A stretch of 64,000 bases of DNA, from the IMG/VR virus record IMGVR_UViG_3300013936_000020; one strand, written 5' to 3'. Below are positions 1 through 64,000 of the stretch, piece after piece. The stretch comes from an uncultured virus (IMG/VR IMGVR_UViG_3300013936_000020) (taxonomy: Duplodnaviria; Heunggongvirae; Uroviricota; Caudoviricetes). The notes under the pieces are model-generated. The model was not told where the DNA came from. It saw only the letters and a list, made by a program, of their open reading frames with translations, and ran no database searches. Position 1 is the first letter of the stretch, and every line of letters begins with the position of its first letter. Both the position numbers and the translations under genes were made by a program.

Positions 1-461
1 ATCTGTCTGCATCGTTCTGGAGTTAAGCAGTACTCTTCAGACAACTCCAGTAAGGACTTATTTCCATCATTCAGAAATGCCATCAAGAGTTTGTATTCCC
101 TTGCCTTTAAGCACGGAACAAGGCTTGCCTCGTAGAGGGCTGTAATCATATTTTTCACATCCTCGTTGCAAGTTCCGTAGTTATGCTTGAAGAAGAGTGC
201 CTTACGCATCTCAGCCAGCTCATTGTTTGCTTGCTCTTTTGCAGACTTTATCTCCGCCATCTTCTTGTTAAGCATTTCCTCGCTGACGGCGATAAACTTG
301 TATTTCTTTGCGTACCGCTCGATGTCCTCGGCATTGACGTAGGTGTTGCCCTTTTCGTCCTTGAATCCACCAAGCAAGCCGTCCTTGATGTAGTTCGAGA
401 TAGTTTGTCTTGACACGCCAAGGATTTCGGCAGCCTTGTTTCTTGTTATTCTTTTATCCAT
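1..461 (-). CDS. HTH DNA-binding protein, runs off the window edge (N-terminal excisionase-like HTH, then a sigma70 region-4-like segment)
   Basis: Not in the ORF track. Manual translation from ATG at 461 gives MDKRITRNKAAEILGVSRQTISNYIKDG...LSEEYCLTPERCRQ, open to position 1. Confidence 0.6.
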   Translation of the reverse strand, partial: MDKRITRNKAAEILGVSRQTISNYIKDGLLGGFKDEKGNTYVNAEDIERYAKKYKFIAVSEEMLNKKMAEIKSAKEQANNELAEMRKALFFKHNYGTCNEDVKNMITALYEASLVPCLKAREYKLLMAFLNDGNKSLLELSEEYCLTPERCRQ

Positions 462-543
462 AACCTCTATTTTTTAGTCTTCATTTTATCATTACATCCC
501 TATGTAACAAATCGCTACATAGGGGTCATTTCGCGACGCCACG

Positions 544-1773
544 TCACGCAGTCTCTTCTAACGTTAGTTTACCTCTTCTTTGCGCTCTGTACTTTTCAGG
601 AGCCATCGGTAAATGATTCTCTTCAAGTGCTCGCTCGTAGGCTCTGAAAGCCAAACAATCAGCTTGCACGTTCATATTGTCCTTTCCGTGCCCTTTTATC
701 CACTCAAGGCGAATATCCTTGCCGTCTGCACATTTTCGGTACATCTTGATGAGGTCTGGATTCTTGATGTTGTCTCCAATCTCCCAATTAGTGTATCTAA
801 ACATCTTGATGGCATATTTGGAGTCTGAAACGACAACTATCCGTGAACCTTTCGGACAGTAATTCACGGCAGAGATGATAGCAAGCATTTCCATACGATT
901 GTTGGTCGTTCCCAACGTATGATAGGATTTTACTTTCTCTATTTCGCCTGTTTCCGAATTAATCACGATATAGGCAGAACCTCCAGCACGATGGGTGGAA
1001 TAGTTGTCGCAGCTTCCGTCAGTATAGCAAATGTAGTGACCTGTATATTTTTTGTTTTCCACTTCTTCACGCATTGCTTCCTTACGTTTTTGTGCCTTCA
1101 ACTCGTCCACTGAAAGGAATCTATCGTCATTCTTTCTTACGGTAGGATTGCAGGCGTTTGCCAAACTCTGCCAAGTCTTAGGTTTCGTTCCTTTCTTCGT
1201 GAGCCATTTCTTGCTTTCAAGGAAATCCCAAAGAGCCTTGTCGAACCCCTTTTCCGTCCAACCTGTCTTCTTGCAGTAATCGCAAAACTCTTGATAGGTA
1301 GGTTTCTCGCCTGGGTCTCTAAAGTTCTTCTCATACTCCGCCTTTGCCATTTCCTCAACTTGCGTGTTGTACTTGTCGGCAGTGTACCATTTGGCTTGCT
1401 CAAAGATAACCTCAATATCCTCGGTCAGTCTTCGGAAATCAAGAACAATGTCACCAGACTTTGTTTCGTTCGTAACCTCGTCGTTTGTTTCGAGATTGTT
1501 GTAATATGGAGCGTTTTCGGGCAAGTGAACCGTAATTAGGTTTGCACCACAGCAAAAATTACGTATAGCCCTTGTGATAGCCAATGATTGCGCTCTGACC
1601 TTTGAAATCGGGTCGGCAAAATACGATGCCTTTCCGATAATCTTTCCATCTTTGAGCACAAGGTAGGCAGAACTACACGCTCCCTTCTTTCCTTTGCATA
1701 CATTATCGACGTAAACATCATAGGCTACAACCTTGTACTCCGTCTTGATGTACTTTTCTTCAATCTTCTTCAT
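544..1773 (-). CDS. RNase HI domain protein with an additional degenerate N-terminal RNase H-like domain
   Basis: C-terminal motifs YTDGSC, TTNNRMEMLAII, VSDSKY, WIKGH and N..AD match RNase HI. The N-terminus (YVDNVC...RAQSLAITRAI) echoes the same fold. Confidence 0.85.
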   Translation of the reverse strand: MKKIEEKYIKTEYKVVAYDVYVDNVCKGKKGACSSAYLVLKDGKIIGKASYFADPISKVRAQSLAITRAIRNFCCGANLITVHLPENAPYYNNLETNDEVTNETKSGDIVLDFRRLTEDIEVIFEQAKWYTADKYNTQVEEMAKAEYEKNFRDPGEKPTYQEFCDYCKKTGWTEKGFDKALWDFLESKKWLTKKGTKPKTWQSLANACNPTVRKNDDRFLSVDELKAQKRKEAMREEVENKKYTGHYICYTDGSCDNYSTHRAGGSAYIVINSETGEIEKVKSYHTLGTTNNRMEMLAIISAVNYCPKGSRIVVVSDSKYAIKMFRYTNWEIGDNIKNPDLIKMYRKCADGKDIRLEWIKGHGKDNMNVQADCLAFRAYERALEENHLPMAPEKYRAQRRGKLTLEETA

Positions 1774-1897
1774 ATCGACTTTCGATTAAACTTCAAAACT
1801 CTCCTTCGTGCGTTAGTCTTCTGAAGGAGAATATAAAACACATATAACCTCAACTAACTACTAATACGAACATATCCAAAGTAAGACTCGGCAATAA

Positions 1898-2740
1898 TTA
1901 ACCACCGACAAAGTTGTCGTGAGGGTTATTACTGCCAATAGCATTGGCAAACGACTTGCCTTTGCCCTTGCATTTGTACTTGCCTTTTTCGTAGTCGTAT
2001 ATCTGAAACATAAAGCTGTCAGATATTCTTCGGTCTTCAATAGAGTAAGAGCAAGGAATGACAACGTAATGGAAATGCCCTCTGCTGTAAGTGAACGATT
2101 TCCTGCCACATCTTTGCAATGTTTGTTCCACTTGTCCTTTGATTCTGTCATCCGCCATGTGTCGTTCCGCAAAGGAAGACTTAATCTTGCCCCTGCTTAC
2201 GAGTTGTTTCTTGATTCTGCTCACAGAGCCATACCCCATATTCACAACACTCATAAACTTCTTCATGGTTAGCTGCATCGGAACACACACCGAGTTGTAA
2301 TCAACGTTGAAACTGTTGTCTTCTGCCCCACAAATCACGAATGTGTAGAGAATGTTGTTAATGATGGAATATATTTCTTTGAGCGTAAAATCCTTTCTTC
2401 TTGGCATCTTACAGACCAAAGCACCTTGATACGTTCCCTGCTTACGATTGTACTTAAATTCCTTGTCCTTGAATGTATTCACGATGAAACGACCATTGCC
2501 AAGACAGGTGAACAAATCATCTTCCTTGACTTGAACAAGCAATCTCTTCGCCTTGTCGTAGCCAATTCCAAGTTGTTCTTTCAAGTCCTTCTTCGTAAGT
2601 GGGAACATCACTGAGTTACTATGCTGCATCTTGCACCAGATGGCAAAGCAAAGCAACTCCTTACGTTGCTTCACCTCTTGCGGTGTAGCACCGTAGGCGT
2701 ATCGCCTTATCAAATCCATTCTGATGCTTAATGTACGCAT
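1898..2740 (-). CDS. Putative winged-HTH DNA-binding or replication protein
   Basis: HTH-like LTKKDLKEQLGIGYDKAKRLL and a second MGYGSVSRIKKQL segment. ATG at 2740 chosen as the likely start. Confidence 0.45.
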   Translation of the reverse strand: MRTLSIRMDLIRRYAYGATPQEVKQRKELLCFAIWCKMQHSNSVMFPLTKKDLKEQLGIGYDKAKRLLVQVKEDDLFTCLGNGRFIVNTFKDKEFKYNRKQGTYQGALVCKMPRRKDFTLKEIYSIINNILYTFVICGAEDNSFNVDYNSVCVPMQLTMKKFMSVVNMGYGSVSRIKKQLVSRGKIKSSFAERHMADDRIKGQVEQTLQRCGRKSFTYSRGHFHYVVIPCSYSIEDRRISDSFMFQIYDYEKGKYKCKGKGKSFANAIGSNNPHDNFVGG

Positions 2741-3027
2741 AGTGAAAAAGCAGAGAACCCTCAAACAGGTACGAGCTGCTTGAGGGTCTCCTTATAATGA
2801 AACCTTATATTGCTACAAGGTTTTGTTTGCTAATGTTAGTGCGAAATCAACCCTCGTACTGCTGAATTGCGAGAGCAAAGTTATCACATTATTTTGAGCC
2901 TTGCAAATGTATAAAAATGTTAAGCGATGGTTTTGAGGGCTATTGATGGTTTTTAGAAAGTTAATAAATTATAATTCTGATTTTTTGCGTGTTTTCCCAT
3001 GTATTTTTCTCGATTTTTAGGCAAAAA

Positions 3028-3068
3028 TAGCCTTTGGTAGCCGACTACTAAAGACTGCCAAAGGCTAA
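3028..3068. terminator. Long inverted repeat, terminator-like hairpin
   Basis: TAGCCTTTGG...CCAAAGGCTA arms in the intergenic gap. Confidence 0.5.
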
Positions 3069-3108
3069 TGAAAAAAGCCACTCGCCGTGAAGCGGATGGC
3101 TGGAACGG

Positions 3109-3420
3109 TTACTGCATGTTGGTAACGTCTTGCATGTCTTCACCTTCATTATCAGAAGACGGTAACTGTCCGTTCTGTTTTAGATAAAACATTGCTGCTT
3201 TTACGATATGGGCGAGTCCTATCACTGGTAGAGAACTGAAGAATATTGCGATTGCGTATAATAGGCAAGCGACAAAGACTTCCCAACCGGCATAGTGGTA
3301 GTCTCCAATCCATCCCGCAATACCAACGGCTACAATAAACACAGAGAAATAAATACCGAACACGCCAAGATACTTAATAATATTATCAATGTTTGCTACG
3401 ATTTTTGATACAATTTTCAT
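3109..3420 (-). CDS. Small membrane protein (2 TM)
   Basis: Two long hydrophobic stretches. Confidence 0.6.
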   Translation of the reverse strand: MKIVSKIVANIDNIIKYLGVFGIYFSVFIVAVGIAGWIGDYHYAGWEVFVACLLYAIAIFFSSLPVIGLAHIVKAAMFYLKQNGQLPSSDNEGEDMQDVTNMQ

Positions 3421-3435
3421 ATTCTTTGAATTTTG

Positions 3436-3912
3436 TCATTTTACCTCATGTCCCTTAAATACCAAAACGAAAGACGCCATCATGCTTATATATGAATCGA
3501 CAGCCTCTTTTCTTCCGCACTTCTTGGCGTCCATTATGCCCTTGATTACGTCCTCGTCTTTAGAATTTCCTCCGTCCTGTAATCTCTTGTAGGAGTTATA
3601 TATGCTTCCGTCGTTATCGTCTATTTTTTGCAAGCAACCTTGTTTCTTGCCGTCGGAGAATATTCCATATACATACTCGTACTGATGGGTGCTACGTCCT
3701 CCGAATCCGTTTTCTCCATTGCCTGTAAATGTTATAACAACCAAAGAATCTTCGGACAGGATTTCTTGCTCGTCTGTTATCTTGTATGAGTCTGGAGCCT
3801 TAGCCGTAGCCTTTATCTCGTCTCTTAGCGCATGATGTGCTTCTCTCTCAAATGAATTGGCGCAAGATGCAAGCAATAGAATAGGAATTGCCGCAAATAA
3901 TACTTTCTTCAT
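3436..3912 (-). CDS. Lipoprotein (possible superinfection exclusion)
   Basis: Signal peptide MKKVLFAAIPILLLASC with a lipobox Cys. The function is inference. Confidence 0.65.
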   Translation of the reverse strand: MKKVLFAAIPILLLASCANSFEREAHHALRDEIKATAKAPDSYKITDEQEILSEDSLVVITFTGNGENGFGGRSTHQYEYVYGIFSDGKKQGCLQKIDDNDGSIYNSYKRLQDGGNSKDEDVIKGIMDAKKCGRKEAVDSYISMMASFVLVFKGHEVK

Positions 3913-3950
3913 ATTTCTTCGCTTAACCGTGATGCGTAGGGCTGAATTGA

Positions 3951-4196
3951 TTACTTTAATTTAGCTATTGTGCAAACTTGACTTGTCTTGTTTCTGCTCT
4001 CTACATACTCGATGCGAACAATACCGCTGCCAGTGCGCTCCTTTGTCGGCATCTCTAAGACCTCGGCAGTCAATATCGCAGTCTTGCGAATAGCAGGATT
4101 ATTGCGAACATTAAACTCCACCTTCTTGCTTACATTTGCAGTAAGCTCAACACTCATATAATTAGTGTCTCCATCAATGTTTACTAAGTATTTCAT
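3951..4196 (-). CDS. Hypothetical protein
   Basis: 81-aa ORF lying between two repeat copies. Confidence 0.6.
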   Translation of the reverse strand: MKYLVNIDGDTNYMSVELTANVSKKVEFNVRNNPAIRKTAILTAEVLEMPTKERTGSGIVRIEYVESRNKTSQVCTIAKLK

Positions 4197-4239
4197 AAGT
4201 TTCTCGCTTGACCGTGATGCGTAGGGCTGAATGTGTTAT

Positions 4240-4413
4240 TTACTTATTTTCGTCATAGATGTGTGCTTGGTCGTACAAAGCCTTATCCAACGCCCAATCC
4301 TCCTTAGGATAGATACCTTCACCCAAGCCTGTGTTGAAGTCGATGTAGTAATTATCATCGTCCTCCTTGATAGTTACATTATAACCTTCATAATTGATGT
4401 TCTGCTCTTTCAT
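4240..4413 (-). CDS. Small acidic hypothetical protein (57 aa)
   Basis: Manual translation MKEQNINYEGYNVTIKEDDDNYYIDF...DENK*. It fills the gap between repeat copies 2 and 3. Confidence 0.6.
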   Translation of the reverse strand: MKEQNINYEGYNVTIKEDDDNYYIDFNTGLGEGIYPKEDWALDKALYDQAHIYDENK

Positions 4414-4454
4414 TTTCTATAGACTTATCCGTGATGTCGAGGGCTGAATAACTA

Positions 4455-4649
4455 TTATTGTTTTGCTAATTTTAAAAAATCTCTTCGAGTATATCTTTTA
4501 ACTACGCCATTCATATAGGCGAAATAAATGTTTCCTTTGTTGTCAACACCACTTTCGTAAACGTCACTATCTTTGCTGATGTTATCGAATGCTTCGACTG
4601 CTTTTTTGTTACGAAAGATTTTGTTGCCTCTTGCGTTTATTTTTGCCAT
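4455..4649 (-). CDS. Hypothetical protein
   Basis: 64-aa ORF between repeat copies 3 and 4. Confidence 0.55.
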   Translation of the reverse strand: MAKINARGNKIFRNKKAVEAFDNISKDSDVYESGVDNKGNIYFAYMNGVVKRYTRRDFLKLAKQ

Positions 4650-4729
4650 ATCCTTTGACTTAACCGTGATGTCGAGGGCTTGGTTAATACTGTCGGGAGC
4701 CGAAGCTCCCTGGTTTTGGCTAATCGGGG

Positions 4730-5161
4730 CTATTGCTTGCCGCCGGGGATCACCTCGAAGACACGATGCTCCAGGTCCGAAGACAGTCGATTGCCGAACT
4801 CGTCAGAGACTTTTCCGTCTTCGTTTACGAAATACTTCTGTTCGTTCATTACCTTTGTGGCGATACCGAGACATTCGAGGCAATCCTTCGCTACAAATAT
4901 AACGTTCGTTCCTTCTCTCTCGGCGTTCTCGAAGTGCTCTATGAATCCTCCGTCAAGATCATCGACGAAATCATCTGTATAATCGCTCATCTCGTCTCCG
5001 TAGCGTCGATTGAGGGATTTCAGCTCTTCAATCATTTGCTTGTTCGTTCCGATTTCACCGAGCATTGGCTTTTGGAGAAGCTCGACAAACAGCTTTTCGT
5101 ACTTCTCCTTACACTCATCCGCCCATTCCTTGAGCGTTTCTTCTTCTACTCCTTCTAACAT
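4730..5161 (-). CDS. Acidic hypothetical protein
   Basis: 143-aa D/E-rich ORF in the operon direction. Confidence 0.7.
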   Translation of the reverse strand: MLEGVEEETLKEWADECKEKYEKLFVELLQKPMLGEIGTNKQMIEELKSLNRRYGDEMSDYTDDFVDDLDGGFIEHFENAEREGTNVIFVAKDCLECLGIATKVMNEQKYFVNEDGKVSDEFGNRLSSDLEHRVFEVIPGGKQ

Positions 5162-5173
5162 ATTATCTATATT

Positions 5174-5482
5174 TTATTGGTTAATATTTCCAATCAAAAG
5201 GTCTATGAGCTTCGTAAGTGAGTCGTAAGGTTGGAAAGGAACGCTTCTTCTTTCAAGCTCTCTCTTGATGCTCTCGATCGCATTGCTCACTTGTCTTTCC
5301 AATCTTTCGGACTTACGCTCTGCTTGCTCCTGCTCTACCAATGCACGGAACGTATCCTCTACATTGCATATTCCGGAGAGCTTGTCAACACGACGCTTTA
5401 GCGACATGTTCTCTTTTATCAGCTCTCCTTTTGTCATCTCTTTAAGGTGCGCTTTGTAGGCTATAGCCTCTTCCTTTTTCAT
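5174..5482 (-). CDS. Coiled-coil hypothetical protein
   Basis: 102-aa ORF with a typical ATTATG start context. Confidence 0.65.
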   Translation of the reverse strand: MKKEEAIAYKAHLKEMTKGELIKENMSLKRRVDKLSGICNVEDTFRALVEQEQAERKSERLERQVSNAIESIKRELERRSVPFQPYDSLTKLIDLLIGNINQ

Positions 5483-5543
5483 AATTCTCCAATTTTAGTT
5501 AATAATAGAAGAGGATGAGATTAGTCATCCTCCCTTTGGCTTC

Positions 5544-6548
5544 CTACCCAAGGTAGTCCGGGTCATAGATTCCGAAGAGGCGCAGCGTGTCGCTGTTTAT
5601 CTCCGTCTTGCCAACGATGTAGCGTTGGGTCATCTGGATATTGGGCTTGCCAGAGCTGATATGTCCCATCATAATGGCTATCTGCTCCAACGAGGCACCC
5701 TTCTTCGACAGGTTCGTGGCGAACGAGCGTCTGCCGGTGTGTGACGTGACAAAACGATACTTCATGCCTGTCTGCTCCTTCCCTCCCATGAATACCTTGG
5801 TGTACGTGTTGATGCCGCAGTCACAGCAGATGTCACGAAGGTTCTCGTTGAAGCACTTCTCGCTGATGGTTGCAGGAAGAGGCTCGTCGCCTGTGCCGCA
5901 CACGAGGAACGGGCGCAGCTTCTTGTGAAGAGGAACCTTGACCTCCACCTTCGTCTTCTGTGTGACGTACACCAAGAAATGCCCGGTCTCGTCGATGTTC
6001 TCGGTGGTCATCCTCTCGCAGTCGCTCCTGCGAGCACCGCAGAGGCATTCCATGATGAACATTCTCTGAACGTACCTCTTGATTGCTCCACGAGGGCAGT
6101 ACTTGATGATGCGGTCTATCTCCTCGTCGGTGAGGTAAACAGCCTGCACAGGCACTTGCTTTGCCCTGAGCACCTTGTGGAACTGCTGCGAAGGTATTAC
6201 CCTCGTTGCGTCGTTCTCACGTATCACAGCCTTGATGGTAGCGCACAGGGTCTTAGCAGAGTTCGGGGCATAGTTGTTCGTTATCTCCTCGAACAGGTCT
6301 CTGAGGTTGTCGTCGGTGACGTCTGACCACTGAGGCTTATGCCCGAGCATCTTCGCGAACATGCGGACCACCTTCAGGTACTTAGGATATTTCCAGATGT
6401 ACGCTCCGTAGAACGTCTCGTGTCTCCACTCTATCCCGTGGTAGTCGCAGAACCAACCCTGCTTGATGGGAGTCTTGTACTTCTGCTGCTGTGTGTAGGT
6501 TAGAAGTTGCTCCCAGTCTCTTGTCTTTAATCTGATTTCTTCTGTCAT
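5544..6548 (-). CDS. Tyrosine recombinase / integrase family protein
   Basis: Catalytic set CGARRSD, QKT, HTGRRSFAT, MMGH and TQRY. Confidence 0.92.
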   Translation of the reverse strand: MTEEIRLKTRDWEQLLTYTQQQKYKTPIKQGWFCDYHGIEWRHETFYGAYIWKYPKYLKVVRMFAKMLGHKPQWSDVTDDNLRDLFEEITNNYAPNSAKTLCATIKAVIRENDATRVIPSQQFHKVLRAKQVPVQAVYLTDEEIDRIIKYCPRGAIKRYVQRMFIMECLCGARRSDCERMTTENIDETGHFLVYVTQKTKVEVKVPLHKKLRPFLVCGTGDEPLPATISEKCFNENLRDICCDCGINTYTKVFMGGKEQTGMKYRFVTSHTGRRSFATNLSKKGASLEQIAIMMGHISSGKPNIQMTQRYIVGKTEINSDTLRLFGIYDPDYLG

Positions 6549-6576
6549 AATTCTTTATTTCTTTGGTTATTAGTGG

Positions 6577-6584
6577 CAAAGATA
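6577..6584 (-). promoter_or_regulatory. Bacteroidetes -7 promoter element (TATCTTTG) upstream of the recombinase
   Basis: Matches TAnnTTTG on the minus strand and sits inside a GGCAAAG...CTTTGCC inverted repeat. Confidence 0.55.
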
Positions 6585-6632
6585 CAAAGTTTGTCATATA
6601 AACTTTCGCCCTTTGCCGATTTTAACTTGGAT

Positions 6633-7019
6633 TTAACTCTGTCGTGCTGTCTCGAGCAGAATGTACCAGTCGAGGATGCCCAAATCCTGCAAGCAATAGC
6701 CAAGCGACAAGGCCTCGTCCCTGAACTTCTCGACCCTATTCAGGAGCGTCATGTCGTAGTCGTAGAACTCGAACAATCTCTTTGCAACGACGAACTTCCA
6801 GTCGTCATCGAGGTAACCCTGCTTGACGCCGTTGAACTCCTTTCCTCCATCAATGGCATCGTACGCTTCCTCCCACACATTGTCGATGGCCTCCAAGAGT
6901 TCCTTGTCTGTCTTCGTGTAGTCGATGTCCGTGTCCGTGATATTTAGGAGAATCTTTCCTGTCTCGTCAACCAAGTGCCACTCGTAGTAGCCTGCTTCCA
7001 ATCTTACTTTCTTATCCAT
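6633..7019 (-). CDS. Acidic hypothetical protein
   Basis: 128-aa ORF with the conserved leader. Confidence 0.7.
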   Translation of the reverse strand: MDKKVRLEAGYYEWHLVDETGKILLNITDTDIDYTKTDKELLEAIDNVWEEAYDAIDGGKEFNGVKQGYLDDDWKFVVAKRLFEFYDYDMTLLNRVEKFRDEALSLGYCLQDLGILDWYILLETARQS

Positions 7020-7075
7020 AATCTTAATGTTTTGGTTTGTGTAAACCGCTACAAGACGTAACGGTTTTGTTTGGC

Positions 7076-7654
7076 TTAGTCTTGTCTTCCAATGTCGAGC
7101 CCTGCGAGCACGCCCTCCATAAAGGCCAACGCCTCTCCTCTCTTTTCGGTGAGAAATTTTTGGTAGCCATCAATGATTACGCCGTACTTTTCGTTCGGAT
7201 AGTCTTGGAGGTAGCACTGATGATAGTCCTTTCCTGCTTTCTCCTCGATTTCACCTGCGAGACGCTTGCCTTCATCGGATTCCTTTGGTCTGCCATCGGG
7301 ATATTCCTCGTAGAAATACTCATGCCAAAGCTCCAATAGCATATCCTTGCAGCCCTCCATGTCTTGCAGCAAGTCCGACAGCTTGTATGGAGCACCGTTG
7401 GTACCATGTCCGTCCTCGCCAATCCACTTGGCCGCTTCCTCATCTGGGTCAAAGTCGTCGTAGTAATTATACAACTGTTCCATGAAATCGGACTTATCGT
7501 CATTGTCGAACCAGATAGTTGCGATAAAATCCTGGCCTTGTGGAGAATATTTCTCCAGCTCAACGCAAACCTTCCCATCACTACGAGCTTCGTAAACATT
7601 GCAACTCCAGCCCAAATTCTCTGCTAATTTCAAAAATTCATTCATAATCTTCAT
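7076..7654 (-). CDS. Acidic hypothetical protein
   Basis: 192-aa ORF flanked by the intergenic modules. Confidence 0.75.
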   Translation of the reverse strand: MKIMNEFLKLAENLGWSCNVYEARSDGKVCVELEKYSPQGQDFIATIWFDNDDKSDFMEQLYNYYDDFDPDEEAAKWIGEDGHGTNGAPYKLSDLLQDMEGCKDMLLELWHEYFYEEYPDGRPKESDEGKRLAGEIEEKAGKDYHQCYLQDYPNEKYGVIIDGYQKFLTEKRGEALAFMEGVLAGLDIGRQD

Positions 7655-7712
7655 AATTTATTGGTTAGACATAGGAGCGTGAAACAAAATGTTCCACGCC
7701 TTGTTTTGGGTG

Positions 7713-8150
7713 TTACACCGGCAGAGACACGATGTATTCCTTTCTCTTCTTTCGTGTTCTGCTCTTGACAGTGAAGCCGCAGAAGTCTCTCAGCCATCCA
7801 GCTGCATTGCCTGCGAAAGGCTCGTTGACAAAAAGGATTGGACGCACCATGCCGTTCTTCAACATCATCTGATAGTCGATGAAGTCGAAAGGGTCGTCGG
7901 GGTCGTCGGCCTTGCGCTCCCATATCGTCTCGTCGAGATAGTCGATGAAGTCTCCCTCTGGAGGGTTCTCCATCTCTATGAAACGCTTTGGAACGATGAG
8001 GATTGTGCTCTTCGCCTCGTGGGTCATAAAGAAATTCTCCACGACCTCGTTGAACGCACTCATATCCATCTCCTTTTGTTCGATTCCCTTCTTCTTCAGG
8101 ATGTCGGCGGCTGAGATCATCTTAGTCGCTCTTCTTGCTGTTCTTGCCAT
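7713..8150 (-). CDS. Hypothetical protein
   Basis: 145-aa ORF with the conserved leader. Confidence 0.75.
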   Translation of the reverse strand: MARTARRATKMISAADILKKKGIEQKEMDMSAFNEVVENFFMTHEAKSTILIVPKRFIEMENPPEGDFIDYLDETIWERKADDPDDPFDFIDYQMMLKNGMVRPILFVNEPFAGNAAGWLRDFCGFTVKSRTRKKRKEYIVSLPV

Positions 8151-8208
8151 AATTCACTTTATTTTTATTGGTTAGACATAGAACACAGGGAGAAATCTCC
8201 CCATGCTT

Positions 8209-8652
8209 TTAGACTTCAATCTTCCATATGTCGGAGCGCTTCTTGCCAATGCTCTTGACGAACGACAACGCCGTCTCAAAGTCAGGCTGCTGCACGTATT
8301 CCATGCCATGGAGGACGAAGAAGAAGCACTCTGTAGGGGCATGGTCTGCCTTGTTCTTCTTCTGAGATTTCGCTCTCTCGTAGAGCATCTTCTCCACTAT
8401 GCGGTTCTGATGGGCAAGCCCACGCTCATCGAGTTCTTTCTTAGTGAAGGAACGGACTAATTTCATTCTACAGCAGGCTGCGATATTGTCGAGCCACTGA
8501 TTTCTGTTGCTTTCGGTGATAGACAGGTCGTTCAGATGAGTCTTCCCTCCGAACGAGAACGTCGTTCCGAAAACAGTAACGGTAATCTTTCCATCAACTA
8601 TTGGAGCGTTCTTTACGGCCTCCAACAATGCCGTTGTCTCTGCTTTTGTCAT
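8209..8652 (-). CDS. Hypothetical protein
   Basis: 147-aa ORF with the conserved leader. Confidence 0.7.
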   Translation of the reverse strand: MTKAETTALLEAVKNAPIVDGKITVTVFGTTFSFGGKTHLNDLSITESNRNQWLDNIAACCRMKLVRSFTKKELDERGLAHQNRIVEKMLYERAKSQKKNKADHAPTECFFFVLHGMEYVQQPDFETALSFVKSIGKKRSDIWKIEV

Positions 8653-8782
8653 ATTCTTTTAATTTTAATGGTTGAACTTGTGGTAAAAAGAGAGGCGTGT
8701 CTCACGACAGACCTCCTCTCACCATTTAAACAAATCGAGTTATGTGTAGGAGCCTGTATGTCGGTACAGGCTTGTTTGGCTG

Positions 8783-9199
8783 TTACCTTGGTACGTTCCA
8801 GTGGAACTTAATGCTGACAAAGTCGTCAACGGCATCGAATGTAAGCACGTGAACGCCGTCGGAATCACACGCTTTGTCATCTATGAACTGTATGTGAAAG
8901 GTGAAGCCCAAGCACCACAGTTCATCGTAGGCTACATCAGTAAGTCTCTCAATTATCGTTCCTCTCCATGCGCATCTATCGTCTGCGGATTTTGGCAGCT
9001 TTAAAAAACGCATTTCGACAACATTGTCACGATATGACATAAACGTAGGGAATCCGCTGACGAATCCAAGGTACTCGTTCTTGTTGAACGTGTATTCCTC
9101 GTTGTCAAACAAGGCGTCTGTCAGCCAATCGCTCATAACGTTCTTGTCGTCGATAGGAGCTTTCATTAATTTTCTTGTGTCAATGTTAATCTCTTTCAT
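8783..9199 (-). CDS. Hypothetical protein, paralog of 9266-9673
   Basis: Shared blocks: MKEINID/MKRINID, GFVSGFPTF/GFVDNNPTF, AWRGTIIERLTD/AWKRKVIDALTD. Confidence 0.7.
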   Translation of the reverse strand: MKEINIDTRKLMKAPIDDKNVMSDWLTDALFDNEEYTFNKNEYLGFVSGFPTFMSYRDNVVEMRFLKLPKSADDRCAWRGTIIERLTDVAYDELWCLGFTFHIQFIDDKACDSDGVHVLTFDAVDDFVSIKFHWNVPR

Positions 9200-9265
9200 A
9201 ATCTTTCATTTTAATTGGTTAAGATAGAATGGAGGTCACCCGGAATCGTGACCCCCAATATTAAG

Positions 9266-9673
9266 CTAAACTAACTTTTCGTCATACACTCGAAATACAA
9301 TGCGCAAGGATCTATTCTGCACAACAAAACTGTAAACTATACCCGTCTCATCGTCAAGAATATTAACGTATTTGTCGTCGATGTTGTCAATGTAACAGTC
9401 CGTCAAAGCGTCTATTACCTTTCTTTTCCACGCATCAATGGTTTTTTTCTTACTCTGTAGGTACGGGGAAACAAAAAACACGTCTATGATATTGCTGCCG
9501 ATGCTCGCAAATGTAGGGTTGTTGTCTACAAATCCAATAGTTTCGTCGAACTTCTGTAGATAGACGATATTGAACAGATCGTCGAGCAAACTTTCTGAAC
9601 TTGGCGCATTTTTTCCGATAACAGCATCCTTCATCATTGCGAGTTTCTCAATGTCAATGTTTATTCTCTTCAT
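9266..9673 (-). CDS. Hypothetical protein, paralog of 8783-9199
   Basis: Same shared blocks as the neighbouring gene. Confidence 0.7.
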   Translation of the reverse strand: MKRINIDIEKLAMMKDAVIGKNAPSSESLLDDLFNIVYLQKFDETIGFVDNNPTFASIGSNIIDVFFVSPYLQSKKKTIDAWKRKVIDALTDCYIDNIDDKYVNILDDETGIVYSFVVQNRSLRIVFRVYDEKLV

Positions 9674-9734
9674 AATTCTTAATTTTTAATTGGTTGTACA
9701 TTGTACCCTCCAAACAAGGAGGGCTTTTGGCTGA

Positions 9735-9868
9735 CATGGCTCTCGGCTCGTGCCTCTCTTTAGACCTTCGATGTAGAGAGCTTTATCAGAAGGATCGGAG
9801 CCGGCTAACCTTGCCGGACGATGATCCTTCTTGAAGAAGCCCTTCTGAATTGATGCCGAGCGACCATG
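9735..9868 (-). ncRNA. Orphan RT-associated structured unit U0
   Basis: Closing stems CATGG/CCATG and CTCGGC/GCCGAG; inner hairpin AGAAGGATC/GATCCTTCT plus CCGGC/GCCGG; minus-strand motif ATCGA-AGGTC-TA-AAGAGAG-GCA. Confidence 0.75.
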
Positions 9869-9898
9869 CCAAAGGTGGCAAGCCTCACGAGTTTCCGA

Positions 9899-10960
9899 TT
9901 ACTTCTTCCACTCGTCAATCTTTCCCTGGATCGAGATGCCTGACTCGCTTATGAGTTCCTTCAAGATACCGAGCATTCTCCAGCCCTCGTTGTGGTCAAC
10001 GCAATCCTTCGCCAGAATGTCGAGATGCTTCAAGGACTGAGCCTGTGATGAGTATCTGCCTCCGATACGGAAACGGACACCGTGGAACATGATGAGGTTT
10101 CTCATCGTGAAGTAAGAACCAGAGCCCTTGTAGGCGTTGATGAAGTCGCTTGACTGCTTGGTGTTCCAAGAAAGATGCTTGCGCACCTTGTTGAATTTCT
10201 TCAATGTCTTGTAAAGCACATCGTAGGAAGGAGTGTTTCCCATCAAGTGAGCCATCTCTATGAGTGGGTAATAAACTTTATTCTGCAAATCAACGACAAA
10301 GATGTTCTTGTTATTGATGCGTACGTAAGGAAGTCCGTGGCAAGTGTGCTTGTAGTGCTCCTTGTCAATGCAACCTGTCTTCTTGTCCACGCGATAGATG
10401 AGTTCGTCCTCGACGTACTTCTTGAGCTTTTCAATGTAGTCCACTGCCATGAAGTATGCTGTCTCGCCATTGAACCACATGTTGCGCATGTTGGCGTTGT
10501 CGTAGTCTCCATGCTTTTGCATTTTCATCTGGGCATAGATTTCGTTCTCAAGCATTCTCCACTGATACTCGTAGCCACTACACTGCAATGTCTCGTTGAA
10601 AGACTCGCCTGACGTCTCCATGTATCTCAATATGTGGAACATCTGGCTCATCACCCAACGGCGGAACAGCTTCCAGTTGTTCACGTAACCGCCCTCCACG
10701 AGCTTCTTCTCCACAACGTCGTCCTCGTCTGGTGCAATCTGCACGAAATCAACAGGGACAGCCTTGCCGTCCTTGATTTCAACGACCTGCTCGTCTCCGA
10801 GCGTGAAGTACTTGCTCATGTCGTAGCCCAACGCTCTCAACGTGTCCATACGCTTCTCCGCCTTGGTCTTCTTCTGAGCGGGTGCCTCCTTTGCGGATGC
10901 CTCTACGTTCTTAACTACTACGTTCAAGTTCTCACCAGTGATTGTTGCAATCTGTTTCAT
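9899..10960 (-). CDS. Hypothetical protein (353 aa), candidate partner of the RT/ncRNA system
   Basis: Long clean ORF between the six-unit array and the orphan unit. Confidence 0.8.
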   Translation of the reverse strand: MKQIATITGENLNVVVKNVEASAKEAPAQKKTKAEKRMDTLRALGYDMSKYFTLGDEQVVEIKDGKAVPVDFVQIAPDEDDVVEKKLVEGGYVNNWKLFRRWVMSQMFHILRYMETSGESFNETLQCSGYEYQWRMLENEIYAQMKMQKHGDYDNANMRNMWFNGETAYFMAVDYIEKLKKYVEDELIYRVDKKTGCIDKEHYKHTCHGLPYVRINNKNIFVVDLQNKVYYPLIEMAHLMGNTPSYDVLYKTLKKFNKVRKHLSWNTKQSSDFINAYKGSGSYFTMRNLIMFHGVRFRIGGRYSSQAQSLKHLDILAKDCVDHNEGWRMLGILKELISESGISIQGKIDEWKK

Positions 10961-11017
10961 ATTCTTTAAAATTTTAAATGGTTGATAATTAATTTATTTA
11001 ACTCTTGTGGATGAGGC

Positions 11018-11461
11018 TTATGCCCCACCCTTGTTTGGCTCAATCCAGTCTCTGAGGATGATGAGGTCCTTGTCCTTATCAGACTGCCAGAACCACGTTC
11101 CCCACTCGTCGTGCCATGTAAGCTGTCCTTGATAAAGACAAAGCAGGACGTATAACTCTAATCTGCATCTTGCCACCTCTCGTCTATCGCCGTACATCAT
11201 GTCGCTATCAGATAGGTCCTTCTCGCGTAAGGCTTTAAAGTAGTATCTACGATGTGATTCAGAACGCTCTGATGGAATTGAGTGTTTGTATATCTTGTAC
11301 AGATGCTCGATTCTTTCCATCATCGGTTTGTTTCTGATAGGTGGGAAAAAGGTGTCAGACAAATCAATTACTTTTCCGTTAAGTCTCATTGTTCTCTTCT
11401 GGAAGTTGATGGTGAACTTCGCACCATCCTCTACCGCCTTGATAATCTCGTCGTATGTCAT
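11018..11461 (-). CDS. Hypothetical protein (147 aa), candidate partner of the RT/ncRNA system
   Basis: ORF with the conserved leader and a Trp-rich C-terminus. Confidence 0.75.
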   Translation of the reverse strand: MTYDEIIKAVEDGAKFTINFQKRTMRLNGKVIDLSDTFFPPIRNKPMMERIEHLYKIYKHSIPSERSESHRRYYFKALREKDLSDSDMMYGDRREVARCRLELYVLLCLYQGQLTWHDEWGTWFWQSDKDKDLIILRDWIEPNKGGA

Positions 11462-11492
11462 ATTCTTAATGATTTGGTTAATAGGGATAGTG

Positions 11493-11735
11493 CTACGGAA
11501 GCACTATCTTTTCGGTCTCGTTAAGGCAGTTGACAAGGGTCTTCTCATCAGTCCCAAGTGATGTGTAGAACTTGTCTCCGTTCGCCCACATCTGCATTAT
11601 CATATAGACTTCGTGAGCGTCTTCAATCGTCAACCTTCCGCATGGAACTGTCGCAAGCAAGTCACCCATTGACAAATCATCTTTGCCGTATAGTTTGGTG
11701 ATGGCTACAAGTTTCTTCTCAATTTCTTTCTTCAT
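11493..11735 (-). CDS. Hypothetical protein
   Basis: 80-aa ORF directly downstream of the array. Confidence 0.65.
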   Translation of the reverse strand: MKKEIEKKLVAITKLYGKDDLSMGDLLATVPCGRLTIEDAHEVYMIMQMWANGDKFYTSLGTDEKTLVNCLNETEKIVLP

Positions 11736-11760
11736 AATTCCTAAAATTTGGTTAATAGTT

Positions 11761-12743
11761 GTGCGCTCAAAGGATGCGTTGCGTATCTGTATGAGCTTGA
11801 TTTAAACTGTATGTAAGTCCTGATCCTCCTGGATACCATCCAGGATGATCAGGATGCCTTCAAACAGTTTCGTAAATGTTTCCTTCTTGCGCACGTTTTC
11901 GGCTCGCAATAGCTATAGTGTAACCTCAGTAGAGCGTTGCATGAGTGTATTCGCTCGATTAAGCCCCGTGCTTGCAGGATACGACGGATGTAACCACATC
12001 CGTCGTATCTAATTCAACACGTGGCACTAAATTCTCTATTCTTGGTTATGCGGGCTGCAATGCCCTTGGTTGTTTGTAGGTACGCTCATCGGCTCGTCGC
12101 TTGGCTTTATTTCACTGATGTTACCAGCTTGTTACGCGGCAGGATGGCATGATAAGGCTTTCCTGCCGCGTTATCTCAAAGCGGGCAAGTAAACCTCGCC
12201 TACTTGCGTACCCTTTTGGCTTGCGATAGCTCTTGGACCGACCGATGGCTCGGCACATTGCTTTAGATTTCTGATTAGCAACAGGAAGTCGCCAGACTTC
12301 AGACGCCTGAGGCGCATGCGTGATAGCGCGTAAACCTCGGCGTCTGAGTCTGGTTAGAGACCTGTAGCATAAACGATAGCCATCCTTCGGTTCTTGGTGG
12401 TGTGCGCCACCTGTGAAAGTCATACGGACTGGCACATAACGATAGTTTATTGATATACTACTGCCTTATGGTCATCATAAGGTTCCCTGGACTTCTCAAG
12501 GTATTACCTTGGTGTCCTGGCGACCCTTATGATGAATTAATGAGGCAGAAGATTAAACTCGTCCGTCCTTCTTCCACGTCCTTGTGCTCGGTCACGGAGA
12601 TTGTCGGCGTTGAGGCTTTGCGCATTCTTTTATGTCTTCGATAGAATCCTGGTCAGGAAGCACGGACGGACCATCTCTTGCGAAGAGATTGGTCCCCGTA
12701 CTCTACACGTCCGGATTGTTAAACCTCGCCTCCATACCGACAA
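11761..12743 (-). ncRNA. Array of six structurally conserved, sequence-divergent ncRNA-like units downstream of the RT
   Basis: U1 11761-11894, U2 ~11921-12048, U3 12079-12212, U4 12235-12393, U5 12413-12577, U6 12601-12743. Each has a closing stem, TTTA, a long hairpin and ATCRR-N5-TA-N7-GYR on the minus strand. No credible ORF covers the region. Confidence 0.85.
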
Positions 12744-12764
12744 ACCCTTGCGTCAGGAACTCTG

Positions 12765-14030
12765 TCAAAGGGTAGCGACCAACGTATTGTACGCAGCCTT
12801 GCGAGTTCTCATCGCATTCTGTGCGCAACCGATGGATAGATACCCCTTGATTTCGCTCTCCGTCTTCTCTCTGTTGGCTCTCACGTTCCTGCCACGCCCT
12901 CGGTCTATGCAACCTACGGCTTGCGTCTTCACGTATCCGAGTCCACCGATCTTCCTCTTGCCTGTCTTGACCGCACGGATGCAGTCCATGACAAATGTGT
13001 TGAGGGTGTTGATGTCCTCCTTGACGTTGATGACCGGCAGCACCTGTGTAGCCCACGAGAACTCTCCGCATCCCTTATAGAGATACCTGTTGACGGCGTT
13101 GATAGCTCTCGTCATCGTGGTGTCGCGATTCTTGATCGTCCTCTTCTCGATTTCCTTCTGAAAGGTTTTTATTCGAGTTGAGGACAATGAGATGTCGTGT
13201 CCCTTGATGGAGTAGCCCAGGAACTTGAACCAATGCTGTGCGTCAAGATACTCGACCTTCTTAGGGTTGAGCTTCATCTGCATCTTCATTAGCTCGTCCT
13301 GCATTATTCGCATCGCCTCCTCGTAGTCCTCGCCCACGAACAGCGTATCGTCAGAATAGCGTACATAGTAGCCTTTCAGGTTGGATAGCTGCTCGTCTAT
13401 ATGGTAGAGCACAACGTCGGCGAGCCAAGCCGCAACAGAGCATCCCTGCTTGAGGGACTGGTAGTTCTCGCAGAGATTTCCTTCCGTGTCGAAGTATATG
13501 TCCGTGTGGTAGTAGTCACGAATGACCGCAATCAACGCTGACTTTCCGTACTTCTCCTCCACTCTGTCGAACGCCTCGTCAATGTAATTGATGGGCACGC
13601 TGTCAAAGTACTTGGACAAGTCGGACTTCCAGCCAAGGATTGTTCCACGCGTGGAACATATCTTCCTCGACACCTCCTGCACCACACGACCGCAGCCGAT
13701 TCCCTTTTGGTACGACTTGCATCGTGGGTGTGTCATCTCCGGCATCAGCTCGAAAAGGAGGTCGTTGGCGATGCTCAACAGGATTCTGTCACAAGGCTCG
13801 TTCACATAGACCGTGCGGAAATCTCCGTTGTCCTTTGGAATCTTAGCTGTGTGAGGCGGCATTATCTTGTACCTGCCGTCACGAATCCTTCTGTACATCT
13901 CCAGTCTCGCATCAGGTGTGGTGAGCTGATACATAACTGCTTTGTTCATGTCCTTCACGAGACCCTTGTTGATGGCATACTGCCAACGCTCGGGCTCGAA
14001 GAACATTTGTAGGATCTTGTCTTCATTCAT
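12765..14030 (-). CDS. Reverse transcriptase, non-DGR, unclassified (UG/retron-like), ~421 aa
   Basis: Motifs KIPKDNGDFRTV, KSDLSKYFDSV, LKQGCSVAAWLADVVL, YVRYSDD and FKFLGY. Likely start is MNEDKIL at 14030; the ORF-track extension to 14171 overlaps the upstream gene. Confidence 0.95.
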   Translation of the reverse strand: MNEDKILQMFFEPERWQYAINKGLVKDMNKAVMYQLTTPDARLEMYRRIRDGRYKIMPPHTAKIPKDNGDFRTVYVNEPCDRILLSIANDLLFELMPEMTHPRCKSYQKGIGCGRVVQEVSRKICSTRGTILGWKSDLSKYFDSVPINYIDEAFDRVEEKYGKSALIAVIRDYYHTDIYFDTEGNLCENYQSLKQGCSVAAWLADVVLYHIDEQLSNLKGYYVRYSDDTLFVGEDYEEAMRIMQDELMKMQMKLNPKKVEYLDAQHWFKFLGYSIKGHDISLSSTRIKTFQKEIEKRTIKNRDTTMTRAINAVNRYLYKGCGEFSWATQVLPVINVKEDINTLNTFVMDCIRAVKTGKRKIGGLGYVKTQAVGCIDRGRGRNVRANREKTESEIKGYLSIGCAQNAMRTRKAAYNTLVATL

Positions 14031-14079
14031 AATTCTTATTGTATTTGGTTTGTTGAAGTACAGATATTGTCTGTACTTT

Positions 14080-14319
14080 TTAGCTATTAATGTAGTTAAA
14101 CCAAATTTTTTTGCTTTTGTTGGTCTTATACACGTTACCAGCCTTATCAAAGTATATCCTTCTTGTCCCATTCTCCTGGCGAATAGGATAGTTCCCGATA
14201 AATGTTGTGCAGACGTACTCTATAATGGCTGAACCACGCTCGTTATCTGTAGCTTGGTATCCTGTTTCAGGAATAATTCTAATCTGATAATCTTTGTTAC
14301 CTAATGTAATTGTCTTCAT
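14080..14319 (-). CDS. Hypothetical protein
   Basis: 79-aa AT-rich ORF with the conserved leader. Confidence 0.6.
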   Translation of the reverse strand: MKTITLGNKDYQIRIIPETGYQATDNERGSAIIEYVCTTFIGNYPIRQENGTRRIYFDKAGNVYKTNKSKKIWFNYINS

Positions 14320-14510
14320 AATTCTACTTTTTGGTTATTGTGCGCAGTCCTTAGCTGCGCTTTTTTTGGCTTTTCTTTTTTTGCCAGTTATTGAACCATT
14401 TTTGAAGACGTAAGTCAGCTTCGTGCTGCCTCTTGTAAAACTCATCTGAGCAAACCCATGCTACGAGCTTATCAGCTAACTCTGCTTGATTTTCCATATA
14501 GCTCACTTTT

Positions 14511-14804
14511 TTAATTTACTTTATCTGTGTGCTTGTGTTTTGCAAAATCCTCTCGTACTTTCTTGTAGATTTCGTCTGTCAGGAATAGGTTAAAATCAGA
14601 CTTGTCTCTAAACCAATGTTTTTCCTCATAATATGGAGGAATCTTTATTCCTATCATTTCAAGGAACGACAAGTCGGCATTGTTCTCGTGTTGTATGCCA
14701 ACCCATCCCAACTTGCCATTTATTACATACATCTCCCCGACTCCATTCAATCTAAAGTTGATGTGCCAGACAATAGCCTCTACGATTCTTTCTTTTTCTG
14801 TCAT
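14511..14804 (-). CDS. Hypothetical protein
   Basis: 97-aa ORF. Confidence 0.65.
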   Translation of the reverse strand: MTEKERIVEAIVWHINFRLNGVGEMYVINGKLGWVGIQHENNADLSFLEMIGIKIPPYYEEKHWFRDKSDFNLFLTDEIYKKVREDFAKHKHTDKVN

Positions 14805-14835
14805 ACTCTTAATATTTTGGTTATAGTAAGGGAGA

Positions 14836-15039
14836 TTACTCTCCCTTTGTTTTTGGCTTGTATGCCTCTTGCTTTAGGTCAACCACATCTCCTGCCATAT
14901 AGAAGCAGTCGGACTCTCTAAGGTCAAGACCTTCCTCTGAGTAGAGATATTTTTCAATATCTTCCTCGTCCCACTCGTCTGGGCATCCCCAGATAATGCG
15001 CACCTCGGAGGTGGCGTAGTTCATAATTGCTATTTGCAT
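14836..15039 (-). CDS. Small acidic hypothetical protein
   Basis: Start re-assigned to MQIAIM from the leader motif. Confidence 0.6.
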   Translation of the reverse strand: MQIAIMNYATSEVRIIWGCPDEWDEEDIEKYLYSEEGLDLRESDCFYMAGDVVDLKQEAYKPKTKGE

Positions 15040-15089
15040 ATTCTTTACTTTTTTGGTTAATAATGGGCGCAGGGATTGCTCCCTGCTTT

Positions 15090-15668
15090 TTAGGCTACCT
15101 CCTTGATGTAGTAGGCGAACTCGTCGCCCGTGTCCTTGACATTTTTCTCTTCGCACCATTCAAGGTATGACTCTACGTAGTCGGAAAGAACCTTTCTGTC
15201 TATGAACATCGGGTTGTTGTAGTCGGCGAGATAACAAGACCCTGCGCAGATTTTCCCACGCAGTTCTTTCAGTTGCTCTTCCGACAACTCGAAGATGTCG
15301 TGTGGAACGTCTATTTCATTCAGACATCTCATCTTATCCATCGTCCACTGCTCGTAGGAGGGGAACTCAGAGGTGTCAACGAACACGTAGTCGTATTCCC
15401 AGTCAACCTCGTCAGCATTCATGCTACCAAGGTTGAGCACGATATATTGCTCTCCAAACTCACCGTACTCGAACCTCTCGAAACGAGGATCCATGTCCCA
15501 CGCCTCTCCGTCAAACTCCGTGTTAGGAAATCTCTTCCTCAGATACTCCCATATACCGTCCATGTAGTTCCAGTATGGTCTTGCGATGAAATCACCGAAC
15601 ACCTTTGTGCGGATTCCGTTGACGATAACGTCAGGAGAACTCTTTAGCAATTCAAAATCTTTCTTCAT
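15090..15668 (-). CDS. Acidic hypothetical protein
   Basis: 192-aa ORF ending in GCCTAA. Confidence 0.75.
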   Translation of the reverse strand: MKKDFELLKSSPDVIVNGIRTKVFGDFIARPYWNYMDGIWEYLRKRFPNTEFDGEAWDMDPRFERFEYGEFGEQYIVLNLGSMNADEVDWEYDYVFVDTSEFPSYEQWTMDKMRCLNEIDVPHDIFELSEEQLKELRGKICAGSCYLADYNNPMFIDRKVLSDYVESYLEWCEEKNVKDTGDEFAYYIKEVA

Positions 15669-15721
15669 AATCTTATCTGTTTAATGGTTTGTTGCGATAG
15701 CCAGAAGGCTATCTTTTAGGC

Positions 15722-15904
15722 TCAATCTCTGAGATGATACTTCCATCTCAACGCTTTCGTCAGAGAGTTCACAACCTTGAAAGGAAGACTATAGAACCAC
15801 TGCCCCATGTTGTGGAGCTGAATGGCGTACTCCTTGTCGATTCTCTGGAAGCCACGCTCGCCGCTTGCGCTGACGGTGTAGCAGAAATACTTGTTATCTT
15901 TCAT
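15722..15904 (-). CDS. Hypothetical protein
   Basis: Start re-assigned to MKDNKY from the leader motif. Confidence 0.55.
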   Translation of the reverse strand: MKDNKYFCYTVSASGERGFQRIDKEYAIQLHNMGQWFYSLPFKVVNSLTKALRWKYHLRD

Positions 15905-15951
15905 AATTCTTGCTTGTTGGTTTGTTGTAGGTAGCCAATCGGCTACCATTC

Positions 15952-16290
15952 TTAGGCTCTGTACCATGCTTCCCATGCCGCATCCGTGTTCTTGGTGATT
16001 GCATTGTTCCATAATCTCTCCTGTTTGCGGAAAATCTTCTGAAAAGATTTCGAGGTTGTATTTACATCAACTCTCTTGCCAAGATAAGGTCTTCCGTGAC
16101 CTGGAGTAATCTCATCATACTCACAGGTACATCTTACCATTCCGCTATCTGTGGGCTTGCAACCTATGTAGCAGCCGTACACTCCAGGGTATTTCTTTCT
16201 CATCCACTTAGGGTAAGGGAAGTATATACTCCAAGCATCAATGTAGTCACGAAATTCCTTTCTCGTGTCGTGATAAAGTCTTGCTTTCAT
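15952..16290 (-). CDS. Hypothetical protein
   Basis: Start re-assigned to MKARLY; ends in GCCTAA. Confidence 0.65.
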   Translation of the reverse strand: MKARLYHDTRKEFRDYIDAWSIYFPYPKWMRKKYPGVYGCYIGCKPTDSGMVRCTCEYDEITPGHGRPYLGKRVDVNTTSKSFQKIFRKQERLWNNAITKNTDAAWEAWYRA

Positions 16291-16340
16291 AATTCTTTTG
16301 TTATTGGTGAATAGAAAGGGAGCGTGCAAGCTCCCTCTAA

Positions 16341-17159
16341 TTAGGCTACATCCTTTCTTTGGATGCCGTTCTCTTTTAAGGCTTCCTCGATTAGCTCGTC
16401 TGCGTCATCGTAGTAATAGCCCCAGCAGGATTCAACCTCCTCCCAGTCGTAGCCATCCTCTGGCTCACGACCGATTTCAGTGAAGGCCTTCTTGTAAGGC
16501 GCTTTCTTCTCCAAGACGAATCCTTTTACGTCGCCCCACATCCAAAGACCGATGTCCTTGACCTCGCCCTCGAATATCGCCAAGGCTCGCTTTCTCCAGT
16601 TCTTCGTGTTTGTGTCACAATACTTGGAGAAACGCTCCTTGTCGCAATAAGCGTAACCGCTAACGTAGTCTCCTTGACAATAGCCTGTCGTAGACCACTC
16701 ATAGAAAGCTAAGTCTCTGCAATCCTGTAGGAGATATACGAAATCGTCCTCTTCGAGCACATCGCAAAGTTCCTCTCTGTAGTCGAAGTTCTTCAAGTCG
16801 CTTGGAGCAAACTCTTCGTGCCAGTACCAATCCTTGTCGTAGTAATTCTCAAGATACCACATGCGGTCACTCTTATCGTAGCGCATACGGTAATTATCAA
16901 CGCTGTCGCTGTTGATGTAGTCGATAATCTTCTTCTGCGACACGTACTTGCAGACAAGCTCTTTCAATACTTCCTCGGCATTCTTCGCGTCGGTTCTGTT
17001 GCAACATCGAGAGATACCTCTGTTGTATCTGTACTCGATGCAGTCCCAGAAGTAAACTCCAAGCAAATCCCAATCCTGGCAAGGACAATCTGCGTCATCG
17101 TCCTGGTAGATGGAGATTCTGTAATCTCCAATCTCCTCTCGTTTGAATAGATAACTCAT
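16341..17159 (-). CDS. Acidic/aromatic hypothetical protein (272 aa)
   Basis: Long ORF with GYCQGDY and ESCWGYY segments; ends in GCCTAA. Confidence 0.8.
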   Translation of the reverse strand: MSYLFKREEIGDYRISIYQDDDADCPCQDWDLLGVYFWDCIEYRYNRGISRCCNRTDAKNAEEVLKELVCKYVSQKKIIDYINSDSVDNYRMRYDKSDRMWYLENYYDKDWYWHEEFAPSDLKNFDYREELCDVLEEDDFVYLLQDCRDLAFYEWSTTGYCQGDYVSGYAYCDKERFSKYCDTNTKNWRKRALAIFEGEVKDIGLWMWGDVKGFVLEKKAPYKKAFTEIGREPEDGYDWEEVESCWGYYYDDADELIEEALKENGIQRKDVA

Positions 17160-17214
17160 AATCTCGTAATTTTAAATGGTTGAACATAGGTCTCCACAAT
17201 TACGTGGAGATTTC

Positions 17215-17442
17215 TTAGGCTATATACGAGTCGAACACCTCCTTTGCCTCACGATACGTCTTGCGCTCGTGCTCTTCCATCTTTCCGCTACGCATGTCGT
17301 TAACGTAAACGCTGAATGTGTTGTCTGCCCAACGAACGATGTCGATTCTTGACTCACTATTTTCCTTTGTGTCCACAATCTCGCACTTCAACAAATCGTC
17401 GTTGAAGATTTCCTCCAAATCTTTCTTAGTATTCTCATTCAT
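17215..17442 (-). CDS. Hypothetical protein
   Basis: 75 aa, flanked by the modules. Confidence 0.65.
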   Translation of the reverse strand: MNENTKKDLEEIFNDDLLKCEIVDTKENSESRIDIVRWADNTFSVYVNDMRSGKMEEHERKTYREAKEVFDSYIA

Positions 17443-17493
17443 ATCTCATATTTTATTGGTTAATACTTGAACTCCCCATGCAAGGGGAGATTT

Positions 17494-17994
17494 TTAGGCT
17501 GTAGGAGCGAACTCCTCCTCTCTTTCGAGGTCATAGCTCAGATCTTGAAGCTCGTTCGAGAAATTGTACTTGATTCCGAACGTGCCGAATGCGTAGAAAT
17601 ACCACGACGATAGATATTCTCTGTCGTCGTTGGCTCTCTCGCTGTCCTCGGCTGCATCAAGACGCTTCACCATCTCAGGGAACAGGTCGAAATAATCATT
17701 CTCTATGTCAGCAAAGTTGCCATCCATTCTGTGAGAATCCATGTGGAGATACTTCTTCATGTCTCTGTTGACCTCGTGAGCGAACTCCCAAGCGAGGTTG
17801 TGTATGTGATTCTCGTCGTCGTACAGGTCGTTGATGTACTGCTCAAGCTCCTCTTTGTTGTCGAAATTATCCAGGCACTCTCTGTAAAGCTCCTCGATGG
17901 ACTTCGCAAACTCCTCGATGCCGATGTAGTCAGCCACCTTTTCGATGACCTCTCCCTTGTTGTTGCTAACAACTTCCACAATGCTCTTTTCCAT
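17494..17994 (-). CDS. Highly acidic hypothetical protein
   Basis: 166 aa, very D/E-rich. Confidence 0.75.
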   Translation of the reverse strand: MEKSIVEVVSNNKGEVIEKVADYIGIEEFAKSIEELYRECLDNFDNKEELEQYINDLYDDENHIHNLAWEFAHEVNRDMKKYLHMDSHRMDGNFADIENDYFDLFPEMVKRLDAAEDSERANDDREYLSSWYFYAFGTFGIKYNFSNELQDLSYDLEREEEFAPTA

Positions 17995-18058
17995 AATTCA
18001 CTTGTTTAAATGGTTGATAATGGAAATCCCCACCCGTGAGGATGAGGATTGGTTTTGG

Positions 18059-18289
18059 CTATCCGAACACCAGGAGATTGATGATAGTCCACAATTTGTA
18101 TGGGTTCAATTCCATATCAAAAAGGTTTCTTACTACGCTCTGCTTTGCGTCCTTGCAGAGTTCTCTGTAATCGTCAAGCATCTCGCCTGGGTGTCCACAC
18201 TCGTAGTGGTAGAGCATGACGTCAGTGAGAAAATTCTCACAATCGTAATACTTGCACTGCTGCTCAAGGGTCTTTCCTCTTCTTGCCAT
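18059..18289 (-). CDS. Hypothetical protein
   Basis: 76 aa, flanked by the modules. Confidence 0.65.
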   Translation of the reverse strand: MARRGKTLEQQCKYYDCENFLTDVMLYHYECGHPGEMLDDYRELCKDAKQSVVRNLFDMELNPYKLWTIINLLVFG

Positions 18290-18354
18290 AATTCACAAAT
18301 TTAAAGGGTTAAACAATGGAAGGCACGCCCATCCCTGAGCGCACCTTGTTAGGC

Positions 18355-18666
18355 TTAAATCTTCCACTTCGTAGGGTCAAGCAAATCTGAGTCTCTTGAA
18401 GCGTGCTTGTAATGGTGTACTATTCTCTTGTCGTCCATTCTTATATCTGTACCAAGAGACTCGTTTATTCCTTGGCACGCCCACATCAAGCAATCTCGCT
18501 CTGAACTACTTCCTGCCATCATATCCATGTGAATGGTGATGTAGCGGAAGTAGCTGACGTGACTCACTCCTATTTTCGCAATCCATGCAAAATAAGGGTT
18601 GCCATACACGTCTCGATTCTTTCCACGAGACCAAATCTCGATTTTTGTAATGTTCTCTTCTTTCAT
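18355..18666 (-). CDS. Hypothetical protein
   Basis: 103 aa with an RDVYGNPYF segment. Confidence 0.65.
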   Translation of the reverse strand: MKEENITKIEIWSRGKNRDVYGNPYFAWIAKIGVSHVSYFRYITIHMDMMAGSSSERDCLMWACQGINESLGTDIRMDDKRIVHHYKHASRDSDLLDPTKWKI

Positions 18667-18723
18667 ATCTATAAAATTTTGGTTTGTGGCACCTACGCAT
18701 CTCTGCGTAGGATTTTTTTTGGC

Positions 18724-19125
18724 TTACATGTACTTCGTGGTGTCAACACCAAGTCTGTGAGCGAGCTGGAAGACCTTGCAGGAAATGCTCATAAACCAGT
18801 TCTCCGCGAAATTATCCGCTTTCTTTTCTGTCTGGCAATATCCCCAAGACTTACCAATCTGCTTGATGTTGTACGGATTGAACTCGATGCAAAATACAGA
18901 AGGTAGCCCCTTAGTCCACTCGCAGAAACGTTCTACCACGCTCTTGTATAACTGCTTGTTGTAAGGATAATTCGCCTCCTTGTTGAATTGCTCCAACAAT
19001 ACGATCATCTTCTCGCTGTCGCTCATTCCGTCTGAGTCAATATCGACGTTCTCGGGAACGATTGCGTCAAGGATATATGCGTACTGTTTTCCGTTCACCT
19101 TGTAGTCTCTTACGTTCTTCTTCAT
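18724..19125 (-). CDS. Hypothetical protein
   Basis: 133 aa, flanked by the modules. Confidence 0.7.
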   Translation of the reverse strand: MKKNVRDYKVNGKQYAYILDAIVPENVDIDSDGMSDSEKMIVLLEQFNKEANYPYNKQLYKSVVERFCEWTKGLPSVFCIEFNPYNIKQIGKSWGYCQTEKKADNFAENWFMSISCKVFQLAHRLGVDTTKYM

Positions 19126-19190
19126 AATTCTAATGTTTTAAGGGTTTGACATAGTTTCTGTGCAGATATACCGCACAGAATAATTTTGGC

Positions 19191-19367
19191 TCAAAACCTG
19201 CGAGGCTTACAGAAATCACGCTCAATCTCACGTGCAACCTTGTCCGCACGGCTCGCTCTTCTAAAGTAAGCCTTGTCGTCCAATTTCTTCGCCTTGCAAT
19301 CCTCGTCGATTACTCTCTTGTGCGCCTGTACCAAGCGCATGAGGAACTTTCTGTCTCCGTCTGTCAT
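19191..19367 (-). CDS. Small basic hypothetical protein (58 aa)
   Basis: Manual translation MTDGDRKFLMRLVQAHK...KPRRF*, lying exactly between two modules. Confidence 0.6.
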   Translation of the reverse strand: MTDGDRKFLMRLVQAHKRVIDEDCKAKKLDDKAYFRRASRADKVAREIERDFCKPRRF

Positions 19368-19431
19368 AATTCTGAATTTTGATGGTTAATAATTGTAATG
19401 TAGCCCTACAGAAGGGCTACACCTTGTTAGG

Positions 19432-19980
19432 CTAAAACTTGTACTCTTTCTTCTTGCGTGTGTAATTATCCACGTAGAACACCTTCACTGCACCATATTC
19501 TTTGCGGAGCTCGTTGGCATTGTATGCTACTCGTTCCATGTTTCCACAAATAACCGAGTTATGCTCTGCTCCATCCTTATCAACGAATGATACGGAATAT
19601 CCGCTCCATAGGAAATTATCCAGGTTCTTTCGGACAAACTCGTCAAACCTATAGCCTACGTTAGCTGCCATCTCGTGCATCTTCACGTAATACTCCTTTG
19701 TCGTGCCAAGCGTCTTGGCTGTAAGAAGGCAGATTTTCTCTCTGCCTTGATACTCGATGTAGAAATCCGTGTAGATTCCCTCGTTCGAGCCAAAGGTGGT
19801 GATGGAAAACGAGTCGAAAGCCTCGCTCACAATCTCTGTCTCGTTTAAATCCCATGCAGAGTAATAATCGAGACACGCTTTGCTCGCCCAATTTTCCTCC
19901 TCGATGTATCTTTCAATGATTTTTCCAAGCTCTATCGAGGTGTAAGGCCTGTCGATACCGGCAATCTTTTCTTTCTTCAT
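19432..19980 (-). CDS. Hypothetical protein
   Basis: 182 aa with an FGSNEGIYTDF segment. Confidence 0.75.
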   Translation of the reverse strand: MKKEKIAGIDRPYTSIELGKIIERYIEEENWASKACLDYYSAWDLNETEIVSEAFDSFSITTFGSNEGIYTDFYIEYQGREKICLLTAKTLGTTKEYYVKMHEMAANVGYRFDEFVRKNLDNFLWSGYSVSFVDKDGAEHNSVICGNMERVAYNANELRKEYGAVKVFYVDNYTRKKKEYKF

Positions 19981-20041
19981 AAATCTATTCTGTTTTGGTT
20001 AATAGCAGGCAGCACGAATTATCGTACTGCCCAGATTCGGC

Positions 20042-20260
20042 TCATTGGTTGTGCGACCATTTCCACAGACGGTCAACGTAGTCAGGACCACACAGATACT
20101 TGTCCGTGTCTCCTCCGTCGTCGATGTCGTTCATAAGCCTGCGCACGTCCTCCTTCAACTGAGCCTTGTCATCCTCCGCTCTCTGTGCGTACACTCCACA
20201 ACCTACAAGGAGCAAGGCTATCGCCAACGCTCCAAGGAACTCACAAATGTCTCTTCTCAT
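20042..20260 (-). CDS. Small membrane-anchored or secreted protein
   Basis: N-terminal hydrophobic helix ending LVGC. Confidence 0.6.
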   Translation of the reverse strand: MRRDICEFLGALAIALLLVGCGVYAQRAEDDKAQLKEDVRRLMNDIDDGGDTDKYLCGPDYVDRLWKWSHNQ

Positions 20261-20314
20261 AATTCTGAATGCTTTGGTTAATAATGAGGAGAGGGAGAAA
20301 CATCTCCCTCTGAT

Positions 20315-20551
20315 TTAGGCTGACTCCCACACGACTTTCTTGTCAGAGTCTCGTCTTAGCTGGAATACGAGATGGATTTTCTTGTTCTCGTCTGCTGTCT
20401 GCTGCAATAATACTTTTGCCCTTGCTAACTTGCAAATGTCGTACTCTGAGTAAACTGAGGCGTAGATGATGTTTGTCACAGGAACTCCCTGAGACAAATC
20501 GAAGGCATGAAAATTATTCGTGCCATCCCATTTTGCGTAAACTATAAACAT
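20315..20551 (-). CDS. Hypothetical protein
   Basis: Start re-assigned to MFIVYA; ends in GCCTAA. Confidence 0.6.
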   Translation of the reverse strand: MFIVYAKWDGTNNFHAFDLSQGVPVTNIIYASVYSEYDICKLARAKVLLQQTADENKKIHLVFQLRRDSDKKVVWESA

Positions 20552-20602
20552 ATTCTTGAAATTTTGGTTTATAGAAGTGCCTGGCAATCGCCAAGCACAA
20601 AT

Positions 20603-20890
20603 TTAGGCTAAGAACTTCTTGATGTACTCAACAACCTTGTCATACAACTCGTCGAGCTTATCGGGACGTAGTGTGTAGAAAAACGAGAATTGCTCACAAT
20701 ACAAGTCATTTGTCTCCTTGCTTCCCGTGTACACGCACACGCTCACGTATCCCCCTTTTTCGATGTATATCTCGAAAGAGAATTTTCCGTTGGCAAACGT
20801 GTCTCTCTGAATCTCATGCAACTTAGGCAAGATGTTCGTGCGCAAATACTCTCTGTACGTCTCCCACTCAGGGTAATCTAATTTCTTCAT
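20603..20890 (-). CDS. Hypothetical protein
   Basis: Start re-assigned to MKKLDY; ends in GCCTAA. Confidence 0.6.
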   Translation of the reverse strand: MKKLDYPEWETYREYLRTNILPKLHEIQRDTFANGKFSFEIYIEKGGYVSVCVYTGSKETNDLYCEQFSFFYTLRPDKLDELYDKVVEYIKKFLA

Positions 20891-20953
20891 AATTCTGTGA
20901 TTTTTTTTGTTTGACATAGTATGCGTGGGAAAACGCCCACGCACGTTTTTGGC

Positions 20954-21259
20954 TTACAGTAAGTCAAGGCAGATGATTATTATCCAACCCTCTCCGTTGT
21001 CAAGCAGAGCGATGTTCTCGTCTGTCAGCTTGGAATTAATCCATTTGTCAACGTTAGGAAAATCAGAGAAGTCAGACTCATCGAACCAAACGGCACAATA
21101 TGCGCCTGGTTTCAACGTGTCAACGCCGTCGGCTCCGTAGTGTCTGCTGACATCCACATCTCTGACGAATACGTCGATGCTATAGTTGCTGTTGTACACT
21201 CCGTCCTTGTTGAGGACATCCATGAGGTCTATGACCTGCGCTTTACTAATTGCTTTCAT
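20954..21259 (-). CDS. Acidic hypothetical protein
   Basis: 101 aa, flanked by the modules. Confidence 0.65.
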   Translation of the reverse strand: MKAISKAQVIDLMDVLNKDGVYNSNYSIDVFVRDVDVSRHYGADGVDTLKPGAYCAVWFDESDFSDFPNVDKWINSKLTDENIALLDNGEGWIIIICLDLL

Positions 21260-21330
21260 AATCTAATTCTGTTTAAATGGTGAATAATAGAATCCGCTCG
21301 AATATCTCCAAGCGGAAATTTTAGGCTCAC

Positions 21331-21540
21331 TTAGTCCTCGTATTCCTCAATCTTTGCGTCGAAGTTGTCAACGAAAACGCCTATGACGAACATCCCTATC
21401 ATCTCCAGAATCACAGCATAGCCTATAGCTTGAACATCTCCAAGCACATAGCCAACGCCTCCGATAGCTGATGCGATTACTGACAACACGATTGACTGAA
21501 CGAATGCGAGCACGCTCTTCTCTAACTTAATCTTTTCCAT
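21331..21540 (-). CDS. Small membrane protein (2 TM)
   Basis: Hydrophobic 69-aa ORF. Confidence 0.6.
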   Translation of the reverse strand: MEKIKLEKSVLAFVQSIVLSVIASAIGGVGYVLGDVQAIGYAVILEMIGMFVIGVFVDNFDAKIEEYED

Positions 21541-21644
21541 AATTCTATTTGTTTAAAGGGTTGTTAATTATCGTACTGCCCACAGTAAGCAGGCAGATTT
21601 TAGGCTAAAATTCTCCAAGCACAATTATCGTACTTGCCAACTCC

Positions 21645-21878
21645 TCAGAGCGTGGGGAAGATGAAATTCTCCAAGCGCAGCGTGGAACGCCACAGCTCTT
21701 TGAAGAACCACCTCCCAATTATCGTACTGCTCCAGAATATACCAAGCGCAACCGCCCAAAATATTCCAAGCACAATTACGAGAATATTCGTACTTGCCAA
21801 GCACACGAAAGCTGGCACGCTCTGAAAAAATCCAAGCACAATTATTGCGCTTGCGTAAATAATCTGTCTCTGTCTCAT
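21645..21878 (-). CDS. Small membrane protein overlapping a repeat cluster
   Basis: Start MRQRQI; hydrophobic, with internally repeated IVLG/STII words. Confidence 0.5.
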   Translation of the reverse strand: MRQRQIIYASAIIVLGFFQSVPAFVCLASTNILVIVLGIFWAVALGIFWSSTIIGRWFFKELWRSTLRLENFIFPTL

Positions 21879-21947
21879 AATTCTAAATTTTAATAGTGAT
21901 TGTCGCTCCGTAGCCAAGCACGATAATTATCGTACTGGCTACAGAAT

Positions 21948-22082
21948 TTAGGCTAAAACAGCCACAACGAGTTTCTTTCCGCCGTAGCTCATGTACTCCA
22001 CGTGGGCGTATATCGTCTGCAAATCGGCGATGTACAACTCCATCATTCTCCTCCCTCTGCAATCTAATGTTATCGTACTCAT
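21948..22082 (-). CDS. Small hypothetical protein (44 aa)
   Basis: Manual translation MSTITLDCRG...VAVLA*, ending in GCCTAA. Confidence 0.5.
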   Translation of the reverse strand: MSTITLDCRGRRMMELYIADLQTIYAHVEYMSYGGKKLVVAVLA

Positions 22083-22136
22083 AATTCTAAATGTTTAATG
22101 GTTGTTATTTGTACCCTATCAAGTGATAGGGAATCT

Positions 22137-22334
22137 TTAGGCTGATTTCAGATAATTGTGAATATATTCTGCCTCTTCTACCGTGAGACCGATACCGAGA
22201 ACGAGTATCCCGACGTAATCATTATAAAACCTATCGCTTGCGAAATCCTCGCAATATGTACGGAAATTCTTCTCAGCCTCAGCAGCCGAAACGTTTCTAT
22301 TCTCTGAAATCTTCTTGATGATATTCTCTTTCAT
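22137..22334 (-). CDS. Hypothetical protein
   Basis: 65 aa, ends in GCCTAA. Confidence 0.6.
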   Translation of the reverse strand: MKENIIKKISENRNVSAAEAEKNFRTYCEDFASDRFYNDYVGILVLGIGLTVEEAEYIHNYLKSA

Positions 22335-22399
22335 AATTCTATTAATTTAAATGGTGAATAAATTGTAGGACTGAGATTTCTCTCAGCCCCGTTAGCCAG

Positions 22400-23080
22400 G
22401 ACGTGCATCTTGGCACCACGTTTTATCTTTATTGTTCTCACTACGTGGCTCACGCCCTACAGTTATTGTGGAACTGCATCCAGAGTGTTTGTTTCTGAGT
22501 GATTTCTCAACACTGAAAACACACAACAGATTTCAGTCAGCGTGGATAGTGTGCGCCTTGGTACGCTGCAAACCGTGGTTGCACACACCGTGATTTCTAC
22601 AGTAACCAACTGCCACGCTCACGACACGTGATAGAATATGAATTATGATTTTCTCTCATCCCCGGCGAGCAAGTTTCCACTCGCTCTATCGGAACACGTC
22701 CGATACCGGTGACAGGTGTTCTCCACCTGCAATCGTCACACCGTTCCCGGTGTTAGTGTGGCTACGATTTCTTGCCTAACACGTGCCTCGTATCTTTCGG
22801 TATCGTGCGGCTCCACACTTTCTCGTTTCTCTCGTATGGATGTCTCCGTGAAATCTCGTTTCACTCTCCCATATCGGTGTGCTTCTCACACTCTCGATTT
22901 GCTGAGAAACTCTCTTGAATTTTGGCAATTAGTCCCCTGAGGGAGAATGAATTCTCTCTCTGAGTAAGCCCACACACCGCGACAAGGTTTACCAAAACGT
23001 GTGGGAAAAGTAAGGGTACGACGACCCGCACCTAATCTCTTGACCAGGTGTAAAATGAGGGTGGATTTCTCCACCCTTAT
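22400..23080. ncRNA. Candidate large structured ncRNA (~700 nt)
   Basis: No credible ORF; a dense series of hairpins at 22687-22705, 22709-22739, 22750-22782, 22939-22960, 22969-23005 and 23058-23077. Confidence 0.5.
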
Positions 23081-23107
23081 TTTTTGAGTAGTGGAAAGAA
23101 AGGGTGA

Positions 23108-23590
23108 TTACTCACCCTTACCCTCTAATTTGTTCGCTTCTGCTAACATGGCGAGTGCTTCAGCCCTTAGCTCAGCTGCATTCTTAGCACGCTTGCGTGC
23201 AGTCTTCTTTCCCTTTGCAAAGCTATCATGGAGTGATCTTATGTGGCTACCTAATCTTTGCGCCGTGTCAATAATACCCGTTTGTGTGTCTTTGCCGTTA
23301 TCATCGAACCACTTGGCAAAGGAAGGCAACTTGTGCTTATGGCTAAACTCGCTTATAGCGGTACGTACGCATTCTGTTTGAAGTTGGTTATATGTGGTGT
23401 CACCTAATACCACTTTGTTTGCAACTTTTTGGTACGCTTTTCTTGCAGTCTCTAAAGCCTTTGCAGTATCTAATAACTCGGCGTCCTTGCTATCTTTAAG
23501 TAAGGCTGCCTTATAGGCGTTCAATACATCAAGTGATACGCTGCACTTCTCACTCTCTCTAATCTCTGAAACGTATACCTTTGTGTCCAT
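23108..23590 (-). CDS. Hypothetical protein, first gene of the leftward transcript
   Basis: 160-aa K/A-rich ORF downstream of a TACCTTTG promoter. Confidence 0.75.
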   Translation of the reverse strand: MDTKVYVSEIRESEKCSVSLDVLNAYKAALLKDSKDAELLDTAKALETARKAYQKVANKVVLGDTTYNQLQTECVRTAISEFSHKHKLPSFAKWFDDNGKDTQTGIIDTAQRLGSHIRSLHDSFAKGKKTARKRAKNAAELRAEALAMLAEANKLEGKGE

Positions 23591-24577
23591 ACAATTCGGT
23601 GTGCTCTATTATCAACCGCACACACCACACGGGAAAAATTGTACTTTATAGATAGTAATCTATCTTTCCTTTATCTGCTGCAAAGGTACGACTTTTTTCG
23701 CACATACGCAAATTTTTTGTGTTAAAAATAACATAAACCAATCTTTGTAACATATTGATTATTAGGTAGTTATCGGTTTTAACACTTTGCGGTAAATAGC
23801 AAATATAAACCTTTTTTAGTTATATATATGTAACTAAATAATAGGTTAAATGTTAAAATTTAACATTATTGCCAGTAAATAATTGCATAAATATACGCAT
23901 AAATATGGTAAATAAAAAGTCAGTCAATTCTTTTGTAATATATTTTAATGTTCCACGAAATACATATTGTTCCACGAAATGAATAAATATACGAGAATTG
24001 AGTATTAATATACGTGGTAAGTAGTTGAGTATTAAGGGGTTACAAAAACTATAAACCGATTAACATTTGTTAACATTTGTGGAACAAAAATAGTGTTTCA
24101 CGGAAATATTATATAGTATAAACTTTCTTATTTTGTCCTGTTTTTTCAGAAGACACCCCCGTACCCCCTAATGAGCCGAAAATCTTGGGCGTAGTCACCT
24201 CTTCTAAAAATTTTTTCTTCCGATTTTTTGAGGTTTATATAAAGATTTTTTACTTTTTAGTCGAAATGAATATATATACATAATCGAAGTATCGATTGTT
24301 TCACGGTTTATCGAGATAATTGACCACTCATTAATGCCACCTTCTTATATGTATATCTATGCAATATGGTGTGCAAGTTAAAAATGTATAATTATACAGC
24401 ATATTTACTGCATATTGGATAAATATACAAGATATTTTCTTACCTTTGCATTGTTCCTATTTTTAATGGGACATATGAGGTTGGCGAAATTGAGCCTACA
24501 TATCCATCTGAAAAGCCAGTGTTTATTAGGGTTTCGCCGTAAGTATAACGAAAAGATAATGTCAATATTGTGCATAT
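23591..24577. promoter_or_regulatory. AT-rich divergent control region (candidate origin or genome-end region)
   Basis: About 1 kb non-coding. TACCTTTG on minus (~23681-23688) and on plus (24441-24448); short direct repeats TGTTCCACGAAAT x2 and TAACATTTGT x2. Confidence 0.7.
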
Positions 24578-26134
24578 ATGGAAAATGGCATAGCGATAGA
24601 TACTTTGCATGGCCAGTTGCTTGAGCTTTCGAGGCAGGGAGAGTATGGTTTCGATGCCCTTCGTGGCCAGGACTGGGGCAAGAGCAATTCGGACAAGTAC
24701 AACAGGTTGAAGACGTCGTTCGTGAGGTCGATGAGGATGCTTGCGAAGAAGGCTCCGGTCAAGTACTACAAGGGTTCGTACTACGTGTTCAACGGAAAGA
24801 TATACGAGGTAGTCCCGAAGGTTGTCCTGGAGCAGTCCTACCAGTTGTTGGTCCTCGACCTTGCGCTCGGTCCGATGCTTGGGGTAACGACGGTAATGAA
24901 CAAGTCGTTCCTGGAGGTGATCGAGTGCTACAACTTGCTCCGTCCCTCCTTCGACATCGTGGCGTTTAGGAACGGAGTCGTTGACTTCGGGAGCGGATTG
25001 AAGAATCCGAGGGTTATGCCCTTCTCCCCTGAGTACCACGTCACCTACTATCATCCGTACGACTTCAACCCGAAGGCCAAGTGCGACAGGTTCATGAACT
25101 TCCTGCACGAGGTGCTCCCCGACAGGACATCGAGGATGATACTCCAGATGTTCCTCGGGCTGGGGCTGACCCAGAGGGGAACTGCGTACAACCAGTACGA
25201 GGGGAGGGAGTCCTCCAAGATTGAGCTCTGCCTACTGCTCATTGGTACGGGTGCGAACGGAAAGAGCGTCATCTTCGACGTGGCGTGCAGCCTGTTCGGA
25301 CGTGACAGGATCAGCAAGATGGACTACGCCGACTTGACTGCTGACGGTGACGAGGGCATGAGGGGGAGGGTCCCGATAAGGAACGCCATATTCAACTGGT
25401 CTTCGGACTCCGACCCGAGGAAGTTCGGGAAGAGGAACACCGGCATGTTCAAGAGGTTGGTGAGCGGTGAGCCTGTCCCGATGCGCGAGCTTGGCAAGAA
25501 CGTGCTGGAGGCGAACTCCATACCTTACCTCATCTTCAACATGAACGAGCTTCCGTTCCCGGACGACGCGTCGCTCGGCTTCATCAGGCGATTGCAGTAC
25601 GTGAGCTTCGACGTGACGATACCGAATGAGAGGCAGGATCCCGACCTGGCCGGGAAGATTATCCGCAACGAGCTGAGCGGAGTCTTCAACTGGGTCTTGC
25701 GTGGTGCGCAGGAGCTGAGGAAGAGGAGGTTCAGGTTCCCTGCCGCCGAGGGTAGCATCAGGCAGTTGCTCGTGTCCCTACTCGGAAGCCAGCCCGCTAT
25801 GGCGTGGATAAGGGCTTACGGAATGAGGAGCGACGCTGCCGCCAAGGGGGAGATTTCCACGTGGATTCCGTCAAGGGTTCTGTACGACCACATGGTGAGG
25901 TTCTGTAGAAACAACGACGTAGAGGAGAACAAGATTCCTTCGATGCAGAAGTTCGGCAGGGATATGTGGGAGCGGTATGGGTTCTTCAAGAAGAGAAGCT
26001 CGGAAGGCAACTTGTACCAGGTGTATGGAGTTACGTTGGACGATTTGAAGGAAGACCTTCTCATCAACGAGATCGCCCCTGCCGGCGAGGAGGACGAGAA
26101 GGAGCCTGACACATTTATCAAGGAGGATGATTGA
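24578..26134 (+). CDS. Phage primase/helicase (P4/D5-like SF3 helicase)
   Basis: D5_N-like VAFRNGVVDF...YDFNPKAKC segment, Walker A GTGANGKS, and NMNELP / GFIRRL. Confidence 0.88.
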   Translation: MENGIAIDTLHGQLLELSRQGEYGFDALRGQDWGKSNSDKYNRLKTSFVRSMRMLAKKAPVKYYKGSYYVFNGKIYEVVPKVVLEQSYQLLVLDLALGPMLGVTTVMNKSFLEVIECYNLLRPSFDIVAFRNGVVDFGSGLKNPRVMPFSPEYHVTYYHPYDFNPKAKCDRFMNFLHEVLPDRTSRMILQMFLGLGLTQRGTAYNQYEGRESSKIELCLLLIGTGANGKSVIFDVACSLFGRDRISKMDYADLTADGDEGMRGRVPIRNAIFNWSSDSDPRKFGKRNTGMFKRLVSGEPVPMRELGKNVLEANSIPYLIFNMNELPFPDDASLGFIRRLQYVSFDVTIPNERQDPDLAGKIIRNELSGVFNWVLRGAQELRKRRFRFPAAEGSIRQLLVSLLGSQPAMAWIRAYGMRSDAAAKGEISTWIPSRVLYDHMVRFCRNNDVEENKIPSMQKFGRDMWERYGFFKKRSSEGNLYQVYGVTLDDLKEDLLINEIAPAGEEDEKEPDTFIKEDD

Positions 26135-26743
26135 CATGAAGGACTGGACTGGAAACAAGAAGAGTACGTTCGTTACGTTGGGAGCATCCAACCACACGGA
26201 CAAGGAGCGTGAGGCCAATGATTTTTACGCCACCGACCCAATCGCTATCGACAAATTGATAGCGGAGTTTGAGATTATTCCATTTCATCGTATCTGGGAG
26301 TGTGCCTGTGGTACGGGTTGCTTGTCGGAAAGATTAAAATACTTCGGCTACGATGTAATCTCCAGCGACATTGTGAATAGAGGCTATGGAGAGGTGAAGG
26401 ATTTTCTTGGTGCAACAGATATGCCGGATGATTGTCAGTGCATACTTACGAACCCTCCATACAAGTACGCCTCTGAGTTCATAAAGCACTCGTTGGAGTT
26501 GCTTCCTGATGGAGGTCTTTGTTTCATGTTTCTGAAGACAACGTTTCTTGAGGGGCAGAAGAGATACGACGAGATATTCAACGTCACCCCCCACTCTGTG
26601 TCATGCAGTTCTCGAAGAGGGTCCTGTGCGCAAAGAACGGAGACTTTCAGAGAATGAGGGACGGAGGCGGTTCTGCCGTTGCCTATGCCTGGTTCGTGTG
26701 GAGAAAGGGTTACAAGGGTGAAACTACGATTTGCTGGATATGA
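26127..26743 (+). pseudogene. DNA amino-methyltransferase (NPPY type), frameshifted at a C6 tract
   Basis: WECACGTG and LTNPPY motifs. The C-terminal part (FSKRVLCAKNG...AYAWFVWRKGYKGETTICWI*) is out of frame after C6 at 26587-26592. Confidence 0.8.
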
Positions 26744-26946
26744 TTGACAAGGAATACATCAAGTCGATAATCCAAAGGGTTGTCGATGGCAAGGAGGCGA
26801 AGAACTTAGTACCCTCCTCTGCCTCCATGAGCGAGATAATGGCAGTCCTACGTGATGATGCCCTGGAGTGTATGCGCCAGATGTGCAGCGACAGGGAGAT
26901 TGCCGTGAACAAGACGTTGAACAGCGTAGCATTCAAATGCCTATGA
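26740..26946 (+). CDS. Hypothetical protein
   Basis: MIDKEY start overlaps the restored MTase stop (ATGA). Confidence 0.6.
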   Translation: MIDKEYIKSIIQRVVDGKEAKNLVPSSASMSEIMAVLRDDALECMRQMCSDREIAVNKTLNSVAFKCL

Positions 26947-27161
26947 GCAGACGTTACCACAACAAGATACCGCCTTTCAAACCAGACCCAGAGCATTGGA
27001 CTAAGAAGAGCAATTCTTGGAAGGCGAAGGTGGCATACGAGACAGAGGATGAGGCTTGGGAGTTCCTTAACCAAAACCCAAGGTTGAAGGAGATGAATTA
27101 CCGCCCTTATGTGTGCCACGTCTGCGGACAGATACACATCGGGCATTTACATAAACATTAA
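26937..27161 (+). CDS. Small protein with a CxxC...H zinc-binding motif
   Basis: YVCHVCGQIHIGH. Confidence 0.6.
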   Translation: MPMSRRYHNKIPPFKPDPEHWTKKSNSWKAKVAYETEDEAWEFLNQNPRLKEMNYRPYVCHVCGQIHIGHLHKH

Positions 27162-27172
27162 TAGTTGAGGAT

Positions 27173-27514
27173 ATGAAATTAAAGTATGGTTGTACAATAA
27201 TAGTTATCGTTGGTACACTTTCCGAATCGGATGGAATATTAAATTCGTGCATCCCTGAAAAGCAAATAGAATTTGATAGGTTAGCTTTAATAGACCAATG
27301 GGCGAAATTAGAGCTAATGCGAAGAATTAGCGGAGGGATTCTTTACGTTACACCGAGTTCTGAAAGTGCTATAAGGGAGCTTCTTGATGATTTTATCGGA
27401 GAAGATGGCTTCATTAAAGAGACTGGAAGAAAAATTGTCCATACAAAGGAACACGGTGACTTCTGCGTAAATCTTGTTTGGAATAAGGTTCGTGAAGATT
27501 GGGTTGATGATTAA
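27173..27514 (+). CDS. Hypothetical protein
   Basis: 113-aa AT-rich ORF. Confidence 0.55.
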   Translation: MKLKYGCTIIVIVGTLSESDGILNSCIPEKQIEFDRLALIDQWAKLELMRRISGGILYVTPSSESAIRELLDDFIGEDGFIKETGRKIVHTKEHGDFCVNLVWNKVREDWVDD

Positions 27515-27699
27515 AGACAAGGAGGAATAGCTTATGAATGCGTATATACCAACAGTGCCGATGATGCCACATATTTCGCACAGTCGTTCCGATAACGGCT
27601 GTTCTCACGACAGAATTGCTGTTACAACGTCGATTTCTATTGTTATACTGATTATGACTTTAATCATTGTGCATCGAATTTTAAAAAACTAAGTAGCTT

Positions 27700-28305
27700 A
27701 TGATTGAAGAAAAATATATTAAGGTAGGGTTAAAATTTAAATATAAGACGGTTTCGCTTACTGGTGAACAAAATGGCTCTTATATCACCAATAAAAGTGG
27801 GGATGACATTATTTTCGAGGTTACACGCATAATATGTAGTGATGGTAGCGTCCTTCGTGTTTGGTGCGATAAGGATATTGCAGGAATTAAACACGGAGGC
27901 TTTAACGAGTTTGGGGTTACTGACATCATGGCTTTCGGAGAGGCTATTGAGCAGGAAGAATACGTAGAAGGAGAAATTGCACTAAGATACCTTAACGAGC
28001 AAAGAGCTAAAGCAATTTCTAACGAAGGCACAAGACTGTTCGAGACTATTACCAATAAGATGCTCGATACATACAAGGCGAAGAACCACGACTACGGAAA
28101 TGCCTTCTCAGATATGTATGGTGAATTGGGCATTGACTATGGGTATGGAAAGATACGTGAGAAGGTGAACCGCATTAAGGTGCTGAAAGATAACGATGCG
28201 CAAGTATCAAACGAACCTTTAGAGGACGCTTTGTTGGATTGCGCAAACTATTGCATCTTAACATTGATGGAATATCAAAAACGCAAGAAAGATGGCAAAG
28301 ATTAA
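27700..28305 (+). CDS. DUF1599 / nucleotide-modification-associated domain protein
   Basis: C-terminal KNHDYGNAF...EDALLDCANYCILTL signature. Confidence 0.7.
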   Translation: MIEEKYIKVGLKFKYKTVSLTGEQNGSYITNKSGDDIIFEVTRIICSDGSVLRVWCDKDIAGIKHGGFNEFGVTDIMAFGEAIEQEEYVEGEIALRYLNEQRAKAISNEGTRLFETITNKMLDTYKAKNHDYGNAFSDMYGELGIDYGYGKIREKVNRIKVLKDNDAQVSNEPLEDALLDCANYCILTLMEYQKRKKDGKD

Positions 28306-28447
28306 GAAATTTCACTGCGAGGATTGCCTATTCTTTAATGAGGGCACATGCAAGGAGGAACACTTTTGGAGAGATGTTAGTGGCATGGACGAGATCTGCG
28401 CTGATTTCGAGTACAAGAACGAATTTGAAAATTAAAATATTGTTATT

Positions 28448-29026
28448 ATGAAAGAATTAGAATTTGGTAAGAAAGTGCTTTGTGGTAATTACTATATCTT
28501 AAAGCACTCTAAGAGCCTTAGCAAGGCTGAGGTGGCGAAGTTGAGAAATGCGCAGGGTATTCCTGCCGGCATTCAGAAGCACTTGCAGAGAGCGAGCCTT
28601 CCTTACATCAAGGTCGCTACCATCAGTGACTCCTGGAGCGTTGAGTTCGTCATCGGCATGACCATGTACGAGTTTCTGAACACCGTGGAGTACGTCTTTG
28701 ACGGCGATGGCAACCGATTGCTTGTTGGCAAGGAGAAGAACTGCATCGAGAATATCATCTGCCAGATGATGACAGACACGACTCTCATCGGCGACAAGGA
28801 ATACCGCCTTGGCAAACTGAAATTGCAGCAGGAATACCTTGAACGTGCTTCTAAGGCTGCTAAGGAGGCTGATGAGGCTGGCAAGACCGAGGAGCAGCTT
28901 CGCAAGGAAAGCGAGGAAGCCATCAACGAGGTTATGGAACGTGACAAGCACGCAGCAACCATCCTGGAGATGGGCGAGCAGGTCAAGAAAGAGGAAAGCG
29001 AGGCTGGCCATGATGAGCAACACTGA
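28448..29026 (+). CDS. Hypothetical protein
   Basis: 192-aa ORF. Confidence 0.75.
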   Translation: MKELEFGKKVLCGNYYILKHSKSLSKAEVAKLRNAQGIPAGIQKHLQRASLPYIKVATISDSWSVEFVIGMTMYEFLNTVEYVFDGDGNRLLVGKEKNCIENIICQMMTDTTLIGDKEYRLGKLKLQQEYLERASKAAKEADEAGKTEEQLRKESEEAINEVMERDKHAATILEMGEQVKKEESEAGHDEQH

Positions 29027-29207
29027 CAGGTTAATTGAGATTATCGAGGATCATACTTCCTACGAGATTGCTCTCAGGAGCGTCATTCTTGCCGCTGAGA
29101 CACACGAACTGCCACCAGAGGGTATGTTGCCAACGTTCAACGATTCGTTGGCTACAGACAACCTCAGAACGGCTCTACAGCTTGTTACTGGCAAGAAATA
29201 CGAGTAA
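29010..29207 (+). CDS. Hypothetical protein
   Basis: MMSNTDRLIE start overlapping the upstream gene end. Confidence 0.55.
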   Translation: MMSNTDRLIEIIEDHTSYEIALRSVILAAETHELPPEGMLPTFNDSLATDNLRTALQLVTGKKYE

Positions 29208-29248
29208 CTTCTTTAATTTTTTCTACATAATGTTTTTGCATAATAAAG

Positions 29249-29279
29249 AAAGGGAGCCATCCGTGAGGACAGCTCCCTT
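29249..29279. terminator. Hairpin between convergent gene blocks
   Basis: AAGGGAGC...GCTCCCTT with A/T-rich flanks. Confidence 0.65.
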
Positions 29280-29414
29280 GTTTAACCAATTAAATTTCTG
29301 AATTATGATTCACAGAGTACGAGACTCGGAGAACATAAACTGTAAATTCGTTTGCAAAGGTAGTCGTTTTTATTCGCATTCAAGTAAAAAAGAATCGCTT
29401 TAACTAAACTTTAA

Positions 29415-29957
29415 CTATTTCTTCTTCTGAAATGTGGCCTGGCCGTTCTTAAATATGATACAATCCTCACAACAGCGAGGCATTGAAAGAGGAATGAAAT
29501 AATGAACGGTCGTGTCTTCCGACTGCATCTCGTCCTGCTTAATCTTATTGTAGTCGGCAATCATCTTGACTGCCTCCGTCCACTCCTTTGAACCAGGCTT
29601 GTACTTTCCCTTGACTATCACAAGGTCTTTGAGGATTTGTTCCTTTGAGGTGGCTTTTGCTAACTCTTCGGGAGTAACGGAATCCTCTGCGATATTCTCT
29701 GCCTTCTTTCCCTGCACCTCTGCGATTCTCTTCCGTACGGACTCCAGGGACTCCAACGTGTTCATCTCTCGCTCAAGAACGTCCTTGCTCCAGTTGAAGC
29801 CGTAGCCTTGAAATGCAATCGCCCAACTGTCCCTGATTCCCATGCCGGAGCCTCTGAGGCTTGCGTAGATATAGTAGCGTGGGTCTTTCATGCCCAACGC
29901 CTTCACTTTCTTGCGTACTGCCACAGACAATGTGTAGCCTTTAATATCGCCATCCAT
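29415..29957 (-). CDS. Hypothetical protein (possible terminase small subunit)
   Basis: Last gene of the packaging block; helical, ends in a CCxxC segment. The function is positional inference. Confidence 0.4.
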   Translation of the reverse strand: MDGDIKGYTLSVAVRKKVKALGMKDPRYYIYASLRGSGMGIRDSWAIAFQGYGFNWSKDVLEREMNTLESLESVRKRIAEVQGKKAENIAEDSVTPEELAKATSKEQILKDLVIVKGKYKPGSKEWTEAVKMIADYNKIKQDEMQSEDTTVHYFIPLSMPRCCEDCIIFKNGQATFQKKK

Positions 29958-29962
29958 AATTC

Positions 29963-30937
29963 TTAATCTTTAAAGTTTAACGTTTGTTGCTTGCGGCGAT
30001 TTCTCCACGCTTCGATTCCCACGCCGCTTATCCACCAATCGAAGTAATCTTTATTTGTTAATCCAAAAGTGTCGAGCTTGCCTCCATTGCGAATATCATC
30101 AATAACCTTTAGCCAGCTCTTGTATATGTGAGGGTAACGCTTGCAATCTGCGAGCTTCTGCCTGTAACCGTGCATAGGACAGCAAAGACAGCCTATCCTG
30201 TGATAGCCCTCATCGTACAGCTTGCAATACTTTATTCCAAGTGTTTTCAAGAACATCCAAACCTCATCGTCTGTCCACTCGATGATTGGCGATATGATAA
30301 GAGACTCATGCCCTCTTATGCACCCTATGGTATGTTCGTCTGTAGCGTTTGTTATGTTGATTTCATGTACCCCCCCATGTGTAGGTCGCCCACGCTTTTG
30401 TGAATTACGCTTCTCTCTGAACTCGTCAAGCCCATCGAGAGTGCCGCTATATTTGTGGTTGGATATTTCAACCTCCTTTCGGTAAGAACGCTGCCTGCTT
30501 TCGGTATGACGTATTCCTATCAATGTAACCTTCCCGGCACCGATACCCTCCTTATATATTCTACAGCACCAACGCATCAACCTTGTAGGAAGTATGCCTT
30601 CCTTGCGTGCTTGGTTGTAGATGCTTATACTTGGCTTAATGAAGTCAACGTCAGGATATTGCTCACGTCCGAACCTGATGACTTCTGGAGGGTCAACGGA
30701 CGTAAGAGCCATGTGTGCCTTGAATTTAACTCCTGCGAGCTTTGTTATATGATACAGGCACTGGCTATCCTTCCCCATGGACGTTGAAAGATAGAATCCG
30801 TTCTCCTTATCGTATGCCAAAGCGAGCTTTTCAGCTTTCCTAAGAAATTCTACGGAATGCAAAATCTTTTGTTGAAAGTCTTTTGGAAACTTCGGAAGCA
30901 CTTCCTCTAAAGTAAATTTCAGTTCAGAATTAATCAT
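29963..30937 (-). CDS. PAPS reductase family protein
   Basis: SMGKDS PP-loop, RWCC, GIRHTES..R, PIIEWT and RIGCLCCP. Confidence 0.88.
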   Translation of the reverse strand: MINSELKFTLEEVLPKFPKDFQQKILHSVEFLRKAEKLALAYDKENGFYLSTSMGKDSQCLYHITKLAGVKFKAHMALTSVDPPEVIRFGREQYPDVDFIKPSISIYNQARKEGILPTRLMRWCCRIYKEGIGAGKVTLIGIRHTESRQRSYRKEVEISNHKYSGTLDGLDEFREKRNSQKRGRPTHGGVHEINITNATDEHTIGCIRGHESLIISPIIEWTDDEVWMFLKTLGIKYCKLYDEGYHRIGCLCCPMHGYRQKLADCKRYPHIYKSWLKVIDDIRNGGKLDTFGLTNKDYFDWWISGVGIEAWRNRRKQQTLNFKD

Positions 30938-30939
30938 AC

Positions 30940-31716
30940 CTATTCGTTTTTATTATTATCCTTGAAAATAAATTCAGCTCGGCATACGCATCCCACGTGT
31001 GCGGGAATGACCATCGTACCAATCTTGTGGACGTATCCGCACAAATCATCGCAAACTTGACACGGAAATGATGAGCCTCGAAAAACTTGGTATCCTACCG
31101 CTCCACTTTCCTTTCCGTATTCTTGCTCCGTCCTGCCCCATGCGATAGAAATCACCTGCTTTGCGTTCCTCACGATATTATGGTAGGCGTTGCGGTAATA
31201 TCCCTTTCCGTAGGATGGCGTGGCGATGTTAATGTCCTTCTTCTGCGCCTTCGTCACCACTGAAGACTTGTATGGGTCTTTGTAGCTCGTTCTGACGGAT
31301 GAGAGAATCTGTTGGTCGGTGTAGTTCATCAACGTGCCAGCCTTGATCATCCTCACGATGTCCTCTGCGAAGTTGGCGAGGTATGCGGTGTTTCTCTCCT
31401 TGGTGGTGAGTCCGTAGATGTCCCCTTTCAAGAACTCATCCGTGTTCTCGCTGTCTATGCCGAGAATCTTGCATGATGCCTTGGAGTAAGCGGAGATGTA
31501 TTTCTCGATGTCCTCCTCAGCCTCAGCGGTTATGTTCTTTGCGTAAGAGAGCAAGGCAGACTCGTTGGTGAGCCTGCCCGCACCTCTGTATCTCTTGCTT
31601 GCGGTGACAACCTTCTGTGTCGCCTTCCATAGAATGTCCGCTATGTGGCTCTCGCAATTACGAAGGGCCTGCGAGCGTTTCACTGAATATTCTACTGAAC
31701 GTTTAATTTCATCCAT
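30940..31716 (-). CDS. Minor head morphogenesis protein (SPP1 gp7 / Mu F-like)
   Basis: C-terminal CQVC...PAHVGCVC motif, directly after the portal gene. Confidence 0.7.
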   Translation of the reverse strand: MDEIKRSVEYSVKRSQALRNCESHIADILWKATQKVVTASKRYRGAGRLTNESALLSYAKNITAEAEEDIEKYISAYSKASCKILGIDSENTDEFLKGDIYGLTTKERNTAYLANFAEDIVRMIKAGTLMNYTDQQILSSVRTSYKDPYKSSVVTKAQKKDINIATPSYGKGYYRNAYHNIVRNAKQVISIAWGRTEQEYGKESGAVGYQVFRGSSFPCQVCDDLCGYVHKIGTMVIPAHVGCVCRAEFIFKDNNKNE

Positions 31717-31722
31717 AGGCTA

Positions 31723-33453
31723 TTAATGGGTTTGGTTGTAGCGTTTCCAATTATTCTTATCATCGACGTCATTATTGTTATTCTCATCCCATTTTTTCCC
31801 GCTGCGATTCGGGCGTCCAGCTTTGCGGCCTCCACCAGTATTAACATCGTTACCACCTTGCTGCTTGTTGATGCGAGCGGTAGCCTTTTCTTCCTCGATT
31901 TTATTCTCTGTCTCGTTGTCTGCGCGCTGCATATCCATAAGCAAGTCTTGCTGGTCTTCCTCTTTCTTCTCACGCATGATGCGCTCGTATTCCGCAGTCT
32001 TAGGGAAGTCTGGACAGCGTTCAGATGCGGTTTGCTTTGATAAGAAACCGTTTTGAACAGCAGTGGCTATATTCGTAATTTGTTCTGTCTTATTCTGGTG
32101 TATGTATGGATCTATCCACGCATTTATAGGCAATCCCACCATAGTTGCCACGCAGTCCTCTTCCGTTCCGATACCGAACTGACAGATACGAAGGAGCTTG
32201 TCTAAGAAAGGCTGTAGCTTCTGCGCGTCGTTCATGGCCACCTCCAATGCTGGAGAGTAGAGCAACTTTATGGCAACGCCAGGAAGGTCGCCTGATTTCA
32301 ACTCTGGAGGCTTTACGGTGAACGACAGTTCGTAGATGAGGTCGTATGACTTGTTGAGCTGCGTTGCGAAAGCTTCGGAAGCATCCGTTCCATTCAAGAA
32401 TTCAGCCTTTCCGTTGATGTCTGTGATCATGATGGTCTTCGCAGAGCCGGTCGCATCGTCTCCTTGTACGGAAATGTCATCTCCGTCTCCAGTGAGCGTA
32501 AGGATTGGGAACGCAAACGCCTTGTTGTTTTCGCAAAGATAAGAGAATGCTTCCTCGTAGTCCTCGATGTTCTTCTGCACCATTGACCAGCAAGGGCCGT
32601 TCTCGCATCGTGCGTATGCCACAGGGACTTCCTGGAATCCATGTTCCCTGCTCTCAACCAATGTATAATCATCTATTCCGAACATCTTACCTATCTTGAC
32701 AAGTATCTCCTGAACCTTTCCGTTCTTCGCTCCCCTCTTGAAACGATAGAACATCCTATCATCCCAAGCCTCGACCCATTCAGTTTTCTCGTTACCCTCG
32801 TCATCGTAGTCGTAATACTTGCGTGCGAAGCAGACCAAGTCGCCTGTCAACGAGTCGAACTGAGGATACAGAATGTCTCCATTGTTGTATGAAAGCGTTC
32901 GTGTGCAAAACTCGTTCTTCTCATTGAAGAATCCGACGATGGCGCATTCTGCGACCTTCAAGTATGCGCTCACTGCCTCGAAGAAACGAATCTCCATGTC
33001 GTGCATGAGCCATCCCTTCTTGAACCTGTTGAGCAGCTTTTGGTTGTCGTCAGCCTTCTTCTCGTCATCATAGTCGTCTCCATCTGCAAGCTCGAACTGA
33101 ACGTCGTTTCCTGTCAGGTGTAGCAAGTGCTTGGTGTGGATGAGCTGTTGAAAAGCGAAAGCCGTGCGCTGAATCTTCTGGCGGTACCACTTGTCGTTAT
33201 CTGGATTCTGTTTCCAGATGTCCGGGTATTCGGCTTCGTCCATTATCCTATGCGCCGACGGATAGAACTCGCGCAGAAAGTCCGCCTGCGTCTTGATGCG
33301 GCGATACATCGTGTCCTCCGGCATATTTCCGTCATACTTGTCAGAAACGACATCACTGACGGAAAAATGTTTCATATAGCCTTGCGAGGTCAGCTCGTAG
33401 AATGGCTTTCTTACGAGCAGCTCTCTTACATTGTTTACCTTGCTAACATCCAT
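31723..33453 (-). CDS. Portal protein
   Basis: 576 aa directly after TerL; GVAIKLLY segment and acidic tail typical of SPP1-like portals. Confidence 0.8.
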   Translation of the reverse strand: MDVSKVNNVRELLVRKPFYELTSQGYMKHFSVSDVVSDKYDGNMPEDTMYRRIKTQADFLREFYPSAHRIMDEAEYPDIWKQNPDNDKWYRQKIQRTAFAFQQLIHTKHLLHLTGNDVQFELADGDDYDDEKKADDNQKLLNRFKKGWLMHDMEIRFFEAVSAYLKVAECAIVGFFNEKNEFCTRTLSYNNGDILYPQFDSLTGDLVCFARKYYDYDDEGNEKTEWVEAWDDRMFYRFKRGAKNGKVQEILVKIGKMFGIDDYTLVESREHGFQEVPVAYARCENGPCWSMVQKNIEDYEEAFSYLCENNKAFAFPILTLTGDGDDISVQGDDATGSAKTIMITDINGKAEFLNGTDASEAFATQLNKSYDLIYELSFTVKPPELKSGDLPGVAIKLLYSPALEVAMNDAQKLQPFLDKLLRICQFGIGTEEDCVATMVGLPINAWIDPYIHQNKTEQITNIATAVQNGFLSKQTASERCPDFPKTAEYERIMREKKEEDQQDLLMDMQRADNETENKIEEEKATARINKQQGGNDVNTGGGRKAGRPNRSGKKWDENNNNDVDDKNNWKRYNQTH

Positions 33454-35081
33454 AATCCTTTTACCTTTTTATGTTTCTTTTTTGTTAAACTGAATATCAT
33501 CACATAGAACCAAGACTCGAAGAAGTCAGGAGAGTGACCAACGTACTTCTTGGCGATTTTCTTAGGCAATAGCTTGAATCCCCTATCGTCGCTGTTCTCG
33601 TCTCGCCTAAGCATCTTTCGCTCCTTCTGAAGTATCTGTCTGAGCGGAACCTTGTCGAAGCCGTTTCCGGAGTACTTGCGCTCCAGGAGCTGATGGTCGA
33701 TGGAAATCTTTTTCTCCTTAATCATCTTGTAGAACAGCCAAGCGCACTGCGACTTCAAGTCCTTGTAGAGATACTTGATACCCTCTTCCTCCTGGTGATT
33801 TGCAGGAATAGGAGCGGCTTGGTTGTTGAACGGAACTGCGTCCTTGAAGAATCCCTTGAAGTACTGTCCGATGCCCTGCATATCGTAGGTAAAGTTGGAC
33901 TCCTCCACTCCCCACTCCCTCAGCTTGGCTTGCACAACTGAAACGAGCGTCTTAGGGTCGAGCCTCAACACCACCAAATCCTTGCAGTGCCATCCCTCCC
34001 AGAGCCACATCACGAAGTTATCTCCTCCCGTGAAAGCGATGTCGGCGGATGCCCTACGTTTTCCGTCTCCTTCCTGTATGGAATTGTCGTATATCTCGTC
34101 GAGGTCTTCCATCTTTATCATGTCGTCGCCCGCAGCCTTCCAGTTCCAGTTGGCCTCCAGGTCTCGCATTCTCTGTTCCTCGTCCTGCTGGGCAAGGTTG
34201 GCGATATAGGAGGCATCGGTGGAAATGAGCTTGATATTCTCGGAAACGTCCGCACGAATGAACGTGGCAGACTTGATGAACATATCTAGCTTCGTGTATC
34301 CAAGCTCGGCGTAGCTGTCCTTCCATAGCGAGTCGATGATGCCCTTGCATTGCTCATATACCTCTTCCCTCGTGTCGCCCCAATAGATTGAGTCCGGGGT
34401 GTCTCCGTCCATGAAGCAATAGCGGATAACTCCGTTTTTGTCCGGGTCTATGTATCCGTTTTCATTCACCCACCAGTCGATGAACTTCCTTACCCACGAC
34501 TCCGGGTCTGGGTTACAGGTTATCCAGAAGCGGTTTCTGATGTGCGCTGCGTTTCGATTTGTGGTGAGTAAGTACTTAAACTTCTTGTATGAGCATTGCG
34601 TTCCCTCATCAATGCAGATGTAAGCATATTGACGACCTTGGAACCTATCCTTGAAATCTGGTTGATAAGCTCCTGCGTAGTACGAGAATTTCAACCACCC
34701 TCCGTTATTGAAGTTCCAAGTCATATCATTCTGAGACTTGTTGTATGTTCCGAACTGGGAGTACAGCTTATATGAGTCTGTGATTAGAGATTGTAAGTCG
34801 TCTTTTTCCTTTCTCACTATAACCGCATGAAAGTCAGGATTCTTGATGTCCTTCAATGCCTCCATAAGAGAACTGAAGCTCTTACTTCCACCTCGCGAGC
34901 CGCCACATATCTTAATGTCGGCATCAATGGAAAGCATATCTTCCTGTCCGCCACGTTGAGCTATAATCTTCAACTTGTCGGGATGTCTCTTGTCAGCGTC
35001 TCTTAGCGACTGGATATATTCCTGGGTGTATATTGGCTCCCCGTTATCCAGTTTTAGTCCTGAAAATACATCTTTAACCAT
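33435..35081 (-). CDS. terL: Terminase large subunit
   Basis: Walker A GGSRGGSKS, Walker B ICIDEG, TCNP, nuclease ADIAFTGGD and HSPD. Confidence 0.92.
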   Translation of the reverse strand: MVKDVFSGLKLDNGEPIYTQEYIQSLRDADKRHPDKLKIIAQRGGQEDMLSIDADIKICGGSRGGSKSFSSLMEALKDIKNPDFHAVIVRKEKDDLQSLITDSYKLYSQFGTYNKSQNDMTWNFNNGGWLKFSYYAGAYQPDFKDRFQGRQYAYICIDEGTQCSYKKFKYLLTTNRNAAHIRNRFWITCNPDPESWVRKFIDWWVNENGYIDPDKNGVIRYCFMDGDTPDSIYWGDTREEVYEQCKGIIDSLWKDSYAELGYTKLDMFIKSATFIRADVSENIKLISTDASYIANLAQQDEEQRMRDLEANWNWKAAGDDMIKMEDLDEIYDNSIQEGDGKRRASADIAFTGGDNFVMWLWEGWHCKDLVVLRLDPKTLVSVVQAKLREWGVEESNFTYDMQGIGQYFKGFFKDAVPFNNQAAPIPANHQEEEGIKYLYKDLKSQCAWLFYKMIKEKKISIDHQLLERKYSGNGFDKVPLRQILQKERKMLRRDENSDDRGFKLLPKKIAKKYVGHSPDFFESWFYVMIFSLTKKKHKKVKGLWMLAR

Positions 35082-35225
35082 AAATTTTGTATGTTTTCTG
35101 CAAATTTATACATTTTTTCTTGGATAATTGCATAATTATACGTATATTTGCGCCAAAATAAGTATATTTATACATTTTTATAGCGGAAGCACCGCATAAG
35201 GATAACAATTTTAATCAAAAACAAC
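35082..35225. promoter_or_regulatory. Divergent promoters between the packaging and head operons
   Basis: TAAATTTG on minus (~35101-35108) and TATATTTG on plus (35143-35150), with ATAATTGCATA between them. Confidence 0.65.
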
Positions 35226-35924
35226 ATGACAAGAGAAGAACTCTTAGATTTGGTGAACGGAAAGGTTGACACAACCAAGTTCAATTCACTCAGCCAGAAG
35301 ACCATCAATGAGGAACTTGATGATGTTTTGGAAGATTTCGGTGACGACGATGACGCAAACGACAAAATTGTCACCAAGTTGGCTAACCGCTTGAAGCGCA
35401 TGGACGGAAACCTTCACAAGAACGTCTCATCCGAGATCAAGAAGGCGAAGGAGGAAGCTGAGCGAAAGAAGGCAGAAGAGGACGAGCGTAAGCGCAAGGA
35501 GAAGGAAGACAAGGATAACAAGTCTGCCGACGAAAAATACAATGAGCTTATGGCTGAAATTAAATCCTTGAAGGAAGCCAACGCAGAACGAGACAAGAAG
35601 GCTGCGAGGAACGCAACCATCGAGTCGGTAAAGGCAGGTTTGAAGGATAAGTTCGACAAGGCTGGACTTGAAATCAAGAACTACTTCTTAAAGGCTGCTA
35701 TCTCGAAGCTGACGATCCCAGACGAAGATGTTGACATTGACGACTTGGTATCGAAGGCGGAGAAAATCTACACCGCCGAGTACAAGGAGGCCACAGGCGA
35801 GAAGGGCATCCCAAAGAAGGGACAGCCAAGCACAGGTGGCGGTAGCTCGGAAGAGGACAAGATCCTCGACGAGATTGCGAAGCGTCGCAAGGAAAGGTAC
35901 GGCGACGGCGGTGCGAAGAAATAA
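35226..35924 (+). CDS. Capsid scaffolding protein
   Basis: Charged coiled-coil protein upstream of the head genes. Confidence 0.65.
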   Translation: MTREELLDLVNGKVDTTKFNSLSQKTINEELDDVLEDFGDDDDANDKIVTKLANRLKRMDGNLHKNVSSEIKKAKEEAERKKAEEDERKRKEKEDKDNKSADEKYNELMAEIKSLKEANAERDKKAARNATIESVKAGLKDKFDKAGLEIKNYFLKAAISKLTIPDEDVDIDDLVSKAEKIYTAEYKEATGEKGIPKKGQPSTGGGSSEEDKILDEIAKRRKERYGDGGAKK

Positions 35925-35954
35925 GGATAACATTATTAAAAAGGTAAAAAGATT

Positions 35955-36731
35955 ATGATGAATAACACTTCTATTTCCTACCTGAGCCAGTTGGCGACCA
36001 CTGGTATGGTCAGCCATAGCGCGACCATCATCCAGTCTGAGGGTTCTGTTGGCGGTACCAGGTATGTGTTCGAGCAGCTTGAGGCTCTCATCAAGAATGC
36101 CTTCGTTCACCCACCTATCGGTGGCAAGTTGGTGAACCCTTTCAAGGGTCCTGCTAAGATTTATGCCGGTGACTTGATCGAGCACGACCTTGGCTTTACA
36201 GCAGGCGACGATGGTCCTGGTGCAACCATTAAGATTTTGAAGGCTTACGCGGTTGCCAAGGCTACAACAACAGCTACCGACACGGAGATCTATATCGTCC
36301 GCAACGGTTTTGTTCACATTCCGTTTGTTGGCGACAACATCATGGTTGGCCAGAAAACTTTCGCAACCAAATCTGTTGGTGTTACAGTAACCGCTGTTGA
36401 GGCTACAACCGACGCAACTGCTGGAGACGTATGGAAGCTTACACTTTCTGCGACACTTGGCGCGTTGAAGGTTGACGACGTTCTCGTCGAGGCTGCATCC
36501 GCAGGCAGTGGCGTTCTTCCTATGGTGACGAACCCGAACTGCTTCGCTCCTTGCGACAACGACCTTCCGTTCTATGACGCAGGCGGTGATAAGTATCACA
36601 AGCCACGCACGAACATCAACTTCTGCATGTTGAACCCGGACTGCGTGATGTGGCTCAACCGCATGGGTCCTGTGCCTCCTGCTGTAAAGGCAATGAACAA
36701 GTCTCTGTATCCGGAGTTCTGGCACATCTAA
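35955..36731 (+). CDS. Head decoration / auxiliary capsid protein
   Basis: Beta-rich, T/A-rich, between scaffold and capsid genes. Confidence 0.55.
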   Translation: MMNNTSISYLSQLATTGMVSHSATIIQSEGSVGGTRYVFEQLEALIKNAFVHPPIGGKLVNPFKGPAKIYAGDLIEHDLGFTAGDDGPGATIKILKAYAVAKATTTATDTEIYIVRNGFVHIPFVGDNIMVGQKTFATKSVGVTVTAVEATTDATAGDVWKLTLSATLGALKVDDVLVEAASAGSGVLPMVTNPNCFAPCDNDLPFYDAGGDKYHKPRTNINFCMLNPDCVMWLNRMGPVPPAVKAMNKSLYPEFWHI

Positions 36732-36766
36732 CCTATTGTCTAACGTAAAAAGATTGATTCAGGATT

Positions 36767-37957
36767 ATGGCAAAAATTGATTTTGGTACCGAGTTGCTTG
36801 CGAGGTTCTTCTCCGGCAGGGGCAACAATGAGTTCCTCCAGAAGTTCATCAACAGGGACGGAGTTCTTCGTTGCAACAACGGTTGGTACTTGACGCAGGG
36901 TGACATTGATCCAAATCTCACCCCTATATCTGCGAACGGCGACGCGACCTTCAAGGTACGCTTGCGTACATTGAGTCCTGCGACATTGATGAACCTCCGC
37001 GCCCCTCTTGGTGAGGGCTACCAGAAAGACAACGAGGGTATCGAGTGGTACACCGCTTCCATCCCAGACTTCGCAGCTGACGGATTCCGTGAGACTGCGG
37101 TAGAGCGTTTCCATAAGATGGAGCACCTTCGTGAGGTGTTCGGTAGCGACGCTGAGGCTGTCGATAACTATCTCGACAAGATCCAGAACCTCTACGACTC
37201 ACTCGACATGACCATGACTTATATGTCTGCGCAGCTCAGTTCTACTGGCTTTATCGACTATGACAAGATTGGCCGTGGTATCCACGAGGCGTTGTATGAC
37301 GCAAAGGTTCCAAAGGAGAACTTCAAGAAGGGCGGTGCTCTTGAATGGAGCAACGCTAAGTGCGACCTGTTGGAGCAGATGCGTAAGTTCGAGGAGAATT
37401 GGCGCAATGAGCACATCGAGTTCAAGGACATCCCTCTCGTATGGCAGATGACCAAGGATGACTACTTCAATGTATTCTTGAAGAACAAGCAGATTGCCGA
37501 GTTGTATCAGAGCTGGGCGAAGGCGAACTACATCGCATTCTTGCAGAACTATGGTCCTAACCAGCAGATGTTCTTGCAGTCTGTGACAGACCTCCGTGGT
37601 TTGTCAAGCATCGAGATTGTTGACGAGGTTGAGCACAACATGAAGTTCGGCGGCAGTGTCGAGGCTTTGCGTGGCTGGAAGAATGGTACAGTCGTTCTCC
37701 GTCCTGCCGGCAAGTGCTTGCGTTTCATGCGTAAGGAGATTCTTGACAAGCGCATCTTTGAGACTCTCGGCAACAAGTTAGTTGATGTATCTTGGGCTAC
37801 TACGAACAATGGTCTCGGCTTGCTCCGCAACATGACAACCGCAAACGGATTGTACCAGGAGTTCAAGACAGACTTGTTCCTCGCTTCCATTCCTGCCATG
37901 CTCGATTCTCCATACCGTTGGATTATCGACATCACCAAGAAGGACGGCGACGAATAA
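36767..37957 (+). CDS. Major capsid protein
   Basis: 396 aa; position and size fit. Confidence 0.75.
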   Translation: MAKIDFGTELLARFFSGRGNNEFLQKFINRDGVLRCNNGWYLTQGDIDPNLTPISANGDATFKVRLRTLSPATLMNLRAPLGEGYQKDNEGIEWYTASIPDFAADGFRETAVERFHKMEHLREVFGSDAEAVDNYLDKIQNLYDSLDMTMTYMSAQLSSTGFIDYDKIGRGIHEALYDAKVPKENFKKGGALEWSNAKCDLLEQMRKFEENWRNEHIEFKDIPLVWQMTKDDYFNVFLKNKQIAELYQSWAKANYIAFLQNYGPNQQMFLQSVTDLRGLSSIEIVDEVEHNMKFGGSVEALRGWKNGTVVLRPAGKCLRFMRKEILDKRIFETLGNKLVDVSWATTNNGLGLLRNMTTANGLYQEFKTDLFLASIPAMLDSPYRWIIDITKKDGDE

Positions 37958-37981
37958 TAGTGAAAAACGTAACTTGATTGT

Positions 37982-38419
37982 ATGACTATGGATTCAGAGA
38001 TGGGAATTTACACTGTGAACGACTACCTTATTAATAAGGTGAAGTTCGAGATGCCGAGGGAGGCACTGAAAGCCATTATGGTTGACAGGGAGCTTGAGGA
38101 CGGCATCGACTTGGCATCGTGCGACAAGGATAAGGTGCGCCTGGCGTACGCCGACATGCTGAAATGGTTCGTGCTCGGTGCGAGCAAGGTGAACAACACC
38201 TCTGACTCCGACAACGGCTGGACTCATTCGGGAGGCGGCTACGACATGAGCGACGAGGACAGGAGCGAGCTGAAGGCAGAGGCCAACGCCATCTACAAGG
38301 AGCTCGAACCAAGCTCGATGCTAAAGAAGAAGTCCACCTTCCGGATTGTCTCCCACGGAGTGAAGCGAGCTAACTTCACCCCATGGGGACAGCCATTGCC
38401 ACATATCATCGGAGGATAG
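37982..38419 (+). CDS. Head-tail connector protein
   Basis: Position after the capsid gene; size fits. Confidence 0.55.
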   Translation: MTMDSEMGIYTVNDYLINKVKFEMPREALKAIMVDRELEDGIDLASCDKDKVRLAYADMLKWFVLGASKVNNTSDSDNGWTHSGGGYDMSDEDRSELKAEANAIYKELEPSSMLKKKSTFRIVSHGVKRANFTPWGQPLPHIIGG

Positions 38420-38422
38420 GAC

Positions 38423-38803
38423 ATGGAAAAGCCTTACATTAACAACCCACGCTACCCTCACACCGTAAGGATTGTGAGGAAGGTGACGGGAAAGTCTGAC
38501 GAGGACGATCCGTTTGCTGACGATGACGATGTGCCAGTTGGCGAGGACAAGGAGATTGTAATCTATGCGGGTATTGGTCGCTGCTACACCGACACCACCA
38601 CCGAGGGAGACAAGAAGGTTGACGAGAACAAGAGGAAGGCATCAATTCCTGTCAGATATGACGAATGGGATGCCGGAAGATGTCCTCTTGACGGAGATAC
38701 CATCTACTCCACCGTCGGCAACAATACCGAAATCGGAATGGTGAAGGACTGCGAGCCAGACAACAACAGGACATTGGTTTACTGGGATTTCACAAGGGTA
38801 TAG
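38423..38803 (+). CDS. Head closure / adaptor protein
   Basis: Position; beta-rich, with an RYPH start motif. Confidence 0.5.
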   Translation: MEKPYINNPRYPHTVRIVRKVTGKSDEDDPFADDDDVPVGEDKEIVIYAGIGRCYTDTTTEGDKKVDENKRKASIPVRYDEWDAGRCPLDGDTIYSTVGNNTEIGMVKDCEPDNNRTLVYWDFTRV

Positions 38804-38806
38804 CGT

Positions 38807-39412
38807 ATGGCAAGAAGAGAAACTTTAGGTTTGCAGTTTAGAGACGTGATAGGTCCGAAAATACATCTATACACAAGGGCTAAACTCCTTGAAGTTTTCA
38901 GGTCTGTCGCAAAGGAGTTATGTGACTCGTTTATTAGCGTGGCCACAAATGTAGGGATGTCGTTTATCACAGGTAACGCTTATAGGTCGTTTACTGTCGG
39001 TATATTTGAAAACGGAAAGCTGTTGGAGTATATCACGACAGAAGACGACAACCCGACAATGAAAACACTTCGCAAGGGACAGGCTTACCCTCTATCCAAT
39101 TACTACGACGGAACACCAGTTGGCGTTGGCGCTTATCCGAGATACGTCGGAGAAGTAGGAAGCGGAGGACAATGGGGTCCTACTCTTGGTCCTTACAGAA
39201 TCAAGAAGATGAGACCAAACAGCAGAGCCGAGTGGAACATGTTGGTCATTATTCCTGTTGAGTATGCGCCGTATTTGCATTTGAACCATATTCATGGTGT
39301 TATGACGCAGCTACAAGATCTTCTTCCAGGCATGTTCTTTGGAACTATAGCTAAGGTGAAGACCGAAGCGACCGACGTTAAGAACATCTCGAAGTTTAAG
39401 AAATATACATAA
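38807..39412 (+). CDS. Neck / tail completion protein (HK97 gp10-like)
   Basis: TGNAYRS and VEYAPY segments; position. Confidence 0.5.
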   Translation: MARRETLGLQFRDVIGPKIHLYTRAKLLEVFRSVAKELCDSFISVATNVGMSFITGNAYRSFTVGIFENGKLLEYITTEDDNPTMKTLRKGQAYPLSNYYDGTPVGVGAYPRYVGEVGSGGQWGPTLGPYRIKKMRPNSRAEWNMLVIIPVEYAPYLHLNHIHGVMTQLQDLLPGMFFGTIAKVKTEATDVKNISKFKKYT

Positions 39413-39416
39413 TGGT

Positions 39417-39824
39417 ATGGTAGATTTAAAAAGCATATATTATGATTTGGGAAACGCAGTCAAGGGGGTGTGCGACAAAATATATCCTCGAAACAGGCCA
39501 AAGTCTGTAGAAGACAGACCTAATAGTTATATCGTCGTAAAACTACCATCTGTAATTATCAACAACGAGATAAACTCCGACGGCAGCTACAACGACTACA
39601 CGACCACGGCACAGATAGAGATATACGTTCGGGATAAAGTCTCGGCAAAGAATCCGAACACGTTCGATGTCGCTGCCGTGGACGAGAAGGTCAGAGCTGT
39701 GCTCGAAAAGTTCCCTATCTCTACGGACAACATCTTGGTGTCGAACCCTCGTGTTACGCTGCAAACCGACGATGGCGATGGATTCTCCGTTACGATCATA
39801 CAAGGACGGTTACGCACAAAGTGA
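39417..39824 (+). CDS. Tail terminator protein
   Basis: Position before the major tail gene; size fits. Confidence 0.5.
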   Translation: MVDLKSIYYDLGNAVKGVCDKIYPRNRPKSVEDRPNSYIVVKLPSVIINNEINSDGSYNDYTTTAQIEIYVRDKVSAKNPNTFDVAAVDEKVRAVLEKFPISTDNILVSNPRVTLQTDDGDGFSVTIIQGRLRTK

Positions 39825-39866
39825 TAATTAATTCATTCAGGATAACAATTTTAAAATTTTAAGATT

Positions 39867-40625
39867 ATGGTTACTATTGACAAATTGAAGGAAGTGTTCT
39901 GTGGTCCTAAGTCTTTGCTTTACTCAAAGGCATTAGTTGACCTCGCGCAGAGCAACCTTGCGCTCACCGTTGACATGGAGCTTCCTGTTGAGGTTGACTC
40001 ATTGAAGGCTACGATGGAAGACCCAACCATCAACCACTACAAGGTCATCGGTCTCTCAGGCGACTGGGCCACCACCGCAGAGCTGGGCGACTTCAACGTT
40101 GAGTTCGTCGTTCCATCAAAAGCCAAGGACTTGCTCACAGCTATGTTTGGCGAGGACGCTGTTTCTGACCTCACAGCTACTTTGTCTGGCACTGACGACA
40201 AACAGCTTGACGTTCAGTACACAGGTGTCGCTGTCGAGACAAAGCTCTACAAGATGCGTGGCACCATCGTCATCGTTGACGAGGAGAAGAAGAATCTCAT
40301 GGTCGTTACAAACCTCTCATTGTACGCTACAATGCAGTGGGACGACACAGGCACAAAGCCAGTTGCCTTCAAGTTCTCAGGCTCTGTCGAGGGTGCAGGC
40401 AAGAAGAGTGTCGCTTGGCTCACCAAGGGCGACGGCGTTTACAAGCTCGCCTTTGACACAGACAAAGCTACAACAAGAAAGAAAGTCCCTGCTGCTCAAC
40501 GTAGGGAAGGTCTCGTAATTTCTTACACACCGACATCCGGCGGTGCAGTTAAAGAGAAGTACATGGATACCCGTGTGACCGACACCGAGTGGGCTAAGGA
40601 CGACAACTGGGAAACAGTTAAGTAA
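39867..40625 (+). CDS. Major tail tube protein
   Basis: Position; beta-rich; followed by a terminator. Confidence 0.65.
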   Translation: MVTIDKLKEVFCGPKSLLYSKALVDLAQSNLALTVDMELPVEVDSLKATMEDPTINHYKVIGLSGDWATTAELGDFNVEFVVPSKAKDLLTAMFGEDAVSDLTATLSGTDDKQLDVQYTGVAVETKLYKMRGTIVIVDEEKKNLMVVTNLSLYATMQWDDTGTKPVAFKFSGSVEGAGKKSVAWLTKGDGVYKLAFDTDKATTRKKVPAAQRREGLVISYTPTSGGAVKEKYMDTRVTDTEWAKDDNWETVK

Positions 40626-40666
40626 TCGGCTTCTTTAGGTAAAAGGATTCAGGATAACAAACCGTT

Positions 40667-40705
40667 GGGCGGCAGGCTAAGTAACAGCCGTGCCGCCCTT
40701 CTTCA
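40667..40705 (+). terminator. Intrinsic terminator after the major tail gene
   Basis: GGGCGGCA...TGCCGCCC followed by TTCTT. Confidence 0.65.
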
Positions 40706-40723
40706 TTTATAATCATACAATTT

Positions 40724-41448
40724 ATGGCAGAGGAAAAGAAAATAGAGCAGCCGCAGGTGGACTTGCAGGAGATGCTTGACAGCGTTCTTAGGGACGAGCC
40801 TACCGAATTTGTGTTCAGAGGAAAGAAGCGCAAGCTCGGCTGGCTTCGCAAGGGCACGATGGCAAAGTGCTCGCACATACAGCTAAAGGAGAAGAACGAG
40901 TGGAAGCGCAACGTGAAGATGTGCGTGTGCATCCTGCTGAACAACATCTGGAAGATTAGGTTCTTCTACGCAATATACTGGCGTTGGCTCTACTACGTCA
41001 AGGACATTGATGTTACTGAGGTGCTTCGTGTGCTCGATGTTTCTAAAAAAAAAATTCCATCGACCGCATTCTCGCTGGCTACCATATTAGCGACCGGGAT
41101 GACGGACGTGATGATGACGATGACGAGGAGCGAAGTAAAAGCTACCCAAGCAGAACAAGCTGGGGAGCAGCCTTCTCGTTAGCGGAGAAGTTCGGATTCC
41201 TCTTCGCAAGGAAATACGGAATAGCCGCCTACGACTACTGGTGGGGGTATTCTTCGGCACAGATAGACCTGATGGTGGCGGACCAGCCTCTCGTTGTCTA
41301 TCCTAAGACGAAGAGTGACGGACCGAAGAAACATACGCTAAAGCAAATGGACAACCTCTACGACAAGTGGGCGGAGCAAAAGAAGAAAGAAGGTAGTCTC
41401 GTCGGGAAGAAGATTTCTCTCGCCGACTACCTAAACGGCAATAGTTAA
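40724..41448 (+). CDS. Tail assembly chaperone G (40724-41182) with a -1 frameshift extension GT (to 41448)
   Basis: A10 tract at 41045-41054; the -1 frame is open from 41047 to TAA at 41448, just before the tape measure gene. Confidence 0.7.
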
Positions 41449-41469
41449 ATCTTAAAAAATATTCAGGAT

Positions 41470-44400
41470 ATGGCAGACGGAAATTTGGGAAGCCTTTGGA
41501 TGAGTCTTGGCTTAAAAGACGCAACATCTTCTGCATTAAAGAAAATACAGCAGGAATTGTCTGGCACGGACGATAAAGCCAAAAAGGTACAAGATGCTAT
41601 CAAAGAGATACAAAAGGGACTTAAAAGCGATAACTCCGCCGCTTTCGGCGGAGCGTTGAACAAGTTGTCCGAGTTGCTCAAAAAGTCGAAATCGGAAGCA
41701 AAGGATTTAAGTGTAGTATTAGATTCGTTAGGCAAGAAAGGAGGAATACACGAACTTCTTAACGGAAATATCAGCACCAAAAACATCGCTTCATACTTAG
41801 ATATAATACAGCGGCTAAAATCAGAAATCTCAGGGCTTGGGCGTGCTCCAGGTGTCGAGACGTTTGACTTGTTTAATTCGTTAAACAAGGCGCAATCGTA
41901 TCTTAGCATCATTCAGGATATTAGAGGCGAGTTAAAAACGCTCCGAGACACAAAGGAAAATACGAGCGATAAGAGTCGCTTAAACGATCTAACTCAGCTC
42001 ATAGAACAGTACAAGCAACTTAGGGTTGCTATGGTTGAGACATTCAATAATGGAAAATGGAATCAGCAGGCTGGAAAAGATTTGAGCAGCCAACATTCTG
42101 AACTTTTAGTAAAAACCGTTCAGTACTTCAACGAGATTAGCACTAAGTCTGCGCAGGCGGGAACTGCTGTTGAAAATTCCACAAACGCTGCCACCGAAGC
42201 CCTAAAAAAAGAGGAACAACAGGCTAAAAAGACAGCCGAAGCCATCGAGAAGGTCAATACGGAAAGACAAAAGAAGCCTGCCGTAATGAAGGAGGCGTTC
42301 CAAGAGAATGCCTTCACAAAAGCTGTTGACAAAATCGTGAACAGCAAGGAATCTATCAAAGAAGTAGGAAACGACTTTGCCGGGGTCAAGAAGAATGCCG
42401 ATGATGCCAAGGGCGCAATTGAAAGCCTCAAGACATCCATTAATGAAATCCTCAATGCGTTCCGTGGTTCTGCGAGCAAGACGCTTGGAGTTGGCGAGGC
42501 TGGAGAGAAAGGTCGCCAATACGTCGATATTTTGGCACAGGCAAACAAAAAGTTAGAGGAGCTGTCGAAGAAAGAGGGCGGAGACAAGCTGGTGTCGCAG
42601 TTGAAGTTTATGATAGACAACGCTCAGAAGTACCTCAACCTCATGCAGCAGGTTGAAGAGAAGTACAAAGAGGTCTCTAATATCAGAAACATCAATCCTA
42701 ACGTAGATAGCAAGCAGCTCAAGGAGGCTCTTGGTGTGATAGAGAATTTTAGACAGAAATTGCTCGATCTTGAAAGCGGTCGATTCCTAACTGGTGTTGA
42801 CAAGGCCAACGTATTGTCGAATTATCAATCCGCCTGGAAAAATACTATCACAAGCGTCAAGGGTATGACAGAAGGATTAAAGGTCGATAACACGTTGTCT
42901 GACTTAAAGAACAAATCCGACAAGGCTAATTCTGCCCTTTCCTCTCTTGAGACACAGATAGAAAAGGTAAAACGCTCTATCGACTTCGGGAAGGCTAATG
43001 GTTACAATACGGACAGACTTTTCGATAACCTTACTGCGCTAAACAACAGAAAGGCGGAGTTTGAGAGGGTTCTGGAGAAGGATACGAAAAGACTGAATGA
43101 CGCTACCTATATGAATGGATTGTATTCGGAGACTCAAAAAGATTTAAATCTTGCGAGAAACGCCATGAAGGACTTTGGTAACGTCGTAGAAAAGGTTAAG
43201 TCGCAAGAGAAAGGTCTGTCTGACGAGTACGACCGCAAGAAACGCCAGAGTGCCCAGTACCTCGACCAACTCAACAAGGAAGGACTCGCCTTACAGAAGA
43301 ACGCAGAGATACAGCAGAAGCTCGCTGCACAGCAAGAGAAGGCGTGGATAAGCCAAACAAAGAGCGGATTTCGTGGCGGAAGATACCTCATGCCTGAAAA
43401 TGAGAGAGCAGCGCAAGGATATAGGGATATAGCAAAAGCATATCAAACTTCTGCAAACCAACTTCAAGCTAAGTATAATGAGGATAAGGCTAACTTTTCC
43501 AAACAGCTCGACGAATACGCAAAGCTGTATAAGACCATAGAAGACAAACTGCGAGCTATATCTCCCAATATGGACGGTAGAGGTATTGACGGAAAAGGAC
43601 TAAAAGGTAAGGATCGCAGTTATTACGAGGGTTTGGTTCGAGATTTAGGCTACATGAAAAACGACGCCGAGGCAAAGCAAATGGCAAACATCTCGGATTT
43701 GGAAGCACAAGCCCAGAAAATCAAGGAGCTAATTCGTCTTGTAGAAAAGTACAACCAGCTTGCAGAAAGCGCATCGAAAGCCACATATAAGCCATACAAC
43801 GCCAGTTCCTACGAGCAGAAGCGAGTTTCAGAAACAGCTGCGTTAAAGAATGCTATCATTGAGAGAGCAAAGGCTGAAGAAAAAGCTGAGAAGGATAGAA
43901 AGAAAAACGCCGCAGAAGCAAAGGCAGACGAAAAACAACGCCAGAATGAGATTGAAATCACAAAGAGGCGCATTCAATCGCTTACCTACGCTATGGAGAA
44001 ATTACAGGGCAAGGTTAGTGAGGGACAATCGCTAAAGGTTGATACATCAAAAGCCGAAGCGAAGGTCAAGTCGCTCGAACAGGAAATACAATCGTTACGT
44101 GTTATGCAATCCAATCTTGAGGGAGCTGGTTGGAAAGCATACCTTGGTGACGTTGGGCAGTTTGGCAACGGTCGCTCGGTAAGAGAAGCCAACCATCTCG
44201 CCCAGGAGCAAGCCGCAGCTAACCGTGAGGCTCAGAAGGGGATCGAGATAGAGCAGAAGAGGCAGGCGGAGATTGCTAAGAGTGCGGCGAAAGTGCAATC
44301 AGACTTGGTTCGTGGTTTTGAACGAGCAAACAACCATGCAGGGAAATTAAACTCAACCGTACAGGATTTGAAGTCACTTTTCTTGCAGGGTGGCCTTGTG

Positions 44401-47400
44401 TTCGGTGCGCAGCAGTTTGCAATGAGCATCATTACTACTGGTGGCGAGATGGAAAAGCAGCACATTGCCCTCCAGTCCATCCTTGGTGATATGCAGAATG
44501 CAAACACTATGTTCAACCAAATCAAGGAACTCGCTCTTAATTCGCCATTTACGTTCTCCGAATTAAACAGAGACGTTAAGCAGTTGGCCGCATACGGAGT
44601 TGAGTATGATCAGTTGTATGATACGACCAAGCGTCTTGCCGATATGTCATCTGGCCTTGGCGTATCTTTCGACCGTATCGCCCTTGCGTTTGGCCAGGTG
44701 CAGGCTCGTGGTTGGCTTGATGGAAAGGAACTTCGTCAAATTGCGTATGCTGGTATTCCTTTGCTCAACAAGTTGTCGGAGTTCTACTCTAAGCAAGAAG
44801 GTAGAAACGTCTCTACGTCAGAGATTAAGACACGCATATCCAATCGTGATGTTAGCTTCGATGACGTAAAATCCATCTTCTGGCAGATGACCAACGAGGG
44901 AGGTCAGTTCTACAATATGCAGCAGACATTGAGCGAGACTTTGCTTGGTCGATACAATAAGTTGAAGGATGCTTGGGAGATTATGCTCGCAGACTTTGCT
45001 AATGGAAATAGTCTCGTAGGTAGTTTCTTTAAAACGGCAATCGAGGGTGCTACGGCGTTGGTGCAATCTCTACACTCGCTCGCCATGCCTGTCGGAACTA
45101 TATTTGCAGGATATGTCCTGAAAAAGATGTTAGCCGGAAATACGGCTTCGTCATTCCTTTCTAACAAGGCTAACATAGCTTCAAACATAGAGTCTCGTGT
45201 TTTGCAAGGGCAGCAAGTATCTCAAATAGAGCAAAGAATCCTCGCAACAAAGAATCAGATAGCTGGTGCTGATTTGAGAGCGTTAGCAAACGCTAAGGCA
45301 CTTACAACTGAAAAACTGAACCAACTACGCTTATCTGGACAAATTACAGCCGAGCAATATAACACGTACCGTGGAATTGTGTTGAGACAGACTGGAGAAG
45401 CGGGCGTATTGGCGAGATTAAAAATGACGCTTGCTTCAATGCGCCAAATAACAGCAACCTCCGCTTTAGCATCATTGAAGAGTGTATGGCCAAGTTTTGC
45501 AACCTCCGCCTTAGCATCATTGAAGAGTGTATGGCCAAGTTTTGCAACCTCCGCCTTAGCATCGTTCCGCATTATCGGAACAGGAATCAAATCTATGGCT
45601 TCTACCGTATGGACTGCCATAGGTGGGCTTCCTGGCTTGATTGTAACCGCATTGACTTTAGGAATAACGAGTGCCATTAGCTCGTATCAGGAGCTCAGTC
45701 AGAAAATAAAACAGACTCAGGACGAGATTGCAGACAAGAACAATCAGATAAGCAAGTTTCTGCAAGATAACAATGTGGCTGTTACGATTGCCGGCGGAGA
45801 CACGAAAGAAATCGACAACATGATTGACAGCTACAAGGATAAGCTAAAAGAGCTTGCGCCTTACAGCTACAAGAATATGTTGATGACGGCTGACGAAAAG
45901 AAAAGTCATGTAGAGCGGCTTAAATATCTCGAACAAGAAGTAAAACTTTTGAGAGAAGCAAACGACGTTGCTAACTCCAAGATGAGCAATCGTGGATTTT
46001 ACTCTGACTTAGAGGATGTCACGAAGGATGCTTATGAAAAATTGGAGAACAGACTTCAAATGCGAACTGACGCTATGGCTCCTAACGCATCACAGGGGGA
46101 CAAGGATTTGTATGCTAACGAAAAAGCATACGGAGACTATATCGAAAAGTTAAAGGATACGTTGGAAAAGAAGTTTGGAGATATTGGTAAGGACGAGAAG
46201 ATACGAGAGGCTGCCATGCAGTCAATGAACGCAATATTCTCGGAGATGGGCGTTCCTGAAGATAAGGCTGAGATAATTCGTTCGTCTGTATTGCAGGCGT
46301 TTGGCTGTGGTGAAAAGAGTACATGGTTGCAGTCAGAGGTATCCAGCAGTATGATAGGATTGATTGATAAGTCATTCCCTATGATTGGTGAGAAGATTAA
46401 GGCCAGCCTGCCGTTGACCGAGGCCGAACAAGCTAAGGTCAAGGAATTGATGAAAGATGCGAAAAATGGACTCATAAACCAATACCCGGAATTGGAGCAG
46501 ACCTTAAAGCGAATGCTTGCTGAGTCTAACTTTGAGGCTGTAATTAAACTCGTATTCGATACTGGAGACAAGCTGAACGATGTACAGAGCACTCTCGTTG
46601 GGCGCATTCCTTCTATGATTGATCCGAACTCCTCTTTAGGGGCAAAATACAGAAAACGTGCGGAAGAGTATGGAAAGGATAATAGTTGGTACAAAGGGAG
46701 CAATCTCTCAAATCAAAGGATAGATGATGCAAAAAACGAATGGCAATCCGCTGTTAAAAGACATGCGCCAAACGTTAAAGAAATCTATCAAAATTACTTG
46801 GACGAGATGACGATTGCCAGGACATTGCTTTACAACTACTATAAAGGCGAAGGAAAGAAATCCAACAAACCTGGTAAAAAGAACTCGGGTGGTCGCAAGG
46901 AGGACACCGAGCTGAAAAACCTCCAGGAGCGTCTGAATAGCTTGAAGTCGGCAAGACAGATGTATCAAAAGTATCAGACCATCATGTCTGATGACGAGGC
47001 AAAGGAGAAGACGCTAAAGTTGTTCCCGGAAGTAACTGGGTTGAATCTCAACGACTACCAAAAGGCGGTTAGAGAATTACTCAAAGGCTTCAAGATAAAC
47101 ACATCGGAGCGAAAGAAATTCCAGACTTCCATATATCGTGAGGTCGCAGAGTGGATTTTCTCCGAGAAAGACAAGAAAGCGTTCGACGAGAAGGCTGCAA
47201 CCTTCAACGAAGAGATGAACAAACTTTCCGAAAGGTGGGATTTGTACAAAACTCTGCTCGAAAAAACAGGGAATAAGAACTTCGCCGAGTCTTCATGGAT
47301 TGATGCTTTCCAGATGGACGAGAAGACGAAATCCTTGATGGACGAGTGGTATGCCCATTATGGAGAGGTTTTCAATCTGGAGGATTCTCTTAAACTTACT

Positions 47401-49602
47401 GATGGACAGGCAAAGGAAAGGTTCAAAAAAGCGGACCAGTACAACGAGTGGAAGAAAATCGTTGACCTCCTTCGCGGTAATTATAAAGATGCTTTAACGA
47501 AATCTGCCGACATCATTGAGAAGGCTCTCGGCTACGAGGAGCAAATTGTTGTTGTCACAAACAAGTACAAAGACATCATAGATGGAGCGAACAAGGTTGG
47601 CAACACGAGGGCTGCGATAGCCGCAACTCAGCAGAGAGACAAGGAAATCGGCGACATAAAGATCAAGAAATTTAAAGAGTCCAACGATTACTTGAATTTC
47701 TATGGAGCAATTTACTCCCTTGGCACTAAGGAGGCTCAGAAGATAGCCAAGAAGATTCGCGAGAATCTTAACAAGGCTTTGGCTGACGGATCCATTTCCG
47801 CAAGAGAATACGGAAAGGAAATCGAGGCGTTGCAGAAGCAGTTGCAGAAGCTAAGTGAAATACAGCCGTCATTTCTTCATGGTGGACTAAACGGTATTGT
47901 GCAAGGGATGAAGAACAGAGGCTCGTCCCAGATGGCACAGGGGCAGAATATGTATGACACATCGAAGCAAGCCTTCAATATCGCGCAACAACTTGGAGAC
48001 GCAAACGCCATGCAGGGAGCACAGAAAGGCATGGACGCAGGGCAAACCATGTCGGAAGGAGGAGAACAGCTCATGCAGGGAGCTGGTGAGATGGAAGGCG
48101 CAATTGCCATGATAGACACCATCATTCACGGAATCAACGACATGGTACAGGGCATGAACGACACGTTCCAAGACATCAAGGAGACGGCCGACGCATTGGG
48201 GTACGACACGACTACTGACGATTGGAGCGACGCTGGTACGTTCTTTAGTTCGTTCTCTAATGCCAGCAATTCTGCGACAAAAGGTTGGGACTCGTTGAAG
48301 GAAGGCAACATTGGAGGTGTCATCTCTGGTGTCGTAGGCTCGTGGACCGGATGGATAAAGGGATACGCTCAAGGCCACGACCAAAAACTTGACAATCAGA
48401 TAAAGATTGCGGAAAGACAAGCGACCCTGTTGAAGAACATCTCCGACAACACGAAGTCCGTAGTCGAGAACACCCTTGGAGGAATATATAACTACAAGGC
48501 GAGCGACTATACGAAAAACAATCTTGAATCGGTGAAAAACGATTACGAGAAAAGGAAACGCCTTGAGTCAGAATTGTATGGAACTAAAGGCAACAATGTT
48601 GCTGGCGACTCCGTGAAAGGTTCTCTCATAGGGTCGGCAGTCGGTCCTATCGGTGCGATAGCAGGTGGACTTGTCGGTGGAGTCGTCTCGTTGTTCTCAG
48701 ACAAGAGAAAGAAACTCAAAAAGGAGATAAACAAACTCCCCGACTACAGCGACGAGACCTATGCACGGACAAACAAGGCATTGAGTTCAGGAACCGCATA
48801 CGACACAGAACTTGCCTCTTTGATGGGTCAACGAGACATGTTGAAGAAGCAGAGGGAGGACGAAGCGGGAAAAAAGAAATCAGACGCTGACAAACTCGCC
48901 GATTACGACAAGCAGATTGAGGACATGCGAATTGAGATTGACAATTTCGCCAAGGATTTCTTGAAGGACGTCTACTCCATCGACATGAAGAGTTGGGCAA
49001 GCGAGCTTACAGATACCGTCGTTTCAGCCTGGGAGAAAGGAGAGGACGCTGTTGATGCGTATCGCGATAAGGTTAAGGACATGGTTAAGGATGTAACGAA
49101 GAATATCGTCACACAAAAGATCATGGAAAATGCTTTATCGAAGCCTCTAAGTTTTCTTACAGGAATCCTGGAAGAGAAGGGGAAGCTCGACGAGACGGAC
49201 ATGAATGAACTTGCCGACCAGTTATTTAAGGTTGGTGATGAAGTCGTTCCTCAAATCACGGGGGTTTTCGAGGCTTTGAAGAACAAAGGGTTGGATTTAA
49301 GAGAGAACGGAAGTTCTTCGACTACAAATTCCATCAAGGGTATAACCGAGGAGACTGCCGACTTGTTGGCTTCGTATCTAAATTCCGTAAGGTTGGATGT
49401 GTCTGCCATTCGTGAGATGCAAGGAACGTTCCTGCCGGAGATGAGCGAGATTGCGAAGTCACAGCTTACGCAACTTAATCTTATAGCACAGAATACCTTG
49501 CGCAATGCGGATGCGGCGGAGCGAATCGAGACTATCTTCATTGAGTACAACGATAATTTCAACAGGGTGCTCAACGGCACGAAATCTTTAAAAATGAAAT
49601 AA
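41470..49602 (+). CDS. Tape measure protein (2710 aa)
   Basis: Very long helical ORF with a tape-measure domain (LALNSPFTFSEL...AFGQVQARGWLDGKELRQ). Confidence 0.92.
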   Translation: MADGNLGSLWMSLGLKDATSSALKKIQQELSGTDDKAKKVQDAIKEIQKGLKSDNSAAFGGALNKLSELLKKSKSEAKDLSVVLDSLGKKGGIHELLNGNISTKNIASYLDIIQRLKSEISGLGRAPGVETFDLFNSLNKAQSYLSIIQDIRGELKTLRDTKENTSDKSRLNDLTQLIEQYKQLRVAMVETFNNGKWNQQAGKDLSSQHSELLVKTVQYFNEISTKSAQAGTAVENSTNAATEALKKEEQQAKKTAEAIEKVNTERQKKPAVMKEAFQENAFTKAVDKIVNSKESIKEVGNDFAGVKKNADDAKGAIESLKTSINEILNAFRGSASKTLGVGEAGEKGRQYVDILAQANKKLEELSKKEGGDKLVSQLKFMIDNAQKYLNLMQQVEEKYKEVSNIRNINPNVDSKQLKEALGVIENFRQKLLDLESGRFLTGVDKANVLSNYQSAWKNTITSVKGMTEGLKVDNTLSDLKNKSDKANSALSSLETQIEKVKRSIDFGKANGYNTDRLFDNLTALNNRKAEFERVLEKDTKRLNDATYMNGLYSETQKDLNLARNAMKDFGNVVEKVKSQEKGLSDEYDRKKRQSAQYLDQLNKEGLALQKNAEIQQKLAAQQEKAWISQTKSGFRGGRYLMPENERAAQGYRDIAKAYQTSANQLQAKYNEDKANFSKQLDEYAKLYKTIEDKLRAISPNMDGRGIDGKGLKGKDRSYYEGLVRDLGYMKNDAEAKQMANISDLEAQAQKIKELIRLVEKYNQLAESASKATYKPYNASSYEQKRVSETAALKNAIIERAKAEEKAEKDRKKNAAEAKADEKQRQNEIEITKRRIQSLTYAMEKLQGKVSEGQSLKVDTSKAEAKVKSLEQEIQSLRVMQSNLEGAGWKAYLGDVGQFGNGRSVREANHLAQEQAAANREAQKGIEIEQKRQAEIAKSAAKVQSDLVRGFERANNHAGKLNSTVQDLKSLFLQGGLVFGAQQFAMSIITTGGEMEKQHIALQSILGDMQNANTMFNQIKELALNSPFTFSELNRDVKQLAAYGVEYDQLYDTTKRLADMSSGLGVSFDRIALAFGQVQARGWLDGKELRQIAYAGIPLLNKLSEFYSKQEGRNVSTSEIKTRISNRDVSFDDVKSIFWQMTNEGGQFYNMQQTLSETLLGRYNKLKDAWEIMLADFANGNSLVGSFFKTAIEGATALVQSLHSLAMPVGTIFAGYVLKKMLAGNTASSFLSNKANIASNIESRVLQGQQVSQIEQRILATKNQIAGADLRALANAKALTTEKLNQLRLSGQITAEQYNTYRGIVLRQTGEAGVLARLKMTLASMRQITATSALASLKSVWPSFATSALASLKSVWPSFATSALASFRIIGTGIKSMASTVWTAIGGLPGLIVTALTLGITSAISSYQELSQKIKQTQDEIADKNNQISKFLQDNNVAVTIAGGDTKEIDNMIDSYKDKLKELAPYSYKNMLMTADEKKSHVERLKYLEQEVKLLREANDVANSKMSNRGFYSDLEDVTKDAYEKLENRLQMRTDAMAPNASQGDKDLYANEKAYGDYIEKLKDTLEKKFGDIGKDEKIREAAMQSMNAIFSEMGVPEDKAEIIRSSVLQAFGCGEKSTWLQSEVSSSMIGLIDKSFPMIGEKIKASLPLTEAEQAKVKELMKDAKNGLINQYPELEQTLKRMLAESNFEAVIKLVFDTGDKLNDVQSTLVGRIPSMIDPNSSLGAKYRKRAEEYGKDNSWYKGSNLSNQRIDDAKNEWQSAVKRHAPNVKEIYQNYLDEMTIARTLLYNYYKGEGKKSNKPGKKNSGGRKEDTELKNLQERLNSLKSARQMYQKYQTIMSDDEAKEKTLKLFPEVTGLNLNDYQKAVRELLKGFKINTSERKKFQTSIYREVAEWIFSEKDKKAFDEKAATFNEEMNKLSERWDLYKTLLEKTGNKNFAESSWIDAFQMDEKTKSLMDEWYAHYGEVFNLEDSLKLTDGQAKERFKKADQYNEWKKIVDLLRGNYKDALTKSADIIEKALGYEEQIVVVTNKYKDIIDGANKVGNTRAAIAATQQRDKEIGDIKIKKFKESNDYLNFYGAIYSLGTKEAQKIAKKIRENLNKALADGSISAREYGKEIEALQKQLQKLSEIQPSFLHGGLNGIVQGMKNRGSSQMAQGQNMYDTSKQAFNIAQQLGDANAMQGAQKGMDAGQTMSEGGEQLMQGAGEMEGAIAMIDTIIHGINDMVQGMNDTFQDIKETADALGYDTTTDDWSDAGTFFSSFSNASNSATKGWDSLKEGNIGGVISGVVGSWTGWIKGYAQGHDQKLDNQIKIAERQATLLKNISDNTKSVVENTLGGIYNYKASDYTKNNLESVKNDYEKRKRLESELYGTKGNNVAGDSVKGSLIGSAVGPIGAIAGGLVGGVVSLFSDKRKKLKKEINKLPDYSDETYARTNKALSSGTAYDTELASLMGQRDMLKKQREDEAGKKKSDADKLADYDKQIEDMRIEIDNFAKDFLKDVYSIDMKSWASELTDTVVSAWEKGEDAVDAYRDKVKDMVKDVTKNIVTQKIMENALSKPLSFLTGILEEKGKLDETDMNELADQLFKVGDEVVPQITGVFEALKNKGLDLRENGSSSTTNSIKGITEETADLLASYLNSVRLDVSAIREMQGTFLPEMSEIAKSQLTQLNLIAQNTLRNADAAERIETIFIEYNDNFNRVLNGTKSLKMK
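45454..45563 (+). repeat. 45-bp tandem repeat (about 2.4 copies) inside the tape measure gene
   Basis: GCAACCTCCGCYTTAGCATCATTGAAGAGTGTATGGCCAAGTTTT starting at 45454, 45499 and 45544 (partial). Confidence 0.95.
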
Positions 49603-49604
49603 CT

Positions 49605-50117
49605 ATGTTTGAAAAGAAAAATTTATCAGAAAAGATGAAGAACGAGGCTGTTTCGCTGGGTCTTTGCGCTCAGTGGACCGCCGAGTGGCAGGACAACTCA
49701 TCGAAGGACGAGATGGTCGAGAAGTTCGTCAGAGGCATTGACTTCTGCATAGGCAGGAATTGGCCTTCCACGAAGGATATGAAGAAATACTTTGGCGACG
49801 TGATTCACGATCATGGAGTGTATGTTGACGAAAACGTTGACTTGAAGAATCCGAAGATTGCCATTTTGAACGGAGAGTGTGTCGCCCATATTGACTACGA
49901 TTGGATGGATAGCGGAGAGATTTACGTTAGACACGAATCCTCGCTGTACCTGAAAGTTAAAGGGTTCTCAAAGGTGTTCGTTAACTTGCTTGACGATGCA
50001 GAGCTTCACGTTGAATGCGAGGATACCGCAAGGGTGTTCGTGTATCAATACGGAGGAAAAGTGGTGAAGTCTTCGAGCAATGTTACTATTCGAGACAGGC
50101 AGGATTTTAAATTTTAA
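49605..50117 (+). CDS. Hypothetical protein
   Basis: 170-aa ORF coupled to the tape measure gene. Confidence 0.7.
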   Translation: MFEKKNLSEKMKNEAVSLGLCAQWTAEWQDNSSKDEMVEKFVRGIDFCIGRNWPSTKDMKKYFGDVIHDHGVYVDENVDLKNPKIAILNGECVAHIDYDWMDSGEIYVRHESSLYLKVKGFSKVFVNLLDDAELHVECEDTARVFVYQYGGKVVKSSSNVTIRDRQDFKF

Positions 50118-50192
50118 GCATATTTATGCAAATATAATTGCATATTTATGCAGAAAGTTGTATATTTGCAGCATAAATAGTTTGATTAAGGT

Positions 50193-50684
50193 ATGCAAGA
50201 CAAGTATTTCAGGATTTACATGCAAAGGGAGGTTGGTGATGCCGAGGTAATCGACACCATCGCCTCCTTCGGCATGTATGTGAGCGAGAGCCCATTCAAG
50301 CCTTGCGCTGACGTGAAAGAGCCAACGAAGAGGTCTTGGAACGACGAGCACGGAGACGACGAGTACATCGGACCAGATGGGCTTTATATGGCATCCTATG
50401 AGAACAAGGTTAAGTTTCTGTTCAAGGGGGACGCCTTCGGTGCGAACGAGAAATGCAAGGCTTTCATCGAGTACCTGAGAGGCGGGATGATGAAAATGTA
50501 CTGCGAGTTCAATCGGATAGGCAGACAGCACGTAAGACTAAAAAGCATCGACCCGAACTTGTATAGAGACCCGGACAACGACGACATACTCACCATGTCG
50601 GTGACATTCAAGTTCAACGACCCGACGACGGACATCAAGCCATTGATGAAGGACTCAAACGGCAAACCAACAAAATTAGGATAG
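50193..50684 (+). CDS. Distal tail protein-like
   Basis: Position between the tape measure gene and the large tail gene; TATATTTG promoter at 50161. Confidence 0.55.
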   Translation: MQDKYFRIYMQREVGDAEVIDTIASFGMYVSESPFKPCADVKEPTKRSWNDEHGDDEYIGPDGLYMASYENKVKFLFKGDAFGANEKCKAFIEYLRGGMMKMYCEFNRIGRQHVRLKSIDPNLYRDPDNDDILTMSVTFKFNDPTTDIKPLMKDSNGKPTKLG

Positions 50685-50690
50685 ACAGAC

Positions 50691-53600
50691 ATGAGTACAT
50701 GGAACATATATCATAAGGACGGCTCGAAGCTAACAGATGTCAACAGCGAGCAGATAATCGTTCACGGACTGGAATACTCCGATTCGTGGAAGGGCGAATG
50801 CTATGTGACCATCAACTTCAAGAACAACGCCCCGATAGACTTCCGGATTGGCGACTATCTTGTCTATCGTGTCGAGCGTTTCGAGCTAAACTACGAGCCT
50901 GGAAAGGATAAACAGGCAAGGAAGGACACCTACGGAGAAGGCTTTGTTTATGACAGCGTTAAGTTCAACGCTATGCAGGACGAGCTTTCGAGGGCAGAGT
51001 TTTTGGACGTTGTTCTTCACGACAACGAGCTTCATTATACAGCTCTTCCGAAATTTAGCTTCTATGTTGAGACCTTGGACGACTTACTCGACAGAATCCA
51101 GGCAAACCTCAACGAACAGATTGGCGAGGGCGAGTGGAAGATATTCTCTCGCAGTATGGAACGCTCAGTGCAGCGCGGCGTTACTAAGGCAGAATGGAAC
51201 GCCGCTTATGGAGAGAAGACCACTAACGATGTAATCGACTCTAAGTCCATCACCATCGACTCGAAGAAATGCTGGGAGGCGTTGGCTTTGGTGAACAGCG
51301 AGTGGGGCGTGAACTTCATCGTTCGCGGCAGAAACATCTACGTTGGTACTGCGGGAGTTGTCGCAAGCCACATATTTAAGTATGGCCTTGGAGAAGGTCT
51401 CTACGAGATCGAGCAGAACGCAGATTCCGAGCAACAAGTAATCACGAGGCTGAGGGCTTATGGCTCTGAGAAGAACCTTCCGTCCCACTACTACGCGGAC
51501 TTGGGAGTGAAGTATAAGGCGAGCATCACATCCGTAGACATTGCCGTCTACGACAGATACGATTACGTTAGTTTTTCACTCGATCTTGATTACATTGAGA
51601 CATACTTCAAGACTCCCAGGACGTATAATAACGGAAAGGATAGCGGCGGATTCGTCCTGCAAGTCACATTTGACTTCAAGACAGTCATCACTGGTTACGT
51701 AAGGGCTATTACATCGGACAAGAAATGCCTTTTCTATTCTGAGGTACGTGGAAAGGACAACGACACTGGAGACGAGCCTTCAAAGGCGAATCTTTACGCA
51801 TTCATCTCGCAACTAAGGGAAGGACGAACTCTGTTGTATATCGTAAGCGGTCTCAACACGAAGAATATTCCGAGCAAGCACAAGGAATATGCGAAGAACC
51901 TTCCGAACAACATGTCCATCAACAGACTCATGTTGCCAGGATTTCCGCACGTATCTTTGCAGGAGTACTATGATTCACTGTCTGAGGCGGAGAAGAAGTA
52001 CGTAAACCCTTCTGGGCGTGAGCACAAGTTTTCTACGGATCCTCACAGACCGTATATCGACTCCATCAACATCGACAAGATTGGTCTCCGTTCAGAGTCT
52101 CAGTTCTTCGACCAGGACGATAAGACGAACGGAATTGTCGAAATATATCCTACCATCGAGGAGATGGTAATCAACGATGTTCGTATCGACGAAATCAACG
52201 AGGGTGTTGCTCCGGATGATGATGGTAGATACGACGATAGTACAGATGGTCCAGCGAACATTGATATTTACCTTTCTCCATCCATAGACTTCGATATTAA
52301 CGACTTGAAGGATAGCGACTTCGCAATCTCAATGAAGGATGGCTATTGCGGCGGACGAACATTCAATGTAGCGTCATCTACAAAGGTTGACGGAAGATGG
52401 AGGCTCACCATCGAGCGTGTCAAGGACGATGCTTTGGACTTGTATTTCCCATACAAGGATTACCCTATCAGAAAAGGCGACCATTTCGTTCTTACCGGCA
52501 TCACCCTACCCGACTCCTATGTGAAAGCAGCGTCGTTGAAGCTCTTGAAGTATGCCATTGCCTTGCTTGACAAGAACGACTATACCCGCTACGTCTATCA
52601 GCCAAAGGTCGATGAGATTTTCATGGCAAGGCAGAACGACCAGGCGAACGCAGACGAGACCGGCACAATCAAGAGCCTGTACCAGACATTGAAGGCGGGA
52701 GATTTGATGGACTTCAAGGACACCGACCTCAATATCGAGGGTCAGATAACCATCGACCAACTCACGATCAAGGAAGAGGATGGCAAGATACCTACCTACG
52801 AGGTTACGCTCCGAGAAGACAAGGAGGTCGGCACGATTCAAAAGATCCAGCAGCAGATTTCGTCTCTTGAAAGTGGCAACGGAGGTTCTGGAGCAGGAAT
52901 GACAGTTAGTCAAGTAAAGAGTCAGATAGCTGCTGAAGGAAGCAAGTATTACCTTTCCAAGCTCTCCGACGACGTTTCGCAAGGCTTGATTACTTTCCTG
53001 AAAGGGGTGAAGATAGGAAAGAATGGAAAGGGCTTGGATAAGGATGGAAACGGCATTCTTGGTGACGTGACGATGGAAGATGTCGTTGTTGACAGAATAC
53101 ACGACAAGAACAGCACTCCGTCTAACAGGGTGATAGTTGGTGCGCAAGGCTTTGACCTATACATGGGCGAGGACGGAAAGTCACATCTATATGTTGATTA
53201 CTTGACGACGAGAACTAAGTTTTTTGCTGCGGCTTCGGAAGTGAGGAAGATTTCATATTCTGGCGGAACGACTATATTCAGTAACGCAGGTTCTACTATT
53301 GTCAAGGTGTCCTACATCTTTGACTCGTCAGGTAAGAACGTCATCGCATACAAGTGTTACGCCACTGCCGACGATGGCACTACAAGGACGATGAACTGGT
53401 GGCATGTTGGAATGATGGCTCTGTGCCAGACTTTCAATGTGAAGGCTGGCATCAAGGACGAGTCGTTGAGCAATCGCTACTACTGGAGACTTGTGATAGG
53501 TGTCGGGCAGGAGATTCTTGACGATGGGAAGTTGTATGATTTCGTCGTGCTCTCCAACATGAAGTCGTTCCAAGGCAATTTGTCCGTATTGCCAAAGTAC

Positions 53601-56003
53601 TCTGACAGAAAGTTGGCGGACGGAAATAGCAATGTGTTGAAGTTCGGTAATATCATGGTAGCCGTCACGATGTACAATGGTCTTGCCTCTATGTCGGAGA
53701 TATTCGAGGAACAGGAGGGCTTTACCGTTGACAGCGGAGGTACGAAGGTGTCTGACCGCATATTTTATGGTTATGAGCCAAACGAGGACGGTGGAGAGCC
53801 TGACGCACCGCAGCCTTACGACGTGATTGTTCAGGCAGGAGACCAGATTCAGTGGAAGAAGTATGGCAATGTTATCAAGTTGGCTACTTCGACGGAGGAC
53901 GGAGAGACGGACAACGCACCCTCCTTCTCCATGTATCACTCGATGGGTGCTCCCTATTCCACTGGCTCGAAGGACAGCGACGGGAACGACATCATCAACC
54001 CTTTTCAATGGAAGACGATGACGCAGCTGTTGTCGCCTGAGATGGAGTTGCACAATGCTGCCAACTTCAAGTTCTTCACGGACTCGCCAGACAACCTCAT
54101 AGACCCTATAACTGTCTATTATGAGATTGTTCCGAGCAGTCAGACGTTGATTAGGCATCCTGCCACGAAGACGGCGACACCAAGCGACATAACCTTTGAG
54201 CTCGTCAAGCACACTGGCAACAAGGTAGAGACAGTTCCGACGGGCAATTATTTATTTGTTGCAAGTGGAAGGAATGCCCCTGGTGATACATTTCAAGGCA
54301 CATTGTTTAAGAGTAGTTTGCTTGAGATAACCAAATATTTCCCAAGTATATATGCTGTTGAGGAATTTAATGTTCAATGCTATGACATTAAACATTTAGT
54401 AGGAAAGCCACTTGCTTCGTTTTCGCTTCCTGTGCTTACGGATGGCATTGATGGAGTTGATGGTAAATCTGCGCTTGAAGTCACCGTCTCGCCTGATACG
54501 CTCGTGTTTGATACGGACAGCAATGGAAAGGTTTCCGACACTGAGAGCCACATTGCGTCTATTGTGTGCAAACTCAAAGGAAAGAATGTGACTTCGGAAT
54601 GTCATTTCAGCGTTTATCAGACCAAGAATTGCAAGGCTTCAATCACGTTCACTCCCGACAACAGCTCTTGTCTTGTCACTGTCAGCGGGATAACGTCGCA
54701 AACGGTTAAGGTAAATACCGAGGATGTTGCCGTAAGCAACACAAGCGGTTATGCGGTAGTCACATTCGAACATGATGGCGTGGCGTATAATGCGCAAGTC
54801 AACTTCTCCGTCAACGTTTCAAAGTTCTCGGCAAGCCTTGTCGCAGACAACAAGCAGATGAGCATAAGATATACGGAGATAAGCAATGCTTTGGATGACG
54901 TGCCGATTAAGACAGATGATGAGCTGTCCCAATATACTTCCAGTATCGAACAGAGTGCGAGAAACATATCCTTGCAAGTGACTCAGGAGTCGCTAAAGGG
55001 AGCAGGCATGGAAATCACCTCGTCGGGAGTGACCCTCTACGGTGACAAGATACTTGTCAAGAACGGCAGCGCCACGGCGGCTCTCTTCACAGGCGGAAAA
55101 TTGAACGCCACCTTGATAGACGCCGACAAGATAGAGGTGAAGCACCTCTGGGCGAAGTCGGAGGACGGAAACACCAAGGTGGGGTATTTCGGCAATTACG
55201 AGGTTGACGAGGCAAAGGACGACAACGATGTCCTTTATCCTCTTTGGGTAGGAGCTGGAGAGGCGAAGGACGCACCTTTCCGTGTCAGCGAGAAAGGGCA
55301 CTTGACAACGACAAGCGCAACTCTCGGAACGTGGACGCTAAAAGCTGGATTGCTTGAATATGATACAGGATACGAGGGGGCAGACCCAGGGATGGCTCTA
55401 ACGAACAACAACCTTATATTCCGAGAATATACATCGCATACTCATGTCAGGAAAAGGATGGTGTGGATTGGTGATTATACACCGTCTGGCAACATTCCTA
55501 TCATCCAAAGTAATATTTGTATAGAGGACAAGTTTTCAGCAGAGTATTATGACGAGATAAAAACTGGGTTAAGGGTGTCTATTGAGGGTTGCAACGATTC
55601 CTTGCAATACTCAGATGCCAACTATAATGGAGAAAAAGGAAGCGCAGTGTTCGGAAACTTCGCCATCTACGCCGAGAAGGGCATGTACGCAGGACTTAGA
55701 CCTATGTCGAGGACTATCAGTCGCAGTTGTGCCATCACCGACATGGACTTCTTTATCCACGTGGACGGAGGAAGCGGTCAGACGTTCGCCTTGCCAGCTT
55801 CGCCACAACGAGGGCAGATGTACTGGTTCCTCCATTCCCAGGCTGGCAACTTTAAAATCAATGGCAACGGAAAGAATCTCTATGCGCCTGCGGCAGGCAA
55901 CCCGGCAGGAACGTTAACGTTCAATACCCCAGGCGAACTTCTCATCGTATGGTTTGACGGCAATATCTGGCGAGTGGTATGGACCAAGGGACAGTGGAAT
56001 TAA
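50691..56003 (+). CDS. Large tail tip / baseplate hub protein (1770 aa)
   Basis: ITRLRAYGSEKNLP segment typical of tail-tip proteins; beta-rich C-terminus. Confidence 0.75.
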   Translation: MSTWNIYHKDGSKLTDVNSEQIIVHGLEYSDSWKGECYVTINFKNNAPIDFRIGDYLVYRVERFELNYEPGKDKQARKDTYGEGFVYDSVKFNAMQDELSRAEFLDVVLHDNELHYTALPKFSFYVETLDDLLDRIQANLNEQIGEGEWKIFSRSMERSVQRGVTKAEWNAAYGEKTTNDVIDSKSITIDSKKCWEALALVNSEWGVNFIVRGRNIYVGTAGVVASHIFKYGLGEGLYEIEQNADSEQQVITRLRAYGSEKNLPSHYYADLGVKYKASITSVDIAVYDRYDYVSFSLDLDYIETYFKTPRTYNNGKDSGGFVLQVTFDFKTVITGYVRAITSDKKCLFYSEVRGKDNDTGDEPSKANLYAFISQLREGRTLLYIVSGLNTKNIPSKHKEYAKNLPNNMSINRLMLPGFPHVSLQEYYDSLSEAEKKYVNPSGREHKFSTDPHRPYIDSINIDKIGLRSESQFFDQDDKTNGIVEIYPTIEEMVINDVRIDEINEGVAPDDDGRYDDSTDGPANIDIYLSPSIDFDINDLKDSDFAISMKDGYCGGRTFNVASSTKVDGRWRLTIERVKDDALDLYFPYKDYPIRKGDHFVLTGITLPDSYVKAASLKLLKYAIALLDKNDYTRYVYQPKVDEIFMARQNDQANADETGTIKSLYQTLKAGDLMDFKDTDLNIEGQITIDQLTIKEEDGKIPTYEVTLREDKEVGTIQKIQQQISSLESGNGGSGAGMTVSQVKSQIAAEGSKYYLSKLSDDVSQGLITFLKGVKIGKNGKGLDKDGNGILGDVTMEDVVVDRIHDKNSTPSNRVIVGAQGFDLYMGEDGKSHLYVDYLTTRTKFFAAASEVRKISYSGGTTIFSNAGSTIVKVSYIFDSSGKNVIAYKCYATADDGTTRTMNWWHVGMMALCQTFNVKAGIKDESLSNRYYWRLVIGVGQEILDDGKLYDFVVLSNMKSFQGNLSVLPKYSDRKLADGNSNVLKFGNIMVAVTMYNGLASMSEIFEEQEGFTVDSGGTKVSDRIFYGYEPNEDGGEPDAPQPYDVIVQAGDQIQWKKYGNVIKLATSTEDGETDNAPSFSMYHSMGAPYSTGSKDSDGNDIINPFQWKTMTQLLSPEMELHNAANFKFFTDSPDNLIDPITVYYEIVPSSQTLIRHPATKTATPSDITFELVKHTGNKVETVPTGNYLFVASGRNAPGDTFQGTLFKSSLLEITKYFPSIYAVEEFNVQCYDIKHLVGKPLASFSLPVLTDGIDGVDGKSALEVTVSPDTLVFDTDSNGKVSDTESHIASIVCKLKGKNVTSECHFSVYQTKNCKASITFTPDNSSCLVTVSGITSQTVKVNTEDVAVSNTSGYAVVTFEHDGVAYNAQVNFSVNVSKFSASLVADNKQMSIRYTEISNALDDVPIKTDDELSQYTSSIEQSARNISLQVTQESLKGAGMEITSSGVTLYGDKILVKNGSATAALFTGGKLNATLIDADKIEVKHLWAKSEDGNTKVGYFGNYEVDEAKDDNDVLYPLWVGAGEAKDAPFRVSEKGHLTTTSATLGTWTLKAGLLEYDTGYEGADPGMALTNNNLIFREYTSHTHVRKRMVWIGDYTPSGNIPIIQSNICIEDKFSAEYYDEIKTGLRVSIEGCNDSLQYSDANYNGEKGSAVFGNFAIYAEKGMYAGLRPMSRTISRSCAITDMDFFIHVDGGSGQTFALPASPQRGQMYWFLHSQAGNFKINGNGKNLYAPAAGNPAGTLTFNTPGELLIVWFDGNIWRVVWTKGQWN

Positions 56004-56020
56004 ACATAAAAAGTTAGGAT

Positions 56021-56293
56021 ATGAAATTGAAGTTAGACAAGGTAATGGTTCGCTTCTCTCTCGACAGCGAGGAGCTGACTCCGATGGCACTTCGCAAGGA
56101 GATTGCCAACGCAATATACAAGACGGGCAAGCGTGGTCTTGCAGATGTGGCTCTCAGCACGAAGATGTGGAACGGCTCGGACGACACCGATTACTCCGAC
56201 GAGGAGGTGGATGCCATCAAGCGTTTCGTGGAGCAGAACTTCATTCCTGCCGTCATCGTGGCTGTGCAGGACGTCATCAAGAACGCCGAATAA
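56021..56293 (+). CDS. Hypothetical protein
   Basis: 90-aa ORF in the tail operon. Confidence 0.65.
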   Translation: MKLKLDKVMVRFSLDSEELTPMALRKEIANAIYKTGKRGLADVALSTKMWNGSDDTDYSDEEVDAIKRFVEQNFIPAVIVAVQDVIKNAE

Positions 56294-56307
56294 ATATCAT
56301 TTAGCTT

Positions 56308-57345
56308 ATGAAAAGAATAGTCAAGGGCAACGACTTCACGTTGCGAATACCTGTGATGAAGATGGTGGATGGAAACAAGGTTCCGTTTCCACTTCCCGCT
56401 TGCACGGACATTGTCGTGCGAGTGACCAACAGCTTCAAGCGATTCGACTTGAAGTATACCATCGACGTGAGCAACGACAACATCATCATTGCTCGTGTGG
56501 AGGGTGACAGCATTAGCCTCGGAACGTATGCCGTCGAGGTGAAGGGAAAGATTTTCGGAAACGACTGGAGAAGCAACGAGTATCCTCAGTTCCAGATTGT
56601 CAACAAGAACGCCGACGCCGACTGCGAGTTCGGCGAGACCGACGATGGCGACAACAGCGTGGAGATGGACACTGCGTTGGTCATACTCCCTCCTACGGTG
56701 GAGTTGTCAAGTCTTATCTCGGACACCAACAAGGCGTTGAAGGAAGTCAAGGCGACTGACGAGATCTTGCAGGCTAACGAGGCTGTACGTGTCGCTTCCG
56801 AGAACAAGCGTGTGTCGGAGGAACAGAGCCGCATTGATAGCGAATTGAAGCGGAGCGAAGCCGAGACATCCAGAACTGACGCTGAATCTGGAAGAGAAAG
56901 TGCCGAGCAAGAGAGAGAAAAATTTGAAAGCAAGCGGGAAGCTGACGAGAACGTCCGTACCAAGGCTGAAGCCTTACGTGTCGATTCAGAGAAGTCAAGG
57001 GAATTATCCGAGGATGATAGGTCGCAATCGGAGAATGTCAGAGTCAATGCAGAGGCTGTGCGTCAGCTTGACGAAACTCTGCGTGCGCAAGCGGAGAAAA
57101 GTAGAGAGAAGGCTGAAATGTTTCGTGTGACCACGGAAAATAGCAGGACGGAAGCCGAGGATAGTCGTGTGGAAGCGGAGAAGCAGCGCAATGTCGCTTT
57201 CGCAAAAGCTAAGGAGGACTGCGAGGCTGCGACACGAGAAGCCAACAATGCGACTGAACTTTGCAAGCAAGCTGTCAGCAAGATAAAGTACTCTGTTGAG
57301 TACGACCCAGGCAGTTATTCAATTATCATCAATACGGAGGACTAA
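56308..57345 (+). CDS. Tail / upper baseplate protein with a coiled-coil stalk
   Basis: N-terminal beta domain followed by heptad E..R...E repeats. Confidence 0.6.
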   Translation: MKRIVKGNDFTLRIPVMKMVDGNKVPFPLPACTDIVVRVTNSFKRFDLKYTIDVSNDNIIIARVEGDSISLGTYAVEVKGKIFGNDWRSNEYPQFQIVNKNADADCEFGETDDGDNSVEMDTALVILPPTVELSSLISDTNKALKEVKATDEILQANEAVRVASENKRVSEEQSRIDSELKRSEAETSRTDAESGRESAEQEREKFESKREADENVRTKAEALRVDSEKSRELSEDDRSQSENVRVNAEAVRQLDETLRAQAEKSREKAEMFRVTTENSRTEAEDSRVEAEKQRNVAFAKAKEDCEAATREANNATELCKQAVSKIKYSVEYDPGSYSIIINTED

Positions 57346-57348
57346 GAT

Positions 57349-57618
57349 ATGGCAGAGGACATTATTAACGTGACGGAACTTCCCAAGGTCGATGCGTTGC
57401 AAGACGGAGACACCCTGCTACTCATCCGTTCGAACGGAGCTGCTAAGGAATGCTATCGCATCCTTGGCTCTGACTTCCACGGAAAGACAGCCTATCAGGT
57501 TGCGCAGGAGCTTGGCTTCACGGGAAACTATGCGGATTGGGAGGCTCAAGTGAGGAAGATTGCAAATTTCGGGATTGACTTCAACCCTACAACTGGTTGC
57601 ATCGAGTTAAACATATAG
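57349..57618 (+). CDS. Small tail-associated protein
   Basis: GKTAYQVAQELGFTG motif common in fibre proteins. Confidence 0.55.
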   Translation: MAEDIINVTELPKVDALQDGDTLLLIRSNGAAKECYRILGSDFHGKTAYQVAQELGFTGNYADWEAQVRKIANFGIDFNPTTGCIELNI

Positions 57619-57648
57619 TGTATAATATCTATTTAATTGATTTGAAAT

Positions 57649-60510
57649 ATGGCAAAGAAAGAAATCAAGGTGGTGCTCACAAAGGCTGGCACTGCCTACG
57701 ATAGCAAGAAGGCTTACAAGCTGCATGACTACATCTTGATAGATGATGTTACGATGTATATCTGCAAGCGTGTGGATGCCTCGACAATGACATGTGTCGG
57801 GCACGACTTGGACGATACGGAATACTGGGACAAGTGCATCGACATGAAGGATGCGCTCACTAAGGTCAATGAGGCAACGGAAAAGGCATACGGAACTTAC
57901 TCCAATCCTCCTTACGTGGATTCGGATGGTTATTACTACCGTTGGAACGTCGATACCAATACTTACGACAAGACGGACGTGAACCTTACAGGAAAGCCGT
58001 TCTCCATCAAGAGGGTGTTCCCTTCCATTGCGGCGATGAACGCCGTGGACGCAAGTACGTTCGAGGAGAACGATTTCATCCTCATCAACACTTCCAACGT
58101 GGAGGACGAGGACAACGCAAAGCTGTACGTCGTAGCCAAGAACGCACAAGGCAAGAAGTTCTACTCATATCTTGTCGATACGAGCGGTTTCAGAGGATTC
58201 ACAGGAAAGACTCCTCAGTTCTCCATAGGAACGGTGACGACAATCGGTAGCGGAGAGAAGGCGAGCGCAGCCATCTCTGCGGACGGAACGGACTCCAACG
58301 GAAACCCTAAGTACAAGTTGAACCTTTCCATTCCGAAGGGTGACAAGCTGGTGTTCGCAGACTTGACAGCCGAGGAGATAACGTTGTTGCAGAAGCCTGC
58401 CACGGACGCTGCCACGAAGGCTGACGCTGCCACGGTAAAGGCTATCGCCGCAACGACCAACGCCGAGAAGGTGAACGCAACCATCACGGACAATACGCTT
58501 GTAGTCACTGACAGGAATGGTACTCAGAAGTCCATTTCCCTCGCCGAGCAAGCTGCTACGAAGACAACCCTTGACCAACATGGGAAAAGGCTCGATGTGC
58601 TTGAACAAGCCGTCGGAGACCTTGGAGGTTCTACAGAGAACTACTATTACGCATCACAGGACACCAGCAAGGCTTCTCCTGACCTCGTGAACCCACAGAC
58701 CAATGCAAGCGTTCAGATGCTACAGGACATGTACCGTCCGTTCCTTATCGACCACTCTGACAACGACCGAGAGGAGATGATTGGCTATGAGTTGAAGCGT
58801 AACAACTGGCTTCGTTACAAGGACAACTCCTTTGCCCCTGCCGTGGGCATCACAGAAGAACAGCGTGCGGCTTGCGATGTGGAGCTTTACCTTGATGCCG
58901 AGCACACACAGAAGTATTGCGACGCAGGTTCTTATGATGCGGAGAAGTTCTATGATGAGTATGGTCTTACCCAGAAGCTCTATGATGCCGACGGCAACGA
59001 GATAGCGCATATTTTGCGTCCATGGGAGACTACTTCCAAGAATTATTCCATCAAAGTTGGAGACCCAAGCGGAAACTACCTCATAGACGGATATTCAACC
59101 AACGACGGAGAGGGCGACGTCATGTATAAGGGCATCTTGAAGGCTTTCCGAGAGGTGGCTGGCATCAAGGCGAGATACCTTGCGCCTACCTTGCTTTCCC
59201 CTTGCCAAGACACAAGCATCAAGGACACGGACGGCAGGATTAAGTTCCGCTCGTTCTTCTTCCTCTATAACGCAGGGAATGATGGTAACACCATAGGCTG
59301 CTCGGGAGGCAACGGTGGCAACATGTTTAAGAAGGCTAACCGCTGCTATCCTCGTGTCAACGATGTGAATCAGATTTCGAGCATGACTTACGCCCGAAAT
59401 AACAACGTGGACGCCAGCAAGACCTATCCTTTTGCAGAGGCAGGTTTCCATGCCTACAATACATTTCTCATAGCACATGAACTTCTCTATGGTACGAACT
59501 ATATCAATGACCCAGACAACCTCTTCTCCAGTGGAGTTTCATCCAACAACGGTGTCGGAAACGAGGCGCAGTGGCAGAAGTACGGTGGTGTCCGCATCAA
59601 GATGGGCGATGATGGTGATTGTAAATATCTTAACTGGAACTCGACTCCAAACTGGATATACAAGGACGCCAACAAGACATTGATTGGCGCAAACATGACG
59701 AGTTGGCTCAACAATGAATATCCGAAGTGGCAGGAGATGGAGGCGCAGATAGCCCTTTCCTTCGCTTCGGAGTTAGGTATCGCCGAGAATACCGAGTTCG
59801 AGGTATATGGGCATAATTATTGGTACGTGACACCTCCGAAGGCGAAGGGAATCAATGATGGTTACATGAACGCTCGTGTATATCGCAAGTCAGAGGATGA
59901 CTGGCAGGGATATGATGCCAACGGCAACGTCGTTACTTATCATATCGAGGCTATCCTTAGACAAGGCGTCATGGACGGACTGACGACCGCTGGCGACATC
60001 TTCCACTACAGAGGTGGTGGATATGAGCAAGTGGCAACGAACCATTGCGAGAAAGCATCGGTACAGAGTTGCGTCAACGACATGGACTTTTATGTTCAGA
60101 CTGACCAAAAGAAATGGCATACGGAAAAGTCTACAGCGAAGAACTCGCTTGGTGTATTTGACTTCGAGAAAACTTACGAGCGAGTTGGTCATGTCGATAA
60201 GATAATGTCGGGATGGGCGAAAAAGCGAGTAGCCAATGCTAATAACGTAATGCTATCTGGTGCCGGAGTCAACACATACGCTTGCTGCTACGGTGTAAAC
60301 GACAACTGGTATTCCTCTACACTTGACCAGCGTGTGAGGACAGCCGTGGCTGTCGGTGGCTATGCGATTTGGCACGCTTGTGCGTCTCGCTGTTTGACTG
60401 CGGATCGTGATTGCTCGTATGCGTATCGGTATTATGGCGGCTCGGCTCAATGTCTTTTCGAGGCTGCAAGCCAGGGCGCAGCCCGTCCTAAGCCGCTGCA
60501 AGCGGAATAA
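57649..60510 (+). CDS. Tail fibre / receptor-binding protein, DGR target
   Basis: 953 aa with the variable repeat at its C-terminus (GGYAIW...CASR...YYGGSAQ, C-type-lectin-like VR). Confidence 0.85.
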   Translation: MAKKEIKVVLTKAGTAYDSKKAYKLHDYILIDDVTMYICKRVDASTMTCVGHDLDDTEYWDKCIDMKDALTKVNEATEKAYGTYSNPPYVDSDGYYYRWNVDTNTYDKTDVNLTGKPFSIKRVFPSIAAMNAVDASTFEENDFILINTSNVEDEDNAKLYVVAKNAQGKKFYSYLVDTSGFRGFTGKTPQFSIGTVTTIGSGEKASAAISADGTDSNGNPKYKLNLSIPKGDKLVFADLTAEEITLLQKPATDAATKADAATVKAIAATTNAEKVNATITDNTLVVTDRNGTQKSISLAEQAATKTTLDQHGKRLDVLEQAVGDLGGSTENYYYASQDTSKASPDLVNPQTNASVQMLQDMYRPFLIDHSDNDREEMIGYELKRNNWLRYKDNSFAPAVGITEEQRAACDVELYLDAEHTQKYCDAGSYDAEKFYDEYGLTQKLYDADGNEIAHILRPWETTSKNYSIKVGDPSGNYLIDGYSTNDGEGDVMYKGILKAFREVAGIKARYLAPTLLSPCQDTSIKDTDGRIKFRSFFFLYNAGNDGNTIGCSGGNGGNMFKKANRCYPRVNDVNQISSMTYARNNNVDASKTYPFAEAGFHAYNTFLIAHELLYGTNYINDPDNLFSSGVSSNNGVGNEAQWQKYGGVRIKMGDDGDCKYLNWNSTPNWIYKDANKTLIGANMTSWLNNEYPKWQEMEAQIALSFASELGIAENTEFEVYGHNYWYVTPPKAKGINDGYMNARVYRKSEDDWQGYDANGNVVTYHIEAILRQGVMDGLTTAGDIFHYRGGGYEQVATNHCEKASVQSCVNDMDFYVQTDQKKWHTEKSTAKNSLGVFDFEKTYERVGHVDKIMSGWAKKRVANANNVMLSGAGVNTYACCYGVNDNWYSSTLDQRVRTAVAVGGYAIWHACASRCLTADRDCSYAYRYYGGSAQCLFEAASQGAARPKPLQAE
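60342..60447 (+). repeat. DGR variable repeat (VR)
   Basis: 106-nt ungapped match to TR; 16 of 19 mismatches are at TR adenines. Confidence 0.95.
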
Positions 60511-60526
60511 AGGCGGTGCAACCGCC
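60493..60526 (+). promoter_or_regulatory. Two GCA-triloop hairpins downstream of VR (candidate DGR homing element)
   Basis: CCGCT-GCA-AGCGG (60493-60505) and GGCGGT-GCA-ACCGCC (60512-60526). Confidence 0.65.
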
Positions 60527-60707
60527 GACATGATGTGGACGGAAGCAAGAGACTCAATCAAGAACAGCATTTCTTCCCGACTGCCGCAAGGCATGTCGGG
60601 CGGTGCTTGAAAAATATTAAGAATCCTCACGTCCCACGACAAGTTGCACATCGGGATGCAATCCTCTGAAACGTGGAAGCGGGGTTGGAAGAATTGTGGC
60701 AATCCTG

Positions 60708-60813
60708 AGCCGTGCGTATCGGTGGCAATGCGAATTGGAACAATTGTGCGTCTCGCTATATGAATGCGAATAATGCTTGCTCGAATGCGAATCGGAATAA
60801 TGGCGGCTCGGCT
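60708..60813 (+). ncRNA. DGR template repeat (TR)
   Basis: AAT/AAC-rich copy of VR in the intergenic region upstream of the RT. Confidence 0.95.
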
Positions 60814-60970
60814 AAAGAATTGAGCAATCAAGAAAACGAAATATAGGGATTGTCTCCATGCCTTGGAATGGCGAATCAGAATACAAGACGAAAGGTGGGT
60901 GGCGACACCTACGTGGGGCTGTAGGGGCATAGTACCTTACAGCCAAGGCTCAAAGACTTGAATACTCTCA

Positions 60971-62353
60971 ATGGATAAAAAGATATGTAACGTGACATGG
61001 GAGGAGGTGGAGAATGCGGCACACGATGCTTGTAAGAACCACATGCGAAAGTCAGCCGTGCAGGACTTGTGTCTGCACTGGGACGAAAGCATCTCCATCA
61101 TCCTCTCCATGATACACGATGGAACTTACGTTGAGTTGATACGTTACCGTCAGCTTGTGAAGGTCAACAAGAACGGCAAGCGGCGTGACATCGACTCTCC
61201 TACTCTCGTCACTCGCATACTACAGTATGTGTTTATCAATCGCATATCTCCATTGTATGGGGAGAGGGACAACATGGCTGGGTTGAACTGCAAGGATGGA
61301 TGCGGTCTGAATGCCTCGGACAAGAGAAAGTCGGTGAGACATCGGGTGAAGCATCTGTTCTACGACCGCAGGGACATTCACTATGTCGCTTGCATCGACC
61401 AGCGGAAGTGTTATCAGCATGTCAAGACCAAGGTGTTCAGAAAATCGTTGAAGGCTCTGACGAGCGACAAGTGGCTGATTGACTTCGGTGTGAGTGTTAC
61501 CATGGTGGACGGAAGCCTACCCATTGGTACGCCTGTTAGCCCACTCGCCCATCACATCCTCATGCTTGGCTTCGACATGGCTAACGACTATCCTTTCTAT
61601 GTGCGCTATGCCGACAACATTATGGTAGGCTGCTACGACAAGGAAGGTATCAACGAGGCTTATTGGAGGGTCAAGATGCGTTGGTGGTACGAACTTGGGA
61701 TAAGGGCGAACCGATGGGACAGCCATATATACGACATCGACAAGGAGGCTGTTGACTTCTGCGGAACGGTATTTCATCGGAACGCAAACAGGGGATTCTT
61801 CGACCACGACAAGGGATATGCGACAGTAAGGCGAAGCACGGCGGACTCGGCTCGCAAATCGACCGCTCGCAACTGGGGATGTTACTTCGGGCAGCTCGTC
61901 GGTGCTGACACCTATCATTTGATACAATCAATAGAACATAAGAATATGAAATTATCTGAACTGACACAGAAGATAAGGATAAATCGCAAGATGGACGCAC
62001 CCAACGTGCAGCCGAAGGAACTTCTCGGTCGTGTATTCGATGTCGTGGACTACGAGATGCGGAAGAACGGCAAGGGCGAGGTGAACTGGGTGAAGCTGCT
62101 CATCTGTTACGAGGAGGTGGATGCCGACGGCGTGCTGACAGGCAAGAAGGCGATGTGCGAGGTGCATGGCGACTACCACGGCATCTACACCTATCTGCTT
62201 GCTGCGGAGAAGGCTTTCGGTGGGAAAGGAGCGATATTGCCAATAGAGGATGCGGAGATTGTCAACTCCTGCGGATACATCTTCAAGGACTCCACCAACA
62301 TGATGAGATACTTCGAGGATTTTATTAACAAGAATAGAAATAATAGATTATGA
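60971..62353 (+). CDS. DGR reverse transcriptase (YADN motif, C-terminal extension)
   Basis: KNGKRRDIDSP, CIDQRKCY, LPIGTPVSP, YVRYADN and VDFCG; adjacent to TR. Confidence 0.9.
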   Translation: MDKKICNVTWEEVENAAHDACKNHMRKSAVQDLCLHWDESISIILSMIHDGTYVELIRYRQLVKVNKNGKRRDIDSPTLVTRILQYVFINRISPLYGERDNMAGLNCKDGCGLNASDKRKSVRHRVKHLFYDRRDIHYVACIDQRKCYQHVKTKVFRKSLKALTSDKWLIDFGVSVTMVDGSLPIGTPVSPLAHHILMLGFDMANDYPFYVRYADNIMVGCYDKEGINEAYWRVKMRWWYELGIRANRWDSHIYDIDKEAVDFCGTVFHRNANRGFFDHDKGYATVRRSTADSARKSTARNWGCYFGQLVGADTYHLIQSIEHKNMKLSELTQKIRINRKMDAPNVQPKELLGRVFDVVDYEMRKNGKGEVNWVKLLICYEEVDADGVLTGKKAMCEVHGDYHGIYTYLLAAEKAFGGKGAILPIEDAEIVNSCGYIFKDSTNMMRYFEDFINKNRNNRL

Positions 62354-63117
62354 TTGCAAAGAATTATATCGAGCTGCCTACTGAAGGCTTAGTAAGGGGC
62401 AGTATCTTGGACGAGGGGAATGCCGTGACCGTGTATCTGGACGTACACAACGAGGAGATTCCTGTGTTTAGTGGAGACGAGACGGAATCGGAGGATGTAT
62501 CGTACAAAGAGGTCAAGGTAGGCTATCCTGTGAGGGTGGAGAAGCCTCTGACGGAGGCGAGACTGGTCAACGCTGCCTTGCAACTCGCTTACGGCTTGCG
62601 TGACAACGATGATGTCTCTCGCTTTAACGCCGACATGTCGGTAAAGATTACCTCTGATGCAAACGATGATGACGTGACAGAGTATCTTGGTTTCTTGCAG
62701 TGGGTGAAGCTGGAGTATGCGAAGGCGACAGGAAGCGTGAGCGATCTTGATGCAGCCAAGCAACATGTGCTGTCGGAGATAGAGGCTTACGACACGTCAT
62801 CTGCCGTAAACGGATTCAAGCTCAATGGTCAGACTGTATGGCTTGACAAGGCTACTCGTGTGGGACTGATGAACTCTACAAACATCGCCAAGTCAATGGG
62901 AAAGGAAAGTACGGATTTGTGGCTTGGGAACGTTAAGATTGAGGTGGGATGCGACAAGGCTATTCAACTGTTGTCTGCCTTGGAGATGTACGCACTTGAG
63001 TGCTTCAACGTGACTGCTGCACACAAGAAGGAAATAGAGGAGTTGGCTACCATCGACGAGGTGGATGCATACGACATCACAATGGGCTATCCTGCACAGT
63101 TGGAAATGAAGATTTGA
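62350..63117 (+). CDS. DUF4376-like tail fibre assembly / accessory protein
   Basis: C-terminal WLDKATRVGL...LEMYALECFNVTAAHK...GYP segment. Confidence 0.65.
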   Translation: MIAKNYIELPTEGLVRGSILDEGNAVTVYLDVHNEEIPVFSGDETESEDVSYKEVKVGYPVRVEKPLTEARLVNAALQLAYGLRDNDDVSRFNADMSVKITSDANDDDVTEYLGFLQWVKLEYAKATGSVSDLDAAKQHVLSEIEAYDTSSAVNGFKLNGQTVWLDKATRVGLMNSTNIAKSMGKESTDLWLGNVKIEVGCDKAIQLLSALEMYALECFNVTAAHKKEIEELATIDEVDAYDITMGYPAQLEMKI

Positions 63118-63174
63118 GTTATATTAAGGGAAGTTAGGGGAAATTCCCTCTGATTTCCCCTAATAAAAAAAGAA

Positions 63175-63741
63175 ATGATTATGTGGTTATTGAGTTTGAT
63201 TTCATTTCTCCTGCTTGGGGGATATTTGTTTTTGTTGGCTATGCGCTTCGGCATTCCAGACATGGTGAGTGATACTTACTATCAGTTGCAAGGTTGTGTT
63301 GGTAGCGAAGTGATAGGCGACAAGCGTAAGCGAAAATATGGTGCTGTTTTCACTGCCATCATGATTCTCGTTGGAGGCTTGATGATGGTGTGTTTGCTTG
63401 ATAGCGAGCAAGGTGTTCAGTGTCTCGCCTTTACAGGTTGTGCAGGCTTGTGTTTTGTTGGCATCGCTCCTAATTATATAGACAGGGATGTATATCCGAT
63501 TCACAAGGGCGGTGCTATCGTGGCGGCTGTCGGTTGCGTGGGTTGGTGCCTGAGCATCTGTCTGTGGATTACATTGGCTGTCGGAGTTGTCTATCTGTTA
63601 TATCTGCTATATGCGGATATTACGAGGAAAGCAAACGATATGTGGCATATCAGTAACGCCACTCCTAAGTTCCATCCTTGGTATTGGGCGGAGGTGACAG
63701 GCTTCCTTGATGTATTTCTTACTTATTGGATATGCGTATGA
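63175..63741 (+). CDS. Multi-pass membrane protein
   Basis: Five to six hydrophobic segments. Confidence 0.7.
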   Translation: MIMWLLSLISFLLLGGYLFLLAMRFGIPDMVSDTYYQLQGCVGSEVIGDKRKRKYGAVFTAIMILVGGLMMVCLLDSEQGVQCLAFTGCAGLCFVGIAPNYIDRDVYPIHKGGAIVAAVGCVGWCLSICLWITLAVGVVYLLYLLYADITRKANDMWHISNATPKFHPWYWAEVTGFLDVFLTYWICV

Positions 63742-64000
63742 GAGGGTTTTGTAAAAGATTGTTTACGTTTGACATGCGAGATGTCATCGGTGTTTTTTGT
63801 TGGTTCTTCTTGAGCGTTGTAATAGGTTTTCCTGCTTTTCCTATTATGGTTGTCAGGGAGGTGTATCAGTGGAAACGATACAAGTTGAAGAAGTTCGAGT
63901 GGGAGGATGTCATAAGGTATGGTATCATTATCGTCCTTGGCAGCATTGGAAGTCTTTACTTAGAGAATATACTCTTTGGCATAAGGCATGTGTTTCATTT
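63738..64000 (+). CDS. Membrane protein (partial, runs off the window)
   Basis: Manual translation MRGFCKRLFTFDMRDVIGVFCW..., open to the window end; ATG overlaps the previous stop. Confidence 0.5.
   Translation, partial: MRGFCKRLFTFDMRDVIGVFCWFFLSVVIGFPAFPIMVVREVYQWKRYKLKKFEWEDVIRYGIIIVLGSIGSLYLENILFGIRHVFH

Follow-up and report, generated by a model that had tools for sequence, protein, structure and literature searches.

A repeated hairpin spacer between the early genes of a Segatella copri siphophage as a candidate linker for gene expression and cassette exchange

The leftward early region of the phage genome analyzed here is an array of 36 minus-strand ORFs, running from 22334 to 4730 on a single strand throughout, in which a composite spacer recurs between genes. 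This module consists, in order, of AGCCWAA, a variable hairpin of 6–13 bp, a pyrimidine/A spacer, a ATTAACCAA box, and an A-rich leader ending in (GA)ATTATG (Table 1). The array is best explained as a long leftward early operon and a hyperplastic region of small orphan genes. With a probability of roughly 0.55, the module is a promoterless expression-and-exchange linker within this polycistronic operon, resembling the PeSL (promoter-early stem-loop) motifs of T4-type phages. A preliminary description of the window (the whole 64,000-nt stretch of DNA analyzed) was partly confirmed: the module and the early minus-strand array stand, while its count of about 25 genes rises to 36 ORFs.

Table 1 Features of the leftward early region, in window coordinates.
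Feature	Position	Strand	Remark
Promoter motif, Bacteroidota-type	23681..23720	-	TTTG-N19-TAccTTTG
First gene of leftward early unit	23108..23590	-	160 aa, without family
Structured non-coding leader	22400..23060	-	between first early gene and array
Early-left array	4680..22402	-	36 ORFs with about 32 hairpin modules between them
First module	22332..22402	-	GGCTAAC variant, hairpin, CACC leader, ATG 22334; upstream gene absent
Module	22080..22143	-
Module	21876..21954	-	long hairpin, leader without ACC
Module	21538..21608	-
Module	21257..21328	-
Module	20888..20956	-	box variant AAAC
Module	20549..20610	-
Module	20258..20323	-
Module	19978..20045	-	AGCCGAA variant
Module	19365..19435	-
Module	19123..19192	-
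Module	18664..18723	-
Module	18287..18359	-
Module	17992..18062	-
Module	17440..17501	-
Module	17157..17222	-
Module	16288..16350	-
Module	15902..15959	-
Module	15666..15725	-
Module	15037..15098	-
Array element	14802..14859	-
Module	14317..14372	-
Module	14028..14090	-	precedes reverse-transcriptase gene
Leader only	11733..11760	-	CTATTAACCAAAT...ATG; cassette-indel crossover vs L306
Module	11459..11520	-	without AGCC; loop holds stop codon
Module	10958..11042	-	long spacer
Module	9671..9736	-
Module	9197..9269	-	AGCTTAA variant
Long module	8650..8781	-	two hairpins
Module	8148..8219	-	without AGCC
Module	7643..7712	-	without AGCC
Module	7017..7079	-
Promoter motif, host-type	6546..6600	-	TTTG..TAtcTTTG replacing hairpin, then TAACCAAAG leader of recombinase gene
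Tyrosine recombinase	5544..6548	-	334 aa; Pfam Phage_integrase, 1.4e-14
Module	5480..5546	-	box variant AACT
Leader only	5159..5186	-	overlaps end of upstream gene
Terminal module	4680..4721	-	AGCCAAA, TTCG-loop hairpin, TATTAACCAA; abuts first motif 2 copy

The host of this temperate siphophage is the gut bacterium Segatella (Prevotella) copri. A prophage with a 78%-identical primase is present in a complete S. copri chromosome, with a lysogeny-type integrase at its end, adjoining host genes. The promoter motif TAnnTTTG, the host consensus, lies directly upstream of only one array gene, that of the recombinase. Expression of the array genes thus seems to require read-through, and the array is probably transcribed polycistronically. 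The likeliest source of this transcription would be the promoter motif at 23681..23720. A canonical terminator-like hairpin with a T-run comes after the 160-aa first gene, whose product has no match in Pfam, NCBIfam, or PHROGs. The 660-nt leader before the array is conserved and structured (z = −3.4); an Rfam search of it returned nothing credible.

AGCCWAA occurs 37 times in the window, compared with 15.9 ± 4.4 times in shuffled sequences, none of 100 of which reached 37. The minus strand carries 31 of these copies, and 27 lie within 4400–22500. In 17 of the 36 array ORFs, motif and stop codon are fused, as GCC-TAA (Ala-stop) in nine, as TAA or TGA followed by GCC in six, and as TAG overlapping AGCC in two; the motif follows 4–11 nt 3′ of the stop in four further ORFs. 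The exact motif is absent at 15 of the 36 gene ends, and the fusions are mostly in 15000–22400. The preliminary statement that nearly every gene end carries the motif was therefore overstated. Among 72 related arrays, the fused arrangement is found at 567 of 1089 junctions, and 567 of the 581 exact copies are in one of the three stop registers.

A hairpin with z ≤ −3.1 relative to shuffles precedes 31 of the 35 gene starts examined, and all five hairpins quoted earlier are present. The stems are 5–13 bp long, and 91 unrelated hairpin classes occupy this one fixed place. In-stem G·T pairs outnumber A·C pairs (44 vs 22, p = 0.009; one representative per hairpin class), whole-spacer folds are more stable on the sense strand in 56 classes and on the antisense strand in 34 (p = 0.026), and there are 35 GNRA and UNCG tetraloops vs 11 antisense equivalents. 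Within 30 orthologous groups, 42 stem pairs vary yet remain paired, 13 of them via double changes. On this moderate evidence, the hairpin looks to have been selected in the sense RNA. At least four modules have the stop codon inside the hairpin. T accounts for 24–53% over the first 9 nt past the stem (220 unique junctions), and A for 64–72% at positions −5 to −3 before it. This A-run forms a short U-tract on the antisense strand, and a terminator-like rule is passed by 10 module hairpins there and by only 7 in the sense direction; terminator-like sites number 45 vs 15.3 ± 4.2 expected. The reported lack of a sense-strand U-tract was thus mostly right, and the moderate strand asymmetry of G·U pairs and stable tetraloops, together with the weak U-tract, agrees with the proposal that these hairpins work at the RNA level and are not ordinary terminators. 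In an in silico insulation test, the effect of the hairpin on the start region was very small: the region was unpaired with a probability of 0.629 when the hairpin was native and 0.612 when it was shuffled, and the native value was the higher one in 19 of 30 modules.

The AACC leader placed downstream of the hairpin in the preliminary description was also found: a script located an AACC-type box 17–23 nt ahead of the ATG at 32 of the 35 starts, and two more were spotted by eye. In most junctions, the distance is 17–22 nt. The ATTAACCAA box carries 1.2–2 bits per position in a logo anchored on CC, and GAATTATG has 19 copies on the array's minus strand vs two on the entire plus strand. In 241 unique junctions, A reaches 60–80% at −14 to −11, −6, −4, and −3. 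For a member of the Bacteroidota, the relevant part of Baez et al. (2019, PMC6847099) describes A enrichment at −14 to −11 and positive determinants at −3, −6, −12, and −13; at the sequence level, the leader from −14 to −3 is a match to this Shine-Dalgarno-less start region. The box itself is specific to the phage and no commoner than chance in the host chromosome, where the full module pattern has 11 matches, all within the prophage array (controls 0), and the box-plus-ATG pattern has 12 in that array and 9 in the other 3.8 Mb vs 7 in the control. Complementarity of the box to host 16S rRNA is not beyond chance, and no copy was seen by eye at the early promoters in 23600–24570. A host-type promoter substitutes for the hairpin directly 5′ of the box at window position 6584 and, in L327, around 5400, so that the leader has the box at its 5′ end. 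Both ATTAACCAA and AGCCWAA are kept in a distant relative whose recombinase is 44% identical, which suggests that they may be specifically recognized.

The 72 related arrays represent 68 distinct gene orders and 152 families, one of which is in at least 90% of the loci and 53 of which are singletons. The relative gene order is 99.93% colinear, the minor order appearing in 9 of 12,369 pair observations. Homology-block ends fall in the module 3.5–4 times above expectation: 1022 of 1992 unique downstream ends and 1000 of 1766 unique upstream starts are within −70 to +19 of a module ATG, and the −75 to +19 interval makes up 14.7% of the sequence. About 40–45% of the block ends are outside modules, and selection for intact genes would by itself place some breakpoints at gene borders. 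All 18 clean single-cassette indels (flanks at least 96% identical) have their junction inside a module, with 8–63 nt of shared sequence in every case; 11 junctions are in the leader, one at the ATG, two in AGCCTAAA, two in the AGCC/hairpin part, and two across whole modules. The crossovers of two worked examples against the closest relative of the window are in CTATTAACCAAAT and in motif 2. Of the 44 hairpin classes seen at least three times, 20 pair with several upstream and several downstream genes. The term "cassette-like array" is hence apt in the evolutionary sense, because the relatives differ by gain, loss, and replacement of single genes with breakpoints in the module, most of them in the leader and not at AGCCWAA.

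We propose that, in the sense RNA, the module would provide a uniform context for the expression of every gene. Straight after the upstream stop, a stable local hairpin would most likely be a protective or attenuating structure. The phage-specific ATTAACCAA box would begin the 5′ leader downstream of the hairpin, and the module would close with an A-rich start region that lacks a Shine-Dalgarno sequence, of the kind found in Bacteroidota. In DNA, the conserved stretches flanking the variable hairpin, i.e., AGCCWAA(A) and, foremost, the 10–35 nt leader, would be crossover points for homologous or micro-homologous recombination between co-resident relatives. Single cassettes would thereby be deleted, inserted, duplicated, or replaced while the array order is retained. 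No phage recombination protein was recognized among 34 proteins of the window using PHROGs.

The excess of terminator-like sites, together with the module hairpins that pass the rule on either strand, is also consistent with a terminator array under processive antitermination. The hairpins, preceded by an A-run and trailed by a U-rich stretch, would then be weak bidirectional terminators or attenuators keeping the array silent in the lysogen, and during lytic growth a polymerase modified either at the structured 660-nt leader or through the product of the first gene would read through, as in the lambda pL operon. The succession of first gene, canonical T-run hairpins, and structured leader favors this, as do the absence of per-gene promoters and the recombinase gene with its own promoter within the operon; in lambda, int likewise lies inside an operon and has its own promoter. 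We consider this unlikely because most modules fail the sense U-tract rule, some hairpins contain the stop codon, and neither an antiterminator family in the first gene product nor a credible Rfam match in the leader was recognized; it could hold alongside the recombination part of the linker reading. Alternatively, ATTAACCAA and AGCCWAA could be binding sites of a phage-encoded factor, either a stoperator-like repressor that would block elongation through every cassette during lysogeny, or an RNA-binding factor or nuclease that would mark early mRNAs to be translated selectively or shut off at a set time. The phage specificity and single orientation of the box, its retention in the distant relative, its position directly past the predicted start point where a promoter replaces the hairpin, and the similar phage-specific, start-linked SAS repeats in the relevant part of the cluster K mycobacteriophage report (PMC3203893) argue for such a factor. 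No candidate binding protein was identified, however, the early promoters show no box, 16S rRNA complementarity is at chance, and the rather fixed distance to the ATG favors a translation-tied role over a DNA roadblock, leaving this decidedly unlikely.

Ordinary features might suffice if the hairpin and TTTTWGGCT formed an antisense terminator next to a common translation leader, and if illegitimate recombination followed by selection for intact genes accounted fully for the mosaic boundaries. The antisense U-tract and the larger number of antisense terminator-like modules point this way, and phage mosaic boundaries are commonly at gene borders. This fallback of the preliminary description is improbable and explains too little: a bias to the sense strand shows in G·T pairs, tetraloop type, and folding of the whole spacer, it is not obvious what purpose over 30 antisense terminators would serve in a single operon, the U-tract leaves AGCC unexplained, the junctions lie exactly in shared stretches and not just between genes, and the box is foreign to the host. 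An integron-like platform, in which an orphan tyrosine recombinase would move single-gene cassettes at AGCCWAA or the folded hairpin, is very improbable. Integron arrays and this array share one-directional, promoterless single-gene cassettes with structure-prone sites between them, a tyrosine recombinase gene nearby, and cassette content that is highly variable among relatives. The recombinase was correctly described, as the Pfam match shows, and its gene has a Bacteroidota-type promoter motif, TAtcTTTG, at 6584; it is a second recombinase with no assigned role, distinct from the 389-aa lysogeny integrase at the prophage end. AGCCWAA has the 7-nt size of a crossover core and is locked to gene ends, and two indels share just AGCCTAAA(A) at the junction. 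The attC-like recombination suggested earlier is nevertheless not supported, given breakpoints on both sides of the hairpin and mainly in the leader, colinear order without a sign of single entry-site insertion, a recombinase scoring 28.6 bits against an integron-integrase cut-off of 265 and varying in its location within the array, and G·U pairs and RNA-type tetraloops, which point to RNA and away from folded DNA. Nor are the flanks complementary inverted repeats: G is at most 15% at all 24 positions past the stem, so AGCC has no GGCT partner. None of the five defining features tested for an integron/attC array was found.

The early operon of T7 is, as the array would be, a polycistronic region read by the host polymerase, with hairpins between cistrons that possibly leave stable 3′ ends. 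Its five RNase III sites between genes are not recombination linkers, and a substrate of RNase III measures about 20 bp or more and contains internal loops; here, more than 30 modules have the short stems given above. The closest named phages by terminase are Bacteroides phage LoVEphage and related temperate Bacteroides/Phocaeicola phages (58% identity over 96%), which by annotation share with this phage a pair of integrase genes, a gene resembling PAPS reductase, and, close to the tail fibre, a reverse transcriptase. The module is missing from LoVEphage over the first 50 kb of its 71.5-kb record, where motif counts are at background and without strand bias. The start-associated sequences (SAS/ESAS) of cluster K mycobacteriophages, as presented in the relevant part of Pope et al. 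(2011, PMC3203893), resemble the module as phage-specific repeats in one orientation in the non-structural genome half, absent from the host genome, at a fixed short distance ahead of ATG start codons, with some upstream stop codons within the repeat. Unlike the module, SAS has a Shine-Dalgarno core 3–7 bp from the start, the inverted repeats of ESAS are conserved in sequence with little support for an RNA hairpin seen by its authors, and that part of the report describes no cassette exchange.

The closest likeness is to the PeSL motifs of T4-type phages, as far as the portions of Arbiol et al. (2010, PMC2839356) and Comeau et al. (2014, PMC4122927) relevant here describe them. Each is a composite intergenic motif that combines an upstream stop, a stem-loop containing G-T pairs, a signal for translation start, and the start codon itself; each clusters in hyperplastic regions beside orphan genes, and in both the ends of indels and replacements between relatives lie in the motif, which is read as homologous exchange between motifs. 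PeSL includes a strong host sigma-70 promoter and a stem-loop with demonstrated termination, whereas a single array gene here has the host promoter consensus and the genes seem to rely on read-through. The module differs further in its Shine-Dalgarno-less start signal, in its two short phage-specific boxes as the conserved parts around a fully variable hairpin, and in belonging to a temperate siphophage of a Bacteroidota host. Across the relatives, small early genes are gained, lost, and exchanged singly at one repeated spacer, much as in the PeSL exchange of T4-type phages.

The spacers that part the leftward early genes are most likely a promoterless counterpart of the promoter-early stem-loop (PeSL) motifs of T4-type phages, which two reports describe as composite intergenic signals whose conserved parts double as crossover points (PMC2839356, PMC4122927). 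We counted 36 ORFs on the minus strand from 22334 to 4730, so the figure of about 25 genes in the preliminary description was too low. The module between them consists of AGCCWAA, a variable hairpin, an AACC-type box (ATTAACCAA), and an A-rich leader ending in ATG. The window contains 37 copies of AGCCWAA, against 15.9 ± 4.4 expected, and 27 of them fall in the array on its minus strand. Of the 35 gene starts examined, 31 come after a strong local hairpin (z ≤ −3.1), and by script the box was placed 17–23 nt before the ATG at 32 of 35. Thirty modules were laid out in full anatomy; the distances are mostly 7–10 nt from GCC to the stem, 5–11 nt from the stem to the box, and 17–22 nt from the box to the ATG. 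A MAFFT alignment of 29 modules gave the consensus nnAGCCTAAAA ... CnATTnnTAACCAnTAAAAnnnnAAAATTATG; the stems are out of register in this alignment, and the module counts rest on scripts. Wherever it is present, AGCCWAA is locked to the gene end: among the relatives, 567 of 581 exact copies lie in one of three registers that fuse the motif to a stop codon. The earlier statement that nearly every gene end in the window carries it was too strong, as the stop codon is fused to the motif at 17 of 36 ends and lies 4–11 nt away at four, with no exact motif at the other 15. One hairpin family (..AGTACGATAATT..GTGCTTGG..) is common to three modules (21565–21954 and 20016–20045) and also occurs three times within the coding sequence of a 77-aa gene (21878–21645).

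The genes identified in the window are those of a siphophage-type genome.

Identified genes of the phage and their positions in the window
Feature	Position
Terminase	33435–35081
Portal	31723–33453
Capsid	36767–37957
Tape measure (2710 aa)	41470–49602
D5-type primase	24578–26134
PAPS-reductase-like gene	within the window
Reverse transcriptases (two)	within the window

The complete chromosome of Segatella copri HDD04 holds a prophage whose primase is 78% identical to that of the window, and related contigs were binned with Prevotella/Segatella. Therefore, the host is a member of Bacteroidota, and promoters were read as TTTG ... TAnnTTTG and translation starts as Shine-Dalgarno-less. The nearest named phages are the LoVEphage-type temperate Bacteroides phages (terminase identity, 58%). 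In a DNA-level comparison the lineage had no complete record among 50,697 GenBank phage records; megablast of the array against GenBank phages gave no match, and the sole match of the structural region was a 5-kb unannotated fragment. A literature search on this phage group or its spacer returned nothing relevant, and the window yielded no tRNA and no Rfam family at gathering score. PHROGs recognized no Erf, RecT, or Sak-type recombination protein among 34 proteins of the window, which is part of the phage. An N4-like virion RNA polymerase acting on hairpin promoters found no support, since the four large virion proteins lack a DxDGD-type motif. A diversity-generating retroelement is located at 57649–62353, with a 109-nt repeat pair (82% identical; 60342–60450 and 60708–60816), the first copy of which lies at the 3′ end of a 953-aa gene (57649–60510), and with its reverse transcriptase (60971–62353) after the pair. 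In the HDD04 prophage (locus L091, 693–2905), a 195-aa protein encoded past the array has both a sigma-70 region 4-like stretch and an RNA polymerase alpha C-terminal domain, and a DDE transposase inserted in the prophage comes next; the window stops short of the equivalent place.

Searching with the primase gave 237 relatives, from which the 80 best loci were taken. The 72 arrays compared are the window and the 71 loci in which all 10 kb upstream of the primase are present (nine truncated loci were left out), and for most relatives the comparison spans the first 10 kb of the array. Based on our own ORF calls and single-linkage clustering, 1581 ORFs fell into 152 families, only one of which is present in at least 90% of the loci; 47 are present in 10–90% and 104 in less than 10%, including 53 singletons. 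The 72 arrays show 68 different gene orders, yet in 12,369 pair observations the relative order of families was broken only nine times. No Pfam family scored above the cut-off for 33 of 35 array proteins. Homology blocks (≥93% identity, ≥150 bp; ends less than 60 nt from an array end dropped) terminate largely at the module: 1022 of 1992 unique downstream ends and 1000 of 1766 unique upstream starts lie within −70 to +19 of a module ATG, and only 14.7% of the sequence lies in −75 to +19. These tallies of block ends are not to be read as numbers of independent events, because many exchanges are shared by descent.

The breakpoints form two zones. One is the leader, where left-hand blocks reach +0 to +19 and right-hand blocks start at −30 to −21; the other is AGCCWAA, at −70 to −41. 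All 18 junctions of clean single-cassette indels (flanks ≥96% identical) lie in the module or at its ATG, with 8–63 nt in common: 11 in the leader, one at ATGAAGAA, two at AGCCTAAA(A), two in the AGCC/hairpin part, and two across whole modules. Of the two zones, the leader and not AGCCWAA holds most of these junctions (11 of 18). Compared with its closest relative (L306, recombinase 98% identical), the window carries the gene at 11735–11493 as an extra cassette, with the crossover within CTATTAACCAAAT, and the gene at 4649–4455 as another, with the crossover within a different repeat, GCCCTCGACATCACGG. Hairpins travel with either neighboring gene. Among 44 hairpin classes seen at least three times, 20 are found with several upstream and several downstream genes, nine are tied to a single upstream gene, two to a single downstream gene, and 13 to a single gene on both sides. 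Junction homology that varies in length and position, together with colinear order, is as predicted by homologous or micro-homologous exchange, not by a single-crossover site-specific system. A scan of viral contigs for the module pattern gave at least 170 stretches; among the matches listed, contigs with multiple hits resembled this phage family and single hits resembled chance.

An alternative is that AGCCWAA, the hairpin, and ATTAACCAA form a recognition unit for a phage-encoded factor, either the array recombinase, in integron-like capture, or a reader of the leader at the RNA level. We consider this improbable. Were it true, under the recombinase version the phage would carry an integron-like platform for gene capture that uses a novel type of site, and the RNA version would provide selective translation, protection, or later destruction of early messages in a host without Shine-Dalgarno recognition. 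The two boxes are candidate factor-binding sites: both are kept in a relative whose array recombinase is only 44% identical, and a promoter, where it replaces the hairpin, adjoins ATTAACCAA on the upstream side. The array does encode a 334-aa tyrosine recombinase (5544–6548), which is generic (Pfam, 1.4e-14); the integron integrase model TIGR02249 (NCBIfam) reached 28.6 bits over 39 aa against a cut-off of 265, and Xer models scored far under their cut-offs. In the window its gene does not head the array, and relatives carry it at differing places, in locus L309 at a distance of only about 1.5 kb from the primase gene. The recombinase gene thus acts like one of the cassettes. At its end, beside host genes, the HDD04 prophage encodes another integrase, which is 389 aa long and has a SAM-like domain at the N-terminus, and therefore the array recombinase is a second recombinase. 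In many contigs of the phage family, a relative of the 389-aa integrase is encoded at the contig end or close to it, and 12 of these contigs were matched by eye to primase loci; a 69%-identical form shares contigs with a 98%-identical array recombinase. In LoVEphage (L329, MW660583.1, 17601–19610), two adjacent integrase genes are annotated with RecT and an exonuclease, and a second tyrosine recombinase may be a trait common to this wider group.

The integron-like platform fails in every testable defining feature. An attC site has outer inverted repeats around a variable center; here the flanks are AGCCWAA upstream and ATTAACCAA downstream, and with G never above 15% at any of the 24 positions that follow the stem, AGCC has no pairing partner. 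Integron capture has one crossover point and a site that moves with the upstream ORF; here, the junctions lie in the leader, at AGCCWAA, at the ATG, and over whole modules, and the 20 hairpin classes with several genes on both sides do not follow the upstream ORF. Entry at attI leaves order unconserved, in contrast to the order kept in 12,360 of 12,369 pairs. The preliminary description had raised attC-like, structure-defined recombination sites, and the unpaired flanks, varied crossovers, kept order, and a recombinase not of the IntI type all speak against them. In the part of the array at 11760–14030 (minus strand), a normal module is followed by a second reverse transcriptase gene (421 aa). 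The protein matches group II intron reverse transcriptase best (97 bits against a cut-off of 300), and the non-coding sequence of about 1 kb that comes after the gene is G+C-rich and highly structured (MFE −372.8 kcal/mol); Rfam gave nothing at E ≤ 1 on 11600–12900. This unit is conserved in the HDD04 prophage and L306, and several cassette insertions of relatives lie directly upstream of the gene.

The module does not read as a set of individual promoters or terminators. The host promoter consensus TAnnTTTG directly precedes one array gene only, the recombinase, and candidate promoters lie upstream of the array (about 23688–24092); the array is therefore most simply one long transcription unit, as predicted from these motifs. 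The modules do not show the hairpin followed directly by a U-tract on the transcribed strand that marks a Rho-independent terminator: T makes up 24–53% of the first 9 nt after the stem, and a terminator-like rule (at least 5 T in 8 after the hairpin) selected seven modules on the sense strand and 10 on the antisense strand. Canonical hairpin and T-run terminators do follow the first early gene of the phage. They are part of a suggested scheme of termination and antitermination, which goes together with an exchange role of the module and draws on these terminators and on the 660-nt leader that parts the array from the first gene and is structured and in part conserved. At 22400–23100 (minus strand), a canonical terminator-like hairpin comes after the first early gene, and next comes this 660-nt non-coding stretch, which folds at z = −3.4 and has many GAAA-type loops; its first ~300 nt are conserved in relatives, and Rfam on 22300–23150 returned weak chance-level rows only. 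An AT-rich divergent control region (23600–24570) between the primase and the leftward early genes carries several copies of TAnnTTTG, on both strands, along with repeats of the words GTGGAACA/TGTTCCAC, and is probably a genetic switch or origin. A second repeat, (TTCA)GCCCT(C/A)(G/C)(A/G)CATCACGG(T/A)(T/C)AAG, occurs in five copies at 3077–4693 (minus strand). Four copies sit about 10 nt ahead of the start codons of genes located past the array, and a distant relative (L327) has the same sequence around 7600. The repeat is also the crossover point in one cassette indel, and it may serve as a promoter for a later class of genes.

The full module pattern matched the 3.86-Mb host chromosome 11 times, always in the prophage array (controls, 0). 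The box-plus-ATG pattern occurred 12 times in the array and nine times elsewhere against a control of seven, and this near-control level outside the array indicates that the ATTAACCAA box is not a host translation signal. Pairing of the box with host 16S rRNA was also rejected, as the longest match of 6 nt equals the commonest result in 500 shuffled 11-mers. Baez et al. (PMC6847099) describe a Bacteroidota start region, with which we compared the leader. Like that region, the leader is A-rich at −14 to −11 (60–73%), −6 (70%), and −3 (80%) and has no Shine-Dalgarno sequence; by sequence, its part from −14 to −1 fits the start region of Baez et al.

The 1089 junctions in relatives carry 241 distinct hairpin sequences in 91 unrelated classes at one fixed place, with stems of 5–13 bp, mostly 7–10 bp. 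A T7-type RNase III site has a long double-stranded stem of about two helical turns, and the lengths found here do not support such a processing site. With both transition mismatches scored neutrally and one representative taken per class, G.T exceeded A.C within stems (44 vs 22, p = 0.009; 425 vs 94 over 531 non-independent spacers). GNRA and UNCG tetraloops numbered 35 against 11 antisense equivalents, and for whole-spacer folds the sense RNA was the more stable in 56 classes and the antisense RNA in 34 (p = 0.026). Counts of hairpin energy on the sense against the antisense strand (27 vs 5 and 69 vs 10) are biased, as the hairpin finder took G-T pairs on the sense strand only, and they are set aside here. 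Among 276 stem pairs in 30 orthologous groups, 206 were invariant, 29 had a one-sided change that still paired, 13 had double changes, and 28 had some unpaired cells. These comparisons support, with moderate confidence, a hairpin that acts as a sense-RNA structure. The view of the hairpin as an antisense terminator only, which could draw on the 10 modules selected by the terminator-like rule on the antisense strand, is disfavored, since the strand tests point against it. A fold of sense-strand DNA is compatible with the sequence, and the G.T vs A.C and tetraloop counts lean to sense RNA. Insulation of the start region by the hairpin had a small in silico effect (unpaired probability +0.017, higher in 19 of 30 modules), too weak for us to lean on the idea.

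In the PeSL-like module, the crossovers fall within the conserved stretches on either side of the variable hairpin, as expected from homologous or micro-homologous exchange between related genomes. We propose that the hairpin would be a protective or attenuating structure in the early transcript, and that the leader would supply newly arriving genes with a start region. Single-gene modular exchange is seen here in an unusually clear natural form, with crossovers in a spacer of about 60 nt. Segatella copri is among the most abundant human gut bacteria, and to our knowledge its phages are almost unstudied. Ribosome-binding-site design is difficult in Bacteroidota, and multi-gene constructs for this phylum could use the module as a candidate portable expression linker. 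The orphan early genes offer a ready-sorted pool of candidate host-takeover or anti-defense functions.

LoVEphage, the closest named phage, differs from the present family in having no module in the first 50 kb of its 71.5-kb record, where motif counts are at background. The comparison would widen the PeSL idea, drawn from lytic T4-type coliphages, to a promoterless form in temperate Bacteroidota phages. One difference is that each PeSL contains a host-type early promoter, whereas the array has TAnnTTTG at one gene only. The likenesses extend to the other parts of the motif: a stem-loop (here at 31 of 35 starts, with 91 classes in relatives), and a start signal and start codon at the 3′ end (here the A-rich leader ending in ATG). 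Both lie beside orphan genes in a hyperplastic region, which in the array comprises 152 families with 53 singletons, and in both, indels and replacements between relatives end in the motif.
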